From Bdellovibrionota bacterium (lineage in GTDB: Bacteria > Bdellovibrionota > UBA1018 > CAIPTA01 > JAALKR01), in assembly GCA_965207455.1 (NCBI GenBank), contig CBDBMJ010000001.1, positions 1,760,001-1,824,000 of the forward strand: 64,000 nt of DNA. Direction: 5' to 3'. The notes under the pieces are model-generated. The model searched no databases. It was not told the origin of the DNA and saw only the letters and a program-made list of their open reading frames with translations. Position numbers and translations under genes: made by a program. Below are positions 1 to 64,000 of the stretch, one piece after another. Numbering within the stretch: the stretch's first letter is position 1; each line of letters opens with the position of its first letter.

Positions 1-71
1 ACAACATTTAACCCTTTTTCAAACTGAACAGATTTAAATGATGGCTTGTTGGAATAAATCCCGTGAATCAT
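1..71 (-). CDS. N-terminus of ABC-3C/Lamassu SMC-like ATPase (LmuB/DUF2326-like), runs off window
   Basis: Reads MIHGIYSNKPSFKSVQFEKGLNVV from ATG at 71, overlapping the stop of the upstream gene (ATGA); typical start of ABC-3C ATPases. Confidence 0.65.
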   Translation of the reverse strand, partial: MIHGIYSNKPSFKSVQFEKGLNV

Positions 72-295
72 CTTTTGGATCTCACTATCATGTTATCTTT
101 TATGTCAATTATTCCAGTAATATGTAGCATATCTAAAGTCAAAATAAATCGCTCATATGTTTGTATCGCAGAATTAGCTTTTACTGCTTCCCATAGGTTT
201 GAAAGCAGCACGGGTTTGGAGGTTTGTCGCAGAATCAAAGCACCAGTTCCGAGTAATGCTTCATGTGCAGCAGTATGTTTTGTCGGTAAGATCAT
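68..295 (-). CDS. ABC-three-component middle component (MC6-like, LmuC-like)
   Basis: 75 aa, MILPTKH...LLGTGALIL...YERFILTLDML pattern; lies between effector and ATPase. Confidence 0.7.
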   Translation of the reverse strand: MILPTKHTAAHEALLGTGALILRQTSKPVLLSNLWEAVKANSAIQTYERFILTLDMLHITGIIDIKDNMIVRSKR

Positions 296-1047
296 GTTTC
301 AAAAATCTCACATAATTCAAACAAGTGTACTAATACAGTCAGACCTGCCGCTTGCCGTTTAAAATCAATGCTACTACCGCCAGAAAACTGAAACATACTT
401 TCAAACAAGTCATCGCCAGTAATACCCTTATCTACTAGACTATCATATTCGTTTCTAAAGCCTTTTTTTAGCCGTTCTGGATAACCCTCATCTAGCTTTG
501 ATTGGTTTTCAATATATTTACCTACTTCACGACTGCGGCTCAAACCCGTTACAATAAGATTGTACGTCGATTTCGTTAAGTTGTTCTTTTTAATTTTTTT
601 CTCAGGTGGCAGTAAGTGAAAAGATGTGTTTGCCTCTATTATGCTTCCTGAAAGGAGTACATTAATGGCAGTCTCGAATTCTGCAAAACCGATATTGATC
701 ACTTCTTTTTCTAAAGAAATCGTAACCCAAGCTTCATGCTTTTTTTTCATTTGACGAAGACCTTCGATTGAATAATCAGGCTCCATCGTATCAACAATAT
801 CGTGATGCGTCCCGCAAAGCAAAATCAAATTATCGTATGTGTTGCGTTTCTCTCGAGAATAGGAACGATCTCCTCTTGGACCATTATCACTGTGCGCAAT
901 AATGTGGGCAATTTTACCAATTTGTTTCGTTTCTCTAGTTTTTTTCTCTTCCAGAATTAATTCTGTACGGCATTCTGGAAAGCTACAACGCCCTGCTGCC
1001 TTTCCATATAACATCTTGATGTCTCCTGCTCGCATTGTTCTTGCCAT
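292..1047 (-). CDS. HNH nuclease fused to ABC-3C C-terminal domain (Lamassu LmuA-like effector)
   Basis: CSFPEC, AHIIAHS..GPRG, NLILLCGTHHDIVD HNH motifs; C-terminal GDDLF...LFELCEIFE typical of ABC-3C CTD. Confidence 0.8.
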   Translation of the reverse strand: MARTMRAGDIKMLYGKAAGRCSFPECRTELILEEKKTRETKQIGKIAHIIAHSDNGPRGDRSYSREKRNTYDNLILLCGTHHDIVDTMEPDYSIEGLRQMKKKHEAWVTISLEKEVINIGFAEFETAINVLLSGSIIEANTSFHLLPPEKKIKKNNLTKSTYNLIVTGLSRSREVGKYIENQSKLDEGYPERLKKGFRNEYDSLVDKGITGDDLFESMFQFSGGSSIDFKRQAAGLTVLVHLFELCEIFET

Positions 1048-1325
1048 GATATGAGTACGTTTTTTGTAACATCAATTATATAAGTCATAAAGACAATTCT
1101 AAAAAAGACCACACCTTTAGAGGCTCTATCTCGTCCAAGACGGCTTAAATTTTTCATTTAGGCATAATGGCACAAGGCAATCTTTGGTTATAAGGCAGCC
1201 TTCAAGTGCCGAGCTGCTACTCAATCCGAGGTCGAGCAGTATGGTTATGATTATTAATAATCACATATTGGAGTCATATAATAATCACATTGCGCCATGT
1301 ATTGGGCTCGTTTCATAATAGGACT

Positions 1326-1437
1326 GTTGTATGTCTTTTCAAAATATACGCAAAGCACAAATCATTTAATTTCAACAAGTTAAGATTGTCACACAACACC
1401 GAACCGACGAACTCGGCTGGATAACTCGCATATAAGC
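1326..1437. repeat. Intergenic block X, copy 1 (copy 2 at 4521-4632)
   Basis: gttgtatgtctt..caaaata..cgcaaagcacaaatcat..aacaccgaaccgacgaactcggctggataa shared. Confidence 0.9.
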
Positions 1438-1448
1438 ACATTCATAGC

Positions 1449-1521
1449 TTGGATCCTGAGAATCATTCCGACATTCTTCAAGGAACACACCTGCAATTCA
1501 TAACCTCCTTATTGGATTCCC
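1449..1521. repeat. Cassette-boundary repeat (type A)
   Basis: ttggatcctgagaatcattccgaca..caaggaacacacc..attcataacctccttattggattccc. Confidence 0.95.
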
Positions 1522-1542
1522 AACGTTAGATGAGAAAGCTGA

Positions 1543-1707
1543 CTAACCGCCGTTTTTGAATCTTATAGCTCTTCTTGATGCAAGGGCGATGGAAACAGGA
1601 ACTGTAAGCTTAACCTTTGACCAATCGCCATCTTTTGCTGTCTTCTTTGCGCCTGAGGGATCAGGTTTCTTTTTTCTTTTTGCTCCGACTGTACTTTTTT
1701 TTGCCAT
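1543..1707 (-). CDS. Small basic hypothetical protein, copy 1 (MAKKSTVG...NGG)
   Basis: ORF conserved in a diverged second copy at 4053-4223. Confidence 0.55.
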   Translation of the reverse strand: MAKKSTVGAKRKKKPDPSGAKKTAKDGDWSKVKLTVPVSIALASRRAIRFKNGG

Positions 1708-1922
1708 AACCCTACTTTCCTCTTTATCTAAACTATTGTAAAACAAAACGTAAACACAGACAGTGTTCTCAGAACCTACACTACAATCAACGTTTTACTC
1801 TACCCCTTTTCACCTGCTGCCCGCAAGCGCAGTAATGCTTGAAAACTGTTTTTCATTATCATCTAGTTTACCTATTCTAGTCACTTATTTTATGCGCTGG
1901 CACTACCTCAGAAGCCCCGGCG

Positions 1923-1950
1923 TGTCCGATAGCACGGTAGTGTACCACCA
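1923..1950 (+). mobile_element. Orphan IS21-type left-end remnant
   Basis: tgtccgatagcacggtagtgtaccacca matches the IS21 end at 17907. Confidence 0.7.
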
Positions 1951-2262
1951 CTGCCAGCAGCCCCGGCCCCAGCCTGATGTCCAAAGTGTTGGGTGTCTTT
2001 TTAAAATATTGCCGAGCATAATCTGTTTATTTTCAGCTAGTTGCGATTTTTGCATTGCTCCGAATCCATGAACTCTGGAGAGTGAGGGGGAGTTTACCTA
2101 TATGGCATAGGGATCTAAGCGCGGCTTTCCTATTTCTCAAAGATATTATCAAGTAAAAACAATTACTTACAGAATTTTTTTATAAATAACTCAATTTTTG
2201 GGTTATTTATGTTTACTTTCTGCCCAATATATTGCATAATTAACTCAATAGTTGAGGTAATT

Positions 2263-2835
2263 ATGCAAAATAAAGCAAAAGACAGGCTTTACAAGTACGC
2301 AAGTCTGCAGGAGGGTTTGTTTACCACAAAGCAAGCTGAGAGGGCTGGTTATAGGCGAAGTCATCATTCCTACCATGTAAGGGCAGGTAATTGGATTCGT
2401 GAAATGAGGGGGCTTTATCGGCTCTCTCATTTTCCTCAAGATGATGAAGATGCTCAGCTTGTTCTTTGGTATTTATGGTCAAGGGATCAAAATGAAATAC
2501 CTCGGGGGGTTTACTCCCATGATACAGCTCTTAGAGTTTATGAGCTCAGCGACATCATGCCTAAAAAGTTGCACATAACAGTTCCAAAAAAATTTCGTCG
2601 TTTCAATAATATACCTGGGATACTCGCTCTTCATAAGACTGATCTTTCAAATTCCCACATTCGTCTGATGAGAGGGTTTGCCGTCACAACTCCCGTTCGG
2701 ACAATTCTTGATCTGATTCATTCAAGGCACTTAGATATTTTTCTAGTAAAGCAAGCCCACGATGAGGCTTTAGAAAAAGGAATGCTGTTGCCAGGGGATG
2801 AGGAAAAAATTAGAGAGGCATTTAATGAAAGATAA
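2263..2835 (+). CDS. abiEi: Type IV TA antitoxin, AbiEi family
   Basis: QEGLFTTKQA..GNWIREMRGLYRL wHTH; SHDTAL..ELSD..P.KLHITVP; VTTPVRTILD. Confidence 0.85.
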   Translation: MQNKAKDRLYKYASLQEGLFTTKQAERAGYRRSHHSYHVRAGNWIREMRGLYRLSHFPQDDEDAQLVLWYLWSRDQNEIPRGVYSHDTALRVYELSDIMPKKLHITVPKKFRRFNNIPGILALHKTDLSNSHIRLMRGFAVTTPVRTILDLIHSRHLDIFLVKQAHDEALEKGMLLPGDEEKIREAFNER

Positions 2836-2916
2836 AAAGTACCAGGCACCCAGCGCACTGCTTTTCTCACTCTCTAAGCGGCTGGAAAGAGCAAAATCAG
2901 AGGGCACTGACATTCA
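2825..2916 (+). pseudogene. Truncated 5' end of a probable AbiEii nucleotidyltransferase toxin
   Basis: Overlaps the abiEi stop; MKDKKYQAPSALLFSLSKRLERAKSEGTDIQ resembles AbiEii N-termini; runs directly into the boundary repeat. Confidence 0.55.
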
Positions 2917-2925
2917 GCCTCTCTC

Positions 2926-3018
2926 GATCATTTCTTGTTTGGATCCTGAGAATCATTTCGACATTCTTCAAGGAACACACCTGCAATTCATAACCTCCTT
3001 ATTGGATTTCCGCTGTAA
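2926..3018. repeat. Cassette-boundary repeat (type A)
   Basis: gatcatttcttgtttggatcctgagaatc...ttattggatttccgctgtaa, 8 bp from the stop of 3027-4016. Confidence 0.95.
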
Positions 3019-3026
3019 CTTTTCCT

Positions 3027-4016
3027 TTATTGAAAAGAGATTCTTTCTGGGTACACCTTGGTATATAGCTTAGCTATGTTGGAAAAGATTACATCTTTTG
3101 TAGCAATTTTTGAAAAATAATTGCCCATTATATTTAGCAATCTGTCGGAAAAGTTTTCTGATAGTGACACCTTTCTGTTAGCTTTCAAAATATTCAAGAG
3201 TTCACCATTTTTTTGAGATTCTTCCTTTATCTTTAACGTTATCATATCTTCCAGTTGTATGATGTAAGACATGTCATGCTCAAATGATGACAGTTCCTTG
3301 GACGGTTCATAGAAAAAAATCCCCTTTGAATCAAATTGGTTCAAGGATAAACTGATTAATTTTTTAGGATTACTCTCAATTATAATTTTACTACTCTCTT
3401 CTTCAGAATCCTTTTTATATTCCTGTAAATCTAACTCCCATTTAGTAGACGACTTGAACTTTTGTAAGGCATCTATAGCAGCAGCATTGCTATCTGGGTT
3501 ATTAATATTTAAAGCTTCAATTATAGCTTCTAGCACCTCACTGGGATCACTGCCCTTTATCCCGTCAGATTTCTTTACTTTATTAAATAAGGCACTCATT
3601 GCATTTACGGCTTCTTTAGAAAGTTCTTTTTTTGCAAAATTTATAAATTTTGTTTCAAGAAAATTAATAGGTGATTTTGGAAGGTTCTTTCCCTTGAGGA
3701 CACCCTCAATTGTCCCTCTTTCAATAGCACTTAATAATCCCTGTAATGGGCACAAAAACAGATTTGTGCTAAAGTATCTGCCCTTTTCATGAACCATGTC
3801 GCATGCTTTATTGAGTACAGACCATAATTCGTGGGAGTAATTGCTATCTTTTGAATATGCTTTAAATAAATCGTATATAGCGGAATGTCTTGCTATTTTT
3901 TTTATATCCTCAGTGCCTAACTCTATCACGTCACCAGTACGCAACATCCCATCTTTTCCATCAGAGTACATGCAAGGACGATAACTCTCAATATGAGTTT
4001 TCCAATCGGGATTCAT
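3027..4016 (-). CDS. Hypothetical protein (329 aa)
   Basis: Long ORF, no recognised motif. Confidence 0.75.
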   Translation of the reverse strand: MNPDWKTHIESYRPCMYSDGKDGMLRTGDVIELGTEDIKKIARHSAIYDLFKAYSKDSNYSHELWSVLNKACDMVHEKGRYFSTNLFLCPLQGLLSAIERGTIEGVLKGKNLPKSPINFLETKFINFAKKELSKEAVNAMSALFNKVKKSDGIKGSDPSEVLEAIIEALNINNPDSNAAAIDALQKFKSSTKWELDLQEYKKDSEEESSKIIIESNPKKLISLSLNQFDSKGIFFYEPSKELSSFEHDMSYIIQLEDMITLKIKEESQKNGELLNILKANRKVSLSENFSDRLLNIMGNYFSKIATKDVIFSNIAKLYTKVYPERISFQ

Positions 4017-4052
4017 ACAATTTTTTTCTTCTAAGTAATCTTACAAAATCAA

Positions 4053-4223
4053 CTAGCCGCCGTTTTTAATTCTTATGGCTCTTCTTGATGCCAGAACAAC
4101 AGAAACAGGAACTGTAAGATCGATGTTTGACCAATCGCCATCTTTTGCTGTCTTCTTTGCGCCTGATGGATCAGGTTTCTTTTTTCTTTTCGTTCCTGCT
4201 GTGGAACTCCTTTTTTTTGCCAT
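4053..4223 (-). CDS. Small basic hypothetical protein, copy 2
   Basis: MAKKRSSTAGTKRKKKPDPSGAKKTAKDGDWSNIDLTVPVSVVLASRRAIRIKNGG, paralog of 1543-1707. Confidence 0.55.
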   Translation of the reverse strand: MAKKRSSTAGTKRKKKPDPSGAKKTAKDGDWSNIDLTVPVSVVLASRRAIRIKNGG

Positions 4224-4411
4224 AACCCTATTTTCCCCTCTATCTAACTATATGTAAAACAAAACCTACACTACAATCAGTTCCCCACTTTACCTCGTTC
4301 ACCTGTTACTCGCAAGCGCAATAATGCTTGAAAGCTGTTTTTCATTATCATCTAGTTCTTACCGATTCTAGTCACTTATTTTATGCGCTGGCACTGCCCC
4401 AGAAGCTCCGA

Positions 4412-4460
4412 CGTCCGATAGCACGAAAGTATACCACCAGATTCGCACGGTAGTATACCA
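4412..4460 (+). mobile_element. Orphan IS21-type left-end remnant
   Basis: cgtccgatagcacgaaagtataccaccagattcgcacggtagtatacca equals the IS21 terminus plus its 24-bp unit. Confidence 0.8.
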
Positions 4461-4749
4461 ACGCTGCCAGCAACCCCGGCCCCAGCCTGATGTCCAAAGT
4501 GTTGTGTGTCTTTTTGAAATGTTGTATGTCTTCTCAAAATACACGCAAAGCACAAATCATGTAATTTCAACAAGTTGAGCCTATCGCACAACACCGAACC
4601 GACGAACTCGGCTGGATAATTCGTATATAAGCTTGCCAGAGCACACCGTCGTTTCTTTCTGATTTGTCATCGTTACAAGCCATGTTTACTCATTTCCATT
4701 CTGTTCAAGACAAAGCTACTTCGTCCCCCTGATTACAGCCCATTCATAG

Positions 4750-5070
4750 CTTGGATCCTGGGGAGCATTCGTGCCCTTGCCAAGAGCCCACTTCTGCATC
4801 TATCCTGATTAGTAGTTAAGGTTTTAGCGTACGAGTTCAGTTTTGTTCCCTTCGACGACGACGCCTGTTTTATAGCTTCTTAAGATTTCCTAGTTGAGCT
4901 TTCACACAGGTGAAGTTGCATAGTTTCATTGTTTTTTTTGCTGGATAAAATTTTCATTCCACTGGCCAGCCTCTGCGGATCATTTCTTGCTTGGCTCCTG
5001 AGAATCATTTCGACACTCCTCAAGGAACACACCGACGATTCATCACCTCCTTATTGGATTCCCGCTGTAA
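4750..5070. repeat. Composite boundary repeat (type B core + linker + type A core)
   Basis: Two cores joined by tcccttcgacgacg..tatagcttcttaagatttcctag linker; similar at 5800-6033, 16383-16645, 23380-23745, 36415-36701, 51330-51533. Confidence 0.9.
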
Positions 5071-5078
5071 TTTTCCCT

Positions 5079-5531
5079 TTATAAGCTCCATCTTTCGTAA
5101 CAGTTTTGCGACTTGAATTCTTCCTCAATCCTTGAATCTTCCATGAAGCTATCAACATAGTTAAGTCTATTGAATTGATAGAGGTAGTAGGGGGTAGTAG
5201 GGCTTGTGGTGAATGTAATTCCTGTGGAGTTGAGCCAATTCTTACAAGTGAAGGAGAGTGGTAGGGTATGTTTGTTGTTTGTTGGCCATGCTATATTGCA
5301 GTTGTTATATTCTTCAATTTCGGCGTTTACAAAAGTTAGAGGCAATACTTTTATATTGCCATACTGTGGTTTTGAGGTGTCGTAGGTGATTTCAAACTTA
5401 CTGTGGGTGAATTCTCCATTCCAGCCGCAGGTAAACTGTAGAGTTTTCATTTCGCTGTGTGCGGAGGCAAGATTTGGGGATAGGGTTACTATTAGGCAGC
5501 CTAGTATTATTATATTTTTTACGTTTTTCAC
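5079..5531 (-). CDS. Secreted hypothetical protein
   Basis: N-terminal signal-peptide-like segment ending ASA; cysteines. Confidence 0.65.
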   Translation of the reverse strand: MKNVKNIIILGCLIVTLSPNLASAHSEMKTLQFTCGWNGEFTHSKFEITYDTSKPQYGNIKVLPLTFVNAEIEEYNNCNIAWPTNNKHTLPLSFTCKNWLNSTGITFTTSPTTPYYLYQFNRLNYVDSFMEDSRIEEEFKSQNCYERWSL

Positions 5532-5799
5532 AATTATATCCTTTTTGTTATTAGGTTAAGAAGTGCAGCATGCGACCTCTTGATTATGGGTTCCTTATAG
5601 CTACCTTCCCCTTAGTTGTCAGGGCCCTCTAGTTACGCATCGAACAAACTGAGTTATTGAGGAGTAGTTTGGGCATTTTGAGGTATTTCTGTGTGATTAG
5701 GGTATGGGGGGGCATTTATTTGGTTGGGGTGGGGCATTTGTGAGTTTCAGGAGGTATTTTTGCATTATTTTTGACAGGGGTTATTATTTTGGGAGTGAG

Positions 5800-6033
5800 T
5801 TTTGTTTTGTTCCCTTCGACGGCGACGGTTGTTTTATAGTTTCTTAAGATTTCCTAGGTGAGTTTTCACTCGGTTAAGGTTGGATAGTTTCATTGTTTTT
5901 TTTGCTGGATAAGATTTTATTCCGATCGCCGGCCTTTTCGGGTCATTTCTTGTTTGGATCCTGAGTATCATTTCGACAGATTCCAAGGAACACACCGACG
6001 ATTCATCACCTTACTTATTGGATTTCCGCTGTG
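5800..6033. repeat. Boundary repeat (linker + type A core)
   Basis: Aligns to 4840-5070; ends 14 bp from the mazG-like stop. Confidence 0.9.
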
Positions 6034-6047
6034 ACTCTCCCTCCATT

Positions 6048-7172
6048 TTAAAGGGACTGTTTATTTTTTGGAAGAATATCATTCACTTCTTTTGTAAATT
6101 CCATTGTTCGCTTTTCAGCATCAATGCTAAGAACTCCTATTACTCCTGATTGTTTATCTTTTTCTACTTCTTGATAAGCATCTCTCAATTCTCTAAAAAT
6201 ACGAAAACCTTCCATAATAGTATTTTCCCACTCCTTAAATCCAACATCTTTTACTTCTAGTTCGCTTGTTAAATTTCTTACAAATTTCAACATATCATAT
6301 TCTATGCGAACCATTCCTTCTAAAAAATCATTCCGCTTCGCATAGTTAAATATCTGAAGGGAAATAGCTTCTTCTCGAATTATAGCTCTTGCTCCATCTT
6401 CATTCTTATCTGTAGTAGAACTGTTCTTACGCTTAACTTTTAGAAGACTTCTCAGGACAGGGGACCAGCCTAAAAAAGTAACATAAGACCAATGAAACAC
6501 ATCATGAAACCTGTAATAATCGGGTGATTCATTATTATCATCCACTAGGTCACCTAGATTCATGTCATTCATCTGCATTAAAATTTTATTATCAGTCGAT
6601 TTAATGAATTTAATTTCTGCTTTTCTGGGAAGCCGTTGATAGCGTGGGGAATCTTTATCACGAAAATAACCTTCATCTCTAGGATCTTCCCAACGAGATT
6701 TATTCTTAGCAAGGTTGTCAGAAAACAATTCTTCTTTATTAAGCTTATTTTTCTTCAGTATAAAGAAAATTATTTTTAAAATTTTTTTTATTCTTTCCTT
6801 TAAAAAATCTTTCTTTCTTAAATTACCTCTTTCTTTTAATATTTCAACAGAAATCTGGAGTAATTTATAAATGACTTCTAAATCATTTTCCGTGGTGCTT
6901 GCATCTTCTTGGTTAATAAAATCATCATTTAATTCAATGTTATTCAAGAATGCCAAAGCGGCTGTATACCACAAAGCATCGCCTAACTCCTCAAGAAGAG
7001 ATTCTTTATATTCTTTTATTTCTAGTGAATCTCTTTTTGCTCTTTTATATATACTGGCAAGCGAGCCTATCTCACCACAAAGGCCTAAAAGTACAATCTC
7101 CAGTTTTTTCTCTTCGGTAAGTCCTGTGAGTAATGTTTTTGTCGCTTCCCTTTGATATTCTTTAAGGTTCAT
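6048..7172 (-). CDS. MazG-like NTP pyrophosphatase with MazG C-terminal domain
   Basis: LGLCGEIGSL, EELGDALWY; C-terminal GDLVDDN...YRFHDVFH...WSPVLRSLLK.KRK...EDGARA..EE. Confidence 0.85.
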   Translation of the reverse strand: MNLKEYQREATKTLLTGLTEEKKLEIVLLGLCGEIGSLASIYKRAKRDSLEIKEYKESLLEELGDALWYTAALAFLNNIELNDDFINQEDASTTENDLEVIYKLLQISVEILKERGNLRKKDFLKERIKKILKIIFFILKKNKLNKEELFSDNLAKNKSRWEDPRDEGYFRDKDSPRYQRLPRKAEIKFIKSTDNKILMQMNDMNLGDLVDDNNESPDYYRFHDVFHWSYVTFLGWSPVLRSLLKVKRKNSSTTDKNEDGARAIIREEAISLQIFNYAKRNDFLEGMVRIEYDMLKFVRNLTSELEVKDVGFKEWENTIMEGFRIFRELRDAYQEVEKDKQSGVIGVLSIDAEKRTMEFTKEVNDILPKNKQSL

Positions 7173-7846
7173 TTCTGTAGGTAGGATGATTGACAGGGTT
7201 TTTCCCAATTAATTGGAAAGCCGTGAATTCCCCCGGTAATCTTTCTCTTCTTAAATAATTTTTCCAGCAATCCTATTAGCCTTTCAGCTTCCTTGCCTTC
7301 AAAATTTTTATGACGGATATCTTCTACATCCCTTGCAAATTTCCTAGATATCTGTCCCAAGGCAATTCTCTTTTCCTTGCCAAAATAGTAAAATTCTTTT
7401 GAAATCAGCACATGATGAGACTTTGTATCTACCTTTAAATTTCCTTGGTGAGTCCTTCCATTTTTTCTACTATGGCTTGAATTAGCTTGGTGCCACTTGC
7501 CATCCTTGTGGTACACATTGTCACCATACATGATTTTTTGGCTTCCCGCCTCATTTGGCTTTTTACATTGAAACCTTGAATCGCTCCAATACTTGTTAAA
7601 TATCAGCCTCTCACTAACTCGCATCGCATAAATTAAAGAACCTCTATTTTTCAATGCCTTGCTTCCCAATCCTAGTACCCAGTCTCCAGCCTCAGCATGC
7701 TGTCTTATACTCGACTTACAAGTGGCTAAAGTACAGAATCCATGAAATGGATTAGGAGCAAAACCAAAGTCTTTTGTAACTATGTATGTAAAAATTTTTA
7801 TCGACCCGTTTAACGTAAGGCTTTCTTTTTTTTCTTTCTTTGACAT
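7169..7846 (-). CDS. Nucleotide-modification-associated domain 2 (Nmad2)-like protein
   Basis: YIVTKDFGFAPNPFHGFCTLATCK..IR; GDNVY; VLISKEFYYFG. Confidence 0.8.
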   Translation of the reverse strand: MSKKEKKESLTLNGSIKIFTYIVTKDFGFAPNPFHGFCTLATCKSSIRQHAEAGDWVLGLGSKALKNRGSLIYAMRVSERLIFNKYWSDSRFQCKKPNEAGSQKIMYGDNVYHKDGKWHQANSSHSRKNGRTHQGNLKVDTKSHHVLISKEFYYFGKEKRIALGQISRKFARDVEDIRHKNFEGKEAERLIGLLEKLFKKRKITGGIHGFPINWEKPCQSSYLQK

Positions 7847-8316
7847 AAGACCCTCTTCATTTTCTTTGAACTATCAGTATTTTCAAGCCTTTCCGAGCCA
7901 TCAGGATTACAAAAAATCTTCTTGTCATTTATAGCTTTAATGATTTTTCTAGGATCCCAATCAATAATAGCATCTGCATGGTCCTCTATGCCAGAGGGAA
8001 GTGGAACGTCTAATTTTTTTAAAAAAACTCCGATAATTTTTTTCCCTTCTTTCGAGGCATGCTCTATTTCCCAGTTAACAAATTTTCGCCTATGCGTTTC
8101 TGGTCCAATTAGGCGTATTACCGCGCTCGCTCGCTCCATTTTTTTAGAAATGTAACCCTCATGAGATGCATTATTTTCTTTTCCGATATCGATTGGGTAG
8201 CTCTTTAGTTTCCAGCCCGTGGACGCTTTAATAATTTCCTTCAGCCTCCCTATATATTTTTTATCACCCTTGTAATAACTAATAAAAACATATTTTTCTT
8301 TTTGTTTCTTTTTCAT
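7810..8316 (-). CDS. TIR-like (MTH538/DUF1863, ThsB-like) protein
   Basis: VFISY, LIGPETH.RKFVNWEIEHA..GKKIIGV; conserved Glu retained. Confidence 0.8.
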   Translation of the reverse strand: MKKKQKEKYVFISYYKGDKKYIGRLKEIIKASTGWKLKSYPIDIGKENNASHEGYISKKMERASAVIRLIGPETHRRKFVNWEIEHASKEGKKIIGVFLKKLDVPLPSGIEDHADAIIDWDPRKIIKAINDKKIFCNPDGSERLENTDSSKKMKRVLCQRKKKKKALR

Positions 8317-8675
8317 TCTTTAATCAAACCTAACGCACCAAGTGCTCATATTCCCCTTCTTGGCTATATATTATAAGCCCACAAATATTTTTTGTCTATA
8401 TAACAATATTTGAGGCCACAAGAAGAGTTGCGCCTTTAATAAATAAGATGACTATTATTGCTAAAACTAGACCTGCACCCGTGCTGCATGGTTACTTCCT
8501 AAATCAAGAAAAACCATTCCGACACCTCTTCGATGATGTGCGGAAAAAATCAAATACTGATTTTTCAATGCTACCACCATCAGAAAAATCTAGTTGGCTT
8601 TGTACTTGTTTTTCAAAAATTCTTATATTTTTCTATCTCATCCCTTTGATTATAGTAATAATTTGCCTTTACTAT

Positions 8676-9662
8676 TTAAATTAAATTATTTTCTAAAGTA
8701 CATAATTTCCATTTTGGCGGATACCACTGTGGGATTTCACCAGAACATTTATTGTACTTTTGCTTTATTTTAACTCTATTTACTTTCCCTAAAATATTTG
8801 GGTGAGCAACTCTAGAGTATTTATCAACTTCACAAAATAAATTCTGACAATCAATAAGCTGAGGTTCTCTACCCCAGAGATATTGAAAAGACAGACCTAA
8901 ACGTGAAAATTCTTTCTCTGAGCGAGTTGCCATCTCTGAAATTATCTCCTCATCAGTTAACCCACCAGTATTTGAAAAGCATTTTCTTATCCCATTTATA
9001 GCACCAGGACCCGCAACCACATAATCCATTTCAGAAAAATTTATAAGTTCACTATAGTTAAAATCAATTGCAAATTGAAAAGCAAGAAATTTTCCTAAAG
9101 ATGGATAGGAAAGAAGTAATTTATATACCTCCATTAATGATTTTGTTTTTAATAATTTCCTTGTAAAGGAACCACTCAACATATATTCTATCAATTTCAA
9201 GTGATTCTGATACTTTTTTAGCAAATCAAAGCCGGGAGATGGCATAATATAAGCCGCAGAATAAATGGGTTTTTTATTTTTTATTTGTATTTCTAAAGCT
9301 TTAGAGTATTTTTCAAATGAATACGCTTTCCATGTTATGTCTCCAGAATAACTCTGTATATTTTCCCATGTGCTAATTTTATTAAATATCTTGAATAAAA
9401 GAATTCTAAATACAACATCTTCTTCTTTTTGAGAGCCAGAATAGATTACATTTTTAATTAGATACTGACTAACCCTGTCCGATGCTCTATACACATTTGT
9501 AAAGCGATGGTTTTTAATTATAGGATCATTTGTCCATGGTGGAATAATTCCCTTTACTCTCTTCATGAAAATATTTTGTCTTTCAACAGCAAACCTCCAG
9601 TATGTATCAAAAACTAATGTGGTTTTTAGAAAGATACCTTTTGCAGTTTTAATTTTTCTCAT
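8676..9662 (-). CDS. 5-hmdU DNA kinase / aGPT-pyrophosphorylase clade 1-like protein
   Basis: YWRFAVERQ.IF..R....PPWT.DPI...RFTNVYRASDRVSQYLI; AGPGA; LIDCQNLFCEVDKY. Confidence 0.8.
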   Translation of the reverse strand: MRKIKTAKGIFLKTTLVFDTYWRFAVERQNIFMKRVKGIIPPWTNDPIIKNHRFTNVYRASDRVSQYLIKNVIYSGSQKEEDVVFRILLFKIFNKISTWENIQSYSGDITWKAYSFEKYSKALEIQIKNKKPIYSAAYIMPSPGFDLLKKYQNHLKLIEYMLSGSFTRKLLKTKSLMEVYKLLLSYPSLGKFLAFQFAIDFNYSELINFSEMDYVVAGPGAINGIRKCFSNTGGLTDEEIISEMATRSEKEFSRLGLSFQYLWGREPQLIDCQNLFCEVDKYSRVAHPNILGKVNRVKIKQKYNKCSGEIPQWYPPKWKLCTLENNLI

Positions 9663-9663
9663 A

Positions 9664-9864
9664 TTACCTCCTGTTTTTCTTTTTCCCATTGTTTAATTCA
9701 CTCACATAATCATCTAGCGCTTGTAAAACCACCTGAGTAAGAGGCCAGCCCTTACTCTCTGCGATGTCTTCCATGCCTTCCACTAATTTTCTATGAATTC
9801 GAAATGCCTTCATTTCTGTATTCCCTGTACAGTAATTTCTATTTGGAAGTGCCTGCTTCTTCAT
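9664..9864 (-). CDS. Small ribbon-helix-helix-like regulator
   Basis: AFRIHRKLVEGMEDIAESKGWPLTQVVLQALDDY pattern; directly upstream of the kinase gene. Confidence 0.55.
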   Translation of the reverse strand: MKKQALPNRNYCTGNTEMKAFRIHRKLVEGMEDIAESKGWPLTQVVLQALDDYVSELNNGKKKNRR

Positions 9865-10234
9865 CTGTCATACATTGTATTACAATTATTACACGGTTTC
9901 AATAAATATTTTTCCTCACAGACCGAGGTAGCTATAAAAGTTTCTAAATCAATTGCCATTTCTCAAAGTAAGAGCGTTCCAAGATGACCGGGAGTAAGTT
10001 GAGAATAAAGGCTACAAAACAAAAAAACAGTATAACGTGTGCGCTCCTTAGATCTCAAATAAGAACCCCCCAAAATAAATAATAGTTATTTTGTAAAATT
10101 ATCTATTTTAGCTTATAACCAAGAGTAGAGTGTTATTTGTTATATAGTTAGAATCTTATTTATAAGAAAATGCCGACCATCTCTTAATGGCACTCGTGAG
10201 AGGCTTGCGCCGGGATTAATTCAGGAGTTTTACG

Positions 10235-10597
10235 ATGGGCAATAATGAACCTTATTTGCTGGATCCACGCAATGAAGCTGAGGCATTCATCCAAAAGCAA
10301 ATAAAAATTGGAGAAGAGCTTAAGGGTAGAGCAATAAACGATAAGCCTGCACTCAGGCAGCTTTTAGATGACTTTAATGCTTGGGATGATTATAATCATG
10401 ACCTCTTACAGGAATTATTTTCAAATAAATCCGAGGCAACGAAATATGATGATGGCGATCGTGATGAAGGTGTATTTCGCCCTGGAAATTCGTATAAAAG
10501 CCTATCCCATGAGATAGACTGTGTGAGAAAAGATATTGATAAAAAAATAAGACTACTTCGATCAGTAGAAAAAAGACTCGATTCTTTTCAGCGCTAA
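10235..10597 (+). CDS. Hypothetical protein resembling the N-terminal helical domain of TIR-like nucleotide-binding proteins
   Basis: RBS aggag; QIKIGEEL...WDDYN.DLL.ELF...KIRLLRSV pattern. Confidence 0.55.
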   Translation: MGNNEPYLLDPRNEAEAFIQKQIKIGEELKGRAINDKPALRQLLDDFNAWDDYNHDLLQELFSNKSEATKYDDGDRDEGVFRPGNSYKSLSHEIDCVRKDIDKKIRLLRSVEKRLDSFQR

Positions 10598-10707
10598 GAA
10601 AAATAATTTATAATTACAACACCTCTTATTATTTGAGTAAAGCCTCATTTCTCATATCAACAACTCTTAATGACAAAACTACTTCTTTCAAAACAGCGAA
10701 ATACCTC

Positions 10708-11367
10708 CTAGCTCTCTGGTCGTATACAATTCAACTGCTCATCAGTAAGATCATCTCTATCTATAATGCTATTGGAACACTTCTGCATTTTAATCTCTCC
10801 ATAATTAGCTCTATGTTTGTCTGTATAGTAACCACCGTTTAAAGTTTTGCAGTTATTTAAAAGAAATAACTCCTGCACACCTCGATGACACCTCATTGTA
10901 TTTTTTGAAGTATTGAAGGGCTCATTAGAATATTCATATTTCAATTTAAAGTTCTGAGTATCTAAATATGCCATATTTGAGATTGACCTTGATTCATCTG
11001 TATACATTATAATACTAATTAATTGCCATGTTTGATGAATATGAACAACAAAAGAAAATGTAGTTCCTCCCTCTTGCCCCTTTTCAGCATAAGTTGACTC
11101 ACTCCTCCCGATCCATGTGCCTTCTAAATTAGGAGTTTTTGATAAAAATTTAATTTTCCAAAGGCATTCCGAATAAATATAGAGCAAAAAAGCGTAGATA
11201 GGCATAACCGAAGGAAGAGAAATAAACCAAGGGGATTCAATCTGTGCCATGACTGCTATATGATTAATAAACCATGCAAAAGCCAATGAAATTATAGCTA
11301 AAACTATGGGAACACTCACTCTTCTTCCTCCACCGCTTCCCTGTATATTTAAAGAATAATTGTGCAT
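10708..11367 (-). CDS. cap15: CBASS effector Cap15 (2TM + beta-barrel)
   Basis: Two TM helices, PNLEGTW.G..ES.Y, IHQTW..ISI, Y.Y.NEP, H.G, G.YYTD.R..YG. Confidence 0.85.
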   Translation of the reverse strand: MHNYSLNIQGSGGGRRVSVPIVLAIISLAFAWFINHIAVMAQIESPWFISLPSVMPIYAFLLYIYSECLWKIKFLSKTPNLEGTWIGRSESTYAEKGQEGGTTFSFVVHIHQTWQLISIIMYTDESRSISNMAYLDTQNFKLKYEYSNEPFNTSKNTMRCHRGVQELFLLNNCKTLNGGYYTDKHRANYGEIKMQKCSNSIIDRDDLTDEQLNCIRPES

Positions 11368-11378
11368 ATTGATTACCT

Positions 11379-11843
11379 CTATATTAAATCTAACTTCCTA
11401 TGCTTTCCATTGCTAACTGACCAACATCCGATGCTTTCAATGCCAACAATAATAAACAATAGAAAATCTTGCTCATAATGAGCACTTTTGTATATTTCCA
11501 GCCAGTTTTTTATATCTTGTTTAGATGGATTTGGAAATGGTTCTGGATGCGTATGCCATTCACCTAAATATATTTGAGTCCCATCAGATCCTTTCCATTT
11601 TTTATTTACAATATCTTGAGCTGGTTCTCTCTTTCTAAAAAACAAAAATCGTTTTCTAGTATCTACTCTAGCAGGTTTACTAGAAAAATCAATAACCACA
11701 TCACTGTTTGACTCAATTATTCGACCAATTAACAATCCCCCAGATTCTTTTGAACTGATTTTTCTCTGAACATAATGCTCGAAAGTATCTAATACCTCTT
11801 GCTTAATTTCAAGAATCCTCTGTTCTTCAATTTGAAATTTCAT
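11379..11843 (-). CDS. cap3: CBASS Cap3 JAB/MPN peptidase
   Basis: ESGGLLIG; YLGEWHTHPE..P.PS.QD JAMM motif. Confidence 0.9.
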   Translation of the reverse strand: MKFQIEEQRILEIKQEVLDTFEHYVQRKISSKESGGLLIGRIIESNSDVVIDFSSKPARVDTRKRFLFFRKREPAQDIVNKKWKGSDGTQIYLGEWHTHPEPFPNPSKQDIKNWLEIYKSAHYEQDFLLFIIVGIESIGCWSVSNGKHRKLDLI

Positions 11844-13561
11844 TCCATCTTTCCACATTTACTACAATTTAACGCCACAAAATCAGTTACATTTTTAATC
11901 TCTTCATCTTTAAAAAGTTTGGCACGCTTAGAAAATTCAAAACCTTCTGACAAAAAAATATCCCTTGTACCAAATGAGCTTCTTAAAAAATTCTCTTTTT
12001 TTCTATCAGCCAAAATGTCAATGGCACATCGAGATAAATCGATAGCCAGATTGATTGCATCTATATTAGTATGAGGTAAAAAATATCCACTACAGCCAGC
12101 ATGAACACGTCTCAGATTCTGATTAGGCATACTAAACATTGCTTGATTAGCTACAAACATCCCTTCATCCGAAGTATAAAGGCATTCAAGACACCCTTTT
12201 TTACTTCCAATATTGGACGATACAATATGGTGACCTAATCCCAAGGCTTCAACCCATCCAAAAAGTAAAGGTATATTGCTCGGAAAATTAGAGTTATTTT
12301 TTCTGTATAGATTTTCATCACCACTAACATCAATAACAAGATCAACTCCATTGAATTGACCTTTGATTTCTGAAAAAGCATTAATATTATGCGCGAAAAC
12401 TTCACCAATTGTATATTTTTCATCTAAAAAAACCTTAATTGCTTCTGCCTTATTTTGATTCAAAAATTTCATGCCCAAGTTATGTCTATGCAGATTTTCA
12501 TTTGTGAGTGTCTCTCTATCTAGAACATTTATTTTTCCTATACCAGAGGCACGCAAATAGTCTGCAAGAAACCCTCCAACAGAACCTATACCTATGATTA
12601 ATATCTCTTTATTATTCAGCATATTTGTTGCTCCTGAACGCTTTAATAAATAATCTGCATCAAACCTATTCAAAGAAATTCTTTCAATGAATTCATCGAT
12701 TACAAAATTAATCTCATGTTTAGCATTTACTTTATTAGCTCTAAATCCTTTGTTAACTTTTTTTCTATCATTAGAATGAGGAATTCCTACAGCATATAAC
12801 ACATAATAATCTTTAAAAGGAATCGAGAAAACAATGTAGATTGGCAGCTTCGAAGATTTTAAAAATTTAATAAAATCTTCATGCGACTCGTTACTAGAGT
12901 GATTTTTGATTATACTAATAATTTTTCCAACAGTAATTTCTTCTTTATACCTTGGTGGCTCAATTGCATTTAGCAAAGGACAATAATATGTATGTTTCTC
13001 TTCTTTATAATTTGTAGCTCCATATTTTTTCAAAAATACTACTAATTCGTTTTTATTTTCTGCAATTATAACACTTCTTTCAAGCGGTACTTTTTTTTCA
13101 TAGCTTGCCGCAAATAGCTCTCTGGGGATATTGTTCGATGTTACAAGTGAAATTGCATTTCCTTTGTGATCGGAACCTCTCCAATAAGCGTCAAATTCCG
13201 ATATCAATTCAATTTTTCTATCATCTGAAAAGCCTAGCTCTAAAATTTCAATTGCTTTCTTTAGCACAGTCTCCACTATATCGACAGGACGCGAAAAATC
13301 GATAACAGTTGTTCCATCCTGAAACAAGCAAATTTTTCCATCCTTCTCTACATGGGGAAGAAGCAATGAATGTTCTGAGCTGGGAATATAAACTGAAGGC
13401 AATTTATATGGAAATTGGTCCGGAAAACACAATGTTAGTTGCATCTGATTTCCTGAAATTTGATATTCTTTATTGAAGCTTTGACACTCTTTATTGGGAG
13501 ATTTCTTCGACTGTTTAAATTTTCTTTCCTTTAAAAAATTTAAAACAGCATTATCAATCAT
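11840..13561 (-). CDS. cap2: CBASS Cap2 E2-E1 (ThiF) fusion
   Basis: FPY..P, PHVE.DGKICL E2 domain; IGIGSVG, D.E.L..ENL.RH, CLEC ThiF. Confidence 0.9.
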   Translation of the reverse strand: MIDNAVLNFLKERKFKQSKKSPNKECQSFNKEYQISGNQMQLTLCFPDQFPYKLPSVYIPSSEHSLLLPHVEKDGKICLFQDGTTVIDFSRPVDIVETVLKKAIEILELGFSDDRKIELISEFDAYWRGSDHKGNAISLVTSNNIPRELFAASYEKKVPLERSVIIAENKNELVVFLKKYGATNYKEEKHTYYCPLLNAIEPPRYKEEITVGKIISIIKNHSSNESHEDFIKFLKSSKLPIYIVFSIPFKDYYVLYAVGIPHSNDRKKVNKGFRANKVNAKHEINFVIDEFIERISLNRFDADYLLKRSGATNMLNNKEILIIGIGSVGGFLADYLRASGIGKINVLDRETLTNENLHRHNLGMKFLNQNKAEAIKVFLDEKYTIGEVFAHNINAFSEIKGQFNGVDLVIDVSGDENLYRKNNSNFPSNIPLLFGWVEALGLGHHIVSSNIGSKKGCLECLYTSDEGMFVANQAMFSMPNQNLRRVHAGCSGYFLPHTNIDAINLAIDLSRCAIDILADRKKENFLRSSFGTRDIFLSEGFEFSKRAKLFKDEEIKNVTDFVALNCSKCGKME

Positions 13562-13565
13562 TTCT

Positions 13566-14558
13566 CTATGCAGATGAACTGGATGTTATTATAGCAGGTG
13601 ATAATGTTTTCTTTCCTGTATCTTTTGTTTTTGGCACAGGAAAATCATCACCAAATTGATTATCTCTAAGAATTTTACAGGCATCTACAGGGTCTGTTTT
13701 AGATTTAGCAGCTTCAAGATCTCTGTATAAAGACTCAAATCTACTCTTTAAGTCAGACATCGCATCACTAGATAGTTTATTAAATACATCTTCATATTCT
13801 GGAGATGGCTTTTCCACTATAAGACGGCCCCGCGTTGTATAAGCTTTATATGAAAGCCATAATAAAGCTTCTAGGTCATTGGGATTTCCATCAAATGAAT
13901 ATGTTGGTTCAAGGTTATTTATAGAATATAGTAATAATGATAGTCCATTTGGCTTGTCTTCGGACTCATAAGGTATAGCAACGTCATTCCAGCGCTTAAG
14001 AAATCTCGTTACTCTTCTTAATTGATCTGTTTTTGTTGATGAGTCCTCTGTCCCTTCATAAATTTCTCTAGCTTCCTTGATGCTGTCGGAGAGTTTAATC
14101 GGGTCAGCCTTGAGCCAGCTCTTACTTTTGTGAGCCAATCTGAACTGCTCGTTATCAAGGTCATCAGTCCAATTTGCATAAACCACTAAGTCAACATGAT
14201 ATTTTTGTTGTGAATAATTAACCCTTATACAAGGCCCCTTGCTTTCAACAGATTTTGTGTGATTTTCGATTGCATTTAAAACCCATTCCCTTACCTCTAA
14301 TGCTTTATAATCTTCATCCTTTACTTGAAAGCGCAGGCCTATATCTATATCAAATTCCAGATCTTCAATTGTTTCAATTCCAACTTTATATTTATAACTA
14401 CCTTGGTGTATTTCTTTAAAGCCCGGTTTTGAATTTTCCCTTAAATATGCTCGAAGCTTTTTTAATATTGCGTCTCGTTTTTCTCTCAAGACCTCAGCGT
14501 CATCATCCAGTTTAATAGTATTATGAAACTTCTCAAAGTATTTTTGAATATTTGCCAT
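13566..14558 (-). CDS. CD-NTase (cGAS/DncV-like), type II-associated
   Basis: QGSY...DIDIG, CIRV.Y..YHVDLVVY, QLRRV.R.LKRW; FGDDFP and C-terminal tail SSSSA suited to Cap2 conjugation. Confidence 0.9.
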   Translation of the reverse strand: MANIQKYFEKFHNTIKLDDDAEVLREKRDAILKKLRAYLRENSKPGFKEIHQGSYKYKVGIETIEDLEFDIDIGLRFQVKDEDYKALEVREWVLNAIENHTKSVESKGPCIRVNYSQQKYHVDLVVYANWTDDLDNEQFRLAHKSKSWLKADPIKLSDSIKEAREIYEGTEDSSTKTDQLRRVTRFLKRWNDVAIPYESEDKPNGLSLLLYSINNLEPTYSFDGNPNDLEALLWLSYKAYTTRGRLIVEKPSPEYEDVFNKLSSDAMSDLKSRFESLYRDLEAAKSKTDPVDACKILRDNQFGDDFPVPKTKDTGKKTLSPAIITSSSSA

Positions 14559-14586
14559 ACTGTATCCTCCATTTATTAGCCATTAC

Positions 14587-15558
14587 TTATCTCCATAGCT
14601 CCGCATATGCCCAAAGATCACTAAAAAAAGCCTTAACCTCTTTCATTTTATTTGATTGCTCAGGAGGAAAGAGCTGTTTTATCTCATCAATCTCGGTCCA
14701 TAATTCAAAATTAACTGGTTTGCGGACGTGATTTAATATCTCAAAACTGACATCTCTAACAGCGCCGTAAAGCTTGGTAGCTCCATAACGGCTGTTGGAT
14801 ACATTATAGGCGAGGCAGGCAATCTGGTGTGATGATATTTTTTTTGCACTTTCATAGCCCTTTTCTTCCATTTCATTTCGTAGCCCTTTAAGGACACGAA
14901 CGACTCTTTTATATCTTTCTTGGGTCTGCTTATTCTTGGCAACACCGTTGGCATAAGTCTGTTCAGGCCAATTAATTATAAATTCCCTCGATTTGGTCCA
15001 GAAACAAACCCCGCATCGATACATTAAGTCATACCCAACATAGAAGTATTCATGATAGCCAATAGTTGGGAGTACATCAGCATTAATGCGGCATGTATTT
15101 TCTTTGACGTTAAAGACTTTATCTCCATCGTTAACAGCACAACTTGTAAATTTATTATGAAGTGCTTGACGAATTTTTGAACGATAGGCATAAAAGTCGA
15201 AGTTAGCTGTAACAAGTCCAAGAGATTCCTTTGTTACCCCAGTGGGATAGCTGGCTACAAACACATTTGAGTATTGAACTCTAATATCCACATCACTATC
15301 ATGACGCACATTGGTGTCTGCTTTGTAAGACCCTTGGGTATAGATACCAGGATTCCATCTTAAAAGATCGGCATCAACCTTCAATGCGGACTTAATTGCA
15401 ATCTCGGCCTTTTGGCATTTTTTGTTCTCTGTATCACTCAAGGGTTTGGCCCAGCGCTCAAATTTATCACGCACTGCTTGACTCGCAAGATGACGCTGTT
15501 TCCGCACTCTCGCTAAAGTTTCTAGCGTATTACTGCTAACGCCTGTTGGTTGATGCAT
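14587..15558 (-). CDS. CD-NTase, CdnE-like
   Basis: QGSY..DTNVR.DSDVDI, ADVLP, INWPEQ...NGV.KN..T..RYKR.VR.LK. Confidence 0.9.
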   Translation of the reverse strand: MHQPTGVSSNTLETLARVRKQRHLASQAVRDKFERWAKPLSDTENKKCQKAEIAIKSALKVDADLLRWNPGIYTQGSYKADTNVRHDSDVDIRVQYSNVFVASYPTGVTKESLGLVTANFDFYAYRSKIRQALHNKFTSCAVNDGDKVFNVKENTCRINADVLPTIGYHEYFYVGYDLMYRCGVCFWTKSREFIINWPEQTYANGVAKNKQTQERYKRVVRVLKGLRNEMEEKGYESAKKISSHQIACLAYNVSNSRYGATKLYGAVRDVSFEILNHVRKPVNFELWTEIDEIKQLFPPEQSNKMKEVKAFFSDLWAYAELWR

Positions 15559-15567
15559 AAATATTTC

Positions 15568-15747
15568 CTCCTAAAAAGCCAGTGTATCTCCTATTAACAA
15601 AATTTGTAAAATTTGATTAACTGGAGAATCATAATAAAGACTATACCCACAAATAAGGCTACCCGCCACCCGTGTAAGGATTTGTTAGAGTTTATTGTAA
15701 GTGCTACCCGCAGACTCTTCGAATTGCATAAGACAGCCATCAAAAGC
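15568..15747 (-). promoter_or_regulatory. Re-used leader/RBS block (copy at 35551-35730)
   Basis: Homologous ~180 bp ending in RBS aggag upstream of two unrelated genes. Confidence 0.75.
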
Positions 15748-16382
15748 CCGCCCATACCCAGCACCACCAATCCCAGCCAAAAACCCATTCACTCCCTTTG
15801 TTACCGTTTCGTATTACAGCATTAGCAACCCCGGCCCCGGCACCCCAACCCGGCAGCATTAGCAATCACAGCAAAAATCGCCAGCATCAGCAATCCCGGC
15901 CCCAGCAATCAAGGCATCAACTTGGCACACCCAAGCCCCCCTGTTTCTTTCCTGCTTAGGTTAGTTGAGTTTATGAGGTGTTGTGTTGTATTTTGTTTTC
16001 TTTGTTGTTGTGTGGGAGGGTGCTCACTCCGACGCTCCCAACCCATTCACTTCCCCTATTACAGCACAAGCAATCCCGGCTCAGCATTAGCAACCCCGGC
16101 CCGGCGCTCAGGATCCCTCTCTTCCATCTGATTAGTGTTATAGAGGTTTTTCTTGTTATTCTTTGAGTTCATTAGGTTGGGTGTTGTCACGCAACAAGCC
16201 AAGTACAATCGTATAGTTATGATGGGTATTGAGGAGGGTTTGATTTCAGGGAGGGTGTTTTCTCGCTCCGGCCTTTCACTAAAGACAGTGTTACATCTTC
16301 TCACAGATTGAGTTAAGAGGAGGAGTTTTTTGATTAGTTGAGTGAGGTTCAATTCCGTTCATTAGAGTATGAGGGTTGCATA

Positions 16383-16645
16383 TTTGGCTCTTGGGGATCA
16401 TTCGTGCCCTTCCCAGGAGCACACCTCTGCTTCTATCCTGATTAGTGGTTGGGGTTTAGGGTGTGTAGTTTGTTTTGTTCCCTTCGACGCCGAGGTGTTT
16501 ATAGCTTCTTTTGCAGCATAAGATTTTCATTCCACAGGTGAGCCTCTTCGGGTCATTTCTTGTTTGGATCCTGAGAATCATTTCGACAGATTCCAAGGAA
16601 CACACCGACGATTCATCACCTTACTTATTGGATTCCCGCTGGAAT
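16383..16645. repeat. Composite boundary repeat (B + A)
   Basis: Aligns with 4750-5070, with an internal deletion. Confidence 0.9.
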
Positions 16646-16850
16646 TCTTCCTTTATTTTTAGGATATTTTTTATTTTTTTGCAACAACTTTCTTAAGCTT
16701 ATAAATTCCGTTATCTATTTTCATCGCTTCTGTCAACACTATTGGAACTCGAACTAAATAAACATGGCTGGTGTGATTTCGCTCTTATTGCGACACTAAA
16801 TGAGAAAGATTAGCTCCTATCCTCAAATAAAGGCAATTAATTATTTCAAG

Positions 16851-17906
16851 TTATTTTTCTAAAATTTCTTTTATAGTATCATCTGGAATATCAAATTTTG
16901 TTTTTAATCTGTCTGACAGTTCATTCATTATACTTTTAACTCTAGCTGGATTTTTATTCTTATGCTCTCTAATATAATCATTTACCTCTGAGATTATTTT
17001 TTTCGGCAAATTATTGCTAATATTGATACCCACCAAACCTGTAAATACCGAATCAAAAGTATCTTTAATTCTTCTTGCGTTTGGCGAGAAAGAAATATAA
17101 TTATACAAAAAGTCAGGTCTCATGCAACAACCTTTTTTATACTTTTCGTCCAAAACATTTAAGGCAGTCTTTTGAGTAAGGGTATCCTTTGATAGCCACC
17201 ATGTCTTATAACCAAAAACATTTTTGTTAGATATCTCATTATTTTTTTCTCTCCTATGATATATTTCTATAAATAATTTTGAGTCATGCCTAGCTTGATT
17301 TTCCCGCCTATTATTTCCTATTAATTTCTCACAAAGAGTTTCTACGCTCTCATTTTCTTTCTCATCAAATTCAGGTTTAGTGCTCAAATATAAAATACCA
17401 AACGTCTCTTCAAGCCAAGTGATTATATCCTCTTTAGCATTCTCCAAAGATGGGCTGACAAACTCATCAAGATATTCTTCAAAGCTTCTAACCTTCCCGT
17501 CGCACTTGGCATAGAAATATGCGCGTATTAAAATATGATCGATATACTGTATAAGCATCTTATTCTCAAGAAAAATATCTTCACAATCAAAGTATTCTTC
17601 TTTATATTCTTTCTTTATATACACTAAATGATTTATCAACTCATTTAGAATACCTTCATTAATGAGCAGCTCAACACCCAGTGTATTGGACTGAGATAAA
17701 AGGTTTGAATGTCTTCGACTTTCCTCTTCCAAAAAACATTCGGATAAAACAGGCACTAGAATTGATGTGCATACATATAATTTTAACTCAGAAGCCATTC
17801 TTTGAAAATAAGCGGACACTTTAGGATCGCATTGAAGCATAAATAGCATTAAATAAGTCTTTGAAAGCTTAGTAAGAAAAAGCTTTTGTCGCTTGCTGCC
17901 CTTATA
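16851..17906 (-). pseudogene. 3' part of a hypothetical gene, 5' end abutting IS21
   Basis: About 340 codons of AT-rich protein-like ORF; apparent N-terminus in the ORF track is translated IS21 repeats; no matching 5' half beyond the IS. Confidence 0.6.
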
Positions 17907-17923
17907 TGTCCGATAGCATGAAA

Positions 17924-18101
17924 GTATACCAGGGGATTCGCACTGAGGTATACCACCAGATTCGCATTGAGGTATACCACCGGATTCGCACGGTGGTATA
18001 CCACTAGATTCGCACGCCGGTATACCACCGGATTCGCACGCCGGTATACCACCGGATTCGCACGCCGGTATACCACCAGATTCGCACGGTAGTATACCAC
18101 T
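17924..18101 (+). repeat. Seven tandem 24-bp units plus a partial unit (gtataccaccggattcgcacgccg) in the IS21 left end
   Basis: Directly visible; no spacers. Confidence 0.95.
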
Positions 18102-18173
18102 TGCGACCGGATGGGCCATAATCTCAAAAAATGTAAGATGCTCCCTTTAACTAAATTTTTAAAGGAGGTTTTT

Positions 18174-19640
18174 ATGAAAGTGAGAAGGAAGTCTATGGCA
18201 ATGCAGGAACAAATTATTTATTTAAGAGGTAAGGGTCTATCACAAAGAGAGATCGCTAGGAACCTAAGAATCAACCGGAAGACAGTCTGTGCCTATTGGA
18301 ATAGCAAGGCTGCGATGCCTAGTGAACAGGCACCAGAGTGGACAAAGCAGTTTGACTGGGAATACATCGGCGATGAAATTCAGAAAAGAGTTCCGATAAA
18401 GACACTCTATGAGGAGTTATCCGTGACGAAAAAGATGCCTTCTTATTCGTCCTTTTGTCGGTTCTGCTCTAAGAAAGTAGGTGGCAAAAAATGCGATATA
18501 ACGATCAGAGTGCCAAGGAGTCCGGGTGAGAGTGTAGAGACCGATTACTCTGGAAAAAGCATTCCTATACTTGTTCCCTCCACAGGAGAGCTGGAGTCCA
18601 CTGAGCTGTTTGTCGGAACCATGTCCTATAGTGGTAAGATATATGCTGAATTTACTCCATCCCAAAAAATGGAGGATTGGATTGCATCCCACAATAGGAT
18701 GTTTACCTTCTTTGGTGGAGTCCCTAAATTTGAAATTACCGACAATTTAAAGGCTGCTGTGACAAAGACTCATCGCTATGATCCAGAAATTAATCGAACC
18801 TTTAACGATATGGCAAAACACTATGGACTGGCTATTGATCCAGCAGATAAAGCGTCTCCCAAGCAAAAGCCCAATGTGGAAAAGGCAGTGCATGTTATTC
18901 AACAAGGCTTTTTTCCAAGGATAAGAAATAAAACATTCACCTCTATCCATCAACTGAATAAATGTCTATGGGAGTACTTAAAGGAAAAAAACGCTGCGGT
19001 AATGAAGGATCGTGGTCGGTCAAGAGATGCTTTCTTTGAAGAGGAAAAGCAACTTCTATCGCCCCTGCCACCTGACTCCTACGATATTTACTACTGGAAG
19101 AAAGCCAAGGTTCACCCCGATTGTTGCTTTCAGTTGCAGAAGAACTTTTATTCTGTACCTTATCGGTATGCGGGTAAAGAGGTAGAACTAAAATTCAACT
19201 CTAAAATGGTTTATGTATTTTTTGAGACCGAGCAAATCAAATGCCATCGTATATCTCTCCCTGGAAAAGGGTATTTTATTATTGATGGCAAGGACTATCC
19301 AGAAAAGAAGTTTGTTCATACAAACAATCAAATCCAATATGTTCTGGAGAAAGCAAGGCGTATTGGTGAGAATACTCATGGGCTAATAGAGTTGCTTATA
19401 GATATGCCTCGCTTTCCTCTGAAAAATCTCAGGAAGATGCAAGGAATTATTGATTTGAGAAAGAAATATTCATCGGAGGCGATGGAGTATGCAAGCAAGT
19501 CCGCACTGGAACTAAGGAAATATAATTACAACTTCATTAAGTCATGCGCAAAAAATTATCGAGAGCCAGAGAATGATCAGAGACATCTCCCACCCAACAG
19601 ACAATCCGATTTTACCTGCTTACAAGGAGAACAACTATGA
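18174..19640 (+). CDS. istA: IS21 transposase
   Basis: HTH SQREIAR, ETDY, FFGGVP...DNLKAAV, PKQKPNVE, YSVPY; RBS aaggagg. Confidence 0.95.
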   Translation: MKVRRKSMAMQEQIIYLRGKGLSQREIARNLRINRKTVCAYWNSKAAMPSEQAPEWTKQFDWEYIGDEIQKRVPIKTLYEELSVTKKMPSYSSFCRFCSKKVGGKKCDITIRVPRSPGESVETDYSGKSIPILVPSTGELESTELFVGTMSYSGKIYAEFTPSQKMEDWIASHNRMFTFFGGVPKFEITDNLKAAVTKTHRYDPEINRTFNDMAKHYGLAIDPADKASPKQKPNVEKAVHVIQQGFFPRIRNKTFTSIHQLNKCLWEYLKEKNAAVMKDRGRSRDAFFEEEKQLLSPLPPDSYDIYYWKKAKVHPDCCFQLQKNFYSVPYRYAGKEVELKFNSKMVYVFFETEQIKCHRISLPGKGYFIIDGKDYPEKKFVHTNNQIQYVLEKARRIGENTHGLIELLIDMPRFPLKNLRKMQGIIDLRKKYSSEAMEYASKSALELRKYNYNFIKSCAKNYREPENDQRHLPPNRQSDFTCLQGEQL

Positions 19641-20389
19641 GCAATCATTATCAAGAGCTATTGAAAGAACTTAAATTAAGTGGAATGGAGGAATCCATTG
19701 AATACAGGATAGAGGAAGCAACAGAGAGCAATTTAGATTTTAATGAATTTATTTGTTTGCTCTTAGAGGACGAAAAGCTCTACCGAAAAAATCGCCGATC
19801 TGCAAGTCTGAGAAAAAAGGCAAGATTTAATAATAATGCTGCACTAGAAGAATTTAATGTTTATTTAGAAAGAGGAATCACCCGATCGATGATTAAAAAA
19901 CTGGCAACCCTTAACTTTATGAGGGAAGGAGAAAATATTATATTTATTGGTGGCACTGGGACAGGCAAAAGCTACCTTGCCCAGGCATTAGGGCATAAGA
20001 GCTGTGCCCATGGCTCTGAGGCTCTCTATTTGCCCGTTAATGTGCTTTTTAAGCGCATTCAAGAGGCAGAGGTTAACGGAAGCTACCTTAGGTTACTTGA
20101 ACGCATGAAAAAGGCTAAGCTAATCATACTAGATGACTTTGGACTTAGGAACTACTCCCACAAGGAAGCACTGGCACTATATGACCTGCTGGAAGACTCC
20201 TACAGAAAGCGCTCAATGGTCATTACTTCTCAAATTAAACCTAAAGGCTGGCAAAACTTGTTTGAAGATGCCGTTATCGCAGAAGCTATAATTGATAGGA
20301 TAACGTCCTGTGCCCATACCATTGAGATCACCGGGCCATCTTACCGAAAGAAGCATAGCCCCAAAGAAAGGATTGATTATAGGAAATAG
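19637..20389 (+). CDS. istB: IS21 helper ATPase
   Basis: GGTGTGKSYLA, LIILDDFG, AEAIIDR, G.SYR. Confidence 0.95.
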   Translation: MSNHYQELLKELKLSGMEESIEYRIEEATESNLDFNEFICLLLEDEKLYRKNRRSASLRKKARFNNNAALEEFNVYLERGITRSMIKKLATLNFMREGENIIFIGGTGTGKSYLAQALGHKSCAHGSEALYLPVNVLFKRIQEAEVNGSYLRLLERMKKAKLIILDDFGLRNYSHKEALALYDLLEDSYRKRSMVITSQIKPKGWQNLFEDAVIAEAIIDRITSCAHTIEITGPSYRKKHSPKERIDYRK

Positions 20390-20647
20390 TTAGTGTAAAA
20401 GTATTCAAATTGGGATTTTGACCCGGTTCATTAAAGTGCGAATCCCCTAGTATACTATCGTGCGAACGAACATTTATACCAAGTAAAATAAATATATTTA
20501 AACAATAACCACATATCAATAACTTCTATTTGTTGAATCAAAATCATAGACCAACCTTTTCAGGTCGAGTTTATTAAAATTAGGTTTTACATATAATATC
20601 TGCCGCCCTCTGAGATGTACTCTAGTGCTTAGATCGCCAGATTACAC

Positions 20648-21442
20648 TTAAGGTGTACTTTTTTCTTGCAATAATAAATAAAATCTCTGCAAAAAATCTT
20701 CCTTTGAAATACCATTTCGTTTTATTTGAATTGCATATTTAAAAGTAGTGCAGGGTCCGGTAAGATCATTTTGATTAAGTCTTTCTCCACTTTTAAATAA
20801 TTTATTAAATAAATCACCTTCCAGTTGACGCAAATCCATCAAATGGTCTATGTGGTCTAAGCCAATTAAAAAAATGCAAAGTGCGATCTTATATAACTCA
20901 TTACTAAGTGCTCTAAGCATATGTGATCCCATATTCATACTGTTTAATTTTTCAGATGTCAAATCTCCTTCTAAAAAACAGAGTTTATCGTTTTTTATAT
21001 TTAATTCAACGACGGAATTGGTCATGCTTCTATTCATATATGCCTGTAAGTATTTTTCTAAGGCATAGAAATTGCCATGAATAATTAAATTGCGCAACTC
21101 CTGAAAAATTTGAATCTGTCCGTTAAAGTGCGGGTGTTCTTCTTCAAAGTTTCTTTTAAGATTGTCAAGTTTTTTATATCGCACTATTATTTTTCCCTCA
21201 TGGTCCTTGTAATCAAAAGATTTAATTTTAACTAAACCACAAAGATTTCTAAATCGAAATTCCCAGATTGCCGCTATTTTAACTAAGTCATAAAAGCATT
21301 TCTGCTGATCTCCATGTGAACTCATATTTATGGTAGTTATCTCGATGGATTTTAATATACCGGAAAGATTTTTTAGTATTTCATTTATTTTTTCAGGAGA
21401 TTTGAGGTTTTCTGGCTTCAGTGCATACATTATTTTTTCCAT
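20648..21442 (-). CDS. Hypothetical protein with HEPN-like RxxxxH motif
   Basis: ELRNLIIHGN. Confidence 0.55.
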   Translation of the reverse strand: MEKIMYALKPENLKSPEKINEILKNLSGILKSIEITTINMSSHGDQQKCFYDLVKIAAIWEFRFRNLCGLVKIKSFDYKDHEGKIIVRYKKLDNLKRNFEEEHPHFNGQIQIFQELRNLIIHGNFYALEKYLQAYMNRSMTNSVVELNIKNDKLCFLEGDLTSEKLNSMNMGSHMLRALSNELYKIALCIFLIGLDHIDHLMDLRQLEGDLFNKLFKSGERLNQNDLTGPCTTFKYAIQIKRNGISKEDFLQRFYLLLQEKSTP

Positions 21443-21515
21443 ATGAAAAATCCAACTAAATATTTATCTTGCGGACTAATTTTTTGTTTTGTTAAATATT
21501 AAATACTTTCTGCAT

Positions 21516-22523
21516 TTATTTGTCGCCTAAAGTATTGTCTCTTAACTTTCTTGCCAAAGCCACGCTTGGCAAAATAGAAGTTACCGACTCTTGATTTTTA
21601 AGGTAACCAGACGGTGGCAATGAAAAGATAGTATAGCTTGCTTGTTGCAAAATAACATCTTTTACATCTTCATTATCTGCAGCATCAACAAATGTTTTAA
21701 AAGTTGAAAGTGCTTTTGATTTATCTCCATTTGTAACAGCTAAGTGTTGATTTGAGTTATATTGTTTTACAAAGAAATATAAAACGTAAACTAGAAGAAA
21801 AAAACAAGCTGTTATGCCAATTTCAATATACCCAAGACTAGGTATTATTCCCGAATAATCTGTTGATAAATGATATGTGCAAGCAATGGTATAAGCAAGC
21901 AATACAGAAAAAGTACCAATAGAAAAATTCAGCCATTTTTTAGCTAGCGCCGCATGTTTTTTTTCAGCATTGCTGTAATAGATTGAGTTTTGAGAAACGC
22001 CTGCCTCAGCAGCAATAGTTCTCATTGAATCAATTATTTTATTAGATTCCGTTTTATTTTTTTCTAGCTGTTTTTGGAATTCTTTAGCATTATCTTGGAT
22101 TTCTTTTATTAGTTTATCTGAATATTTTTTAGCCTCCTTAAGATCAGTCCCTAGTTTAGTAGAGAACGATATAATTGGTGCAAGCTCATTAAAACAATGA
22201 CTGTATTGACTCCGGATCTTTGAAACAATAGCATTTTTTTCGTTTTGAATGTCTGCTGTAGATTCTATGTCAATTTTCAAAGCACGATCAATATAATCTT
22301 TAAAAAAAACAGCCCAACTTGAAATTGTATTCAAATTTTCTGAAGGAATTCTATTAAGATTACATTTCTGAATATCTTCAAAAATTTCAAACATCAACTC
22401 AAAATCTTTTTTTTCTTCTTCATTTCTTCCAAAGCTCAATTTTCCAAGCCTATCATTTTCGTAAAGTTCCTCTCTATTTATATTAAGAATTTCTTTTATT
22501 TGTGATTCTATCGCTGTTTTCAT
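21516..22523 (-). CDS. Coiled-coil protein with two C-terminal TM helices
   Basis: Heptad-rich N-terminus, two hydrophobic segments, K.KAL.TF..F...F.....GY tail. Confidence 0.7.
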   Translation of the reverse strand: MKTAIESQIKEILNINREELYENDRLGKLSFGRNEEEKKDFELMFEIFEDIQKCNLNRIPSENLNTISSWAVFFKDYIDRALKIDIESTADIQNEKNAIVSKIRSQYSHCFNELAPIISFSTKLGTDLKEAKKYSDKLIKEIQDNAKEFQKQLEKNKTESNKIIDSMRTIAAEAGVSQNSIYYSNAEKKHAALAKKWLNFSIGTFSVLLAYTIACTYHLSTDYSGIIPSLGYIEIGITACFFLLVYVLYFFVKQYNSNQHLAVTNGDKSKALSTFKTFVDAADNEDVKDVILQQASYTIFSLPPSGYLKNQESVTSILPSVALARKLRDNTLGDK

Positions 22524-23029
22524 AATTATAAGAATACCTTTCTTGTAGATTAAAATTTTTCAGAAATTAATAAATATCTTTCTATCCAAATATTTTTATT
22601 TACTGAACGTTTGGTTTCATTAATGCTCGTTGTATCCATAGTATCGCCAATCAGCTCAACACAATGAGGGGTGAGAGTACTACCTTATATCACTGAACAG
22701 GAAGTAATGCAAAAAAATTATAGCCCCTACAAAAACTTACTCTCCCAATCTTAAGACGATTTTTCTGCCTTAAATATATTTCATTTTCTAAGTGGGAAGG
22801 AAATGAGCCTCTGCGAAAGAGCGGAGCGCACGAATGTGCAGTATGAAAACTAGAGCTAACATCGCACTAGCGCCATATATGAAACTCTGAGTGGTGCTGT
22901 AACTTTATTTCATACCTTTAAAACAGCGCCAAGACCAATCCCGGCCTCCAGCCCCGCCTCCTTTACGCAGCAATCCCAGCGGCAGCATTAGCAGCCTCAG
23001 CATCACCAATCCCGTCCCGGTCTCCAGCC

Positions 23030-23345
23030 CCTCGCTCCCTTTGCGCAGCGACTCTATCGGTATAACTACACAGGGAAAATGTCGGCACAGGTGCGTCAGA
23101 AGAGGTGTGTTTGATTTCTAGTAAAGTGGGGGTTTTCAGGGCAGTGTGTACAGTTATTTTCTATCTCTGGGGAAGGCTATGTTCTGCCTCTAGCGGTCTC
23201 TTTTCTTTTTTGAGGGTTACGGGGGGTGTGGGTATCTTTTTAAGGTGGGGGGGTGTGTTTACGTTAGGAGATACAGCACGGCTGGTCTCTCTTGCAGTTG
23301 GGTTACATTGTTTTATTGATTGGGTTTGGGGCAGGGGTTTTTCTT
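23030..23345. repeat. Intergenic block, copy 1 (copy 2 at 35765-36070)
   Basis: gggaaaatgtcggcacag..cgtcaga..ttctagtaaag..ctctagcggtc..tttttgaggg shared. Confidence 0.85.
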
Positions 23346-23379
23346 TAGGTGGATGGAGTTCTAGTTCTCATGAGGCTCT

Positions 23380-23745
23380 CCGGGTCATTTCTTATTTGGT
23401 TCCTGAGGATCGTTCCGACAGAGTTCAAGGAACACATCTCCGCTTCTTTCCTATAAACGTACAGGGTCTGTTTTCGTTCCCCTCTCCGACGAGGACTGTT
23501 TTATAGCTTCTTAAGATTTCCTAGGTGAGTTTTCACACAGGTAAGGTACTTTGTTCTATTGTTTTTTTACTTCATAAAATTTTCATTCCTCTTACCGACC
23601 CTTTCAGATCATTTCTTGTTTGGCTCCTGAGAATCATTCCGACACTTCCCAAGAACACACCTCCGCTTCTTTCCTGATTAGGAGTTAAGCGTTTAGCGTA
23701 CGAGGTTTGTTTTGGTCCCTTCGACGACGACGACTGTTTTTACGA
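23380..23745. repeat. Composite boundary repeat (two B-type cores)
   Basis: Two cores with linker; abuts the stop of 23747-23971. Confidence 0.9.
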
Positions 23746-23746
23746 C

Positions 23747-23971
23747 TTAGTATTCAAATTTATAAACATACCATATCTCGTTTTCATCCCCACCACCACC
23801 AGCAGCAGAAATACATCCATGCTGTTGAGCAAGGACATTCTCTGCTGCTTGAGCGACGACTTTTGATTCAAAGTAGCCTAGGATGGTCCAATTTTTAAGG
23901 TTTGGGTACTGTTTTTCCCAGTATTCTTTGCGACCTTCAGGATCAGTTGTCATGCCTACTTTACAAGCCAA
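23747..23971 (-). CDS. Small 74-aa protein, paralog of 53667-53891 (GIY-YIG-like VGMTTDP..R)
   Basis: Closely similar to the copy next to the sulfatase; TTG start. Confidence 0.65.
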   Translation of the reverse strand: MACKVGMTTDPEGRKEYWEKQYPNLKNWTILGYFESKVVAQAAENVLAQQHGCISAAGGGGDENEIWYVYKFEY

Positions 23972-24050
23972 GTTCAGTCATTTCCCTTCTACTTAGATGA
24001 TAGGGCGTAGCTTAAATTTGTCAAGGATGTCAGCTTTCTCGCTCCGACCT

Positions 24051-24192
24051 TTCACAAAGACAAAGTTACTTCTTCTCACTGATAGCCCTAAGGGCGCTTG
24101 TTTGTTCTTGTTTGGGTCCTGAGAATCCTTCCGACATACCTCAAGGAACACACCGACGATTCATAACCTTACTTATTGGATTCCCGCTGTAA
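24051..24192. repeat. Sulfatase 3'-end copy followed by type A repeat
   Basis: ttcacaaagacaaagttacttcttctcactgatagccc then caaggaacacaccgacgattcataaccttacttattggattcccgctgtaa. Confidence 0.9.
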
Positions 24193-24306
24193 CCTTCCTT
24201 TTATTTTATTGATGGAAACAGGTAAATCCACTAATATAAAATCAGAATATGAAGAAATCGAATTTTTTAACTAAAGGATTAAATACTTTTTGTCGACAGG
24301 CATAAC

Positions 24307-25014
24307 ATGAGTTCAGATAACACTGGGAAAGAGAAGATTAAACTCAAGGCGGAATGCTTTTTTTCTTCTCCCATCCATTCCTTCATAGAAAAATTCATTT
24401 TTTGCCGTTGGCAATACTTTAAAAATAATGGTCGGTCGAATTTTTTAATTTTCCGTGCATTTTTTTCTTTTTTATCCATTTTATTACTTTCATTTCTTCT
24501 CCTTTATATTCCCTACTATTTTTTTTCTCAATGCCCTAAGCTCTCGTGCGAAAGGACGGGAAGTATTACTTTTAAAGAAATTTTTATTTTTTTATTGAGC
24601 GGCTTCTCCTTAATTTATTGGAATATGGGAAACCTTGTTCATAAGAAATGGGAATACTGTGCCAATTTATATAATAAAACTCTTGAATCGAGATGCAGAG
24701 AATCTCGAGCAATGCCGTTAAATGCACTCGCCATAGACATATTGACTCTCGATCTTTGGGCAACTCGTTCATTTAAAGCATTATTCTACGATGAGTTGAC
24801 GTTATCAATAGAATGTTTGTATGGGAAGTCAGACCCTAGCTATGGAAAAGAGATTAGACGTAAAGCTAAAATGGGAGAACTTTCAGAAGAAGATGCTCTT
24901 GTGCTTTTAGAAAGAAGACAGAATAAACTTTTAAATGAAAGGTTTCCTAGAAAAACCCCTTCCAAGGATTCCTCATCCTCCAAAGCTGATAGCGAATCAA
25001 AAAAAACCTCTTAA
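24307..25014 (+). CDS. Hypothetical membrane protein (2 TM)
   Basis: Two hydrophobic segments. Confidence 0.65.
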   Translation: MSSDNTGKEKIKLKAECFFSSPIHSFIEKFIFCRWQYFKNNGRSNFLIFRAFFSFLSILLLSFLLLYIPYYFFSQCPKLSCERTGSITFKEIFIFLLSGFSLIYWNMGNLVHKKWEYCANLYNKTLESRCRESRAMPLNALAIDILTLDLWATRSFKALFYDELTLSIECLYGKSDPSYGKEIRRKAKMGELSEEDALVLLERRQNKLLNERFPRKTPSKDSSSSKADSESKKTS

Positions 25015-25060
25015 AGATAGAGATTGAGGCTCTCCATTCATCCGCTTCCCAGAAGAAAAC

Positions 25061-28000
25061 TTAATTTTGACTAAACTGGTATTTAGAGTCTCTATTATCA
25101 AACGCCGGTCTAGTTCCTTCAAGAATGTTTATTATTTTTTCATTAATTTCAGGATTCTCGATTGATCCAGAGTCATACTTAACTGCATTTCCATTGGTTT
25201 TATCTATGGAGGCAACGATAACTTGTTCCGCATCACACACGACCGCTAAGTTTGGGTTATGTGTGACGAGAAGGATCTGACGATTCTTTTTAGCATGCTT
25301 AATGCATGGGACTAGAACCTTATAAATCGTCTGATTGTCTAAATTTTCTTCCGGCTGATCGATTACAAGAGGACGGTCATCTTTATCTATCATAAAATAA
25401 AAAATAAAAAGTAAAGTTCCGCGTTCACCTGGGGAAAGTTGATCCAAGGATTTATTATTTAATTTAAGAGAATAACGTGGAGACAAGTAATCCAAAGAAA
25501 AAATAAATTTGTATATTTCAAAAACTTTTGAATCTTTTACTTGAGAAAAAACTGATACGGGTTGCTTTCTTTCATCTCTACAATCAGATTTCAAACTTGT
25601 TAGAATTTTTCTCGTAAATTCTCCCACATCATCAGCATCATTAAAGTTATATTGGTCAAATATTTTAGCTATTTGCCCTTCACTTTCCTCTACGCCAAAA
25701 AAAGTTCCGGCACGCCCTCTATTTATATATTTAAAGAATCTCTCTTTAAAGGCAACGTTAGTGATAGAAACATCAAATACTATATTGAATTCTTCATCAC
25801 CAAAGGGATTATTTCTAATGAAATCTTGAACGGGCATATAGAACTCGATATAAATATCTGCAAGTCCCTTTATTTTAGAAAATATATTTTTAACTAATGA
25901 ATCTCGCTGCTCTTCTAGATTCTTGTTTTTTTCTGGAATATTTCTAATTTCTGTAAGACCGAATTCCAGATAAGAAATGCTTCCCACTTTCTTTTCATCA
26001 CCCATAATTGCAGAATGAATACCATTCCAAGATTCAATTTCTTCTAAATATTTCTGATACTTTTTGTTAGGTTCATCAATAGACTCAGAAATTTCTTCAA
26101 TTCTCAATCGAATCTTATGTCTTACTCCCATTAACCCATTTTTGTTTTCAGGATTTAGCTCTATTTGTATTTTTTCTATAGATTCATCTATAGCGGACAA
26201 AGCATCTTCGATTGGCTTTTTATCTAAATAAAATGAAAAAATATCATTAATATTTAATCCTAAATCGAAAACAGCCTGCTTAATTTTAGAAATAGATTGC
26301 TTATATTTACTTTCTATCAAATCTGATTGCGAAATAACTTTCTCAGCAAGAGCTTTGCGTTTCTGTGCATCCTCCAACCCCCTGCCTTGTCGCGCCATTT
26401 CTGCTGACAAACTCTGTTCTTCCACTTGTTTTTGATTTAATTCTACAACTAAGCTCGAGGAAGATTCGGTAGGATCCGGTCTCAAGCACTCTGAAGGTTT
26501 ATTTTTTAAATGCGCATTTAACTCATCTTTCTTGGAAGAAAGTTGATTTATTACTCCTCGTTTGTATTCATCAGTTAGTTTTTCTTCATTTGACAGTATT
26601 TCCTCCAAGACAGGGGCAAGTCTCCCCCTCAGCAGCTCTACTTCTTCATTTATTTCTTCCGTTTTGTAAGAAATCAACTCATCAAGAGTCCTATATCCAA
26701 GCCTCTTATCTTCATCTATATGTGAAAAAATTACTGTTTTGAGTTCTTTGTCAAATAATTTTTTCTCTGAATTTACTTCGTTACATAGCTGCTCTAAATA
26801 ATTTTGTGGAATATATTTGATTGTTTCAACGGATGACGGATCTACTGATTCTGACAAGAATTTACTCGAGGTATCTGCACTAACCCAATGAAGGTTTGCA
26901 TAAAATTTATTTGCTCTCAATCCCTGTTTTTCTCTAAATTTTTTTTCATTTAAAAATGAAAAAGCCGCTTCCAATCTTGTATTTCCTAGGAGACCAACAA
27001 TATCAACAAATGCACTTTTTCCTGAACCTTTATTACCGATAATAGCAATGAGCTCGGAGTTTAGTTCAATTGTGTTATCAAACCAAGATTCATCAATCTG
27101 TTCATCTTTTTTTCTCTTTATTTCAATTTTTGAAATAAACTTTGTTGCTTTGGATGAAATCATTTTGAGTTTACTTGGAGTTTCACCAATATAAGTTCGC
27201 CCTTCAGGCTCAAACAGGGTTTGCTTAAGACCAAGAAAGCAGGGGTCAGCTTTGATCCAAGTAGCTTTTCCCGAAGGGTAAATACCGTAGTCAGAAATTT
27301 TATGCGCATCAGACCCACTAACCACTGGTTTAGGATGACCGCCAATATTCTTTAAAAATTGATCAATAAAAGAATTATTTTCGGTAGTACGCTTCCCTAA
27401 AAAGAGGTTAATATTATTCTTATTACGTGCTTCAAAAATATCTGCTTTCTTCAAAAAATAGTAATCCTCATTTGGATGGATTTCCCAATTTAATTTAGAA
27501 ATACCATTAGATGTGTCATAGGGTAAAATAATTAAACATTTTTCTTTTGTTAGATCTTGGACGGAATCAAATAAGGATTGATAAGTGATTTTAATAGTTT
27601 TAATTCCAAGTTCAAACGCTGCTTTATCACAATTTTTATAATCCATTGTACCGATAACTGCTTTTGCTTTATCTTCTGGAAGCGCTTTTCCTGCTGCAAT
27701 AATTGCTTCATCTGAAAGAGGACGATCTAAACCACCAATAATTAGCTTTGATTTAAAATCAGATAACTCCTGATCTGTAACCTGTTCTGAAAATATTACA
27801 TGTATGTTCAATCGAAATTTGACAGGTGCCTCAACGCGAAGCTCTATTCCCGGAAGTAATGTTTTGCTCAAGGTCGCATCACTTTCTTTTACAAATTTTC
27901 GAATATTTAGAACTCCATCAAATGTGAAATAATCCATAATAGAAAATACTGCTATATCACTTGAATTAATTTTATCAACGATCTTCCATGCAGATTTATT

Positions 28001-28117
28001 TTGTTCAGCAGGGCTCATTTGCTTGAAATTTTTACCGTCATTCCATTCAAATGAAGCTGGGGTATGAATATGTAAATCCCATTTCCTCCATACTGATCCT
28101 TTATCTAAATTACTCAT
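25061..28117 (-). CDS. PHP phosphoesterase-ABC/SMC ATPase fusion (TrlF/Ppl-like defence protein)
   Basis: WRKWDLHIHTP, GSDAH, TWIKADP.F.GL; GNKGSGKS; LSPGERG; IDQPEENLD; VTHNPNL. Confidence 0.9.
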   Translation of the reverse strand: MSNLDKGSVWRKWDLHIHTPASFEWNDGKNFKQMSPAEQNKSAWKIVDKINSSDIAVFSIMDYFTFDGVLNIRKFVKESDATLSKTLLPGIELRVEAPVKFRLNIHVIFSEQVTDQELSDFKSKLIIGGLDRPLSDEAIIAAGKALPEDKAKAVIGTMDYKNCDKAAFELGIKTIKITYQSLFDSVQDLTKEKCLIILPYDTSNGISKLNWEIHPNEDYYFLKKADIFEARNKNNINLFLGKRTTENNSFIDQFLKNIGGHPKPVVSGSDAHKISDYGIYPSGKATWIKADPCFLGLKQTLFEPEGRTYIGETPSKLKMISSKATKFISKIEIKRKKDEQIDESWFDNTIELNSELIAIIGNKGSGKSAFVDIVGLLGNTRLEAAFSFLNEKKFREKQGLRANKFYANLHWVSADTSSKFLSESVDPSSVETIKYIPQNYLEQLCNEVNSEKKLFDKELKTVIFSHIDEDKRLGYRTLDELISYKTEEINEEVELLRGRLAPVLEEILSNEEKLTDEYKRGVINQLSSKKDELNAHLKNKPSECLRPDPTESSSSLVVELNQKQVEEQSLSAEMARQGRGLEDAQKRKALAEKVISQSDLIESKYKQSISKIKQAVFDLGLNINDIFSFYLDKKPIEDALSAIDESIEKIQIELNPENKNGLMGVRHKIRLRIEEISESIDEPNKKYQKYLEEIESWNGIHSAIMGDEKKVGSISYLEFGLTEIRNIPEKNKNLEEQRDSLVKNIFSKIKGLADIYIEFYMPVQDFIRNNPFGDEEFNIVFDVSITNVAFKERFFKYINRGRAGTFFGVEESEGQIAKIFDQYNFNDADDVGEFTRKILTSLKSDCRDERKQPVSVFSQVKDSKVFEIYKFIFSLDYLSPRYSLKLNNKSLDQLSPGERGTLLFIFYFMIDKDDRPLVIDQPEENLDNQTIYKVLVPCIKHAKKNRQILLVTHNPNLAVVCDAEQVIVASIDKTNGNAVKYDSGSIENPEINEKIINILEGTRPAFDNRDSKYQFSQN

Positions 28118-28620
28118 ATTTGGTAAAATCACCACACAAACCAGCCCCTCAAGTCAACAGAGCGCAGGATAGTGCTATAGAGTTTTGCGGATGGGATGTA
28201 TATGCTGTTGGTTACGAGATTGAAGTGTTTTTGTGAGTAGTAGTCTTTTTCAGTGGTTTGGAGTTTGCTAGAAGCTGTTAGGGGGCTTAGGAACAGTGGT
28301 GTAACGCTGGTGGTGACTATTGATTTTTTATTTTTCATGGTTCCCCTCTCTATTGCCAGCATCACTCCTTATTAACGCACCAAATCTTAAAAGTAAAGAG
28401 ATCCTTGCGGAGGCATGTATTGCGCCCCCTCCGATCAGAAAAATCCTTTGATTTCAGGTATATGTGTTCTCATAAAGGAAAGCAAGCTTGTTGAGGCTCC
28501 CTGTCCGCTTACGCTAGAGAGAGCATTTCCTTTTTTTTGCGACGGAATAGAAGGAGAAAAGCCGTAAGATTATTTAACCTCTCCATCTCTGGATTGTTTA
28601 GCCACTCTCCTCTTGCGCTC

Positions 28621-28692
28621 GGAGGATCATGGCGACAGACTTCAGGAACACATCGACGATTCAGAACCTTACTTATTGGATTCCCAATGTAA
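28621..28692. repeat. Boundary repeat (type A, diverged)
   Basis: gatcatggcgacagacttcaggaacacatcgacgattcagaaccttacttattggattccc. Confidence 0.85.
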
Positions 28693-28719
28693 TTCTCCCT
28701 CCATAAAGAAAAGAAGTAA

Positions 28720-29370
28720 TTAGTCTGGGAACATTTCTTCTATGGAAAGTTTAGGCCGTACACTCAAAGCCCAAAACACACCATAAACTTTTGTTGAAGG
28801 ACATTTCTCATTTACAAGCTTTTGAAATGCATCGAAATGAGAACCATCCGTTAGCACATCATCAATAACAATAATTTCTCTGGGAACTCCATTAGTAAAT
28901 CCGTTCCACTTATAATTTCTATAGAGATCCGCAGGCTCTCTAGAACCACCTTCGCTTGAAGCAGAATCTACACTTTCTTTATTTGAGATAGGCACTTCAA
29001 TAATGACATTAGAATTTATTCTTCTTAGCTCCCTTAATACATCATTAAGCCTAGAGTCATATTTAGGATGTCCCGGTATTTTAGATGTAGGAATTACTGC
29101 AACTGCGATTCTCCTTGAGAGTAAGCCTGAAAGTTCTTTTGCAAATTTTTGTATTGCTTCAATTTTATATTTCCATTCTGGTGTGTTTATTTTTGATGGA
29201 ACTTTTTTAAAATTCAATATCAATGAATTTGTTCGTGAAGCTTGGTACCCACCTCCCGGGATATATTCTCTAGCAACATAGCAGATATCTTCTTTTTTTA
29301 AATGACTGGGAAATCTCTGAAATTTATCAATTCTTCTCCAACGGGCCGGCTCTTCATCTCTTGAGGACAC
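28720..29370 (-). CDS. Phosphoribosyltransferase-like protein (ShosT-like partner of DprA)
   Basis: IPTSK, IIVIDDVLTDGSHF PRPP-binding-like motif. Confidence 0.75.
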   Translation of the reverse strand: MSSRDEEPARWRRIDKFQRFPSHLKKEDICYVAREYIPGGGYQASRTNSLILNFKKVPSKINTPEWKYKIEAIQKFAKELSGLLSRRIAVAVIPTSKIPGHPKYDSRLNDVLRELRRINSNVIIEVPISNKESVDSASSEGGSREPADLYRNYKWNGFTNGVPREIIVIDDVLTDGSHFDAFQKLVNEKCPSTKVYGVFWALSVRPKLSIEEMFPD

Positions 29371-30241
29371 GAATCACATCCTCAATTTCTTCTACCCTTA
29401 TTGCGCCTTCTTTTTCATATTGTTTAGGCCAAGAAATTGATGATTTTTCAAAGCATGAATTTAAAATAAATAATTTTCTTCCCTGTTGCATGGCCGCGCG
29501 GGCTTGCGTTAGCGTGCCACTGGTATCAGAGGCTTCAATTATTACAGTGCCTTGAGATATTGCAGACATGGTTGCATTTCTTCTGGGAAAGTTATTCTTT
29601 CTGCTCTGAAATGGCTCATGATAATATCTATAAAATGGGACTTGGCTTATTAATAAATGTTCTCTTGATATTTTATCCTGCAAGTCTCTGTTCTCTTTTG
29701 GATAGTATTTATTAATGGGCGTTCCAATGACTCCAATGACTTTTCCATTTTCTTTAATGGCTGTTTCTAGGGCTACAGTATCCACTCCAGTTGCTAAACC
29801 AGATACAATGGTATATCTATTTTCTACCAGTAGTTTTGTTAATCGTCTTGTTCTTAATTTTCCTTCATTAGTACATTTTCTAGACCCAACGATGGAAATA
29901 CAATTATTTTCAAGCAAGGCGGCATCACCTTTGTAATAGAATAATTCAATTGGATGCTTGGCTTCTCTCAATTTTTTGGGATATTGATGATCGCCATTAA
30001 TAGAAACTGAAAAATCAACTTTAAGATTATCTAGATAATTAGTAACTATCGATTTCAGTTCTGAATCTATAAAGCCCATCTTGTCTCTTAGTATTTCAGA
30101 GGGCAGCGCAGTACCATTAAAAAGTTTTGAAAGTTTTCCATCTGTCATACCTTCTGTAGCCCAAAGGGTTTCAAAAGCAATCATTTCATCTCTTGGTGAA
30201 ATTACATTCTTGAAAATATTATCTGTCTCGCTTTTAATCAT
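29354..30241 (-). CDS. DprA/Smf (SLOG) protein (ShosA-like)
   Basis: IVGSR, IVSGLATGVD, YYPKEN, FPRRNATMS, EAS..SGTL.QA. Confidence 0.9.
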   Translation of the reverse strand: MIKSETDNIFKNVISPRDEMIAFETLWATEGMTDGKLSKLFNGTALPSEILRDKMGFIDSELKSIVTNYLDNLKVDFSVSINGDHQYPKKLREAKHPIELFYYKGDAALLENNCISIVGSRKCTNEGKLRTRRLTKLLVENRYTIVSGLATGVDTVALETAIKENGKVIGVIGTPINKYYPKENRDLQDKISREHLLISQVPFYRYYHEPFQSRKNNFPRRNATMSAISQGTVIIEASDTSGTLTQARAAMQQGRKLFILNSCFEKSSISWPKQYEKEGAIRVEEIEDVIRVLKR

Positions 30242-30713
30242 TATATTTTTTATAATTCTATTTATTAGATTTTGCCACCTTTATCAACGCATCTGACCTT
30301 AAAAGTAAAGAGTTAGCTCTGAATATCGAAAATGGGGCGCCCCAACATCAGAAAGCCACCTTAACTTCAGCCCGTCGCATCAATCTTGTTTTGTCGATTT
30401 TTCGCTCAAGAGGGAAGAGATGCACAAAAGGTTCTTGCTATCTTCAGTGGTTAGAGTGATTCGAGTTTCTATGAGGTTGATAGGTAGAGGGGTAAGGTTG
30501 TGGGAGGTTGTTTGAGGGCAGTTCAAGTACTTGTTACAGTTGCGTTTTCGTTTGTATGTTTTAGACCCCATCGAAATTTATAGAGTCCTTGTCGCTTACG
30601 CTAGGGGGAGCATTTAAATTTTCTTTGGCACGAAGTTCTCCGATTAATAGAGGCATCATTTGTATCTCGGACACTCACCGATATTTACATTTCCCTCAGC
30701 GCAATTGCTACAG

Positions 30714-30783
30714 AAGATCATAGCGACAACTTCAAGAAACACACCGACGATTCATAACCTTACTTATTGAATTACCGATGTAA
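30714..30783. repeat. Boundary repeat (type A, diverged)
   Basis: caagaaacacaccgacgattcataaccttacttattgaattaccgatgtaa. Confidence 0.85.
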
Positions 30784-30796
30784 CTTTCTCTCTTTT

Positions 30797-30877
30797 TTAA
30801 GGAGACTGTCTATTTTTTGGAAGAATATCATTCACTTCTTCTGTAAATTTCATCGATCGCTTTTCAGCATCAATACT
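30797..30877 (-). pseudogene. Remnant 3' end of the MazG-like gene
   Basis: Encodes SIDAEKRSMKFTEEVNDILPKNRQSP* vs SIDAEKRTMEFTKEVNDILPKNKQSL* at 6048-6127. Confidence 0.9.
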
Positions 30878-32114
30878 ACTTGAGAAACTGATCAAAAACA
30901 GAGTGCTGAAAGGGAAATTCTTTAAATATATTCGAAATGATTGGATCAAGTGTGGGAACATCTATTGAACTCACATCCAGCTTTTCAAGTATTTCCCCTG
31001 TTTTTGAATCAACAAATAAGAAAGATCCATCACAAAACGGAATCGGATTATAATTTTCTTTAACCGCTTTATTTTCATTGAGCTCTCTCAGAATCATTTT
31101 AAACTTTTGGATTCTATCTTTCACGTCTTTTCGTTCTTTATTTTTGTATTTTTCTCTATCATTAATCCCGATTGCCACAAAAGCCGGCAAGCGATATTTC
31201 TTGTCCTCATCAAATGTGCCAATACAGGATGTTTGTATCTGCTCAAAGTCAAAAAGATCTCTAAATCCATGAAACCCCTTAGCAATGGAATTAAGTATTT
31301 CTTTTGTTTTTTTATTGCAATTTCCTGTTTTACTGCGATTTTTTTTATAAAATTCATAAACTCGGCCGGCAACAGCAATCATTGCTCTAAATTGAGATAT
31401 ATTCATTCTTGCTTCTTCTTTATAATAATTTGCATATAAAAAAATAATCGCTTGAAAAATAATCATATCGATGTTGAGCGCCTTAAAGACGCTTTCTCTA
31501 TAATTAAACCTGAAATAAAAATCAATAGATAAATTATTATAAATATCCCTTATTTCATCTTCATATTTTTTTGATCCTTTAATGAGCAGACCTCTCAGTT
31601 TTCTGTCGACATCATCGAGATTCATTTCATTTTTCTTGCTTAATGCATTTTGTTTTTTACTCTCTTCTCTTTTTTCATGGTAGGATTCTAATAGCCTTGC
31701 AATACGCCTCTCTAATTCACGAGATGATAATTTAAACTCACTTAAATATTTTTTCCTAATGCTTTTAAAAAATAAATCAAAAAAAATTTTTCCCTTGCTT
31801 ATAAGTAAAGACATTTTTTTGGGATCCTTACTACCCTTGAGCAACTCATAGGTTTTATTTAAATCTGCAATACATTTTTTTATCTCTTCTTTTTTTAAAA
31901 AATAACTTTCATCCAAATAAATAGTACTAATATTAGCATACTCAATAAAAGAAAGGGGAGTTGGGGTAATATAGAACGAGTAACCCGAATAGTGCTTCCT
32001 GAGATCACACCAGAATTTATTAGAAAACCCTATATCTTTCAGTATTTTCTTGAGAACGCCGGTATCGATAAGAAGACTATTCTTGCTACCCATGCGGTTT
32101 AAAGGGAAATTCAT
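30876..32114 (-). CDS. PIN-like domain hypothetical protein
   Basis: LLIDTGVL, ITPTP.SFIEY, late DLFD acidic motif; distant paralog of 33665-34840. Confidence 0.6.
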   Translation of the reverse strand: MNFPLNRMGSKNSLLIDTGVLKKILKDIGFSNKFWCDLRKHYSGYSFYITPTPLSFIEYANISTIYLDESYFLKKEEIKKCIADLNKTYELLKGSKDPKKMSLLISKGKIFFDLFFKSIRKKYLSEFKLSSRELERRIARLLESYHEKREESKKQNALSKKNEMNLDDVDRKLRGLLIKGSKKYEDEIRDIYNNLSIDFYFRFNYRESVFKALNIDMIIFQAIIFLYANYYKEEARMNISQFRAMIAVAGRVYEFYKKNRSKTGNCNKKTKEILNSIAKGFHGFRDLFDFEQIQTSCIGTFDEDKKYRLPAFVAIGINDREKYKNKERKDVKDRIQKFKMILRELNENKAVKENYNPIPFCDGSFLFVDSKTGEILEKLDVSSIDVPTLDPIISNIFKEFPFQHSVFDQFLK

Positions 32115-32247
32115 AATCCTCCATATTGACTTTTATTTTTGATTCCTAACTTATCAGAAATACTTTGCTATTCGTCACAGCTTACGTTATTTTTCTTAAT
32201 ATAACTAACAACTTCATGCTTCATAATTTTCTCCGCGACAAGGGGGG

Positions 32248-32305
32248 AACTACTGCTTCCCACTGATTGCCCTTGGGCAAGTGACCCTTCATTTTCCATA
32301 TAGGC
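32248..32305 (-). repeat. Degenerate copy of the sulfatase gene 3' end
   Basis: aactactgcttcccactgattgcccttgggcaagtgacccttcattttccatata vs 53951-54006. Confidence 0.85.
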
Positions 32306-32319
32306 AGGGGGGAACATTC

Positions 32320-33351
32320 TTAATTCCTTCTTATAGCTATAATCATTAATTTTCTTCTATATATGGCCATGGAATGATCATTTATAAATTTCTTCCATGG
32401 CTTGCTCTCACCGAGATATCTTTTAATTCTAAGACCTAAGCTCATGTTATTGAGTAATTTTACATTTCCATAATCACCTTTTGGATAACTCGTCAAGTAT
32501 CTCATATCGCCAGAATGATGATATCCACCAAACTTTGATTCAATATATTTTCCAATGAGAGGAATGAAGCTCACCAAATACATGAAGAAACCACTAAATG
32601 GGAGCATTGTCACAACATCAACTGAATTAACTACCCTATAAATAGGAGTTTTAATGCCTACAGACCATTCCAGATCACCAACCCTTGGTGAGCCAAAAGT
32701 ATAACAAGCCGCTAATCCTCCTTCATGCTTTATGTTTTTTGCAGCTACTGTTGCTAAAGCTCCTCCCAAGCTATGTCCAGTTAAAAACAAAGGAAGCTGT
32801 GATAGCCCCTCACTCTTTAGGCGATCTGTAATTTCTGAAAGTATAATTTCAAAAGCTTTCTTAAATCCCTTGTGAACATTGCCTCCGTTTTCAGAGGGTG
32901 TTTGAACTGCATCAAGATCAGTTTTAATATCCTTTATAGAGTTTTTCTCAGTCCCTCTAAATGCCAAAGCTATAAATTTATTACCCTTCACTAAAACTGC
33001 CTGAGTTCCATCCTTATCAAATGCCTCAACGATCTCAAGATTCAGATGCCTTAATTCTGATTTTAATTGTTCAAGCTCCCTTTTGTCATCGTAGCAAAAG
33101 GTATCGATTAATTTAAGCAAAGATGTTTTGTTATTTTTAGAAATAAGTTTTTCCGTTGTTTCTACTAAATATTGCTCGCCCTTACCTTCCGGGAATAATG
33201 GGTTGAATCTAATATACGCTAGCTCAGATAAACAAGCCATGATCCATGCCGTACGGTCACTGTAAGCCTGTCTATACGAAGGGACTTTCTTTTCTAAAAT
33301 TTTCTTAACGTTATCTTTGTCATCTGGATTAGGCGCAATAATACTTTTCAT
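32320..33351 (-). CDS. Lipase class 3 family protein
   Basis: AFRGTE, VHKGF, GHSLGGALA, YTFGSPRVG, D.V..LP, DHSM. Confidence 0.9.
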   Translation of the reverse strand: MKSIIAPNPDDKDNVKKILEKKVPSYRQAYSDRTAWIMACLSELAYIRFNPLFPEGKGEQYLVETTEKLISKNNKTSLLKLIDTFCYDDKRELEQLKSELRHLNLEIVEAFDKDGTQAVLVKGNKFIALAFRGTEKNSIKDIKTDLDAVQTPSENGGNVHKGFKKAFEIILSEITDRLKSEGLSQLPLFLTGHSLGGALATVAAKNIKHEGGLAACYTFGSPRVGDLEWSVGIKTPIYRVVNSVDVVTMLPFSGFFMYLVSFIPLIGKYIESKFGGYHHSGDMRYLTSYPKGDYGNVKLLNNMSLGLRIKRYLGESKPWKKFINDHSMAIYRRKLMIIAIRRN

Positions 33352-33664
33352 ATTCTGTTTTCCTTCATAATTTCAACAAACATTCAATTCAATATTTCTT
33401 CTACGTTCCGCGGACCCATCACTCTAAGCCAGAGGTGTGAAGAAATTTCTACTAATTTTTATTGTTTCATGTTTCCTAATTTTATGCAAAATAAAATAAA
33501 TATATTAAATATTTCTTATATATTAACAACTTCTATTTATGAATCCAATTTATGCCCCAACCTTTTCAGGTCAGAGCCACCGAAGTGGCATTGGGATTCC
33601 AGGCTCACTCGCCAATTACACTAGGGTTTTGATTTTCATTTTCTTTGCAACAAAGTTCTCAAAT

Positions 33665-34840
33665 TTATAAATCACTTTCACTTATTACATTTTTTACATC
33701 TATTTCGTGGGTAATCTCGCCTGTATCTAAATCAAAGAATAGAAAGAATCCATAATTATCTAATGACATAAAATTTTCAGAAAGTCCTAAACCGCTCGGG
33801 GGGAATTGATTATAATGTTTCACCGACAAATTAAAATCTTTTATTCTCTTATGCGTACTCATTCTTTCTTTTATCTTATTATTTTCCTCACCAAGAATGG
33901 CAATATTTGGAATTATTTCACCTGTCTCACGAAATACACCCAGATAGCTAAAATGTACTAAATCTAAGTCTAATAGGTCAGAGCGAGCTTTAATGCCCTC
34001 CGCAGAACGAAAATACCTTGCATCAGCAAGTGATAATTCTCGCTGAAAATTATCGTTATTTCCATGGCCCTCTCTATTCAATTCTTTTGCCATTTGAGTA
34101 AATAATCTTGTAAATGAAACATTTTTCTCTCTATCTCTATATATCTCAAATAAATGCCCAAGAATTTTTGTTGAAGTAAGCTTGTTTATATAAAGTTCTG
34201 CAAAATCTTTATTATCATCACCCGCCGGTATTATTTCTCTAGTAATTATTTCATAATTATAGCGACATAAAAAATCCATACGTAAAAATTCACAAATATA
34301 TTTGAACAAATAATCTTTATCGTGCCAAAATCTTTTAAAAACACTATCGAAACTAGGCTTAAAGCCACTTTGACATTCTCGCTCTTTCTTCTCAAACATA
34401 TATTTGAGTTTATCGATTTGTAATTCTTCCATTTCAGAATATACCTTCCATGCCATACGCTGAATACAGATCATAGCATCTAGTGCTATAGTCTGATACT
34501 TTTTCCATTCCCTGGTTTCTTTTAATTGTCTAGTGCCATATCTTATTTCTGTTTCAATTTTCTTATTTCTGTATAAATCATACAGCTCTTTTCTATACGC
34601 ATTTAATTCTCTTGTATTTAATATTTTATCTTTAAATATATCTTTCTGATTGATATTTTTCAAATTCACACCAACATACTCAAGAAACATCGCTGGGGTG
34701 ATAATATAATTAAAATTACCACCATATTTCTCTGAAAAATTTTCATTGAATGAGTTAAAAAAATTCGAATTTTTAGATAAACGGTCAAAAACATTAGTAT
34801 CAAAGGTAATATTGTATTTTATATTTTTATCTAACTGCAT
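33665..34840 (-). CDS. PIN-like domain hypothetical protein
   Basis: ITFDTNVF, ITPAMFLEY, DLLDLD; C-terminal FLFFDLDTGEI..IDV shared with 30876-32114. Confidence 0.6.
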   Translation of the reverse strand: MQLDKNIKYNITFDTNVFDRLSKNSNFFNSFNENFSEKYGGNFNYIITPAMFLEYVGVNLKNINQKDIFKDKILNTRELNAYRKELYDLYRNKKIETEIRYGTRQLKETREWKKYQTIALDAMICIQRMAWKVYSEMEELQIDKLKYMFEKKERECQSGFKPSFDSVFKRFWHDKDYLFKYICEFLRMDFLCRYNYEIITREIIPAGDDNKDFAELYINKLTSTKILGHLFEIYRDREKNVSFTRLFTQMAKELNREGHGNNDNFQRELSLADARYFRSAEGIKARSDLLDLDLVHFSYLGVFRETGEIIPNIAILGEENNKIKERMSTHKRIKDFNLSVKHYNQFPPSGLGLSENFMSLDNYGFFLFFDLDTGEITHEIDVKNVISESDL

Positions 34841-34898
34841 AGGCTCCCTCAAACCCCTTCTAAACTAAATATTTAAGCCTTGCTGCAAAAAATTATTA

Positions 34899-35537
34899 TT
34901 AGTTGGATTCCTTTGAAAGAACATCTTGGATGCCAGATGAAATCCCCATCATTCTTCGGGGACCTGCAATTACTACTTCTGTAATATAATTTAACAGTTC
35001 AAATAATCCATTAACAATGGAAGTAGAATCTAATTCTTGGGTTAAATCAATCGTACCTCTATGCAAGGCATTGTTTCCAACCAATCTCACAGTATGAAAA
35101 AGGCCTTTCATTTCTTCTGGTAATAGTAATTTCTTAATTTTTTCATTTAAATTCTTTCCTTCAAACTCATCATTGTTCAGGAGTTCCTCCATGGCTGTGC
35201 GCAATAGTGCGGCGGCGGCTCTAGGAGAATCATTAGCAATGTTTCTTGCCTCTTCATACAAAACCCCTACTTCTTCTGGCATCTCTTGATGTGGAAATGG
35301 TGCGAGCAATACTTTTGGATAAACTAATTTTTCTCTACACCACAGTGCCTGTTTCCCACAACTTCTGTTTTGACACACAGAAAAACTCAACCCGTCACAA
35401 GAGCTATGAATGCTTATAGCCTCATCATAAAATTTATGCCCAAGACCAGCATAAAACCATACTTGATTAGAGCGAACATCACAGAAAGGACAGTCAAATG
35501 AATCTTTTCCAAGCGCAGGAACTTCAGTTCTATTCAT
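34899..35537 (-). CDS. DUF4145 (HEPN-like) protein with Zn ribbon
   Basis: CPFC, YEEAR.I...SPRAAAALLR..E, VRLVGNNALH. Confidence 0.85.
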   Translation of the reverse strand: MNRTEVPALGKDSFDCPFCDVRSNQVWFYAGLGHKFYDEAISIHSSCDGLSFSVCQNRSCGKQALWCREKLVYPKVLLAPFPHQEMPEEVGVLYEEARNIANDSPRAAAALLRTAMEELLNNDEFEGKNLNEKIKKLLLPEEMKGLFHTVRLVGNNALHRGTIDLTQELDSTSIVNGLFELLNYITEVVIAGPRRMMGISSGIQDVLSKESN

Positions 35538-36090
35538 ATTATTTTCACTCCTCCTAAAAAGCAACTGTATCTCTTATTAACTAAATTTGTAAAATTTCAG
35601 AACTTAGAGAATCATAATAAATACTATACCCACAAATAAGGCTACCTTTCCACCCCTGTAAGGATTTGTTAGAGTTTACTTATAAATGCTGCTTGCAGGC
35701 TCTCCGAATCGCATAAAGCAGCCATCAAGACGGCACCACCACCAGCAGCAGCCCCAGCCACCAACCCCTCGCCCCTTTGCACAGCGATTTTGCCGGTGTA
35801 ACTACCAGGGGAAAATGTCGGCACAGACGCGTCAGAGGGGAGTTTAATTTCTAGTAAAGCGGGGGTTTTCAGGACAGCGTTTATAGCTGTCTTCTGCCTC
35901 TCAGAAGGCTGTGCCCTGCCTCTAGCGGTCTATTTTCTTTTTTGAGGGCTACGGGGTGTGGATATCTTTTTAAGATAGGATGAGGTGTTTGCGTTCAGGA
36001 GATGTGGCCGGCTGGTCTACCCTGTAGTTGAGTTACATTGTTTTACTGATGGTTCTGGGCAGGTTCTTTCTTTCTGTATTTGGTTTGGTG

Positions 36091-36547
36091 GTCATTCCTC
36101 ATACTTAGGAGTTGGAGTTCCATTTGATGGTATTTGGATATTAGGTTTCGTTTCATAGTAGTTGGAGTTCAATTTCAGGGTTTGAGGAGTTAGTATTGTT
36201 ATTTTGGGTTTTGGGCGGTGTTATGTTTCCGCTACAAGTCAAGTTCAATCATTCGTTTTATGGGTATTGAGGGAGTTTAAATTTACGGAGGGCATCACTT
36301 TCTCGCTCCCACCTTTCACAAAGACAAAGTTACTTCTTCTCACTGATATGCCTAAGGGTGTGTGTTTGTTCTTTAGGGAGGTGTGGTTGTGTTTCTTTTA
36401 TCAGGCTCAGTGGTTTCATTCTTGTTTGGATCCTGGGAATCATTCCGACACTCCCCAAGACCACACCCCCGCTTCTTTCCTGATTAGGAGTTAAGCGTTT
36501 AGCGTGTGTGGTATGTTTTGCTCCCTTCGACGACTGTTTTATTGACT
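36091..36547. repeat. Near-identical 457-bp direct repeat (copy at 51004-51460)
   Basis: Ungapped alignment at offset 14913 with very few mismatches; includes a sulfatase-end copy and a B core. Confidence 0.95.
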
Positions 36548-36607
36548 GCCCTTCGTGCAGTTTTTTTTTACTTCATAAAATTTTCATTCCTCTCTCCGAC
36601 CCTTTCA

Positions 36608-36701
36608 GATCATTTATTGCTTGGCTTCTGAGAATCATTTCGACACTCCTCAAGGAACACACCGACGATTCATAACCTTACTTATTGGATTCCCGATGTA
36701 A
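36608..36701. repeat. Boundary repeat (type A)
   Basis: ctgagaatcatttcgacactcctcaaggaacacaccgacgattcataaccttacttattggattccc. Confidence 0.95.
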
Positions 36702-36792
36702 TCCTACTCTTATTTTTAGAATACTTTTTGTTTTTTTGCAACAACTTTCATAAACTTATAAATTTCATTTATAGACTTGCATTATCTTAAAA

Positions 36793-38625
36793 TTATTCAG
36801 ACTCTTCGGTATCGGCTGGCGGGATGTTTGCATTATAGAATCTCTGCTGGAAATTAAAACAAAGGAGCATTGCTAAGCTCCAAACATATGGTCCGAAAAA
36901 TTGTAGTTCACCATCCGAAAGAAGCCCATGAGCCAAGTCATTTCGAATGTTCAAACCAAACTCACTACAGAACAAAAAATCTAATTGAAATTGCATATCC
37001 TTGCCCAATATCCCTTCCATTTTTGGCTCAAACAAAAAACTACTTAAGCTTTTCTCTTTTTGTCTGCCCTCAACGTCCATGCCGGTTATATCTTCACCAG
37101 CTATTTCCATAAGCGTTCTGAGCGAGTTTTCTAACTGCAATGTTAAAATTGTACAGGAAGAAATCCAATCCCCACGAATTCCACTTAGAATACCAGATTT
37201 AAATTGCTCAACATGACCCTCTGGAACAAACGGGTTTGGATAAAGCATAGAGTAAATTGAATTTATATTGAAATCACTTTTACGTTCAATCTCTAGCCTA
37301 CAGCCACTTATAATCGCACTACATACCTTCATATGGATTCCAAGCCCTTCAAAAATATTGTATTTCAATGCATTCTCATCTGGATTATCTGATAAGCTTC
37401 CCGGGACAACGCTAGTTGTTCTTCCATTTCTGCCTATCAAACGATTTGACATACTGGTTGAAACTGGGTTTGCTCGCATACTATTTCTTGCATTTTCTGT
37501 CAAGATGCTCTTCCTTTGAGGGCGAGACATATCAGCAATCACCCTTAAAGAATCAATAAAAGAAGATGACTGGATTGCATTACGGCACGCATTCATACAT
37601 TTACTTACATCAATTTCAGCACGAAAAGTAAAGGGATTGAGTTGTCCCGGAATATTTTTTTGAGTTTCCACCAACTCTTTATGTAATTCCACTCTCTTCT
37701 GCCTCATCCCCGGAGTGCGGCCACATGCTTCAATAGCTTTATTATAAAAATCTCCAAGAAATAGAGCATTTGCTCCTCCTTTTTTCACCTCCTCAAGCTC
37801 CATAATAAAAATTTTTGTATGATCTTTTTCCCATCTTTTCTTTTCTGATGTCCTCTTCTGATTGCCATAAATTTCTATCAGAAGATCAACATATTTTCTA
37901 GATTTCTCAAATTGTTTTTGCTTAATGCTGTCCTCAACAGATTGTTCAATAAGAGATATCCATTTTTCAGTATTTTCACCCCCAGTCCTTAAAACTAAAG
38001 GAAGCAACTCAAAGAAAAAATACCTTGTGTAATCATTGGGCTCTACCGGTTTATCATCAATAAATTTCTTAATCTGAAGTTCTATTTTTTCCCTTTTATC
38101 CTCTTTTCTACCAAGCGACCTCCATATCATTATGGATCTCTCGACATAGTTTCCAATGGTAAAGCTGTCAAATTCTTTATTTTTTTCTCGAAGCATTTCA
38201 CATAATGAAAGATATTTATTTATTGCCTCTTTTCCAAATTCAAATCGATTTTTTTCTTTCTCCCAAAGCATGTCATTAATTCTAGCGAGCATGGCCAAAT
38301 TTGATGTGCGATTTAAAAACTCCTCCAATATAATAAAATCTTTTCTTTCAAAATCTTTAAATGCATAAGACCTACTACCATTAAAAGCTTGAAACTTGGG
38401 TTGAAATGGTTTATCGATATTATGTCTACCCAGAGATGAGTCAACAGCAATATATAATATCTCAATATTTTCAGCCAAACCCTCGCATCCATTGTTCTTT
38501 TCTTTTTCTACAAAAGCAAGCAGACTCTCCCCTATCTTCATATAGGAAGTTTCTTTATCAAGATCTTCTGGCAATCTCCATTTATCGGGAAATGCTTTAA
38601 TATCTGCTTTTTTGAATATATTCAT
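36793..38625 (-). CDS. DUF4209 / HEPN-domain protein
   Basis: QLENSLR, G.NIRNDLAHGLL RxxxxH motif at the C-terminus. Confidence 0.8.
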   Translation of the reverse strand: MNIFKKADIKAFPDKWRLPEDLDKETSYMKIGESLLAFVEKEKNNGCEGLAENIEILYIAVDSSLGRHNIDKPFQPKFQAFNGSRSYAFKDFERKDFIILEEFLNRTSNLAMLARINDMLWEKEKNRFEFGKEAINKYLSLCEMLREKNKEFDSFTIGNYVERSIMIWRSLGRKEDKREKIELQIKKFIDDKPVEPNDYTRYFFFELLPLVLRTGGENTEKWISLIEQSVEDSIKQKQFEKSRKYVDLLIEIYGNQKRTSEKKRWEKDHTKIFIMELEEVKKGGANALFLGDFYNKAIEACGRTPGMRQKRVELHKELVETQKNIPGQLNPFTFRAEIDVSKCMNACRNAIQSSSFIDSLRVIADMSRPQRKSILTENARNSMRANPVSTSMSNRLIGRNGRTTSVVPGSLSDNPDENALKYNIFEGLGIHMKVCSAIISGCRLEIERKSDFNINSIYSMLYPNPFVPEGHVEQFKSGILSGIRGDWISSCTILTLQLENSLRTLMEIAGEDITGMDVEGRQKEKSLSSFLFEPKMEGILGKDMQFQLDFLFCSEFGLNIRNDLAHGLLSDGELQFFGPYVWSLAMLLCFNFQQRFYNANIPPADTEESE

Positions 38626-38697
38626 TCCATAATCCTCACTTTAATTAAACACTCAATTCAATGCTTCTCCTAAATTCTGCAAACCCATCATTCTATG

Positions 38698-41340
38698 CTA
38701 CTGAAAAGAGTTTTCCGGTACATTTTGTGTTGTTTGGTCTGGTCGTTTGTGGGGTAGATTTTTTCCCACTCTCTTTCTTTCTTGTATATACCCATCATAT
38801 AGATTTTGGTATTCACGAATTTCTTTTTCAAGCATAGAAACTGTAATACAAGAAGCGTCCATATCTACTTGCAGATGGGCTGAAATATTTTTAGAAAGGA
38901 CTCCTAATTTATTAAAAATTTCATCAAGAACCTCCTGAGGAGCATAAACCTCTCTAATTAGATGATATTTAATCCTTCGGTCAAATCTACTGATCGACTT
39001 TTTGAGAATTTCTACAGCAAAAAATGCCTCATAACTAGCCCTTAATGCGCTAAAGCCATCTTTTAGATAAAAGCGCTTATCTTGTGGATTTTCCGAATTC
39101 TTCGCTTTTTCTAAACGATTTTTTGCTATATCTGGTTGGAGATGGTTTGCTTCAAAATCCCGTATATGGTTCAATTTAATAATTCCAACATCATCGACAC
39201 CATTACTATCTATCCAGTGATGTGCAATAGAAACACTCTTTTCTGAAGATGCATTTTCTAAGTCAGAAAGAAATGCTAAATCATGAGTGAATATAATAAC
39301 TGGACGTGACTGAGCCTCTTGAGCTAATCTCTGGGCAATGCGTTCTTTTCTTTCATGATCTTGCGAAGCAACGGGATCATCAAAGACAAGCCCACCATTT
39401 ATTCCGGAGATCTTTATTTCCGTAAGAAAATCCGCTAAAGCAATAACTCGCTGTTCACCCTCACTAAGGGTGTTGCTGGGCATGGAGCTATTGCCGACGG
39501 CATAACGTCGCTTCGTATTGCCTGCTTCGCCAACGTGTTTCAATTTAATACTTCTGACATTTAACTTTAAGCATTCTTTTTGAAATGTTTCTCGATATGA
39601 ATCGGTAACATGTTTTGCATATAATGTTTTTGAAAAATTCGTGATTGGTTGAGTACGAACTTCATTTCTAGCAGTTCTACATCTATTTATCCAACTTAAT
39701 TTATCCAAAAAAATCTTAATTTCGGGGAGCAATTCTTTTAAAATTCTTTTGTGTTTAAGGTTTTTAATTTCAATCTCTAATGTCTTTTTCTTTGTCTCTA
39801 TTTTTTCAGAATCCAGTGCTTTTTCTTCTTCCTCTAAAGTCTTCTTGATCTTCTGCCAATCAAATTCAAAGTCCTCAAGCACTAGGTCATCCCAGAGTTT
39901 TTTACCAAGCGATTTAAGTAGATTGTCTTTTAGCTCAGAATAATATAATAAAGCTCTTTCAATTCCCGTATTGGTTGCCTTTCTGCTTTCTTCCCGACCA
40001 AGCCAAGACATCGCTTTGCTTTTGGTATCTGGATCTAATACCTTTAAGATCTGGAATTCTTGAATTTTTTTGATGATCCACACATCAATCTCTCTCAATT
40101 TTGCCTCTGCCTCACTTTTTAAGTACATCTGATAACTCTCAATTAACTTCAATGCAACCGGAGTTAAATCTCGACGACAATATGGACAGGGATCACCTTC
40201 GTTCCAAACCCTTCCTTGCAGATCTAAAAAATCATCGCCCGCATTAATGAATTTTTTCCAATATTCACTACCAATGCCCTTAAACCTCGGATCATAAAAC
40301 TTTTGCAAACCCAAATCACTAATCTCAACAATCAATTCTTTTCTCTGATTAATTTGTTTCTCTAGTTCATCTATATTTTCTTTTGAAAAAATCAAAGAAA
40401 TATATTCCAAATTTTCTTTTAAGTCATTAACCTCTGTCGTGATATTTTTGTAAAGCTTCTTTTTCTCAGCAAGATCGTCTAAATTAAGCCCGGCAAGTTC
40501 CCTCTCTTTTCTCTCAAGCAACTCGCTGTCTTTCTCTGTAAAGCTCCCTATTTTTTTGATATTCTCGAAGTCGCTGCTCACATTTAAGTTATTAACGATA
40601 CTCTTTATTTCAGAATCTTCCAAAAATCGCTCTGGAAAAAGATTGGTTTCACTCTTACTCTCAATTAAGCTTTGAATATATTTATCTGTGTTCGAAACTA
40701 AAGAAGCAAGGTTTTCAAAAAATCCAAACCCCTCAGGAGTAATACTTAGCTCATTATCCGAGTCAATGTGAACCTTGACTGCTTTTGAATCAAAAGTTGC
40801 ATACTCTCTGAACTCACTTGAATTGGCTTTATCTGGATACTTCAGGATGTACTCTTTACCCTCATCATTCTTAAAAGTAAATATTGCTTCAGGTTTTCCT
40901 GTTTGACTTGAATCAAAAACATTGCCTATTACATTGATATCTCCTCTGGAAATAAAGGCATCATTCATCACTCTAGCATAGCTAGATTTTCCACTTCCAT
41001 TTAACCCATAAATGACGGTAAGACCTTTTTCACTTATAGCTAGTTTTTGATCCTTACGAAGGACTCCAATATTCTTCAAATTTGATAGAGAGACAAGCGT
41101 GCTGGTCTTACGGTTTGTTCTTTGAGTTTGGTTCGTAGCTGTAGGGATCGCTAGATCCATTTTTTCTAGTGGCCTTAGTAAAAGTTTTTTTTCAGACAAA
41201 AAATATTGAGCAGCCTTCTCAATAGCTTCTTCTCTATTCAAACCGGTTATTCCTTGCGTTAAGGGTGCGGCAAGGTATTGCTGCCAATAAGGAAGCCCTG
41301 CTACATAGCCTAATATATCATCACGGATTGAATTTTTCAT
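38698..41340 (-). CDS. SMC/Rad50-like ABC ATPase (AAA_13, RloC-like)
   Basis: YGLNGSGKSSY, CPYC zinc hook, LSEGEQR, FDDPVASQD, IFTHD. Confidence 0.85.
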   Translation of the reverse strand: MKNSIRDDILGYVAGLPYWQQYLAAPLTQGITGLNREEAIEKAAQYFLSEKKLLLRPLEKMDLAIPTATNQTQRTNRKTSTLVSLSNLKNIGVLRKDQKLAISEKGLTVIYGLNGSGKSSYARVMNDAFISRGDINVIGNVFDSSQTGKPEAIFTFKNDEGKEYILKYPDKANSSEFREYATFDSKAVKVHIDSDNELSITPEGFGFFENLASLVSNTDKYIQSLIESKSETNLFPERFLEDSEIKSIVNNLNVSSDFENIKKIGSFTEKDSELLERKERELAGLNLDDLAEKKKLYKNITTEVNDLKENLEYISLIFSKENIDELEKQINQRKELIVEISDLGLQKFYDPRFKGIGSEYWKKFINAGDDFLDLQGRVWNEGDPCPYCRRDLTPVALKLIESYQMYLKSEAEAKLREIDVWIIKKIQEFQILKVLDPDTKSKAMSWLGREESRKATNTGIERALLYYSELKDNLLKSLGKKLWDDLVLEDFEFDWQKIKKTLEEEEKALDSEKIETKKKTLEIEIKNLKHKRILKELLPEIKIFLDKLSWINRCRTARNEVRTQPITNFSKTLYAKHVTDSYRETFQKECLKLNVRSIKLKHVGEAGNTKRRYAVGNSSMPSNTLSEGEQRVIALADFLTEIKISGINGGLVFDDPVASQDHERKERIAQRLAQEAQSRPVIIFTHDLAFLSDLENASSEKSVSIAHHWIDSNGVDDVGIIKLNHIRDFEANHLQPDIAKNRLEKAKNSENPQDKRFYLKDGFSALRASYEAFFAVEILKKSISRFDRRIKYHLIREVYAPQEVLDEIFNKLGVLSKNISAHLQVDMDASCITVSMLEKEIREYQNLYDGYIQERKRVGKNLPHKRPDQTTQNVPENSFQ

Positions 41341-41814
41341 TTTCTTCCTCCTAAAGGAACTATTGAACTTTCCCAAAAAATCGGGCACTTTTTATACAGT
41401 TCGGTGGTTATACTTCTCCAACATAATCCATTGGACTCAGACCCCCGTCCCTATTACTAAAGATGGGTTCTAAACTCGACATGTCAAGGGTGACGGTGCA
41501 ACTGTTTTTATTTACATCCAGACCGCATGGATAATGCATCTGCGCCCGATCAAACTCGACAACAGGTACCAACAACCCCGCCCAATCCCTACCCCTTCAT
41601 TCACATTAAGCTATGAGAGTTCGGCAGGGGAGGCGCTACTGGCATTGAGGTTAGAATTTCTTGGTTGCGAGGTATTATTGGGGGCGTATTTGCGACACTT
41701 CAAAAAAGCAAAGCAGTTTCCACGATACAGATTCGTATTATCGTATGCACGAGAGAGGATCCTGCGACAGGCTTCAAGAGCACAATTATGTTTCTTTCTG
41801 ATTTTTAAGTTTTA

Positions 41815-42076
41815 GGCTTTTTCTTCGCGACCTTTAGGATTAGTTGTCATGCCGACTGTTCACGAAGACAAAGTTACTTCTTCCCACTGATTGCTCTTCA
41901 GGCAACTGCTTCTTCATTGCTTGCCTACAGAATATCATGGCGACAGATTTCAAGAACACAACGACGATTCTTTCCTGATTTGTCGGCACTACAAGCCATG
42001 TTTACTCATTTCCTTTCGACTCAAGAGATATGGCATAACTGATTTTCACACAGAAAAGACTATTTCTTCCCAGTGA
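41815..42076. repeat. Mosaic of small-gene fragment, two sulfatase-end copies and a boundary core
   Basis: gcgacctttaggattagttgtcatgcc; gacaaagttacttcttcccactgattgc; caagaacacaacgacgattctttcctgatt; acaagccatgtttactcatttcctttcgactcaag. Confidence 0.85.
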
Positions 42077-42320
42077 CAGATCTAGATCCCTTCAAACATT
42101 CTGATATTGCTCTAGATCCCGCAAAACATTCTGATATTGCTCTAGCGCTATCTACATATGGATTTCGAGTGACAGCCCTGTATTTCTCTAAATTTTTTGA
42201 TATTGCTCTAGTACTATCGCTATACGCGTATAGATTTCGAGTGACAAACCTAGACCCCTTCAAGCATTCTGATATCATCCTAGCGCTATCTCCATACACA
42301 TTAAATTTTTTATCTGACAT
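42060..42320 (-). CDS. Small ORF of internal ~30-bp repeats (SRAISECLKG) ending in a sulfatase-like tail TGKK*
   Basis: RBS-like ggagg upstream; tandem cattctgatattgctctagatccc units. Confidence 0.4.
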   Translation of the reverse strand: MSDKKFNVYGDSARMISECLKGSRFVTRNLYAYSDSTRAISKNLEKYRAVTRNPYVDSARAISECFAGSRAISECLKGSRSVTGKK

Positions 42321-42765
42321 AACAAAGCCCTCCTTGTTTTTAAATGGCTTGGGTGTATTCCCATAAAACAGCCTTCTTTCTATCTATCGTAGAATCTATC
42401 TATACCGATAGCAATAAAAAAATGCTCTATAGACATTAAAAATTTTTTCAAATTAAGATCTCTAAATTGAAAAAACGAAGACCCCTACAACACTTTTATT
42501 AAAAAATCAACGCTGTAATTTTTTCTCAGTTGATAAAAAAACTAATTTCAGCGCTGAAAGCTCTCATTTTTGAAAAAAGCTCAACCGTCTAACTTTCAAA
42601 CAGCAAAACCGACAAAATACGGCATAACGCGCGCGACCAAATCTCTTAAAGCGAAGGTACGGAAACAAATAATAATTATTTTTGAAAAATCATTCATTTT
42701 AACTTATAACTGGAATGAAATATTTTGATTTATAACATTTAAACTAAAAAGCAGGATAATGGAGC

Positions 42766-43806
42766 ATGCAGAAAAAAACACCAGAATTACTAAAAAAATA
42801 TATTGATTATTTTATCGCATATAGTAAAAAAACAGCTCTTGAGCTATGCTTTGAATCTACCAGTAAGCAGTGCTCTGGAAAAATAATACGATCTCACTCT
42901 ATTCAAAACTCTTTTATCCTAGACCAATTAGAGGTTAATAATCACTTATCTATCATTGAGTACAACGGAGGTAATGAAGTTGCTTTTAAACCGATTAGTC
43001 GAAACGAAGCATCAACTTTCACTGGATTTTGTAACTACCACGATAATCAACTATTTCAATTGATTGACTTCCAGGAAAAAAATATTATAAGCACTATGAG
43101 TCAAAAACAAATAGTTCTATTTCATTACCGAACAGTATGCCTGGAGTACTGGTCGAAGCTTAATATGAAAAAGGCATTATTTTTTTTAAAAAACACAATT
43201 TCCAGAAAAAACAAGAGGTCTTTAGTGAAAATCTTCCCTTTCTTAGCCAGCGAAAAATCCATAGACTGGGAATTTCCAAATATTAATGAATTAGAATCTC
43301 ATTTAACCGCCCTATCCGCTGGCATTAAAGACGTCAAACCTTATTATGACTCAACCAAGGACCAAATTAAAAAAAATAAAATTCGCACAATAAAAGGTGC
43401 GCATTTCAAAATAGATTCGCCGGCAAAATTTGCGATCAGCTCCTTTACGACCCCTACCTGTGACTTTAAGGGAAATATGATTAATGACCTCAGCGAGGAA
43501 GTAGTTCATTATATTGGATTAAATATATTCCCCTACAAAAATGAAACTCATGTAATTCTAACTTGGCACGAGGGCTCAAACTATACGGAGTTGAAAAATC
43601 AAATTCTTAACTTGACAGGAAACGATCAAAAAATTCAGCTATCTAAATTTATTTTAGCCAATTGTGAAAATATTGTTTTCTCACCTAAGCTAACAGATAC
43701 TTTCGATCAAACGCAGAAAGAAAGAATTAAAAAAATTTTTGTTGAAACAACACCAGATAATGCTTCTTTCAAGTTAGATGATTTTGAAGATGTAAATTTA
43801 TTTTAA
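42766..43806 (+). CDS. Hypothetical protein with Cys/His (HNH-like, SEC-C-associated family) motifs
   Basis: C.....CSGKIIRSHSIQ; ASTFTGFCNYHD..LF..ID. Confidence 0.7.
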   Translation: MQKKTPELLKKYIDYFIAYSKKTALELCFESTSKQCSGKIIRSHSIQNSFILDQLEVNNHLSIIEYNGGNEVAFKPISRNEASTFTGFCNYHDNQLFQLIDFQEKNIISTMSQKQIVLFHYRTVCLEYWSKLNMKKALFFLKNTISRKNKRSLVKIFPFLASEKSIDWEFPNINELESHLTALSAGIKDVKPYYDSTKDQIKKNKIRTIKGAHFKIDSPAKFAISSFTTPTCDFKGNMINDLSEEVVHYIGLNIFPYKNETHVILTWHEGSNYTELKNQILNLTGNDQKIQLSKFILANCENIVFSPKLTDTFDQTQKERIKKIFVETTPDNASFKLDDFEDVNLF

Positions 43807-46800
43807 AGTGCGACCACATAATTCGCTTTGCAATCATCGTGTTCTAGATCATACTAAGACATTGCCGGACAATACAACGATCACTAAGGGCAACCTTCGA
43901 GTGATACAACTCTCATTCAACAAACAACTCTCTTTATAAATTAAAAATCTTTCAATTATTTGGGGGTGGTTCAGAAAAATCAATTTTCGATCTGAAAATT
44001 TTATATTTCTCGGCATCAAATGTCATCCCTTGGCTTATTTTTAATTTTCCAAGCCATTCCTCCTTATAATAATCACCGCCAATATGATTTTTTTCAGAAA
44101 TAAGAGTCCAAAATATTCCTAAATTATTTTCCCTCAAATAAATTTGCAGGTGTCTTTTTGACATTAACAGTCCAGTAGGATTCTCTAGTAAATCAATGGC
44201 AACTAGAGCGCGCCCTGAATCTATATAAAATCCATCTGTTTTATCAAAATCCAGCTTCATTCCTTTCATTAAACTATGGCTTGGCATGCTGATTAAAGTA
44301 CTCTCTTCAATTGAGCAGTCATAAGTTCTTAATTCATATGAGTAAGAGTCATGAGTCATTTGATAAGGAAAGGGAATTTCATCTGAACATAAAAATTTCC
44401 TCTTAGAAGAAAGACATTCATCCCAATCAGGCTCACGAAAATGTGAAGAGCCTCCCTTTGTTCTTTCTGGCATCCATCCTCCAATAAAATTGCTAGTTTT
44501 CAAGAAATTATTTACTTTTTTCTCATGCTTTTTTTTATATAAATACGAACTGATTGAATAAAACTGTTTCTTTCGACTTTTTGAATATCTGTCTTCTTCC
44601 GGTGATATATCTTCTAAAAAGTCATAAACCCCATGCATTAATAGCCATTCTTCATTAGAAAATTGTACCTCTACTAATTCATCTATAGAGTACTTGTCTC
44701 TTCTATTCTTCAACCAAGTCATGTCATCAATTTCAGCCTTAATGTTTGATTTTTTAAATTCAATCTCTTTAACTTTTTTTGGTCCGGGACGCTCGGATTT
44801 TTTTTTCATTAACACCGTAGGATCAATTTGATCAATATATTTGAATTGGCTCAAATCAAGAATTTTAGGTGAGACATCGGAAGCATATGTTTGCCTATAT
44901 TTATACTTGTCATTGATTATTGCTAATATTTCAAAATATGCTATCCATTGATACTTCTTTCCCACTCTCTCTACTTTATGGCTATCCCTACCTTGATTCT
45001 CACGATTAAGCGCCGCATCTGTTCTGCCAAACAAGTCAATCTTATACCCAATATCTAAAACACGCCACATAATATATCTTTGTAAAAGTTCTGTTTTAAT
45101 TCTTCCTTCTTCTTTATATTTTTTTTTATTGCGCAAATATGGCTCAATTGTTTTTTCAAATTCTTCTCTTCTTAATCTAGGTAATTCTTCTATAAATTCA
45201 TTTTTTAACTTTTCATATTCTTTTATTGAATCAACATCAGAAAAGAGTTCATGAACCTCATAGACTTCTGCAAAGTCTCTAATTTCTTCATAGGTTTTTT
45301 TATTTTCTATTGATAGACTGGCGTAGAAATCTTTTTCAATATTCTTTGTAAGTGTTTTTTCTCCATCATCCCAGTCAATATATCCAGCATCTGTACCTAT
45401 TACATATCTAGCAAAGTCCCCCGAAGATAAAACGGAAGATTTTATAGCTATGAGTCCCCATTTTTTGTTAAACGGATCATTTCTAGGGTAGTCTTTTATA
45501 CTCTCTTTTAAAGATTCTATTGACGGCAGCCCCTCAGGAATCTCAAATCCAAATGGCGCTTTAGTTTTACTCCAGTCTATAAAATCCAGAGAACAACCCT
45601 TCATTGCTGCTAATTTAAGAATTCTCTCAGAATAATACAGAGTTAGAATATTTAAAGGCTTCTTTTTAAGAAAAATATTTTTATAAACAGATTCACAAAT
45701 TTTTATCATCTTATTTTTCTTTGCTTCACCTATTTCATCATTTATGATTATTGCGCCATATATTGATGTTACAATTCTCTCAAGAATATAGGGGTCATCT
45801 ACATCAATAAAATTATCTATTAATCTCGTTGAACAAAGGAGTGACTCCGAGATAACTTTTACAAGCGATTTAGTCGCCTTATCTCTTAAATGCCTGTTTG
45901 AGGCTGTAAAAAACCAACTCAAACAAATTGTCAAAAGCTCAACTGACTCTGAATTTATTGATGAGATATCTATATCATCTCGCCCCCATTTGACAACCAT
46001 ATTAACCACTGTCTCTTCTTCCTGAAATTCCTCATTAATGTACTCTGTCCATAAATAGTCTCTATCTATAATTTTTTTAGATTTTAGAATTTTATTTAGA
46101 AACATGGCATTTAAAGGATGCCATGGCGTTGTTGAAAGTGAAATCAGTGTGTTAAATATTTCTTTTCTATAAAAATTAAAATTGCGCTTGAGCATCTCAT
46201 TAAAATTATTAATCACAGTTCCAGTATCTTTAATCGTTGATGGATCTCTCCAAATAAGACTATTCAAGTAACTGGAAAAATGACATTGCCTTTTTGGATT
46301 GTCAAAGAAATCTATCAAATCTTTCCCTCTGGTTCTCTCTGGAATTTGTGCTGAAATTGCACATATTAAGCCTTTATATAAAATAATCTCTCGAAAGATA
46401 TTTTTTAACTCCTCAGACTCAACATCTAAATTATAATTTTCATTTTTCTCATGCAAGTATTTTTTAAGAATATATCTAGCAATTAAGTGGTCTGAAAATT
46501 TCTGATAAGGGAATCTGATTACTCCAAGATTATCTTCAGAATAATTATCTTTTATTAAGAGTCCCTCGTGAATCATTGCCTCCAATAGCACTGGTTTAAA
46601 TTTAACTTCTTCCGCCACTCTATTATTCAGGTCTTTGAGCATTCTATTCTCTAGTTCTTTAGCTTTGCTAACGGCCAAAAAATCTGTCGCATTTTGAGCC
46701 ATTTCTTCAGCAATATACTTGGCAAAATTCCATGACAACTTCAGTGTTCCACCGTATTCTACTTTTTTTCTAATTTTCAATCTATCAACTTGATGAAAAA

Positions 46801-47779
46801 AATTTTCCATAATATATTTCATCCCCTTGTGGCCACGATATGGACCTTGTTTTTTTTCCTTATTTAATGTTTTGCAATAAACTCTAAGGAACAAAGGATT
46901 GGCAAATTCTGTTGCCAGAGGAATCTCGCTATATTTTATTTTATAATGACTGAAATATTCTCTAACAGCAGACACAAGATTATTTTTAAATCCATGATGA
47001 GTCAATTTTATTATTTTATTTTCAACTCTTCTCAGGTCGAATAATGACTCATACGTTGAGCGACAACTCAGGCATACAGCAATCTTTTCGGATTTTGAAA
47101 TCTCATTAACAAAAGAAAAAAGCTCATCTATCCATATCGAAACATCAGGGCTTTCATTTATTGCATCGACTATCAACAACACCCTTTCCCCGGACTTTCT
47201 ACTCAGTCGTTCTATATAATTAAAAAAACTTTTTCTAGGATCCTGAGAGTGCAAATTTAAATTTTTACAAATATTTTTCCATATATTAGTAGATGAACTG
47301 AAATTTGTTCCAAATAATATAATTGCTGGCTTTTTTTCTTGCATTCTATTACTTGCAACATCACAAAGCAGATGCGTCTTCCCCTGGCCTGCCTCACCAT
47401 TAAGCCACAAAACATTTCTATTAAATAACAGGCTTTGATCATTTGATACATATTCTTTAGCCTCAAAAAATACATCAAGGTATTTGTTATAACAATGACG
47501 AAGATAACTCTTACTTTCATTTTCTTCTGACTCTGTAATATTCTGATGTATTTCCAATAAAATACTTTCATAATCTCTGAATAGATCTGAAATTTTCTCT
47601 ACAGGAAATTCATCTTTTTTCCCAATATTAAGCAGGATGAGAACTGTTGAATTATGTGAATTTTTCAGAGCGTTTAATCTACTCTGACTGATGTTATATT
47701 CTTCGTAACTTAGTCTTTTGACCGCCCTATCTTTTCCCAATTATTTCTGAAACCATCTCCTTATTATTAAGGAGGTAGT

Positions 47780-48127
47780 ATGGAAGAAGGAATTCAAGAA
47801 TTAGAGGTCAAGATTAGTTCTCATTTGATACGTTCAAAAAATAGCAAGGGTGTCCATTGGCCCAAAGAACTAAAGGAGGAACTCCTTGTTCTATTTAAAG
47901 AAAGCGGCCTCAGCATTCAAAACTTTTCTAGAAAGATGAAACTACCCAGGCCAACCTTGGGCTCGTGGATATGTGCTTTAGAAAAGAAAGAGAAACCTCA
48001 TTTTAAAAAAGTAAAAATTGGCTCTGAAGATAGAGGGTTTTATACCCTAAGGAGTTCCAAGGGCTATGAAGTGGATGAGTTAAGCTTTGAGGACTTATCT
48101 CGATTGCTAGATAGGGGGCTTATATGA
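47780..48127 (+). CDS. tnpA: IS66 TnpA (HTH)
   Basis: SGLSIQNFSRK..L...TL.SW; first IS66 ORF. Confidence 0.85.
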   Translation: MEEGIQELEVKISSHLIRSKNSKGVHWPKELKEELLVLFKESGLSIQNFSRKMKLPRPTLGSWICALEKKEKPHFKKVKIGSEDRGFYTLRSSKGYEVDELSFEDLSRLLDRGLI

Positions 48128-48468
48128 CTTTTTGGAATACTAAAGCTGAAATTTTTATTTATTCAAAAGAGATTGACATGAGGTGGGGCTTTGAGAGACT
48201 GTCCTATATTATTCGGGAGAAAATGGGCAAAGATATAAACTATGGGGATTTATTTTTATTTCTTGGTTTTAATAGGAAAAGACTAAAAGCGCTTACTTTT
48301 GACGGCAGTGGTCTGATTTTAATGTCTAAGAGATTAGAGAAAAAAAATTTTATGCTGGTATCTGATTTAATTTCCCACAAAATAACAAAGCAGGAATTGA
48401 AGTTTTTAGTACATGGATCTGTTCTAAGAAAGTATTTTCCAGATAAGAAAATTCTTAGAAAGAAATAA
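48124..48468 (+). CDS. tnpB: IS66 TnpB accessory protein
   Basis: DMRWGFERL, LFLF..NRKRLK.L.FDG.G..L..KRLE. Confidence 0.92.
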   Translation: MTFWNTKAEIFIYSKEIDMRWGFERLSYIIREKMGKDINYGDLFLFLGFNRKRLKALTFDGSGLILMSKRLEKKNFMLVSDLISHKITKQELKFLVHGSVLRKYFPDKKILRKK

Positions 48469-48524
48469 AATTATTTTCATTTTATCCTTTATAAAAAGTA
48501 AAAATTATTTTATCATATACATGT

Positions 48525-50087
48525 ATGGAGAATCTTCCTAGGATAGTTGAAAATGAAACAAACCCCGAACTCTTGAAGGGATATTTTAAAATTTCTTGGA
48601 ACGCTAGTTTATCGCTAGATAAAGAAAATAAAAGATTGCGGTCCGAGAACGCTGCTTTAATGAAAAAGAAAGTAGAAGAAGATCAGCAAAATCTTAAATT
48701 AGATAAAGACCTTGCGAACTTCAAAGAAACTTATGACAAATTGAATAGAATTTTTTTTGGAAAAAGTAGTGAAAAGCGTCCTTCTTCTAGGCAGAGAGAT
48801 ATGGAGAGGCAGCTCTCGCTTCAATCCGAAAGCCTAGCCCCTTCTCCTAAGTCAGAAGAAATGGATAGATTGGAAGAAGTTCAGGTTGATCACATGCTAA
48901 CAAAGGAAGAACTTGCTAAAATAGCAGAAGAATATGGCTACCCTAAAGATACGAAGTGGGAGTTTCTAAAAATTTTTGATGAATCAAACGAAGTGGGGAT
49001 AAGAGTTAAAAGTTTTATAAGAAAAAAGCACCGTCTTTCTAAATATCGTCTTATAGCTAGCAAGGGTACTGAAAAAGAAATTATCGTTACAGCATCTGGT
49101 CCTAAAAGAATAGTCCCTGGTTCTAAATACTCTCCTGATTTTGCTGTAGACGTTGTAGCGCAAAAATATCTCTATCATCTTCCCTTAGAAAGAATTAGGC
49201 GTATGATCGCCTCAAAAGGTTTGAGTATAGGTGTAAAGACTCTTTATTCCCTTTCCTTTTTTGTAAAAAGCCACCTAGAAGATGTGGCGCAGAGAATTCG
49301 ACAAGAGATTGGAGAATGCGGACTCATACTGCACATGGATGAGACTCCTTGGCCAATCAATAACTCTAAAGAGAAAAATGGGTATATGTGGACTGTGAGT
49401 AATCAAGGAGGAAGTTATTATAAGTTTGCTTCAACGAGGTCGGGGGCTATTGCCAAAGAGCTCTTAGGCTCCTATCGGGGGCCTGTGCTAACAGATGCGT
49501 ACCCAGGCTATAACGCCCATTTTAAATATATAAAAGGCGTAACACTTGCGCACTGTTGGGCCCATGCAAGAAGGAAGTTTACCGATATAGAGAAAAACTA
49601 CCCCGAGGAATGCGGTCAAGTCTTAGATTTACTTTCTGAACTTTTTGTTGTGGAGACAAAAGCGCAACACTACACCCATCTGTTAGAGCTAAGGCAGAGC
49701 AAATCAAAGAAAATAATAAACCAGCTTAGAGACTTGTTGTATGAACTAGCCCCTAAAACACGAGCAGAGAGCGAGTTACAAAAAGCCATTAACTATGTCC
49801 TTAAACATTGGAGTAATCTTGTGCTATTTCTAAATGATCCCAAAATTCCTCTAACAAATAATGAGGCAGAGAGAGCCATGCGCCACTGTGTTATGGGAAG
49901 AAAAAACTTTTACGGATCCAAAACAGCAAAAGGAGCAGAAACAGCGGCCATACTCTACACTGTCATAGAGAGCTGTAAAAAAGTGGAGCTTGACCCTAGA
50001 AACTATATCTCAATGGCCATTAAAAAAGTTCTCAATGGTGAAACTCCTCTAACACCTCTGCAATACGCCAAACATATCCGCTCTTAG
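48525..50087 (+). CDS. tnpC: IS66 TnpC DDE transposase
   Basis: FGKSSE, LHMDETP, TDAY.GY, CWAHARRKF, NNEAERAMR, GRKN. Confidence 0.95.
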   Translation: MENLPRIVENETNPELLKGYFKISWNASLSLDKENKRLRSENAALMKKKVEEDQQNLKLDKDLANFKETYDKLNRIFFGKSSEKRPSSRQRDMERQLSLQSESLAPSPKSEEMDRLEEVQVDHMLTKEELAKIAEEYGYPKDTKWEFLKIFDESNEVGIRVKSFIRKKHRLSKYRLIASKGTEKEIIVTASGPKRIVPGSKYSPDFAVDVVAQKYLYHLPLERIRRMIASKGLSIGVKTLYSLSFFVKSHLEDVAQRIRQEIGECGLILHMDETPWPINNSKEKNGYMWTVSNQGGSYYKFASTRSGAIAKELLGSYRGPVLTDAYPGYNAHFKYIKGVTLAHCWAHARRKFTDIEKNYPEECGQVLDLLSELFVVETKAQHYTHLLELRQSKSKKIINQLRDLLYELAPKTRAESELQKAINYVLKHWSNLVLFLNDPKIPLTNNEAERAMRHCVMGRKNFYGSKTAKGAETAAILYTVIESCKKVELDPRNYISMAIKKVLNGETPLTPLQYAKHIRS

Positions 50088-51329
50088 AGTACAAGGGCGG
50101 TCAAAAGACTAAGTTACTATTCTTCAGATGAAATTGTTTCATATACATCATCAAATTTATGTTGAAGCTTACCAGTACGTTTTAAAATTTCATCTTTATA
50201 CTTCTTGCTTCTCAGTAATGGCTCAAAATAGAATGAATATTCCGTTTCTATATTGACCTCTTGGTTGTACCTTGGACCGACAGAATCAATTCTTTTTTTA
50301 TTAAGCTTATATAATTCATTCAAATCACTCATTCAATCTCCAAATTAATCATATTGCTAGTGTCCATGACTCTCAAACACTTTCCCCGATATCTTCAAAA
50401 ATCTACCCTCTAACTACTTGACCCTAATCTTAGCCCAAAAATAGCTCTTTAGTCTTTTTCCAATTAGCCTACGGGTTGCTGTTGAGGCACCATGTTCGGC
50501 GCACTATTTGTTGTGTGGCTTTCATTTAGTTGAAAGAGTAAGACATCGACAACACACCAACCCCGACCAATCCCTACCCCCCCTTCACCCACATCAGGTT
50601 TATAAAGCCCGGCTGGGGGGGGGCACTGGCACTGTGATGAGAGCTACCGGCCCTCTAATGGGATTACCGGGCATTGATGGGAGCCACTGGCATTCTGATG
50701 AGGTCTACTAACGCAGGGGCATTGAAGTTTCTTGTTTAAGGGTTATTTAAGGGATTTGTAGTACAGGGTGTTTATACAGCAGCTCCGGTAGCAGCGACCT
50801 TGACCACCACACACTAATCCCAACCCGGTACCAGCATTAGCAATCCCGGCACCACCAGCACCAATCCCGGCGGCAACAACACCATCAGCAGCCCCGGCCC
50901 GGCCCGCCCCTCAACCCATTCCGGCCCCTAGAAGCCCGCAGTATTTCTTTGATCCATCACCGCCACAAGTCATGTTTATTTATTTCCTATTTGGATCCTA
51001 GGGGTCATTCCTCATACTTAGGAGTTGTAGTTCCATTTGATGGTATTTGGATATTAGGTTTCGTTTCATAGTAGTTGGAGTTCAATTTCAGGGTTTGAGG
51101 AGTTAGTATTGTTATTTTGGGTTTTGGGCGGTGTTATGTTTCCGCTACAAGTCAAGTTCAATCATTCGTTTTATGGGTATTGAGGGAGTTTAAATTTACG
51201 GAGGGCATCACTTTCTCGCTCCCACCTTTCACAAAGACAAAGTTACTTCTTCTCACTGATATGCCTAAGGGTGTGTGTTTGTTCTTTAGGGAGGTGTGGT
51301 TGTGTTTCTTTTATCAGGCTCTGTGGTTT

Positions 51330-51533
51330 CATTCTTGTTTGGATCCTGGGAATCATTCCGACACTCCCCAAGACCACACCCCCGCTTCTTTCCTGATTAG
51401 GAGTTAAGCGTTTAGCGTGTGTGGTTTGTTTTGGTCCCTTCGACGACTGTTTTATTGACTCCTCTCTGAGAATCATTTCGACATATCTCAAGGAACACAC
51501 TGACGATTCATAACCTTACTTATTGGATTCCCG
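51330..51533. repeat. Composite boundary repeat (B + A)
   Basis: Cores at ~51340 and ~51465. Confidence 0.9.
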
Positions 51534-51635
51534 CACTAAAGATTACAGAAAATAATTATATCTTTCACAAAAAGACATTAAGAAATTTATAAATGAAAAA
51601 ATCAGTTCGACTCGCCGTCGCACATGAGGCACATA

Positions 51636-53240
51636 TCACTTCTGTTGAGATTTGCTCAACTCTTCAATTAAAGAATCGATCATGGCTAGAAAAAATTCTT
51701 TATTTTCCTTTTTTTCACTTGAACTTTTCTTATCAATTATTACATCTCCAATTTTTGATTTCACATTCTCTAAATCTATTTTTATGTTTTTCTTTCTTTC
51801 TTCTAAAGATATTTTCAGCTTCTTGTAGTAATCAGAAGTAAAAAACCTCATCTTTGAATCGCGACAAATAAAATAAGCTAGAATCATTTGAATGGTTTTT
51901 TGTCTTTCAGATTCATCCCGTTTTTGATCCGCCTCATCACGTCGACTGTGTATTTTTTTCTCGCTTTCTAAATTAGACACGAAAACTGGGCTGACGAAAT
52001 AACTAGACACATGAAAGTTCTCTTTACTTTCCATTGCCTCAGCTACAGTGGCTGAAAATTTAAGATGTAAAAATGCGATAAATGTGCGTGAATGTACATC
52101 TGGAAAAATTCCTTCGATTATATTCGAGAGATTCACATTAAACTTGTCTTTATTTTCAAGATCAGCTCTTTGAGTTTTATAATATTCTTCAAAATAATTC
52201 AAAATAAAACAAGAAGAAAAATTATCTTTATTCCCTATCTCTACTGTCCACGTTGGAGGAAAATAATATTTCCAAAATTCATACTCCATTCGATGGTCGG
52301 CCGACAAGATGGGGAACAGAACATCAAAAAAATTTTTCATGTAAATAAAGTACTCTCTTCTCTCTTTTTCATCTTCAGGTAATTTTGATTTTCCTTCACT
52401 TTCAAGCGATATTAATTTTTTTTCAACTTCACCAATGTGCCCCTCAAGCCGTGAGAATAAATATTCTATCTTGTCGTTCCTTGAAACAAGCTTCGTGATT
52501 GAAGATTTAAAAAGTTCTCTGCCAAAAAGGGCCCAACAATTTAAATTTCCGTATTTTCTTTGCCCCTCAAGGCTCTCTTTATTCCAGTTAAGCGATTCTA
52601 ACAATATCTTATGAATTGAATCAGTGCTTCGATTTTTAATATTTTTAGAGTAACCTTTTAATAAGGCGCTTAATCCAGTTGAAATTTTAGCATTTATAGA
52701 AAATTTAATTTTAGATATGAAGAGTTTTGTTATCTCTAATTCGTTGGGGATTATTTCTTTGTGCCAAAAAGAAATCCATGCCTCTGTCGCTTGCCTGTGT
52801 TCTTTAGATTTTATTTTTGAAAAATCTGATGAATCTAAAAATAAAAATTCAAGTTCACCACGTTCCCCTATGGAAAATTTTATTACCTCTTTTAGCATCT
52901 TACAAAACACAATAATCAAATATAAGGCTGCAAAAATAAGCAAAATCTTCAAGCAAACATTAACATCCGTTCCAGAAAAAAATGCAAAAAGGAATATAGA
53001 GGGGATCGATAGTGAAAAAAGATAGCTTACTTGTAAGATGTTTTTATTAAAAATAATTTTATCAAAATCATCATCTTTGTCTGAAATATTTGCATAAGAT
53101 TTTATTAAAAAAGGCATAAAAATTGCAAGAATACCTAAAATAATGGTTTGGAAAAGCGAGGGATCAAGATATTCTAAAAATGAATCTACCTTTTTAAAAA
53201 TTCCATCTGGCTTTAGGCAGATGCATTCACGCCCTGTCAT
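51636..53240 (-). CDS. Hypothetical protein with N-terminal TM helices
   Basis: Three hydrophobic segments then a soluble domain. Confidence 0.7.
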   Translation of the reverse strand: MTGRECICLKPDGIFKKVDSFLEYLDPSLFQTIILGILAIFMPFLIKSYANISDKDDDFDKIIFNKNILQVSYLFSLSIPSIFLFAFFSGTDVNVCLKILLIFAALYLIIVFCKMLKEVIKFSIGERGELEFLFLDSSDFSKIKSKEHRQATEAWISFWHKEIIPNELEITKLFISKIKFSINAKISTGLSALLKGYSKNIKNRSTDSIHKILLESLNWNKESLEGQRKYGNLNCWALFGRELFKSSITKLVSRNDKIEYLFSRLEGHIGEVEKKLISLESEGKSKLPEDEKERREYFIYMKNFFDVLFPILSADHRMEYEFWKYYFPPTWTVEIGNKDNFSSCFILNYFEEYYKTQRADLENKDKFNVNLSNIIEGIFPDVHSRTFIAFLHLKFSATVAEAMESKENFHVSSYFVSPVFVSNLESEKKIHSRRDEADQKRDESERQKTIQMILAYFICRDSKMRFFTSDYYKKLKISLEERKKNIKIDLENVKSKIGDVIIDKKSSSEKKENKEFFLAMIDSLIEELSKSQQK

Positions 53241-53666
53241 TTAACCTTCAATTCTGACTCATGGCTTGATTTCCAAATTATAGCTCATTCGATTATTTCT
53301 TTATAAATAGATTTAATTCATTTTAAATCAACAACACTTCATCTATTTACTTTATAAACTAAAATAATTTATTTTTCACTATAATTCTATTAAGAAAATA
53401 GATTTTTCAGCAATACACTAAACTGTGTATAATGATCTTTCTCGAAAAAGACTTCTTTAACTTAGGATCATACTACCAAAACTGCCTCTATGAAACTAAG
53501 ATAAAATCACTGCAACCTACTCTTTTCACTGCCATTGCACTCTAAGAGTAGATATGCTTGGCGTATTGCCGGGGTGTTAGAGGAATTTAGTGGTATTTAT
53601 AATATTTAAATTTATCGTTTGATCTTTCTGATGTACCTCAAGAGCACACCCTCGATTCTTTCCGGC

Positions 53667-53891
53667 TTAGTAGTCAAATTTATAAACGCACCAGTTATTG
53701 TTTTCGTTTCTCTCGCTACCAGCACCAGGGAAACACTCATACTGTTGAGCAAGAACATTCTCTGCTGCTTGAGCAACAACTTTTGATTTATAATAGCCTA
53801 AGATGACCCAATTTTTAAGGTTTGGGTACTGTTTTTCCCAGTATTCTTTGCGACCTTTCGGATCAGTTGTCATGCCTACTCTACAAGCCAT
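53667..53891 (-). CDS. Small 74-aa protein (GIY-YIG-like), directly downstream of the sulfatase
   Basis: MACRVGMTTDPKGRKEYW...AQAAE...VYKFDY; intact ATG; boundary-core fragment at 53620-53665. Confidence 0.7.
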   Translation of the reverse strand: MACRVGMTTDPKGRKEYWEKQYPNLKNWVILGYYKSKVVAQAAENVLAQQYECFPGAGSERNENNNWCVYKFDY

Positions 53892-53952
53892 ATTTAATCA
53901 TTTCCTTTCGACTCAAGTGATACAATATAACTGAACTTTCACGCAGACAAAA

Positions 53953-56103
53953 CTACTTCTTCCCACTGATTGCCCTTCGGGCAAGCGGTCTTTCTTTTGC
54001 CATATAAAGCGCACTTTGCCAAAGTGCTAGGGCTTTTTGGATCATTTCTTTTGCTTTTTTGGGGTAGAGGTGTTTTACGTCTTTATCATAATCTTTCGTT
54101 TTATAGCGATACAGGATCGCCAGATTGTCCTCTGGATTAAGAGCTGCCTCTAAATTATTAACATATTTATTTCTATTCCAATTATTAGTATTAAGCCTAA
54201 GCAAAAATTCTTGTCCAATTAATTTCACAAGCATATTTGTATGTATAAACATATAATCACTGTCTTTATACGATGAGTGCAAAATATTCCTTCCCAACAT
54301 GGTGTTTTCTGCAGATATACCCATCATACCAAGCATAATGGGCATAATATCTATACTGGAAGTTACCTCTTGCACAGTTTTTTGTTTTTTAAACCGGAAC
54401 TGAGGAGAATAAATAATCAATGGAACCTTTAAAAAAGAAAGGTTATGATATGTGAACCAATCAGGAACATGCTCGGCTCCTTTCAAACTTATCCCATGAT
54501 CACCCACTAATACAAAAACTGTTTTATTATAATCCTTTCGCTTCTTAAAATCTTCAAAAAATACTCGTAGGCTGTAATCAGCAAACCGCAAAGCATTAAG
54601 CTCCTCAATGGAAGAAAAGCCATTTTTTTCTAATGTTTTTTTATCTACATGAATCGACATAAAGCCTAAATTCTCTTTGGGAATAACATAAGGAGGATGG
54701 TGGCTCGCTCCTTCTAAAAAAGTGAGAAATGGTTTGTTTTGATTAATTTTTCCTGCTCCATGCTTTTCCTCAATAATACGCTGTACCTCCTTATATAAAT
54801 GGAAGTCAGAAACCCCCCAAGCATTTACTTCCGGGTATTTATAATTTTTTTTTTCAAGCAAGTGGATATTATCTATGTTTTTCACTGTTGTCTTGTAGTC
54901 TAACCAAGTGAAATCATGAGATCTAAAAAAATATTTTTCATGCTTTTTAAGGGAATTTGCTAGGCTTGGCAATGGATAAGAGGGAATTTCAAGAAATGGA
55001 ATGCTCGCTATTATGGAAAAAACACCATGAATACTAGATGGAGAGTAAACTGAAGCATGGAAATTTTCAAAAAATATGGCCTCTCTTCTTCGGATAAGTT
55101 CCTTCAAAAACGGAGTAGGATTTAGTGGATTTTTCAATGTCTTATAATCAGAATAAGATTCCAGAAAAATGAATACAATATTGGAATTGGGATCAAGATA
55201 AGGCGTCTTTCTTATGGGCCTTTTAAATAAATTGAGTATCTTTGCTAGATCTACAGACTCACCAGGTTCACCACCCTTTAGTGCTCTAGGATCAGGGGCT
55301 TTTAATTTAAGATGACCTTGGACTCCTGCAAATACTTTAAAGAAGTCACTAGGAAAAAAAGTAGCTTTTTCTTTTATTTTAGTGTCAAGTAAATGTTGAA
55401 AAGTATTAAAGCTCATGGGCAAATAAAATGGATCTTGCAATGAATAACTACGATAAGAATTAAACGGTCGCCTAACATCAATACCAATGACTCCTAAAAA
55501 TAAAAACTCCAAGCATAATATGGAATAAAGAGCCTTTCGCTTAGGTAAATAAGAAGTGGTTGTAATCCGATTAAACGACTGAAAACCAAACCTGTCAAAT
55601 AAACCCTTACCTGTAAATACAAGCCTCTTTAAAATAAAATATAAGAAACAGGAAAGGAGCAGCCACCCGAAAACAATCCATACTATAGGATAGGATTTTA
55701 TCACCATCGATAGAACAGCCAGTGGGCTTTTTAAGATGTAAATGCTATCATAACCCAATCTTTTCTCCGTATATCCGTATGTGCCAAAATCAATGAGAAA
55801 AAACAAAAATATGAACGAGAAAAGAAAGGTATGAAAAAACAGAACATTCTTATTGCTATAGATATATTTTTTAGGAAATAAATAATCTCGCCAGAAAAAA
55901 GCTAAGCACGGCATGGAAAATAGAAGACTCCAACGCAGATCAAATCTAGCACCATAGAATAAGCAGTTCAGCAATGCATTCTGATTGCGGAAAAGAGTGC
56001 TCAGATCAGCTGAAAAATAAAACAGCATAATAAAGCGAAAAACCTGCTGTACAAGAAAAAACAACAAGATAATTTTTATGCAGGAATACAACCTCATGTT
56101 CAT
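53953..56103 (-). CDS. LTA synthase family / sulfatase-like membrane protein
   Basis: Multi-TM N-terminus with G.RFD; NIVFIFLES, WGVSD, HHPPY, FADYSL..F, TVFVLVGDHG, VPLIIY, DIMP..LG. Confidence 0.9.
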   Translation of the reverse strand: MNMRLYSCIKIILLFFLVQQVFRFIMLFYFSADLSTLFRNQNALLNCLFYGARFDLRWSLLFSMPCLAFFWRDYLFPKKYIYSNKNVLFFHTFLFSFIFLFFLIDFGTYGYTEKRLGYDSIYILKSPLAVLSMVIKSYPIVWIVFGWLLLSCFLYFILKRLVFTGKGLFDRFGFQSFNRITTTSYLPKRKALYSILCLEFLFLGVIGIDVRRPFNSYRSYSLQDPFYLPMSFNTFQHLLDTKIKEKATFFPSDFFKVFAGVQGHLKLKAPDPRALKGGEPGESVDLAKILNLFKRPIRKTPYLDPNSNIVFIFLESYSDYKTLKNPLNPTPFLKELIRRREAIFFENFHASVYSPSSIHGVFSIIASIPFLEIPSYPLPSLANSLKKHEKYFFRSHDFTWLDYKTTVKNIDNIHLLEKKNYKYPEVNAWGVSDFHLYKEVQRIIEEKHGAGKINQNKPFLTFLEGASHHPPYVIPKENLGFMSIHVDKKTLEKNGFSSIEELNALRFADYSLRVFFEDFKKRKDYNKTVFVLVGDHGISLKGAEHVPDWFTYHNLSFLKVPLIIYSPQFRFKKQKTVQEVTSSIDIMPIMLGMMGISAENTMLGRNILHSSYKDSDYMFIHTNMLVKLIGQEFLLRLNTNNWNRNKYVNNLEAALNPEDNLAILYRYKTKDYDKDVKHLYPKKAKEMIQKALALWQSALYMAKERPLARRAISGKK

Positions 56104-56394
56104 TTTTCCATCATAGCTTATAAAATGATTTTCTCACACTGACACCTCTCTGATTAATAAACTCAGACCCATTGTCTAATTTTCAAACACCAAAAACTGC
56201 CAAAACAATATACAATAAAAAAACAATGTACCGTGTATTATCTTAATACCCTTTAACGTGAGAAATATTTTATTAAAAAAAGTAAAAAAAACTTTAGTTT
56301 TTTATACAAACGTCCGTTTAATCTATATGCAACAAGGTTAACTTGTTGTATAATTAAAAGAGTAACAAAAATCAAAAAAGGAGAACTAAAGATT

Positions 56395-56979
56395 ATGAAA
56401 ATATTGAAAACAAACAAGGGTTTTACCCTAATTGAATTAATGATCGTTGTGGCAATTATCGGAATTTTGGCTGCCATTGCGGTACCAAACTTCCAAAGTT
56501 ATCAAGCGAAAAGTAGACAGTCAGAGGCTAAAATCTCTCTAGCAACTGTTCATAGCCAAGAGATCGCTTTTAGCGCAGAGTTCGGCGGCTATGTCACTGC
56601 ACTAGACGCTATTGGTTATATACCAAGCACTTCCGGTGCAGCTGTTGCAATAGCCAGTACTAGAGGATCGCAGTACTATACCGTTGGTTGGACTGGTGAT
56701 GCCGCACCTAATTCTATGCCTGCCAATGCTCCATACTCATTCCTTACAATCCGTTATTGGAGAAACTCAGGGACTAATTCAGGAGATGATGGTGCTACAG
56801 GGTGCAAAAATGGTGCTGTTCTTAGCGATGCATTATCGGCAATCAACACTGCAAAAGTGAACGGAATAACCCAAGCCTTTACTGTCGGTGCTGCAGGAAA
56901 ACCCGGAACTAACAATGCTTGCGATGAGTGGACTATAAATGAAAATAAAGTTCTTGCCAACAACGTACGTAACCTATAA
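56395..56979 (+). CDS. pilA: Type IV major pilin
   Basis: [24 protein letters not shown] prepilin site; [12 protein letters not shown]-terminal Cys pair. Confidence 0.95.
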
Positions 56980-57006
56980 CGTCAAGATTCGTACAGTCTA
57001 AAAACG

Positions 57007-57056
57007 AAAAGCCAGAACACTCGAAAGCGAAACGCTTCCCTGTTCTGGCTTTTTTT
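57007..57056 (+). terminator. Intrinsic terminator after pilA
   Basis: aaaagccagaaca ... tgttctggcttttttt stem plus T-tract. Confidence 0.8.
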
Positions 57057-57101
57057 ATTCTGTCACCCCCATAACACATACAGTGTATCCTATAAACACA
57101 A

Positions 57102-57809
57102 ATGAAAATCATCAAACACTCAAAAACCTACCGTGTAAACTTCCTCCTCTTTCTTCTCGCCCTAATCACCGTCAGCCTATACCAAGAACAACGCCCCCAC
57201 TTTCCCCTAAAAGATAAAACAACCTTTACCTTCAACGAAGGCTTCCCCTCCTTTTCCCCAGAATCCATACGCCTCTTAAGTTTTGGCTACCGCTTTGTCT
57301 GGAGTAGCCTCCTCTGGATCCGCTTCCTCCGCCACACACCTCCCAAAAGCATGGGATCCGCAGAAGTAAGCTGGATCTTCGTGGACCTAAACGCCATCTC
57401 CGTAATCGATCAAGACTTTTCCCCCGTCTATACCCACGGCGCACTCTTCCTCTCCGTCATCACCGAAGATAAAAACGGAGCAAGACTCCTCCTAGAAAAA
57501 GGATCGAAAAAATACCCCAACTCCCTGCGAATACATTCTGCCCTAGCCTACCACTACCTCTTTGAACTCAAGGACCGCAAAAAAGCAGCCCAACAATACC
57601 AAATAGCCTCCCGGATTCCAGGAGCACCAGACTACTACGCCCTCCTTGCCGCAACCACCATGCAAAAAGAAGGGAACACAATGGCAGCTATTGCCTTCTT
57701 ACAAGATATGCGAGAAAATGCAAAAGACCCCAAAGTACGAAAAAAGCTCCTACAGAAAATACACAACCTAGAAATGGGCTCAACCGAAAGAAGCACCTAT
57801 GAAAAATAA
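57102..57809 (+). CDS. PilG-like TPR accessory protein
   Basis: FGY....SLLWIR, LLEKG...P, AY.Y.FEL.D..KAA..Y..A; located between pilA and the ABC ATPase. Confidence 0.7.
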   Translation: MKIIKHSKTYRVNFLLFLLALITVSLYQEQRPHFPLKDKTTFTFNEGFPSFSPESIRLLSFGYRFVWSSLLWIRFLRHTPPKSMGSAEVSWIFVDLNAISVIDQDFSPVYTHGALFLSVITEDKNGARLLLEKGSKKYPNSLRIHSALAYHYLFELKDRKKAAQQYQIASRIPGAPDYYALLAATTMQKEGNTMAAIAFLQDMRENAKDPKVRKKLLQKIHNLEMGSTERSTYEK

Positions 57810-58719
57810 ACCAGCCCTAGAATTTATCAATGTCTCCAAAACATACCGCTCCGGATTCCTCGGCGAAAAAAAACAATCCCTAAAAAACTTGACCCTCTCC
57901 GTACCCACCGGCTCAGTCTTTGGCTTCCTCGGCGCTAACGGCGCTGGAAAAACAACGACCATAAAAATCACCCTCGGCCTTCAAAAACCCACGTCAGGCG
58001 AAGTAATCGTCCTCGGAAAAAGCAACTCTAGCAATAAAGCCAAAGCCCTTATCGGCTACCTACCCGAACGACCCACCTTTCATCTGGATCTTACTGGCAA
58101 CGAATTCCTAAACTTCCACCGTAACCTCTTCGGCAACCGCATCCAAAATAAACCCCAACTCTCTAACTCCCATCTGCTAGCTCTTGTTGGTATCCCACAA
58201 ACCGCCTCCACACTCCTGCGAGAATTCTCCAAAGGCATGCTCCAACGAATCGGCATCGCCCAAGCCCTCATCAATTCTCCGGATTTGGTCATTTTGGACG
58301 AACCCATGAGCGGACTCGACCCCATCGGAAGACGCGACGTACGCGAAATCATCTCCCAACTCGCACACGAAGGCAAAACCATCTTCTTTAGCAGCCACAT
58401 CCTAAACGACGTCGAAAGCCTCTGCGACCAAATCGCCTTCCTCCAATCCGGCGAACTCAAAGTCCACGGAAAAATAAACGACATCCTGAAAAAAAGATCG
58501 TCAAAAGAAATCATCTTCAAAAACATCTCAGCCCACACCATTAAAAACTCCCCCATCCTACAAAACTCCACCCAATCCGGCGACTCCTGGACCCTACTCC
58601 TCCACAACCCCGAACACACCCAATCCACCCTCGAAACCATCTGGCAACAAAAAGGGGAACTCATCTCCGTAACCAACCAACAAATCAGCCTAGAAGAAGA
58701 ACTCTTCCCATCACTATGA
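57799..58719 (+). CDS. pilH: ABC transporter ATPase (PilH-like)
   Basis: GANGAGKTT, FSKGMLQR, LDEPMSGLDP, SSH. Confidence 0.85.
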   Translation: MKNKPALEFINVSKTYRSGFLGEKKQSLKNLTLSVPTGSVFGFLGANGAGKTTTIKITLGLQKPTSGEVIVLGKSNSSNKAKALIGYLPERPTFHLDLTGNEFLNFHRNLFGNRIQNKPQLSNSHLLALVGIPQTASTLLREFSKGMLQRIGIAQALINSPDLVILDEPMSGLDPIGRRDVREIISQLAHEGKTIFFSSHILNDVESLCDQIAFLQSGELKVHGKINDILKKRSSKEIIFKNISAHTIKNSPILQNSTQSGDSWTLLLHNPEHTQSTLETIWQQKGELISVTNQQISLEEELFPSL

Positions 58720-59495
58720 AAAAATACCTACAATCCGCTACCCTAACCATCGCCCTCACCACCCTCAGAGGCTTCACCCGAGACCGCATCTTCTATGCCG
58801 TCCTCCTCGTCGCCCTACTCCTCATCGCCTTCTCCTACTCCCTCGCCGGACTCACCTTCATCGGCTCCTATAAAATACTCATGGACTTCGGCTTCACCGC
58901 CATCTCCCTCTGCGGAATCCTCATCTCCATCTTCGTAGGCATCATCTCCGTATCCAAAGAAATCGAAAACAAAACCATCTACACCATTCTCGCTAAACCC
59001 GTCCACCGCTCCCAATACATTCTGGGCAAATACCTCGGCTGTAGCCTCGTAGTCCTCATCGCCCACCTAATAATGTCCCTCTCCCTCCTAACCGTCATCT
59101 GGATCATCGGCATAAAAACCTCCACCGGCCTCTACCCCTGCTTCTACCTCATGACACTCGAAAGCCTTCTTATACTCTCCATCGCCCTGTTCTCCTCCAT
59201 CTTCTCCTCCAGTGTTCTTGCCACCTGCCTCACCCTTTTGTTATTCCTTATTGGAAGGAGTGCTTACTTCTTTCATTCTGCCTCAGAAAAAGCTGAAGGA
59301 CTCATGCGCTATGTTTTTCGGATTCTCTACGACATTCTCCCTAACCTCGAACGCTTTAATCTCCGAGAAATGGCTGCCTACTCCAAGCCCTACCCCGACA
59401 CCCTTCTCCTCGACAGCACCATCTACGCCCTCGCCTACACCACCCTCTTTCTCACCCTAAGCACCATTCTTTTCATCCGACGGGACATGCCATGA
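58716..59495 (+). CDS. pilI: ABC-2 permease (PilI-like)
   Basis: EIENKTIYTILAKPV.R..YILGKYLG; six TM helices; ends F.RRD. Confidence 0.8.
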   Translation: MKKYLQSATLTIALTTLRGFTRDRIFYAVLLVALLLIAFSYSLAGLTFIGSYKILMDFGFTAISLCGILISIFVGIISVSKEIENKTIYTILAKPVHRSQYILGKYLGCSLVVLIAHLIMSLSLLTVIWIIGIKTSTGLYPCFYLMTLESLLILSIALFSSIFSSSVLATCLTLLLFLIGRSAYFFHSASEKAEGLMRYVFRILYDILPNLERFNLREMAAYSKPYPDTLLLDSTIYALAYTTLFLTLSTILFIRRDMP

Positions 59496-60283
59496 TCGAC
59501 CCCCAAACCATCATCCAAATCGCCTTCATCACCTTTGGTTTCATCATCGGCAGCTTCCTCAACGTCTGCATCTCCCGCATGCCCAAAGAAAAAAGCGTGG
59601 TCTTCCCCCCCAGCGCCTGCATGACTTGCCAAAAAAACATCCCTTGGTACTGCAACATCCCCATTCTCAGCTACCTCTTCCTCCGCGGCCGCTGCCTCTA
59701 CTGCAAATCCCGCATCCCCTTCCGCTACCTGCTAGTCGAATGCATCACCCCCGCCCTATTCCTCCTCTGCCTGCCCTACCCCTATATCCTCTGGCCCTTT
59801 TACGTTTACTTTCTCTCCTCCCTCGTCATTGCCACCTTTATCGACCTCGAACACTGGATCATCCCCGACAAGATCACCCTCCCAGGTATCCCCATAGGAA
59901 TCCTAAGCTCCCTCGTCCACCCCTACCCTTTTATTTTGGATTCTGTGCTTGGCATGATATTTGGTGGCGGATCTCTCCTAGTCATTGGCATGATCTACGA
60001 GAAGATGAAAAAAACAGAGGGCATTGGTGGTGGCGACATAAAATTTCTCGCCATGGGCGGCGCCTTCCTCGGCTTCAAAGGCATCATCCTCACGCTTCTT
60101 ATTGCTTCCATCACTGGCATGATTATTGGACTCATCACCATGATCAAAACAGGAAAAGGCGGCAAAACTGCCATCCCCTTCGGTCCCTTCCTCTCCGCTG
60201 GAATGCTCATCACCTTTATCTGGGGCACCCAAATCTGGGACTGGTACCTCGCCCTCACCAACCCTCAATCCCTCTTCCAATAA
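59492..60283 (+). CDS. pilD: Prepilin peptidase
   Basis: GSFLNV.I.R.P, two CxxC, IDL...IIPD, G.GGGD.K, IPFGPF. Confidence 0.95.
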   Translation: MIDPQTIIQIAFITFGFIIGSFLNVCISRMPKEKSVVFPPSACMTCQKNIPWYCNIPILSYLFLRGRCLYCKSRIPFRYLLVECITPALFLLCLPYPYILWPFYVYFLSSLVIATFIDLEHWIIPDKITLPGIPIGILSSLVHPYPFILDSVLGMIFGGGSLLVIGMIYEKMKKTEGIGGGDIKFLAMGGAFLGFKGIILTLLIASITGMIIGLITMIKTGKGGKTAIPFGPFLSAGMLITFIWGTQIWDWYLALTNPQSLFQ

Positions 60284-60336
60284 CACACCCAACAAACCCA
60301 CGGCGCAATGCCGCACGCAACAAGCTGGACACGTCA

Positions 60337-61725
60337 TTAAAATTTTCTAGAAAATTTCCTAAACGATTTAACCAGCTCATAAGTAAGAAACGCGTTTGCT
60401 ACTATCTGCAAAAAATTCCAGAAACCAAACTCACCTACAGGCAATTTAATGGGAATCACTAAACGACCAAACAGGTCAAGACAATCCCAAAAACCAACAC
60501 AACACTCAAAACGAAACATATGGATAAAAAGAAATACAATATTAATAGCTAATTGCCAAACAAAAACCCTAAAAAAAGCTGTACCAAAATAACTAAAGAG
60601 CTTCTCAATAGATAAAGTAAATTTATCCTGAAGATTGCCACCCGTCTTCCCCAGTTCATGGAGATATTTATCATGCTCTTTCGTATGAAACATCACGGCA
60701 GATATCGTATCATTTTGTTTTATGGCGAAGTGCTTTAATTGCAAGAAAGTTTCTCTGCTAAATGCATTCTCGCCTTCAATATTTATTAATCCTCTTTTTT
60801 CGTTTATATATTTAAGTGTGTTTTCTTCATCAAGAGATTCATTCCCTCCAGTAGAAAAATCCGTTCCTTCGATAACGCAATTATCTATCTGAAGTACAAA
60901 TTCTTTAGTAAAAAAAATATCTCCTAAAAAAATATTTTTTATATTTCCCGACAACTTAAAATGACTCCTAAAAAAAGAAAGGGTGAAATCCAATCGCTCA
61001 CGAAACTCACTCATTGTAGTGTCTAATTTATTAAAAATACATTCCCTGAAATTACAAGACCCGAGGAATTGCGTATTAAAAAATCTTGCATCATCTCGAA
61101 AATAAGATTTATAAAATCCAGCATTTTCTGCAAATCTTGTTCTCTCAAAAGAAACTTTCGATAAAAATATAGTCTCAACAAAATCTACTTCTTTTTCAAA
61201 CTCTACCTTTTTAAAAAAAGAATCTCCTGTAATAATAGTATTACTAACGCTCACTGGTTTCAGAAATTTTTTATCAGACAAATAAATGCCACCTATAATA
61301 ATGAAATTATCAAAACATACCTTTCTTGAAATTTTCGCACTATCCAATATAATATCTCCCACAATAATGCAATTATCTAAAGGCACATCCATTGAAATAA
61401 GTTCTTCAACATCAGACTGTCCTATATGAACGAATTTTTTCTTAGAATCTAGCTCTTCTTCCATGATAATAAATATTTTTTCAGAAAGGATTCCTTTATA
61501 ATTAAAAATTTCTTTTATATGTGCGCTTATTTCAATCACCTCATATTCAACACCATTAAAAACTACTTCTTGCGAGTTCAAGGAAGGATCGGAATACTTG
61601 TTTTTACTCTCATCTTCATAACGAAACTCTAACTTACCACTCGATTTATCAAAAGTAACATTGGTTAATCCCTCTCTATCAACCTTTGATATTCCGTATT
61701 TTACCTCGCTCGTTTCTTGTTCCAT
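60337..61725 (-). CDS. Pentapeptide-repeat protein with C-terminal TM segments
   Basis: F..V.F....DF..T.F repeats; ETF.QLK; S.FGT..R, hydrophobic tail. Confidence 0.75.
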   Translation of the reverse strand: MEQETSEVKYGISKVDREGLTNVTFDKSSGKLEFRYEDESKNKYSDPSLNSQEVVFNGVEYEVIEISAHIKEIFNYKGILSEKIFIIMEEELDSKKKFVHIGQSDVEELISMDVPLDNCIIVGDIILDSAKISRKVCFDNFIIIGGIYLSDKKFLKPVSVSNTIITGDSFFKKVEFEKEVDFVETIFLSKVSFERTRFAENAGFYKSYFRDDARFFNTQFLGSCNFRECIFNKLDTTMSEFRERLDFTLSFFRSHFKLSGNIKNIFLGDIFFTKEFVLQIDNCVIEGTDFSTGGNESLDEENTLKYINEKRGLINIEGENAFSRETFLQLKHFAIKQNDTISAVMFHTKEHDKYLHELGKTGGNLQDKFTLSIEKLFSYFGTAFFRVFVWQLAINIVFLFIHMFRFECCVGFWDCLDLFGRLVIPIKLPVGEFGFWNFLQIVANAFLTYELVKSFRKFSRKF

Positions 61726-62052
61726 AAAATATATCTTACAAAATACTATTGTAAAAAACAATTCTTTATTCATCTATCACCTTAAAAAAAGAGTAAGTGT
61801 TTCTCACAAAGAAACCATTAAGTTCTTGGAAAACTAAATATCTATTGTCCGATTATCAGACATCGCACCAACAGGAACACGCCCCAGAGCAGACCTCATA
61901 ATCCCTCCAGCAACAAAGCCTACCTCTATTCACACCTCTCACAACACACAGACAAACCTCGGAACTCTTCTTGACTAACCCATGGCTTTGGTTTATGTTA
62001 AAACATAATCAATCGGCTAATTAACAGAAGGCGTAAGAGAGGGAACTGAAGA

Positions 62053-62223
62053 ATGAGAAAAAAAAATAACAGCGCAACGAAAAAAGAAGACCCTGAAGAA
62101 GTTCAGAGAAGCCTTGAACAGCTCATTATTGACATAAAAAAGAAGCGACCCAAGTTCCGAAAATTCTCAAAAGAGCAGCGAGAATTCTTTATAAGGGAAG
62201 CACTAGAAGAGTATGATTCGTAG
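62053..62223 (+). CDS. Small 56-aa hypothetical protein
   Basis: MRKKNNSATKKEDPEEVQRSLEQLIIDIKKKRPKFRKFSKEQREFFIREALEEYDS, 8 bp upstream of the next ORF. Confidence 0.5.
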   Translation: MRKKNNSATKKEDPEEVQRSLEQLIIDIKKKRPKFRKFSKEQREFFIREALEEYDS

Positions 62224-62231
62224 TACCCATT

Positions 62232-63101
62232 GTGTTAGCAAGTAAATTAAAAAGAAATAAGAAATACAGTCTTTCTCAAGGAATGATCTTTGAGATACCC
62301 AGTTTAAAACTTGATTTTGATAAAGCAAAAAAAACCATTAAAGAGCTTTATCCCGAGGCAAGTCTTGATAATGTAAAGTATGGACTCATATTAACACAAT
62401 CATGTGACCTCGTTCATGATAAGTTTTTTGAGCAACAAGGTGGAACTCTAGATAAAGATGAAAAAAATAACTACAAATATCGACTTCCAAAAATTCCTCA
62501 CATTACATTTTGCTTGTTGGAGCCAATAAATTCTTATATTTCAGAATTTTTAAGTAAAAACGAATCAAAATTTCTATTCAAAATAGAAGACCCTGTTCCC
62601 ACTAACAAAACCACTAATGTCCTTTCCTCGAGCAAAGCATTAAAACTAGTTTTGAGAGAATTTGGCAGGTTCTTTCAAAATAATCACCCTTGGGCATTTT
62701 TCATCACAATTCAATCAAAGGATAGAAAAGAATACTACTTTGTTAACTTAACAAAAATTCTCCCTCTAAGAATAATTCACTATAGCTCAATCCTCCAGAA
62801 CTCTAAATTTCAGTTAACAAATGAATTTTCTAATAAATTAGCATGGAAATTGGCGACCCTATATGGGAGAATCGGGACTAAGGATTATTCAAGAAAAGCA
62901 ATCACAGAAATCATCAAGGATATTCTTGAAATCTCCCAAAAAGAGTTTTCTAGCTTAACCGATGATTCTATAGACATAGAACCTTTAGACTTTGATGCTC
63001 TTAAAAAAAATCTAGAAAGAGAACGTAACTTAAAAAAAAGAAATGAAATCTTACAAGATCTGCTAGAGGAACACTCCATAACAAATATGAAAGGCATATA
63101 A
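62232..63101 (+). CDS. Hypothetical protein with QGxI...LILTQSCDL and YGRIG motifs
   Basis: Motifs of a widespread uncharacterised family. Confidence 0.7.
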   Translation: MLASKLKRNKKYSLSQGMIFEIPSLKLDFDKAKKTIKELYPEASLDNVKYGLILTQSCDLVHDKFFEQQGGTLDKDEKNNYKYRLPKIPHITFCLLEPINSYISEFLSKNESKFLFKIEDPVPTNKTTNVLSSSKALKLVLREFGRFFQNNHPWAFFITIQSKDRKEYYFVNLTKILPLRIIHYSSILQNSKFQLTNEFSNKLAWKLATLYGRIGTKDYSRKAITEIIKDILEISQKEFSSLTDDSIDIEPLDFDALKKNLERERNLKKRNEILQDLLEEHSITNMKGI

Positions 63102-63134
63102 GACCGAAGAACTCATACACTACATTTTTCGGCT

Positions 63135-63648
63135 CATCTACACCATTCTCGCCAAACCCGTCCACCGCTCCCAATACATTCTGGGCAAATACCTCGGCTG
63201 TAGCCTCGTTGTCCTCATCGCTCACCTAATAATGTCCCTCTCCCTCCTAACCGTCATCTGGATCATCGGCATAAAAACCTCCACCGGCCTCTACCCCTGC
63301 TTCTACCTCATGACACTCGAAAGCCTTCTTATACTCTCCATTGCCCTGTTCTCCTCTATCTTTTCCTCCAGCGTCCTCGCCACTTGCCTCACCCTTCTAC
63401 TATTCCTCATCGGAAGAAGCGCCTACTTCTTTCACTCCGCCTCTGAAAAAGCCGAAGGATTCATGCGCTATGTTTTTCGGATTCTCTACGACATTCTCCC
63501 TAACCTCGAACGCTTTAATCTCCGAGAAATGGCGGCCAAACCCTACCCCGACACCCTTCTCCTCGACAGCACCATCTACGCCCTCGCCTACACCACCCTC
63601 TTTCTCACCCTAAGCACCATTCTTTTCATCCGACGGGACATGCCATGA
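63135..63648 (+). pseudogene. 5'-truncated duplicate of pilI
   Basis: Matches 58976-59495 with synonymous changes and a 6-bp in-frame deletion. Confidence 0.92.
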
Positions 63649-64000
63649 TCGACCCCCAAACCATCATCCAAATCGCCTTCATCACCTTTGGTTTCATCAT
63701 CGGCAGCTTCCTCAACGTCTGCATCTCCCGCATGCCCAAAGAAAAAAGCGTGGTCTTCCCCCCCAGCGCCTGCATGACTTGCCAAAAAAACATCCCTTGG
63801 TACTGCAACATCCCCATTCTCAGCTACCTCTTCCTCCGCGGCCGCTGCCTCTACTGCAAATCCCGCATCCCCTTCCGCTACCTGCTAGTCGAATGCATCA
63901 CCCCCGCCCTATTCCTCCTCTGCCTGCCCTACCCCTATATCCTCTGGCCCTTTTACGTTTACTTTCTCTCCTCCCTCGTCATTGCCACCTTTATCGACCT
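63645..64000 (+). CDS. pilD: Second pilD copy (runs off window)
   Basis: Appears identical to 59492-59847. Confidence 0.9.
   Translation, partial: MIDPQTIIQIAFITFGFIIGSFLNVCISRMPKEKSVVFPPSACMTCQKNIPWYCNIPILSYLFLRGRCLYCKSRIPFRYLLVECITPALFLLCLPYPYILWPFYVYFLSSLVIATFID

Follow-up and report, generated by a model that had tools for sequence, protein, structure and literature searches.

A Direct Repeat with a Common Core and Alternative Arms Ends Blocks of Mostly Anti-Phage Genes in an Island of a Bdellovibrio-Like Bacterium

We report here a repeat of about 115 bases, termed R, that ends each of about 20 blocks of mostly anti-phage genes. We observe a family of such repeats that is confined to one island, has a single orientation, lies at the 3' ends of genes, has sharp ends on both sides and accompanies defense cargo. 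Based on these observations, the island may be a lineage-specific array of non-autonomous cassettes recombining at a core within R, through a recombinase either supplied in trans or since lost; this is our best explanation, and we hold it tentatively.

The repeat family and its island

The window is the whole stretch of DNA analyzed, 64,000 nucleotides in length (GCA_965207455.1, CBDBMJ010000001.1:1760001-1824000). The host is an uncultured Bdellovibrio-like bacterium, and the island is chromosomal. An HMM of the core built from 19 copies identified 19 clear copies of R (E <= 6.4e-5) and 4 further, marginal ones (E 0.011-0.06; Table 1). All 23 copies are on the same strand and lie between positions 1,746,940 and 1,813,655 of C1 (window about -13,035 to 53,655), an island of ~67 kb. 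To the left of the window edge the array goes on for 13 kb, with 3 further A-type copies and 1 marginal copy. A core pattern allowing up to 3 mismatches gave 11 matches, on the + strand only, compared with 0 in 100 shuffles. The core HMM placed no copy elsewhere in the 2.38-Mb genome, the best off-island match having an E value of 2.3. The copies listed in an initial annotation of this DNA, 17 in number (at 1449, 2940, 4750, 4990, 5955, 16385, 16565, 23400, 23620, 24115, 28621, 30714, 36425, 36620, 41930, 51340 and 51465), were all recovered together with its fragment at 53620, and a repeat search returned the two tails it had distinguished, A and B, as composite families at the same places. 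R was absent from every other genome and every metagenome, virus, plasmid and phage collection searched, so that nothing points to transfer or to a pool of cassettes. There was no close relative for comparison, and R was found in no second genome.

Short, non-coding and intergenic, R could be taken for a dispersed repeat of the REP/REPIN or MITE type. The genome-wide core search that the initial annotation had proposed shows that R is not scattered in this manner, since 23 of 23 copies are in one island and on one strand. R is also non-palindromic, no pairing between its ends was seen in folds, so that MITE-like terminal inverted repeats are absent, and PF01797 (Y1/RAYT transposase) had no match in the genome (94.7% complete). 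Confinement, single orientation and the absence of a palindrome and of RAYT contradict this explanation, to which we assign next to no probability: R is neither a REP nor a MITE.

The description of the cargo as co-oriented and defense-like agrees with the genes found, which belong largely to known systems (CBASS, Avs2, Shosta, ThsB, AbiEi, PD-T7-4 and several PDC). The type II CBASS in the block at 6048..15558 comprises a 2TM effector, JAB, E1-E2 and two cyclases. ORFs of at least 80 aa in the island number 39 on the minus strand versus 16 on the plus strand, 5 of the latter being IS genes and ~6 overlapping repeats. The GC content is 36.2% in the island versus 40.2% in the genome. Core-to-core distances range from 0.12 to ~10.9 kb, and units are often multi-gene, some with opposite-strand genes. 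At the right edge of the island, the O module corresponds to the last 41 nt, the stop codon and the 3' flank of an LtaS/sulfatase-like gene (53953-56103), for which a search of 20 relatives gave no match at E <= 1e-20. The core itself had no gene match.

Table 1. Repeat copies, associated modules and cargo in the island (window positions)
Feature	Position	Strand	Remark
PDC-M68A (ABC-3C type effector)	292..1047	-	cargo
R copy, A-type (arm A + core)	1436..1529	-	after 54-aa Lys-rich gene, stop 1543
AbiEi	2209..2835	+	cargo, opposite strand
R copy, A-type	2926..3037	-	5' TAAA motif contains stop 3027 of 329-aa gene
R copy, B-type (arm B + variant core)	4733..4871	-	then shortened O module
R copy, A-type	4976..5085	-	5' end contains stop 5079 of 150-aa gene
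Linker + partial B arm	5776..5918	-	core gone
R copy, A-type	5939..6052	-	MazG_C gene (stop 6048) runs into copy
MazG_C, Nmad2, ThsB-TIR, hmdU-kinase-like, then type II CBASS	6048..15558	-	cargo block
R copy, B-type (variant core)	16377..16510	-	
R copy, A-type + ~50 nt 5' extension (module T)	16549..16712	-	
IS21-family insertion (istA, istB)	17900..20389	+	nine tandem 24-nt repeats, left end
Core with short B-like arm only	23381..23447	-	
R copy, B-type	23604..23740	-	7 nt past ORF74 stop; then linker
ORF74, small T5orf172/GIY-YIG-like gene (sub-threshold match)	23747..23971	-	between A-core and B-core
O module, after core	24034..24109	-	stop codon at conserved position; short hairpin
R copy, A-type	24102..24210	-	O directly after
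1024-aa SMC/ABC-type ATPase (Ppl/mad3-like)	25061..28135	-	cargo
R copy, A-type (core variant 2)	28601..28710	-	10 nt past ShosT stop 28720
Shosta (ShosA + ShosT)	28720..30241	-	cargo
R copy, A-type (core variant 2) + ~75 nt matching MazG_C gene 3' end	30702..30878	-	
PD-T7-4, 395-aa protein, Lipase_3, 412-aa protein	30876..35564	-	cargo block; 412-aa gene stop at 30876, within R copy 30702..30878
O module	36298..36373	-	
R copy, B-type	36413..36547	-	within 486-bp block, 97% identical to 50976-51460
R copy, A-type + module T	36606..36769	-	after PDC-S39 gene, stop 36793
PDC-S06 ATPase + PDC-S39 (DUF7380/DUF4209)	36793..41388	-	cargo
B-like core (variant 2), then O module	41842..41981	-	
Avs2 (STAND NTPase)	43952..47740	-	cargo
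IS66-family insertion	47780..50087	+	
O module	51211..51286	-	
R copy, B-type	51321..51460	-	
R copy, A-type	51447..51545	-	linker deletion fuses core to next B arm
Degenerate core fragment	53620..53658	-	after second ORF74
ORF74, second copy	53667..53891	-	
O module	53921..53996	-	right-hand limit of repeat-bearing island

Arms, core and junctions of R

R is composed of a common core of ~55 bp and one of two upstream arms, A or B, which are unrelated to each other (z -0.2 to -0.6). Arm A is placed after cargo genes, and arm B after a small gene or a short "linker". Of the 13 A-type copies, 6 begin no more than 15 nt from a stop codon, and 11 are no more than 100 nt away from one. The closeness to the stops at 1543, 3027, 5079, 6048 and 28720 that had been claimed at the outset holds, with gaps of 14, -10, -6, -4 and 10 nt, and the B copy said to abut 23747 ends at 23740, 7 nt from that stop. 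The 5' end of arm A plus core is constant: a purine-rich TAAA...TTACAG motif recurs there after 8 or more unrelated cargo genes, and the stop codons of three ORFs (3027, 5079, 6048) fall within this motif. The 3' end of the core, CCAA(A/G)C, is constant before at least 6 downstream sequences, namely linker, O, insert plus O, P and three unique ones. The sharpness of both ends of R across so many contexts fits the behavior of a discrete recombination unit and does not fit random segmental duplication.

Sorted by eye and without a statistical test, the junctions at 18 readable cores comprise A to linker (5), B to O (5) and A to unique sequence (3); seen once each are A to O, B to linker, A to P, A to a deletion that runs into the following B arm, and short B to a linker-like sequence. 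As read from these junctions, the core joins arms to downstream flanks in free combination. The sole A-to-O and the sole B-to-linker junction flank ORF74 (24210 to 23604), an arrangement expected if a circle containing O, ORF74, arm B and core had integrated at an A-to-linker site. A shared core with unrelated arms is, moreover, the way in which att sites are built. We infer that the core is a point of DNA exchange, via a site-specific enzyme. Conserved blocks of R are set apart by variable spacers of 5-6 nt, an arrangement that suggests recognition by a protein.

In the proposed cassette array, a unit would consist of a 5' leader, a cargo of 1 to ~10 genes, a 3' arm of ~60 nt and the core of ~55 nt. 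Recombination at the core, or right beside it, would both enlarge and reshuffle the array, with the core read in duplex form, not as a folded strand. It might then act like an integron array, or like integrase-less islands (CIMEs) stacked by tandem accretion. In its favor are also the low GC content, the minus-strand majority among ORFs, the dominance of known defense systems in the cargo and the precedent of integrase-less units stacked behind att repeats (PMC5704250, 10.1101/2020.12.28.424599). Points that speak against a cassette reading are the lack of a linked recombinase, the lack of clear inverted sites in the core and the uniqueness of R to the island, in addition to long mixed-strand cassettes, other duplicated modules and a microhomology indel.

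Ordinary processes might alternatively have generated a mosaic. According to this explanation, segmental duplication, gene conversion and RecA recombination of R and other modules spread non-coding flanks, perhaps regulatory ones, within the island, with no dedicated recombinase. Restriction-modification genes flanked by long direct repeats without a mobile-element gene have been described (PMC2853133). Many other module families in the island are duplicated (the non-coding modules U1, U2, P, Lys-rich gene leader and T), with variable end points, and there is a duplicated 486-bp block of 97% identity. In the sole resolvable indel between related junctions there is a microhomology of only 3 nt, and the event was no core-to-core crossover. 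Duplicated modules and microhomology indels show duplication and recombination of the ordinary kind to be active here, and these processes could account for some of the pattern. The R copies are themselves mosaic in sequence, which implies gene conversion, and the copy at 30.8 kb holds ~75 nt from the end of a gene that belongs to another cassette. The lack of a recombinase linked to the island also favors a mosaic. By contrast, random breakpoints should not repeat the 5' end of R behind at least 8 cargos or the 3' end of the core before at least 6 sequences. A length of 55 bp, that of the core, is a short substrate for RecA, and a mosaic does not require strict co-orientation and confinement of 23 of 23 copies. 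We consider this explanation, the main rival of the cassette array, possible but less likely than not.

Recombinases, folds and RNA-level roles

Consistent with the initial annotation, which had seen no integrase, no recombinase gene lies in the island or in the ~20 kb adjoining each of its ends. The closest gene for a tyrosine recombinase is ~25 kb to the left, past housekeeping genes. Elsewhere the genome encodes 9 tyrosine recombinases and 1 serine recombinase, including XerC-like and XerD-like proteins (318.7 and 304.4 bits). Candidates for an enzyme acting on the proposed cassettes in trans would be the XerC/D-like enzymes, the seven other tyrosine recombinases and the one large serine recombinase. 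Alternatively, the recombinase may have been lost, leaving a fossil array. R at the 3' ends of co-oriented, mostly defense units gives a layout that resembles an integron; of the distinct repeat-delimited system proposed at the outset, this layout stands, as do the distinction from attC and the confinement to one island, and the "stockpiling and shuffling" of genes is a putative activity.

Use of host XerC/D is one specific possibility, in which the units would be of the IMEX or pdif-module type and ATAA-N6-TTATG in arm A a dif-like site. This motif is carried by the best-kept block of arm A, AATCCAATAA-GTAAGG-TTATGAATCGT, and XerC-like and XerD-like genes are present. IMEX elements encode no recombinase themselves and occur as arrays of direct repeats. 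Xer-dependent elements carry a 28-bp dif-like site (11-6-11) and are found at chromosomal dif or on plasmids. However, only ~12 of 22 arm positions match the E. coli dif motif, the spacer is one nucleotide short (5 nt instead of 6) in 3 of the 13 copies (1436, 2926, 4976), and B-type copies lack ATAA-N6-TTATG entirely. Furthermore, the island lies near the minimum of the cumulative GC skew, away from the maximum at ~740 kb with its dif candidate (C1:760,243). We regard Xer-dependent units as very unlikely.

Another explanation is a CALIN, that is, a true integron array minus its integrase, with unusual attC sites. An attC site is an imperfect palindrome with R''/R' boxes (RYYYAAC ... GTTRRRY) that folds as a single-stranded hairpin. 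The RYYYAAC...GTTRRRY pair was present in 0 of 21 copies, and 10 pairs occur island-wide versus a shuffle mean of 12. DNA folds of 4 R units on both strands (8 strands) were unremarkable, with z scores of -1.49 to +1.40. The repeat had been described as non-attC, which these results bear out. The hairpin proposed for the core is present weakly (-0.4 to -5.3 kcal/mol, z -1.9 to +1.1), and core dyad pair counts were no better than a slid control, with no clear pair of inverted binding sites. No IntI was found in the genome: the best TIGR02249 scores, 128.5 and 116.4 bits versus a cut-off of 265, both belong to the XerD-like and XerC-like proteins. The absence of IntI alone does not exclude a CALIN, because a CALIN requires none. 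The cassette-like layout, the co-orientation, the site at ORF 3' ends and defense cargo of a kind found in chromosomal integrons (PMC4889954) would all fit. Yet the attC-box, single-strand DNA fold and IntI tests contradict this explanation, which we consider highly improbable; the island is neither an integron nor a CALIN.

R could also act at the RNA level as a shared 3' UTR or intercistronic element, namely as a stabilizer, processing site or regulator binding site or as a source of stops in more than one frame; the association with cassette boundaries would then be secondary. The start of A-type R within 15 nt of a stop in 6 of 13 copies, always in cargo sense, is in line with this explanation, as are the conserved stop codons and purine-rich, Shine-Dalgarno-like runs in R. 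GANTC is enriched in A-type copies (23.5 per kb versus 3.1 per kb in the genome). On the other hand, there is no conserved fold: RNAalifold gave a consensus of -0.64 kcal/mol with 0 compensatory pairs. Rfam 15 gave 0 matches across the whole window at the gathering score, and 0 matches over 35500-36850 and 1300-6150 even at E <= 1, so that R fits no family in Rfam, a check the initial annotation had called for. A simple scan placed no terminator within R. An RNA-level role alone also leaves the absence of R from the rest of the genome unexplained, and we judge it unlikely.

Comparison with known systems

Sedentary chromosomal integrons and CALINs (Cury et al. 2016, PMC4889954) are similar to the island in having a long one-directional array of promoter-poor units, a homogeneous repeat at or near the stop that ends each unit, and cargo rich in anti-phage genes; CALINs also resemble it as arrays without an adjoining integrase. 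By contrast, R has neither the single-strand fold nor the R or L boxes nor the extrahelical-base design of an integron site, and the genome is without IntI. In addition, units here are often multi-gene, and the site is a common core with two unrelated arms.

Tandem accretion provides a second comparison. CIMEs of ICESt1-type elements are integrase-less units stacked behind att repeats by accretion (PMC5704250), tycheposon islands of Prochlorococcus likewise contain stacked integrase-less units behind att repeats (10.1101/2020.12.28.424599), and Dehalococcoides ssrA islands are a further such system (PMC3146451). In these systems, newer units push older ones along (PMC5704250, 10.1101/2020.12.28.424599, PMC3146451). 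The island shares with them a single orientation, core-sharing direct repeats, a majority of units without a recombinase and adaptive or defense cargo, and the direct repeats found here share the ~55-bp core, as expected for tandem accretion, and carry alternative arms and flanks. In those systems, the repeats correspond to the end of a conserved gene (for a tRNA, a tmRNA or a protein), and an integrase-bearing element is usually nearby. Here, in contrast, neither the window nor 60 kb of flanking DNA contains a tRNA or tmRNA, the sole match to a gene end is that of O with the LtaS-like gene, and there is no integrase-bearing unit.

The rAID-1 arrays of Bacteroidales (Ross et al., 10.1101/471110) are co-directional, low-GC arrays of defensive genes whose intergenic sequences are repetitive and "reminiscent of integrons", and in these respects they are like the island. 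What defines them, however, is a gene for a XerD-like recombinase at the 5' end, and no recombinase is found at either end here. The cargo also differs, being anti-phage here and toxin immunity genes there, as does the phylum.

Finally, Furuta, Abe and Kobayashi (2010, PMC2853133) described defense genes inserted with long target duplication. The likeness lies in defense cargo between direct repeats, tens to ~100 bp in length, without a mobile-element gene. Whereas the events covered there are single and at varied sites, in the island reported here one repeat recurs 23 times in series.

A repeat family confined to one defense island

The initial annotation had described an integron-like array of defense cassettes, delimited by a repeat other than attC and with no integrase in view. 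The core pattern that it gave matched the window 11 times at three or fewer mismatches, always on the plus strand, and did not occur in 100 shuffled sequences. De novo repeat finding recovered composite families corresponding to the two proposed tail types, and all positions assigned to the repeat were confirmed. A genome-wide search (2,384,602 bases in three contigs) placed all copies on one strand of a single island (Table), and the array extends ~13 kb past the left edge of the window. An A-type HMM built on ten copies gave 18 hits (E <= 2.2e-7), a sequence-only covariance model gave 19 matches, and a core-only HMM gave 19 hits at E <= 6.4e-5 with a further four at E 0.011-0.06. The three profile searches of the whole genome agree in that every match is on the same strand within the island. 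Outside the island, the core HMM finds nothing better than E = 2.3.

On the minus strand, which is the coding direction of the cargo, the repeat consists of a core of ~55 bp common to all copies and, upstream of it, one of two arms. The core starts with GGTGTGTTCCTTG, continues through a variable spacer of 5-6 nt to TGTCGRAATGATTCTCAGGATCCAAAC, and terminates abruptly at CCAA(A/G)C. Arm A (~60 nt) begins at its 5' end with a purine-rich TAAA...TTACAG motif and has GGGAATCCAATAAGTAAGGTTATGAAT as its most conserved block; arm B measures ~85 nt. By eye we suspected that the arms are diverged homologs, and we treat them as unrelated because global alignment of the two does not score above shuffled sequences (z -0.2 to -0.6). 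Arm A always lies 3' of cargo, its start being no more than 15 nt from a minus-strand stop codon in 6 of 13 copies and no more than 100 nt in 11 of 13; in three cases, the stop codon of the ORF falls within the repeat's own 5' motif. Arm B comes after ORF74, a 74-codon gene, or after a linker of ~40 to 155 nt that differs among copies. On the 3' side, the core is followed by linker, by module O (~75 bp, which carries a positionally conserved stop codon and a small hairpin), by a piece designated P, or by unique DNA. We rejected the repeat as a coding sequence, since on our reading either strand is disrupted by indels among copies. A-type copies contain 31 GANTC sites in 1,318 nt (23.5 per kb), a 7.5-fold enrichment over the 3.1 per kb of the whole genome; because the copies are related, this reflects two to four sites in the ancestral unit.

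Junction types could be read from 18 cores. Arm A is followed by linker in five of them, by unique DNA in three, and once each by O, by P, and by a deletion into the next B arm. Arm B leads into O in five cores and into linker in one, and the remaining core joins a short B-like arm to linker-like sequence. The lone A-O and the lone B-linker junctions flank ORF74.

We tentatively favor, at a little below even probability, core-directed recombination of non-autonomous cassettes in this one genome, by which units would be joined at a common site through an enzyme acting in trans or since lost. We favor it because the copies are confined and share one orientation, with the same ends of the arm A-core unit in unrelated contexts; because one core is common to two unrelated arms and to several freely combining flanks; and because the ORF74 unit is situated between both "recombinant" junction types.

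Cargo and duplicated modules

Much of the cargo, meaning the genes between repeat copies, could be named with Pfam and PADLOC: PDC-M68A and PDC-M68B (ABC-3C type), AbiEi, a nucleotide-modification set (MazG_C, Nmad2, hmdU-kinase-like) with ThsB, a type II CBASS with two cyclases, a Ppl/mad3-like ATPase, Shosta and an additional ShosA copy with an upstream repeat, PD-T7-4, PDC-S06 and PDC-S39, and Avs2. One IS21 and one IS66 element are inserted in the island, and several Sel1-repeat genes are located in its left part, outside the window. Among island ORFs of at least 80 aa, 39 are on the minus strand and 16 on the plus strand, the latter including five IS genes and about six ORFs that overlap repeats. 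The orphan ShosA was duplicated along with its upstream repeat copy and without ShosT, and a Sel1-repeat fragment is present there instead. Several cassettes are headed by a gene for a 54-aa lysine-rich protein. The protein could not be assigned to a family in Pfam, NCBIfam, or PHROGs; it may function as a small DNA-binding regulator. A 24-nt motif within the leaders of this gene is also found as a tandem array.

Coordinates of the island and of features in and around it. Plain numbers are window positions (the window spans C1:1,760,001-1,824,000); C1 and C3 are contigs of the source genome and L002 is a separately numbered locus.
Feature	Location	Details
Island containing all repeat copies	C1 1,746,940-1,813,655	67 kb; GC 36.2% vs 40.2% for the genome
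A-type copy, example for GANTC sites	16549-16663	
ORF stop codons within the repeat's 5' motif	3027; 5079; 6048	
Lone A-O and B-linker junctions	between 24210 and 23604	
ORF74	23747-23971; 53667-53891; L002 ~16552-16784	three copies
Gene for 54-aa lysine-rich protein	1543-1707; ~4056-4220; L002 ~17705-17974; L002 ~13042-13236	four copies, each with a conserved ~330-nt leader
Tandem 24-nt repeats	17900-18125	nine repeats (period 24), directly upstream of IS21-family istA
24-nt motif, single copies	1924-1971; 4413-4460	
CD-NTase-type cyclase genes of the CBASS operon	13566-14558; 14587-15558	adjacent; PADLOC assigns different cyclase models
Orphan ShosA and its counterpart	L002 9467-10354; 29350-30248	85% nucleotide identity
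486-bp direct duplication	36064-36547; 50976-51460	
Long non-coding leaders	35565-36413; 15566-16384; 5560-5830	up to ~850 nt; G-poor, C/A-rich
~170-bp leader piece, window	35777-35949; ~23016-23346	
~170-bp leader piece, off-island	C1 ~237,123-237,294; C3 ~36,805-36,969	76-78% identity
Segmental duplication right of the island	58976-59682; 63135-63835	94-100% identity

The island has many further duplicated modules with ragged ends. Long non-coding leaders are common to unrelated defense systems downstream of them (PD-T7-4, CBASS) and may represent a common regulatory region or RNA; a ~170-bp leader piece is the only island module detected elsewhere in the genome. A 486-bp direct duplication encloses ~15 kb with PDC-S39, PDC-S06, Avs2, and an IS66, and could readily serve as a substrate for deletion or amplification of this block. 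Just right of the island, a segmental duplication takes in the end of an ABC-2 permease gene together with the beginning of a gene for a prepilin peptidase.

Ragged modules of this kind, including the 486-bp block at 97% identity and the long shared leaders, are consistent with a mosaic generated by duplication, gene conversion, and homology-assisted insertion. Such a history would explain much of the pattern, and we regard it as the main rival, somewhat less probable than core-directed recombination. One repeat copy carries along ~75 nt of the gene end of another cassette (D18, a family from de novo repeat finding), as might be expected of a mosaic. We also considered whether the junction at 1491 arose from the 4795 locus by a clean collapse between cores, and rejected this because the 107-nt indel shows only GCT microhomology. 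In the only junction pair that can be resolved, the difference is a microhomology indel and not a core crossover, which also fits a mosaic. A comparable case, defense genes inserted with long target duplications, is described in PMC2853133. The sharp, recurring ends of the repeat are less well accounted for by a mosaic.

Known repeat classes, recombinases, and relatives

The statement that the repeat is not attC holds: the RYYYAAC...GTTRRRY pair occurs in none of 21 copies, and the whole island has 10 such pairs against a shuffle mean of 12. Folding A and B units as single-stranded DNA, for either strand, gave z values of -1.49 to +1.40, and the repeat consensus folds at -0.64 kcal/mol with no compensatory pairs. 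Some copies do form the imperfect hairpin that had been noted in the core, though weakly (-0.4 to -5.3 kcal/mol; z -1.9 to +1.1), with pairing in 81.9% of cells versus 78.8% in shuffles and a higher 87.5% in a control slid by -2 columns. No IntI (integron integrase) was found in the genome, where the top TIGR02249 scores of 128.5 and 116.4 bits, versus a cut-off of 265, belong to XerD-like and XerC-like proteins. On the box search, the folding, and the lack of IntI, we rejected an attC site or integron. No known RNA family in Rfam was matched across the window at gathering score, or even at E <= 1 over 35500-36850 and 1300-6150. A REP, MITE, or RAYT element was rejected, the copies being confined to one island and the genome having no Y1/RAYT transposase, and so was an IS110 bridge-type or reverse-transcriptase mechanism, as PF01548 and PF00078 both had no match in the genome. 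The window and 60 kb of its flanks contain no tRNA or tmRNA genes.

Nine tyrosine recombinases are encoded in the genome, along with one large serine recombinase; all lie outside the island and more than ~20 kb from its edges. The closest of them, a phage-type integrase ~25 kb leftward, is separated from the island by rplM, rpsI, a class II aminoacyl-tRNA synthetase gene (tRNA-synt_2), an M17 leucyl aminopeptidase gene, and lptF/G. PHROGs yielded no recombinase-like match among 17 family-less cargo ORFs. Contig C2 (5,588 bases), which may be a small plasmid or excised element, encodes a 381-aa tyrosine recombinase and has no match to the island repeat. Arm A holds ATAA-N6-TTATG, reminiscent of a dif site. 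We rejected a Xer/dif reading based on the poor match at arm positions, a spacer that lacks one base in 3 of 13 copies, the missing motif in B-type copies, and the position of the island near the cumulative GC skew minimum, the maximum being at ~740 kb.

None of the relatives examined, by BLAST of 40 and a covariance model on 126 other genomes of the class, carries the repeat. A 281-nt composite gave two marginal BLAST matches, one inside a 309-aa ORF and the other 22 nt long, and the covariance model gave one marginal match in each of two genomes. In the only same-family relative, no direct-repeat family was found beside the orthologs of the island's flanking genes, in 17 kb next to kdsA or in an 11.6-kb contig with the ABC-transporter ortholog. 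Exact-pattern scans of genome, metagenome, and viral collections returned 0 matches, and BLAST of plasmid and phage collections none. Among sequencing runs, one contained 0.94 of the words (probably the source sample) and another 0.06; no RNA run was listed.

Module O corresponds to the last 41 nt of an LtaS/sulfatase-like gene plus its 3' flank. We considered this "sulfatase" gene as a conserved target, with integration at its 3' end; the idea is weakened by the failure to find the gene in 20 relatives, and we cannot treat it as such a target. ORF74 matches T5orf172/MUG113 (GIY-YIG superfamily) below threshold (T5orf172, E 0.0056 and 0.074) and has a conserved VYKF strand at its C terminus, which may indicate a circular permutation. 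Its homologs elsewhere, including metagenomes, have 45-53% identity. There was no repeat array at L036 or L037, the two long loci of five from metagenomes (L033-L035 being short), nor in the one other genome with a homolog among 400 of the phylum. ORF74 was thus rejected as a homing-endonuclease-like driver, given the sub-threshold match and the lack of arrays around the homologs examined, which makes it ordinary cargo.

The lack of an enzyme linked to the island, a core with no clear dyad, and the failure to find a cassette pool outside the source genome in the collections searched count against core-directed recombination and in favor of a mosaic.

A candidate gene-capture system and its parallels

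To our knowledge, how defense islands are assembled is largely unknown beyond integrons, prophages, satellites, and transposons. Here, at least a dozen recognized defense systems are located between copies of one private, sharp-ended repeat, with no mobility gene seen. If core-directed recombination is correct and the core is a recombination site, it would provide a second, structurally different route to a cassette bank, as well as a defined DNA substrate to fish for the enzyme. If the core is not a recombination site, the island would be a clear example of short-flank duplication and recombination imitating an integron, and a useful warning for automated "integron-like" calls. A further-reaching reading, which we think unlikely, is that of a working gene-capture platform, a truly new system and an independent integron analog in Bdellovibrionota. 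Entire anti-phage systems would be gathered, stacked, and rearranged by a recombinase encoded off the array, acting on a duplex site of ~115 bp (arm and core) in place of a folded attC. A limited keyword search of the literature suggests that neither such an array in Bdellovibrionota nor a non-folding cassette repeat of this kind has been described.

The closest parallels are integron cassettes (PMC4889954) and integrase-less islands stacked by tandem accretion (PMC5704250; tycheposon preprint). Classical accretion islands have a conserved target gene and an integrase; here, no conserved target gene was recognized, and no integrase in the island or within ~20 kb of it. By the features that define an integron or a CALIN (an attC cluster without an integrase) it belongs to neither class, but its layout is alike in function.

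Follow-up and report, generated by a model that had tools for sequence, protein, structure and literature searches.

The window, a stretch of 64,000 nt from an uncultured Bdellovibrionota genome (GCA_965207455.1 CBDBMJ010000001.1:1760001-1824000), lies across an array of about 70 kb, oriented on one strand, in which copies of the 3′ end of a single gene cut defence systems into at least 9-10 units (Table 1). The cargo units between copies measure 2.6-11.5 kb, and the systems in the array include CBASS, Shosta, Avs2, ABC-3C, AbiE, PD-T7-4, PDC-S06/S39 and a ThsB-TIR module.

Table 1. Features of the array, in positions of the window
Feature	Position	Strand	Evidence
Cargo: ABC-3C/PDC-M68A-like effector (-) and AbiEi (+)	292..2835	.	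domain and defence profiles
77-nt element, type A	1445..1520	-	
77-nt element, type A, directly behind 329-aa ORF	2935..3009	-	
Short 3′-end copy ..IRGTK*, then small-gene 5′ remnant (4673-4726)	4707..4734	-	BLAST, nhmmer
77-nt element, type B	4747..4813	-	
77-nt element, type A, directly behind 150-aa ORF	4987..5062	-	
77-nt element, type A, 5 nt behind MazG_C gene stop	5950..6025	-	
Cargo: type II CBASS (two CD-NTases, E1-E2, JAB, Cap15-like 2TM effector), then HMUDK_hel, ThsB-TIR, Nmad2, MazG_C	6048..15558	-	
Most degenerate 3′-end copy, type I flank	16272..16331	-	iterated profile only, E 4.6e-11
77-nt element, type B	16382..16446	-	
77-nt element, type A	16560..16636	-	
IS21-family insertion, inverted ends, 24-nt terminal repeats	17903..20476	+	
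77-nt element, type B	23392..23452	-	
77-nt element, type B, behind small gene	23616..23680	-	
Small gene, second intact copy, 76% aa identity	23747..23971	-	
3′-end copy, type I (KEQTSALRAISEKK*), then intact small gene	24047..24109	-	BLAST, nhmmer
77-nt element, type A, abuts 24-kb 3′-end copy	24108..24184	-	
Cargo: Shosta (ShosA/ShosT) and 1024-aa Ppl-like ABC/SMC ATPase	25061..30241	-	
77-nt element, type A, joint without 3′-end copy, behind Shosta	28612..28684	-	
77-nt element, type A, joint without 3′-end copy, preceded by 81-nt MazG_C 3′ remnant	30705..30774	-	
3′-end copy, directly behind Lipase_3 gene; extends furthest into CDS (-51; AYMENEGSLA..), 1-nt deletion	32226..32305	-	BLAST, nhmmer
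Cargo: PD-T7-4-like gene, 395-aa ORF, Lipase_3 protein	32320..35564	-	
A/C-rich non-coding 'backbone', ~750 nt, between att-like copy and next cargo gene	35564..36310	-	
3′-end copy, type I, identical to 51-kb copy; inside 486-nt 97% duplicate	36311..36374	-	nhmmer
77-nt element, type B	36422..36486	-	
77-nt element, type A	36617..36693	-	
Cargo: PDC-S06-like and PDC-S39-like genes	36793..41388	-	
Weak 77-nt element	41754..41803	-	
3′-end copy ..RAISGKK*, internal stop, fused to small gene from codon 5	41856..41918	-	BLAST, nhmmer
77-nt element, abuts 41.9-kb 3′-end copy	41917..41986	-	
3′-end copy ..SVTGKK*, then trailer and small-gene 5′ remnant (41989-42042); end of an 86-aa repeat ORF	42043..42084	-	BLAST, nhmmer
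Cargo: Avs2-like STAND NTPase, 5′ end abuts IS66	43952..47740	-	PADLOC Avs2 E 1.6e-264
IS66-family insertion, three ORFs; multicopy contig edges at 47700 and 50117	47700..50117	+	Pfam
3′-end copy, type I (KEQTHTLRHISEKK*), then ggagcgagaaag and decayed small-gene start	51224..51287	-	BLAST, nhmmer, alignment
77-nt element, type B	51335..51399	-	
77-nt element, type A	51456..51531	-	
Weak 77-nt element (E 3.6e-5), directly behind small gene	53621..53666	-	
Small gene, 74 aa (MACRVGMTTDP..), 62 nt behind anchor stop, GIY-YIG/T5orf172-like	53667..53891	-	
Anchor copy of block: last 14 codons, stop, ~20-nt trailer; proposed att core	53934..53997	-	nhmmer profile, alignment, extents
Anchor gene, 716-aa membrane sulfatase-superfamily protein, LtaS/MdoB-like architecture, ends ..RRAISGKK*	53953..56103	-	ORF and Pfam

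The gene whose end is copied, the anchor, is an intact ORF that matches Pfam Sulfatase (PF00884, E 1e-23), and its C-terminus agrees with those of two relatives 75-80% identical to it (P0006 and P0007, ..ERPLAQRAISGKK). A preliminary description of this DNA had called the gene an LTA synthase. This name is not supported: the NCBIfam LtaS equivalog (NF053595) has a cut-off of 970 bits, of which the ORF reaches 52.5, and only the Pfam Sulfatase domain is matched; its product is a sulfatase-superfamily membrane enzyme. LPS-export genes are present in the genome of the host bacterium. We found no orthologue of the anchor among 40 relatives searched, and its label as a core gene is therefore unproven; three homologues 75-80% identical to it all lie on one 91,490-bp ENA contig. 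In a genome of the same family (G001), the contig ends 271 nt before the pilin-like neighbour gene. The anchor copy of the block contains a 6-bp inverted repeat, TTGCCC-GAA-GGGCAA.

The preliminary description listed eight degenerate copies of this gene end, all in one orientation. Seven of the eight were recovered by a blastn-short search of 53900-54010 against the window, at 41859-41905 (89% over 47 nt, E 3.5e-10), 32248-32281 (94% over 35 nt, E 8.6e-8), 24049-24089 (85% over 41 nt, E 3e-4), 4708-4734, 36313-36347 and 51226-51260 (each E 0.005) and 42044-42072 (E 0.079); the same search gave no match for the copy at 16275-16310. With the anchor alone as nhmmer query against both strands of the 2.38-Mb genome, six copies had E <= 0.0063 and one E = 1. 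An iterated nhmmer profile returned exactly the eight sites and the anchor from the 2.38 Mb (E 8e-5 to 9e-18), all nine on one strand, and neither strand of the genome held a copy outside C1:1764707-1813997, indicating that every listed copy is real. Consistent with this, a 24-nt degenerate core (<=3 mismatches) occurs at six sites in the window and at none in each of 100 dinucleotide shuffles; both controls named in advance, the shuffled and the genome-wide, thus came out in favour of the copies. Just outside the window, on its left, a ninth and degenerate copy (RAISKKE*; L002 ~6790-6815) is fused with a copy of a small gene. Behind the CBASS effector gene, 16 of 16 nt match at 10672-10687; this possible remnant was left out of the copy count.

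The repeated block is discrete, running from about -42 to +19/20 around the stop codon (~62 bp). These limits are seen in four copies (51-kb, 36-kb, 41.9-kb and 24-kb), in which -42 is adjoined on its 5′ side by a 77-nt element that is not homologous to the sulfatase CDS. In most copies the frame and the position of the stop are preserved (KEQTSALRAISEKK*, KEQTHTLRHISEKK*, ..RAISGKK*, ..LRAISEKK*, RAISKKE*). Two sequence types are present among the copies, and no trend with distance is seen in how closely they match the anchor (Spearman rho 0.30, p 0.47, n 8).

The boundary repeat that the copies had been said to adjoin proved to be this 77-nt element, of which we identified 22 copies, on one strand and all inside C1:1746940-1813666, making it locus-specific. 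It is present at each joint; five joints in the window carry the type A element only, and in the leftmost ~13 kb of the array 77-nt elements are present and 3′-end copies absent. RNAalifold on 12 full-length copies gave no consensus stem of the attC kind (-0.04 as RNA, 0.0 as DNA). The joint repeats other than the 3′-end copies are confined to C1:1746940-1814006. Parts of the A/C-rich backbone recur at 15566-15786, 23016-23346, 16190-16489 and 51143-51445, and a 486-nt stretch is duplicated within the array at 97% identity (36064-36547 and 50976-51460), as is the 81-nt MazG_C 3′ remnant with its type A element at 88% (5984-6129 and 30733-30878); a further match joins 1325-2011 with 4052-4632. 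Judging from these sequences, in situ duplication or gene conversion also happened in the array. Alternative joints in short Logan contigs (one run) had sides of <31 nt or came from paralogous joints.

The joints often carry the small gene, or its remnant. The three intact copies differ by a dS of 0.33-0.38 with dN/dS of 0.25-0.48, suggesting that purifying selection has kept the gene in all three. Its family has 374 representatives at E <= 1e-3 and is found in other phyla in regions that are variable or hold defence genes. Of 400 further Bdellovibrionota genomes, only G336 yielded a homologue; a defence island there opens with an HTH_17 excisionase-like gene and a tyrosine integrase, which the small gene follows immediately, and the same order of integrase and small gene recurs in one of 31 metagenome loci (L056). 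At seven of the 31 the small gene lies <=72 nt behind a co-oriented gene, at 12-14 it has defence or mobile-element neighbours, and at five it is flanked by ~58-nt palindromic direct repeats. Pfam assigned T5orf172 to 6 and MUG113 to 5 of 40 family members (best E 1.9e-5), and neither to the first small-gene copy of the window. An AF2 model of the 74-aa protein (pLDDT 88.7) weakly resembled I-TevI as its top VIA match (Z 4.8, rmsd 2.5, 54 aligned) and the UvrC GIY-YIG domain (Z 3.5); Foldseek with the model gave no match at E <= 0.001. R14 and E44 are near-invariant in the family, and the protein is without a DNA-binding extension.

Genome scans with PF00589 and PF00239 placed no tyrosine or serine recombinase in the about 73 kb of the array. 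Remnants were likewise absent, both by tblastn with 11 recombinases (E <= 5) and in Pfam and PHROGs searches of the unannotated ORFs in the array. The nearest tyrosine recombinase lies ~21 kb beyond the left core flank, three tyrosine recombinases elsewhere in the genome are about 40% identical to the G336 island integrase, and none of the 10 recombinase genes of the genome has a second att-like copy next to it by genome-wide nhmmer. A terminal attR was not found beside the left core flank, a kdsA-like gene.

We consider it probable, while stopping short of confidence, that the array arose by serial site-specific integration, or tandem accretion, at the 3′ end of the anchor, its units now being integrase-less, resembling cis-mobilizable elements and later reshuffled in the array. 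It would then be a fossil or semi-fossil tandem set of small integrative elements, each having entered the terminal ~60 bp of the sulfatase gene by site-specific recombination. An incoming element would have brought its own gene end (14 codons, stop and about 20 nt), and this new end would have restored the gene while the previous end and the older elements were pushed downstream, which would set the direction of growth. On the side nearest the gene, the shared backbone may comprise an att core and the 74-aa GIY-YIG/T5orf172-like gene, together with an A/C-rich leader that includes a promoter region; distally it may comprise one to three 77-nt elements as candidate arm sequences, with phage-defence cargo in the middle of each element. 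The recombinase may have been lost by deletion between direct repeats or always have been supplied in trans; no unit now encodes one, and the units therefore appear CIME-like. Homologous recombination between repeated backbones and the IS21 and IS66 insertions would have remodelled the array afterwards.

The preliminary description had proposed growth by repeated integration or duplication at the gene end, comparable to the duplications of tRNA ends in tandem islands. The part that stood rests on the discrete block, the kept frame and stop and the confinement of the repeats to one locus; same-strand 3′-end repeats lie at the joints, downstream of the target, and the target is intact while the displaced ends resemble gene ends. 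Its support is limited: duplication or conversion in situ is also seen, and no integrase of matching specificity was found in a unit or elsewhere in the genome. Absence of an integrase within the unit is part of the definition of a CIME, and here the partner integrase is the missing piece. Because the array is without an integrase, a resolvase or a remnant of either, and the genome holds no second att-like copy, we infer integration rather than demonstrate it. Counted against accretion were the five type-A-only joints, the missing terminal attR, the leftmost ~13 kb with its lack of 3′-end copies and the intra-array duplicates, which show that in-place recombination also makes joints; the small-gene homologues beside integrase or defence genes (G336, L056 and other metagenome loci) were counted for it.

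The array could instead have grown in situ, with no site-specific integration: unequal crossing-over or replication slippage would have multiplied one joint module, composed of the gene end, the small gene and 77-nt elements, and cargo would then have been swapped by homologous recombination at two joints. Incoming DNA would recombine with any two joints, which would therefore act as portable homology arms. The near-identical 486 nt at two joints, the other duplicates, the ample homology of 22 direct 77-nt repeats and the absent recombinase all agree with such growth. We nevertheless regard it as unlikely. The same 5′ limit (-42/-41) recurs across sequence types and is abutted by unrelated, non-CDS sequence, which would not be expected from simple segmental duplication of the gene end; the copies keep frame and stop, as attP-borne replacement ends would; and the origin of the first short gene-end repeat is left unexplained. 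The missing distance gradient, the two types and the small-gene dS (~0.35) also appear easier to reconcile with related elements that arrived separately than with duplicates made in place and decaying like a clock.

A dedicated capture platform with integron-like logic is, in our assessment, quite improbable. Integrase-less cassettes, defined by the 62-bp block and the 77-nt elements, would in that case be inserted at the gene end in trans, either by a recombinase or nuclease whose gene lies elsewhere or with assistance from the 74-aa GIY-YIG-like protein. A recombinase is missing from every one of the 9-10 or more units, and the small gene is the only conserved coding part of the joint; its apparent purifying selection, its distribution in other phyla, the palindromic repeats around some of its homologues and the three tyrosine recombinases related to the G336 integrase would suit such a platform. 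However, no recombinase adjoins the array, the 77-nt elements, unlike attC, have no conserved fold (alifold energy about 0), each cassette holds several genes and a leader of about 1 kb, and the GIY-YIG likeness of a protein that lacks a DNA-binding extension is weak. Less probable still is a live capture platform rather than a graveyard, in which cassettes of a 62-bp gene-end copy, 77-nt arms and a mini GIY-YIG-like protein would be exchanged at the protein-gene end by a recombinase or nuclease in trans; if true, this would be a gene-end-anchored functional analogue of the integron for multi-gene defence systems. We give scarcely any weight to a role outside mobility, in which the copies would serve the sulfatase gene or the cargo genes as silent alternative C-termini or as regulatory modules (terminator or leader). 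The preserved frame and the inverted repeat inside the anchor block would agree with such a role, but all copies are direct rather than inverted, an invertase is absent, the inverted repeat does not recur in the copies, there is no terminator-like T-run and variation would be limited to 14 residues.

The array has several known counterparts. In SCC and composite SCCmec elements of staphylococci, the attachment site is the 3′ end of the protein-coding rlmH (orfX) and direct repeats separate the stacked elements, some of which (pseudo-SCC) are without recombinase genes, as in the array described here; the SCC repeats are short (about 15-18 bp), the recombinases are Ccr serine recombinases and the cargo is resistance, whereas the array differs in all three. 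Chromosomal integrons share with the array its length, single orientation, recombinase-less cassettes, repeated site and defence cargo. An integron was rejected as its identity, there being no intI or attI beside the array and no attC-like conserved structure in the 77-nt elements; the cassettes of the array are, moreover, multi-gene with long leaders, and its repeated site is a copy of a gene end. ICESt1 and ICESt3 target the 3′ end of fda. CIMEs and tandem accretion have been described for att sites of the ICESt1/ICESt3 type in streptococci (Pavlovic 2004 and Bellanger 2011, cited in PMC5704250); as is proposed for the units here, these CIMEs have no integrase, retain att sites and were stacked at a protein-gene end through site-specific integration. 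The streptococcal arrays count two or three members and their ICE integrase is known, whereas the array described here, in another phylum, has 9-10 or more units and no partner integrase that could be identified. The ssrA islands of Dehalococcoides, as described by McMurdie et al. 2011 (PMC3146451), include over a dozen direct repeats within 100 kb, with a conserved motif beside each repeat that is absent from ssrA, and their integrase-less units were read as CIMEs. As here, direct repeats of the target 3′ end lie downstream of it and bound tandem islands, a motif accompanies the repeats and some units are without an integration module. Their target is a tmRNA with a 20-bp repeat, 16 islands keep a serine-recombinase module and the cargo is dehalogenases, in contrast to the protein-coding target, the ~62-bp block restoring 14 codons, the lack of a recombinase in any unit and the defence systems found here. 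In the account of the tycheposons of Prochlorococcus (bioRxiv 10.1101/2020.12.28.424599), each new integration at the one site displaces older elements further into the island, as is proposed for our array, and partial target-gene copies are scattered through it, as they are here; the targets, however, are tRNA genes, and fragmented integrases, none of which we found, are present. Overall, genomic islands built in this manner have been described before, in the Dehalococcoides ssrA islands, ICESt1 and CIMEs, and tycheposons; the setting here is a protein-gene anchor in an uncultured Bdellovibrionota genome.

The 3' end of the membrane sulfatase-superfamily gene that anchors the array recurs throughout the locus. 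The preliminary description had listed eight copies of this gene end in one orientation, and all of them were recovered by an iterated nhmmer profile, which returned exactly these eight sites and the anchor, on one strand. The profile found no copy elsewhere in the genome (2.38 Mb, three contigs, GC 40%), so the repeat is not a motif common genome-wide. Blastn-short with 53900-54010 matched seven of the eight sites (E 3.5e-10 to 0.079), the eighth being reached only through the profile, and nhmmer with the anchor alone against the whole genome gave six copies at E <= 0.0063 and one at E = 1. A degenerate 24-nt core with up to 3 mismatches occurs at 6 window sites and at 0 in each of 100 shuffles; together with the genome-wide nhmmer search, this rules out a chance origin. 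A ninth repeat lies left of the window, reads RAISKKE (stop) and is fused to a further copy of the 74-aa small gene described below. A possible tenth copy, a fragment matching at 16/16 nt behind the CBASS effector, is left out of the count.

In the repeated block the stop codon is preceded by about 42 nt of coding sequence and followed by about 20 nt of trailer. Naming copies by their position, local alignments place its limits at -42 and +19/20 in the 51-kb, 36-kb and 41.9-kb copies, and by nhmmer the 24-kb copy has roughly these limits too and the 32-kb copy runs from -51 to +4. Sequence 5' of -42 in the copies is unrelated to the anchor. Frame and stop position are kept in most copies, which end in KEQTSALRAISEKK, KEQTHTLRHISEKK, ..RAISGKK or ..AISGKQ before the stop. 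Identity to the anchor ranges from 64 to 86%, and the comparison of copies with distance proposed in the preliminary description yielded no gradient (Spearman rho 0.30, p 0.47, n 8) and two sequence types, one comprising the 51-kb and 36-kb copies (equal to each other), the 24-kb and the 16-kb copies, the other the anchor and the 41.9-kb and 32-kb copies. The 42.08-kb copy (..SVTGKK, stop) forms the end of an 86-aa ORF that has a good Shine-Dalgarno sequence and 3-4 degenerate tandem repeats (..S(A/T)RAIS(E/K).L..SR.VT..), and the block core (RAIS / VTGKK) is therefore tandemly amplified there; TRF reports a 30-nt unit in 2.2 copies. No family match was found for this ORF.

Features of the array and its surroundings (plain coordinates are window positions; C1 is the contig, on which the window spans C1:1760001-1824000)
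Feature	Position	Strand	Description
Anchor ORF	53953..56103	-	716 aa, C-terminus ..ERPLARRAISGKK (stop)
Intact 74-aa genes	53667..53891; 23747..23971		a third left of window
Locus-specific repeats	C1:1746940-1814006		
Core genes again	left of C1:~1743430		KdsA-like gene, RNase T, TPR, RodZ, LptF/G
Possible tenth copy	10672-10687		
86-aa repeat ORF	42060-42320	-	
TRF repeat	42081-42145		
Shared ~200-nt stretch	15566-15786; 35549-35767		82%
MazG_C remnant and its match	30795-30878; 6048-6129		88%
Avs2-like gene	43952-47740		
71-aa frame	50117..50332	-	
IS66	47700-50117		
IS21 left end	17900-18115		
Lone IS21-end repeat	4421-4460		
Similar segments	1325-2011; 4052-4632		
TIR and hypermodification-type genes	6048-9689		
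CBASS operon	13566-15558		
329-aa ORF	3027..4016		
872-nt duplicate	58976-59847; 63135-64000		96% identity, ~4.1 kb apart
Cargo	window		ABC-3C/PDC-M68A-like effector + AbiEi
Cargo	window		block of MazG_C, Nmad2, ThsB-TIR, HMUDK_hel
Cargo	window		type II CBASS: two CD-NTases, E1-E2, JAB, Cap15-like effector
Cargo	window		Shosta + Ppl-like ATPase
Cargo	window		PD-T7-4 with Lipase_3 protein
Cargo	window		PDC-S39, PDC-S06, Avs2
Cargo	left of window		two more ABC-3C sets, Sel1 proteins, second ShosA-like DprA, second Lipase_3

Because core genes resume to the left of the repeats, the island is about 70 kb long. Within the window the gene-end copies divide it into units of ~2.6-11.5 kb, whose cargo lies nearly all on the minus strand, and IS21 and IS66 insertions interrupt the array. 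The alignment of the Avs2-like gene to the PADLOC Avs2 profile begins only at position 236 of the profile, and the 5' end of the gene borders on IS66, an element that is multicopy in the sequencing run (depth 99 vs 14); the 71-aa frame beyond IS66 may be the severed start of this gene. At its left end IS21 has seven tandem repeats of 24 nt, and another joint holds a lone 40-nt copy of the repeat. This solitary repeat and the likeness of two nearby segments suggest an older IS21 end or a rearrangement there. One unit places a ThsB-type TIR gene amid thymidine-hypermodification-type genes (HMUDK_hel 5-hmdU DNA kinase, Nmad2 and MazG_C), an unusual mix for a chromosomal defence island, and the CBASS operon has two adjacent, differing CD-NTase genes (PADLOC cyclase models PDLC00795 and PDLC00801).

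Units meet at joints in which a gene-end copy is followed by the 74-aa gene or its remnant and then by ~700 nt of A/C-rich non-coding DNA, pieces of which recur at several joints. The units lack a recombinase and share a non-coding backbone of ~1.2 kb, and in two of them a stretch directly 5' of the first cargo gene is also common. Iterated nhmmer defined a 77-nt element that occurs 22 times, always on the minus strand and always within the island. The earlier observation that gene-end copies often adjoin a boundary repeat held, as this element sits at the joints and directly abuts the gene-end copy in two cases. Type A elements lie behind the last gene of a module, 0-19 nt past the stop at four joints and farther at others, and type B elements are closer to the gene-end copy. 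For the 77-nt element we rejected two readings: a structured RNA or attC-like site, since neither strand gave a consensus fold, and decayed upstream sulfatase coding sequence, since nhmmer with --max and E 100 gave no match in the last 448 nt. Rfam searches of the whole window, at the gathering threshold and at E <= 1, returned no family, the element included, and the window is free of tRNA and tmRNA genes. At two joints, scans for promoters and terminators did no better than shuffles, joint DNA gave only chance-level matches of 25-52 nt in 400 genomes of the phylum, and a 26-nt core pattern had 0 matches in viral contigs. Behind an unrelated 412-aa ORF lies an 81-nt remnant of the MazG_C 3' end with a type A element, a duplicate that marks a deletion or recombination event between joints.

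The 74-aa gene is intact at three places, and remnants follow the 42.08-kb, 41.9-kb, 4.7-kb, 36-kb and 51-kb copies. Among the intact genes dS is 0.33-0.38 and dN/dS 0.25-0.48. A word search gave 4 proteins only, and we used an exhaustive profile search instead, which yielded 374 representatives at E <= 1e-3, of which 174 reach E <= 1e-10; most are stand-alone proteins of ~75 aa, and C3, R14, W18, Q41, E44 and C53 are near-invariant. Pfam reports weak T5orf172 or MUG113 matches in 5-6 of 40 family members. An AF2 model (pLDDT 88.7) has beta-alpha-beta-alpha-beta topology; Foldseek gave no match to it at E <= 0.001, and the top VIA-align match is the I-TevI GIY-YIG domain, at a Z of only 4.8. 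We treat the protein as a putative GIY-YIG-like backbone gene product.

Only one of 400 other genomes of the phylum (G336) has a homologue of the small gene. In that genome it follows an HTH_17 gene and a tyrosine integrase at a distance of 270 nt, heading an island of R-M systems, AbiE, type III R-M and Thoeris, and a second copy of the final ~95 nt of the integrase gene occurs 10 kb downstream (G336:C1:123742-123835 and 134096-134188; loci L027/L028). The AbiE module of this island lies between direct repeats of ~340 nt (88-93% identity). A metagenome scan gave 79 loci, 34 with usable flanks and 31 once the duplicates L057, L098 and L099 were dropped. In 12-14 of these 31, defence or mobile-element neighbours (integrase, Piwi, TIR, R-M, M78-HTH, Replic_Relax) lie within two ORFs; an integrase is directly upstream in one, the small gene follows a co-oriented gene by <=72 nt in seven, and it lies between ~58-nt palindromic direct repeats in five. 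In these five (L076, L082, L086, L106 and L107) the homologue sits in a ~670-nt unit between direct imperfect palindromes (ATTCTGGGGACATAATACC..GGTATGGTGTCCCTGGAAT); since extra copies lie nearby, this could be a mobile cassette of small size or a context of the REP/MITE type. Judged by position, the loci link the small gene with the margins of mobile or defence DNA, not with a protein role.

The anchor had been described as an LTA synthase, a label that is not supported. Its protein has a Pfam Sulfatase domain (E 1e-23) and scores 52.5 bits against the NCBIfam LtaS equivalog, whose cut-off is 970, and the genome contains LptF/G and a KdsA-like gene adjoining the array. For these reasons we regard the anchor, from its sequence, as an LtaS/MdoB-like sulfatase-superfamily membrane enzyme and not as a demonstrated LTA synthase. 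In 40 relatives nothing exceeded 32% identity, and the only match in a scan of genome contigs with the sulfatase is an Alistipes protein, 23% identical. Three distinct homologues (P0006, P0007 and P0008; 75-80% identity, one stopping at residue ~610) are each on a single 91,490-bp contig, presumably the same ENA contig; a relative may hold the gene in several copies. On the far side of the sulfatase gene, an 872-nt duplicate (ABC-2 permease and prepilin-peptidase A24 genes) brackets a pentapeptide-repeat gene and a 289-aa ORF.

The preliminary description proposed that the array grew by integration or duplication at the gene terminus. We favour integration, and serial site-specific integration at the 3' end of the sulfatase gene is, with some reserve, the probable course: the block is discrete, frame-preserving, in one orientation and confined to the locus, and conserved sequence foreign to the target adjoins every copy. 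With serial integration the units would now be CIME-like (cis-mobilizable elements without an integrase). In-place recombination is seen as well. Two joints share 486 nt at 97% identity and there are other duplicates within the array, so homologous recombination within it has clearly acted too. This keeps in-place duplication as a rival, and these duplicates speak for it; in its pure form, with homology-driven exchange of cargo, we nevertheless consider it rather unlikely. The boldest reading, a live capture platform served by recombination in trans, is quite doubtful.

Genome scans found 9 PF00589 recombinase genes and one of PF00239, and none of these 10 is in the island. Three of the tyrosine recombinases, at C1:778 kb, 1229 kb and 1722 kb, share ~40% identity with the G336 island integrase, and a serine recombinase of 597 aa is encoded at C1:103 kb; inspection of the C1:1722-kb locus showed no link to the array. 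Tblastn of the ~1-kb non-coding joints with the 10 recombinase ORFs and the G336 integrase gave chance-level matches only, and the best match (E 0.079), inside a 329-aa ORF, was unsupported by Pfam, PHROGs and NCBIfam. The same three collections returned nothing for the unannotated ORFs, and the genome has no attP-like copy elsewhere. The same-family genome G001 offers no empty site because its contig ends 271 nt before the gene neighbouring the sulfatase and unrelated polysaccharide genes lie beside the KdsA orthologue. Logan contigs from one run holding the locus gave no trustworthy excision or alternative joint across 36001-56000; a "goes back" record proved to be the paralogous 24-kb joint.

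If serial integration is correct, the terminus of a protein gene in an uncultured bacterium of a predatory lineage has gathered at least 12 recognisable defence systems through one attachment site, and the picture of tandem accretion would come to include another phylum and another kind of target gene. The 62-bp site, the 77-nt element and the small conserved protein would then be defined objects for tests of their part in defence-island assembly and exchange. New defence genes could reasonably be sought among the cargo ORFs that lack annotation and lie between known systems. As far as the excerpts of these sources describe them, the array is alike in nearly every structural respect to the ssrA islands of Dehalococcoides (PMC3146451), and it matches both the CIME/accretion scheme (PMC5704250) and the tycheposon islands (bioRxiv 10.1101/2020.12.28.424599). 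What is new is the target gene and the phylum. The array stands out by its unusual length and by the lack of an integrase in every unit, and its units, with no recombinase and a shared non-coding backbone, are unusually minimal.

Follow-up and report, generated by a model that had tools for sequence, protein, structure and literature searches.

A MazG gene end abutting the stop codon of an unrelated gene: a probable recombination scar in a bacterial anti-phage island

In a roughly 67-kb anti-phage island of a Bdellovibrionota bacterium, we found what is left of a MazG/MazG_C gene, a dead 3' end (30797-30877) that sits on a copy of a repeated boundary element, module A. At 30878/30879 it is joined to the stop codon of a 412-aa gene that is unrelated to it. 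This arrangement is probably a scar that ordinary recombination left when cargo was replaced or deleted, and the first-pass interpretation is partly supported. Positions refer to the window, the whole stretch of 64,000 nt that was analyzed, except where they are given on contig C1.

Results

The last 26 codons of a MazG gene lie against the stop codon of a 412-aa gene

The junction and the locus that matches it contain the following features.

30797..30877, minus strand: pseudogene fragment corresponding to the final 26 codons of a MazG/MazG_C gene plus its stop; start codon and gene body are absent
30876..30878, minus strand: junction, where the TAG of the 412-aa gene forms the last 3 bases in common with the MazG gene (sequence read directly)
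30876..32114, minus strand: complete 412-aa gene of a rare family (ORF; GGAGG 5 nt before the ATG)
30713..30796, plus strand: module A boundary repeat, partial and diverged (repeat family D5)
5944..6047, plus strand: module A copy adjoining the 3' end of the intact MazG gene (repeat comparison)
6048..7208, minus strand: intact MazG-like NTP pyrophosphatase with MazG_C, the source family of the remnant (Pfam PF18722 E 7e-58, residues 184-371 of 386)
7169-7846, minus strand: Nmad2 gene, in an operon with MazG (Pfam Nmad2 E 1.5e-61)
7810-8316, minus strand: ThsB-like TIR gene, in an operon with MazG (Pfam ThsB_TIR E 8e-14)

The first-pass annotation had proposed aligning 5990-6140 with 30730-30880, and the homology it expected was borne out. 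A repeat finder paired 5984-6129 with 30733-30878 (family D18, 88% identity over 146 nt), and blastn enlarged the match to 5967-6129 against 30717-30878 (86%, 163 nt, E 4e-48). The segment 30733-30878 comprises the boundary repeat together with the last 26 codons and the stop that match the MazG gene. Over the coding tail, 8/82 positions differ between 6048-6129 and 30797-30878 (~90% identity), and local alignment of the tail gave z = 41.9 (500 shuffles). When the MazG protein was searched against the whole genome by tblastn, only the gene itself and 30803-30877 were returned, the latter covering residues 361-385 (21/25 identical, E 7e-7). Relative to the intact copy, the remnant has kept its frame and its stop and carries no indels; its 8 nt differences produce 5 amino-acid changes (5/26 residues) and look neutral.

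Besides alignment and tblastn, a motif of the MazG_C family supports the earlier claim that 30797-30877 encodes the last 26 MazG residues. The first 15 residues of the remnant match a C-terminal motif, an [IV]DA[DE]KR..F-type stretch, conserved among 35 aligned MazG_C homologues that were drawn from 120 listed of 1850 matches. The tail is the conserved C-terminus of the MazG_C family itself and not boundary sequence captured by the gene, which makes 30797-30877 a genuine piece of a pseudogene.

As had been noted earlier, the stop of the 412-aa gene overlaps the start of the remnant: its TAG occupies 30876-30878, a 2-nt overlap with the first remnant codon. DNA homology stops at 30878, which is the final base of this TAG. 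The junction shares just the letters TAG with the MazG copy, where they are out of frame, and they possibly represent a 3-nt microhomology. A 2964-nt Logan contig of run X1, which may be the source sample, spans 30740-33703 with 0 differences, so the junction is not an artefact of the long assembly.

The 412-aa gene is whole and belongs to a rare family

Searches with the 412-aa protein recovered 3 homologues among 5.8 billion clusters and 22 representatives among 1.84 billion. P0002 (411 aa), the homologue nearest to it, stops in the same column of the alignment, which indicates that the ORF is whole and the junction ORF-precise; P0003 and P0004 extend just 7 residues beyond the end of the 412-aa protein. 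P0002 and P0004 are encoded on a single 33.8-kb contig. No homologue was present in 60 other genomes, and no contig carrying a close homologue was retrieved from metagenome or viral contigs. A locus in a Caldisericia MAG (L003) was rejected as spurious since the match lay inside a 914-aa repeat protein. No RNA run was listed as carrying 30300-32300. Sequencing run X2, from another study, yielded only 151-nt pieces, some of them ~86-87% alike and hinting at a relative, none of which reaches the junction; run X3 yielded no matching sequence.

The protein had earlier been labeled PIN-like, a label that found no confirmation in Pfam, NCBIfam or PADLOC (0 matches in each), in fold searches or in profile comparison. 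Among 24 family members there was a single weak PIN_12 match (E 0.22), hhalign against five PF01850 proteins returned a probability of 0.08% (E 0.66), and a PDB profile search found nothing relevant. In the AF2 model (pLDDT 85.8), strands at 11-16, 46-49, 311-317, 364-369 and 375-380 flank a helical insert of ~230 residues. Foldseek with this model gave nothing at E <= 0.001, the sheet core being discontinuous and not searchable alone, and the best VIA-align matches were limited to the helical insert (Z <= 7.2). Both programs matched helical bundles only, which lends a PIN fold, a parallel sheet with four clustered acidic residues, no support. Two aspartates of the family, D286 and D289, hardly vary, and many members have a DT motif following strand 1; D19, D286 and D289 are candidate acidic residues. 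We treat the name of the nearest Atlas cluster, "PIN domain-containing" (0.88), as a lead only.

Cargo genes are set in a repeated, non-coding scaffold

The surroundings of the junction, and the gene at the right end of the island, are as follows.

32228..32302, minus strand: second fossil, approximately the last 18 codons and stop of the 716-aa gene (1-nt deletion; 86% identity to 53951-54006)
32320..33351, minus strand: Lipase_3 (class 3 lipase) gene (Pfam E 1.8e-26)
33590..33672, plus strand: what remains of the right edge of module A, followed by element T2 in the same interval (z 7.3-20.8 for T2 copies)
33665..34852, minus strand: distant paralogue, 395 aa, of the 412-aa gene (BLASTP 26% identity, E 2e-9)
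30595..30650, plus strand: another copy of T2, lying upstream of the Shosta operon (z 10.6 in local alignment with 33615-33668)
28720..30241, minus strand: Shosta defence operon, downstream of the junction (PADLOC)
29354-30241, minus strand: ShosA (PADLOC E 4e-84)
28720-29370, minus strand: ShosT (PADLOC E 1.8e-33)
53953..56103, minus strand: gene for a 716-aa membrane protein with a sulfatase domain, at the island's right end (Pfam Sulfatase E 1e-23; its last ~16 codons are the D12 repeat)

Module A occurs in 13 same-strand copies across the island (13 right edges were found). With blastn, three boundary regions gave HSPs on the plus strand in 60/60 cases, all within C1:1746954-1811534 and none on C2 or C3, and every other scaffold module is limited to the same region and strand, which together argue that the scaffold is real and local. 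It is made up of modules A, B, D12 and T2, is non-coding, island-specific and mosaic, and runs to 1-1.8 kb; sibling units have it in common and differ in cargo. GC content is 30-38% in the cargo, 42-43% in the scaffold and 40% in the genome. Modules A and B have a sub-repeat of ~30 nt in common, and T2 includes the palindrome ATTTATAAAT, which contains the TAA stop of the 395-aa paralogue. In collections of genome contigs and metagenome contigs, the boundary repeat had 0 exact-pattern matches, and we found no other strain or related genome with this island and alternative cargo.

Module D12 is itself a gene tail. The end of the 716-aa gene is present in 7 copies with the stop in register in 7/7; the 6 copies besides the gene's own all lie on its island side, toward which its 3' end faces. 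Among 40 relatives searched, the 716-aa gene had no clear orthologue (best match 29% over the domain), and a conserved role as target gene therefore cannot be shown for it. The second fossil lies 16 nt behind the lipase stop and ~110 nt before the ATG of the 412-aa gene. The lipase has a paralogue, 34% identical, at the left end of the island. Also within the scaffold is a 74-aa gene in three copies, with weak T5orf172/GIY-YIG-like similarity. A protein-coding scaffold was rejected: 57 stop-to-stop frames of at least 50 aa from five spacers gave one sub-threshold Pfam match (T5orf172, E 0.0058), which belongs to the real 74-aa ORF. The idea that A-B-D12 is a decayed C-terminal region of the 716-aa gene was likewise dropped when BLASTP gave no alignment.

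Junctions tight against stop codons recur in the island. The ORFs 3027..4016 and 5079..5531, which are mutually dissimilar, have the same TAA stop inside the conserved module A edge. Across the island, anything from 1 to >100 nt separates the module A edge from the stop of the cargo gene, which speaks against a fixed crossover point. The MazG tail is missing from 11/13 module A copies. An apparently ORF-precise duplication of ShosA was ruled out because the flank homology fades gradually; such flank decay can make old duplicates look ORF-precise and may explain part of the tight-join pattern elsewhere in the island.

Searches of the island for recombinases and hairpins, and of the repeat for signals, were negative

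Nine tyrosine recombinase matches (PF00589) are present in the genome, with 0 between C1:1746954 and 1814000 and the nearest at C1:1722237. The sole resolvase domain match of the genome is at C1:103476, outside the island, and Pfam found no integrase among 60 island ORFs. No attC-like hairpin was seen in module A (RNAalifold over 10 copies, -1.99 kcal/mol, 9 pairs, 0 compensatory), and six ssDNA folds revealed no stable hairpin (z -1.51 to +1.35). The first pass had described a gene swap by ORF-precise insertion; the precision of the junction stood, with P0002 ending at the same column. Nothing pointed to a dedicated insertion mechanism: no attC-like hairpin was seen, and no integrase or resolvase gene in the island.

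Folding the MazG tail together with module A gave values no better than shuffles (z -1.1 and -1.5). A scan of 30200-32400 identified 0 terminator-like and 3 promoter-like sites, none of the latter in the repeat (shuffles mean 8.0), and 30713-30880 held neither kind. Rfam returned 0 matches at gathering score over the whole window and 0 at E <= 1 in 30200-37000, and there were 0 tRNA or tmRNA genes in the window; a known RNA family and a tRNA-derived att site were rejected on these grounds.

Discussion

Our preferred explanation is that 30797-30877 marks a removal or replacement of cargo by ordinary recombination, for which we infer the following order of events and pathway. The slot would formerly have held a MazG-type operon like that at 6048-8316, which was then removed or replaced. 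Its present occupant is a 1.35-kb piece consisting of ~110 nt of upstream sequence and the 412-aa ORF, with no 3' flank. One exchange would have occurred within, or been anchored by, homologous scaffold, and the other would have been an illegitimate join at the 3-nt microhomology TAG. The event may have been a deletion, or a replacement facilitated by homology. That the join sits exactly at the stop codon would be explained by selection that kept the ORF intact and by loss of useless spacer. A random single join at exactly this position is improbable, at roughly a few percent by our own estimate, and the argument from selection and trimming is an after-the-fact explanation.

The second fossil, lying upstream, brackets the 412-aa gene and would fit a replacement between two scaffold pieces. 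Three routes may have led to the scar: overwriting of a MazG cassette that had been duplicated, a deletion that brought the two together, or the copying in of a patch made of scaffold and tail. The earlier reading of a gene replacement gains from the genuine MazG_C leftover, from the ORF-precise junction and from the second fossil upstream. Duplication followed by overwriting is only one possible route, and the whole-genome tblastn found nothing left of Nmad2, of TIR or of the body of MazG elsewhere. With a single MazG remnant and no second operon fragment, the replaced unit is deduced and not seen. In transformable bacteria, homology-facilitated illegitimate recombination uses a homologous anchor and a microhomology join to swap resident for foreign DNA. 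Its likeness to the present case is a mechanistic analogy only, and nothing here indicates transformation or a direction of transfer.

An unlikely though credible alternative is that the 412-aa gene was there first and that a stretch of ~163 nt, made up of the MazG tail and module A's right part, was gene-converted into its 3' flank, the tract overshooting the repeat and being stopped by a homology or selection limit. The common stretch is indeed just 163 nt, with no other fragment of the MazG operon. The T2 copy at 30595-30650 resembles the T2 after the stop of the paralogue, as if T2 had once followed the 412-aa gene. The left half of the module A copy at 30.7k is closer to the copies at 41950 and 28642 than to the 6k copy, which hints at a mosaic; the signal is weak, however, and the 6k copy is not clearly the nearest within module A. 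A conversion tract also requires homology at both ends, but none is seen on the gene side, and the tail is 10% diverged from the sole possible donor in the genome.

A dedicated cassette system, integron-like or growing by accretion at att sites as in SCC and CIME elements, is improbable. Here a recombinase from elsewhere would insert ORF-sized cassettes, and the tails would be displaced ends of target genes. In integron arrays, cassettes are bounded by attC sites, and sedentary chromosomal integrons may carry defence genes. Like such arrays, the island has a single orientation, mostly co-directional cassettes, a similar repeat close behind them and stops at or in the repeat; unlike them, it lacks both IntI and an attC hairpin, its cassettes hold several genes and reach 10 kb, and its spacers are long and composite. 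The integron reading was ruled out because there is neither hairpin nor integrase. Integrase-less elements are also known to accrete in tandem at the 3' end of a gene, as in SCC composite arrays with defence cargo and CIME-type elements. The island resembles these in that its direct repeats hold the 3' end of an island-facing gene (D12) with defence cargo between them, and tandem accretion would leave just such a pattern of 716-aa tail copies at 6 further sites on the island side. Repeats confined to one orientation and one locus, several ORFs that stop exactly at a conserved edge, and a ~30-nt sub-repeat common to modules A and B, as arm sites would be, point the same way. Against this, no tyrosine or serine recombinase, Ccr-type or other, lies in or beside the island, there is no hairpin or inverted repeat, and the repeats show decay and uneven spacing. 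The MazG remnant, moreover, does not fit the geometry of a displaced end, as it lies 24 kb off and on the wrong side of the intact MazG.

It is similarly doubtful that the island is an integrase-less cassette array of a type not yet described, in which the scaffold (A, B, the 716-aa tail and the 74-aa gene) would serve as a docking frame that defence ORFs join at their stops. The joining would be driven by a nuclease that the scaffold encodes, with homing-type breakage followed by repair, or by a recombinase that acts in trans, and the MazG tail would be its footprint.

We think it quite improbable that the MazG tail and module A are kept as a functional boundary element, be it a 3' UTR, a terminator or an antisense promoter. 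The tail equals or surpasses the repeat in conservation (90% vs ~84%), its frame and stop are intact and it has no indels; being no more diverged than the adjoining module A, it could have been kept for function or homogenised by gene conversion. T2 takes the place of the tail beside module A at 16.6k and 36.7k and aligns weakly with the 30k tail (p 0.012-0.036), but not significantly with the 6k tail (p 0.08-0.16). Homology between T2 and the MazG tail was rejected as not significant by local alignment. The negative signal scan of 30713-30880, the unremarkable folds, the empty Rfam search and the lack of the tail from most module A copies all count against a function. Finally, an assembly chimera or chance similarity is next to impossible: repeats can mislead assemblers, but the X1 contig crosses the junction without a difference, and chance is excluded by the blastn E value and the alignment z score given above.

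Two published settings invite comparison with the scar. Small intergenic pseudogenes in the defence hotspots of P2 and P4 are described as likely remnants of intense recombination (PMC13586616). Our fragment is similar in being a short, unannotated, defence-associated gene piece between intact, unrelated defence genes. It differs in that the island also carries an intact paralogue to which it is 90% identical, that it is attached to a repeat and that it abuts a stop codon exactly; the island is chromosomal, without a phage or satellite backbone. PeSLs are repeated non-coding units situated between genes that are not essential, and genes are inserted, deleted or replaced by recombination between the units (PMC2839356). 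Our island likewise has repeated non-coding units between genes, with gene exchange as the probable outcome. PeSLs are composed of a strong promoter and a terminator stem-loop (PMC2839356), whereas neither is found in 30200-32400 and module A has no stable fold; our scaffold differs further in its length of 1-1.8 kb, its mosaic build and its gene-tail fossils.

Defence islands turn over fast, and one seldom sees the molecular joins themselves. In this genome both partners of an event survive: the MazG operon is intact, and at a distance of 24 kb its orphaned tail is set with base precision at the stop of another gene. For annotators, the case is a warning that parts of "boundary repeats" can be fossils of gene ends, as with the tails of MazG and the 716-aa gene. 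If the stop-tight joins prove to be the work of a mechanism instead of a filter by selection, the island would represent a new kind of cassette system; otherwise, the junction is an ordinary but clean recombination scar. It offers a sequence-level example of what is probably cargo exchange inside a repeated scaffold.

A MazG gene remnant behind the boundary repeat

The regions 5984-6129 and 30733-30878 are direct repeats with 88% identity over 146 nt (repeat finder, family D18, and alignment), and a longer match of 163 nt was obtained with blastn (5967-6129 versus 30717-30878, 86%, E = 4e-48). The left part of the 146-nt repeat is module A, the boundary repeat of the surrounding defense island, and the right 82 nt is the 3' end of a MazG gene, the last gene of a TIR-Nmad2-MazG operon (Pfam). 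The genes concerned, including relatives of the 412-aa gene beside the second copy, are listed here; C1 is a contig of the 2.38-Mb genome (G000), and the window is G000:C1:1760001-1824000.

Genes at the junction and their relatives
6048..7208, minus strand: MazG-like pyrophosphatase with MazG_C domain (Pfam E = 7e-58, residues 184-371 of 386)
7169-7846, minus strand: Nmad2 gene of the MazG operon (Pfam)
7810-8316, minus strand: TIR gene of the MazG operon (Pfam)
30876..32114, minus strand: 412-aa ORF (ORF call)
30876-30878, minus strand: TAG stop of the 412-aa gene (read from the sequence)
33665..34852, minus strand: paralogue of the 412-aa gene (26% identity, E = 2e-9)
G000:C1:1714462-1715486 (locus L005, 1109-2133): third paralogue, split into two ORFs (125 + 216 aa)

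The coding tails of the remnant and the intact gene differ at 8 of 82 bases (manual count on the alignment), and their alignment scores z = 41.9 against 500 shuffles. When the MazG protein was searched against the whole genome by tblastn, the only matches were its own gene and 30803-30877 (21 of 25 residues identical, E = 7e-7). We aligned 35 homologues, taken from 120 listed of 1850 hits at E ≤ 0.001, and the C-terminal stretch common to them is also present in the remnant. Because of this, comparison with the family identifies 30797-30877 as the leftover of a MazG_C gene, not as boundary sequence into which MazG happens to read, and the first-pass annotation was correct in recognizing the last 26 MazG residues there. 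Five of these 26 residues have changed relative to the intact copy, as expected for a fragment on which selection has ceased to act.

A junction at the stop codon

The TAG that ends the 412-aa gene supplies the last three bases common to the MazG copy, in which they fall out of frame, and past 30878 the sequences beside the remnant and in intact MazG are unrelated. The junction is therefore 0-4 nt from this stop, where a 3-nt microhomology (TAG) is possible, and the overlap of the stop with the start of the remnant, also reported in the first pass, is confirmed. The 412-aa ORF is not truncated: P0002 (57% identity, 411 aa), the nearest of its homologues, terminates in the same column of the alignment, and the C termini of homologues P0003 and P0004 are 7 residues longer. 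An assembly chimera is excluded by a 2964-nt contig from a separate assembly of sequencing run X1, which spans 30740-33703 with 0 differences; X1 is possibly the genome's own source sample, and its contig does not represent an independent strain.

The family of the 412-aa protein is rare: a search of 5.8 billion clusters gave 3 homologues, one of 1.84 billion gave 22 representatives at E ≤ 0.001, and the 60 related genomes searched gave none. The third paralogue is situated outside the island, close to a tRNA-like stretch, and has no MazG tail behind it. No Pfam, NCBIfam or PADLOC match was found for the protein, and PIN_12 matched one of 24 aligned family members at E = 0.22. A confident AF2 model (pLDDT 85.8, pTM 0.88) contains a small sheet (strands 11-16, 46-49, 311-317, 364-369 and 375-380) into which a helical segment of ~230 residues is inserted; Foldseek returned no match to it at E ≤ 0.001, and VIA-align matches were confined to the helical part (Z ≤ 7.2). 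When the family profile was compared with five PF01850 proteins of related genomes, the result fell short of significance (probability 0.08%, E = 0.66), and the sole stretch aligned was the D-x-x-D ... T-x-D region, which resembles the PIN signature. The Atlas cluster nearest to the protein, at 0.88, carries the name "PIN domain-containing", which serves as a lead only. The protein is thus described here as a plausible PIN-like candidate.

The repeated scaffold and its cargo

Three boundary regions searched by blastn against the genome gave 60 HSPs, all on the plus strand and all within C1 1746954-1811534, and a pattern search located 13 right edges of module A. Representative pieces of the other scaffold modules (B, D12, D19, T2, D13 and D9) and of the 5' leader match only within the island region and on that strand. 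In the best-preserved units, the minus-strand order is cargo, T2 or MazG tail, A, B, D12, a 74-aa ORF, leader and the next cargo. For module A, folding gave nothing meaningful, Rfam returned no family and no tRNA gene is nearby; searches of two large contig collections gave no match to the repeat. Most copies (e.g., 36640-36670, minus strand) contain a 7-codon mini-ORF, M-N-R/C-R/Q-C-V-P-stop, a few bases past an AAGGAGG- or AAGTAAGG-like stretch on the cargo strand; its ATG is present in 9 of 10 aligned copies.

The 74-aa ORF, which follows the D12 tail, has three conserved copies (53667-53891 and 23747-23971, both minus strand, and one near G000:C1:1756621-1756761; 85% and 75% amino acid identity), one outside homologue (44%), a sub-threshold match to T5orf172/MUG113 (GIY-YIG-like, E = 0.0056-0.074), and decayed traces at 41.8k, 36.2k, 51.1k and 4.65k. 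T2 elements (33638-33672, 16654-16712, 36711-36772, 30595-30650 and possibly 51590-51610) are clearly related to one another (z = 7.3-20.8) and show no significant similarity to the MazG tail (p = 0.012-0.65). T2 ends in a perfect 10-bp palindrome, ATTTATAAAT, and it is readable as a candidate -35/-10-like pair on the plus strand, antisense to the cargo. Over 163 nt reaching to the ribosome-binding site, PD-T7-4 and a 323-aa nucleotidyltransferase gene have leaders with 85% identity (shared leader 35549-35770 versus 15566-15790 in the nucleotidyltransferase operon). Since the listed TTG start of PD-T7-4 (35564) falls inside this leader, its true start is probably ~9 codons downstream.

The gene content of the island includes two ShosA genes (one with ShosT), a CBASS-type operon, ABC-3C components, AbiEi, PD-T7-4, a STAND NTPase, SMC-like ATPases, two class 3 lipases, and IS21 and IS66. 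GC content is 42-43% in the spacers, which are 1.0-1.8 kb long, 30-38% in cargo genes and 40% in the genome. No tyrosine or serine recombinase was found within the island. At least seven tandem 24-nt repeats occupy 17900-18125, within a doubtful ORF (16851..18119) and immediately beside IS21 (18111-20389); single units related to them are present at 4413-4460 and 1924-1971 (repeat families D4 and D10). A duplication (58976-60283 versus 63135-64433, 94-100% identity) contains the end of an ABC-2 permease gene and a prepilin peptidase (A24) gene. A coding segment of ~80 aa from a small ABC-3C-linked gene is repeated directly beside module A copies (1549-1791, 4059-4289 and G000:C1:1757705-1757974; 91% and 75% amino acid identity), and these segments may be further cargo fragments.

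A second gene-tail fossil

D12 consists of the last ~16 codons and stop of a 716-aa sulfatase-domain gene (53953..56103), which is oriented with its 3' end toward the island. All seven copies, at 53.9k (the 716-aa gene itself; 53915-54000), 51211-51286, 41842-41917, 36298-36373, 32228-32302, 24034-24109 and ~4700-4750, retain an in-register stop (TAA or TAG), and they look like displaced gene ends stacked behind the 716-aa gene. The copy at 32.25k (86% identity to 53951-54006, one base deleted) begins 16 nt behind a lipase stop and ends ~110 nt before the 412-aa ATG. With this copy on one side and the MazG tail on the other, the 412-aa gene and ~110 nt of its own upstream sequence, without a 3' flank, are bracketed by two different gene-tail fossils, which is what replacing the content of a scaffold unit would leave.

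Tight joins elsewhere in the island

We measured the distance from each of the 13 module A edges to the stop of the next minus-strand ORF of at least 80 aa. It was 1-51 nt at seven edges, 101-106 nt at three and 216-1508 nt at three; the 30.8k edge belongs to the middle group, and the MazG tail makes up 81 of its 102 nt. ORFs 3027..4016 and 5079..5531 are mutually dissimilar, yet both stop at the same TAA in the conserved edge of module A. The paralogue at 33665..34852 terminates within T2, taking its TAA from the palindrome, and a module A edge relic follows.

The second ShosA gene (locus L001 9467-10354, or G000:C1:1749467-1750354) is 83% identical in amino acids and 85% in nucleotides to the one at 29354-30241; it lacks ShosT, a 91-aa Sel1-repeat ORF stands in its place, and no ShosT remnant was found. 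By blastn, the pair appears to be an ORF-precise duplication (85% identity over 899 nt), a reading rejected when global alignment showed that the flanks merely decay. Apparent precision at other island joins may thus be partly flank decay, a caution that does not apply to the MazG junction because the neighbor there is an unrelated gene.

Origin of the junction

The first-pass annotation described a gene replacement caught in place, in which MazG cassettes were duplicated and then overwritten by ORF-precise insertion. This is right in kind, as the 30.8k junction is a relic of exchanged cargo that is precise to the base at a stop codon, but it overreaches on the insertion mechanism and on the PIN-like name given to the protein. 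Most likely, a unit sharing the scaffold formerly carried a MazG-type operon, most of which was lost, leaving the 412-aa gene against its last 81 nt. The join would need one illegitimate event at the TAG, and the other side could have been resolved by homologous exchange within scaffold sequence; this product would result from a one-sided replacement anchored by homology or from a deletion fusing neighboring units. Selection would remove events that cut an ORF and useless spacer would tend to be deleted, so that together they would push surviving joins against stop codons.

A live alternative to loss of the operon is that scaffold plus tail was copied into the flank of the 412-aa gene. A site-specific system acting in trans would fit the single orientation of the repeats and the copies of the 716-aa tail, but nothing else was found in its support.

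Elsewhere, small intergenic pseudogenes in defense hotspots have been interpreted as remnants of intense recombination (PMC13586616), and repeated regulatory cassettes shuffle genes in T4-type phages (PMC2839356). The scaffold had no literature match in a limited keyword-based search, which makes no claim of absence, and as a whole it is a more unusual object than the MazG-tail junction.
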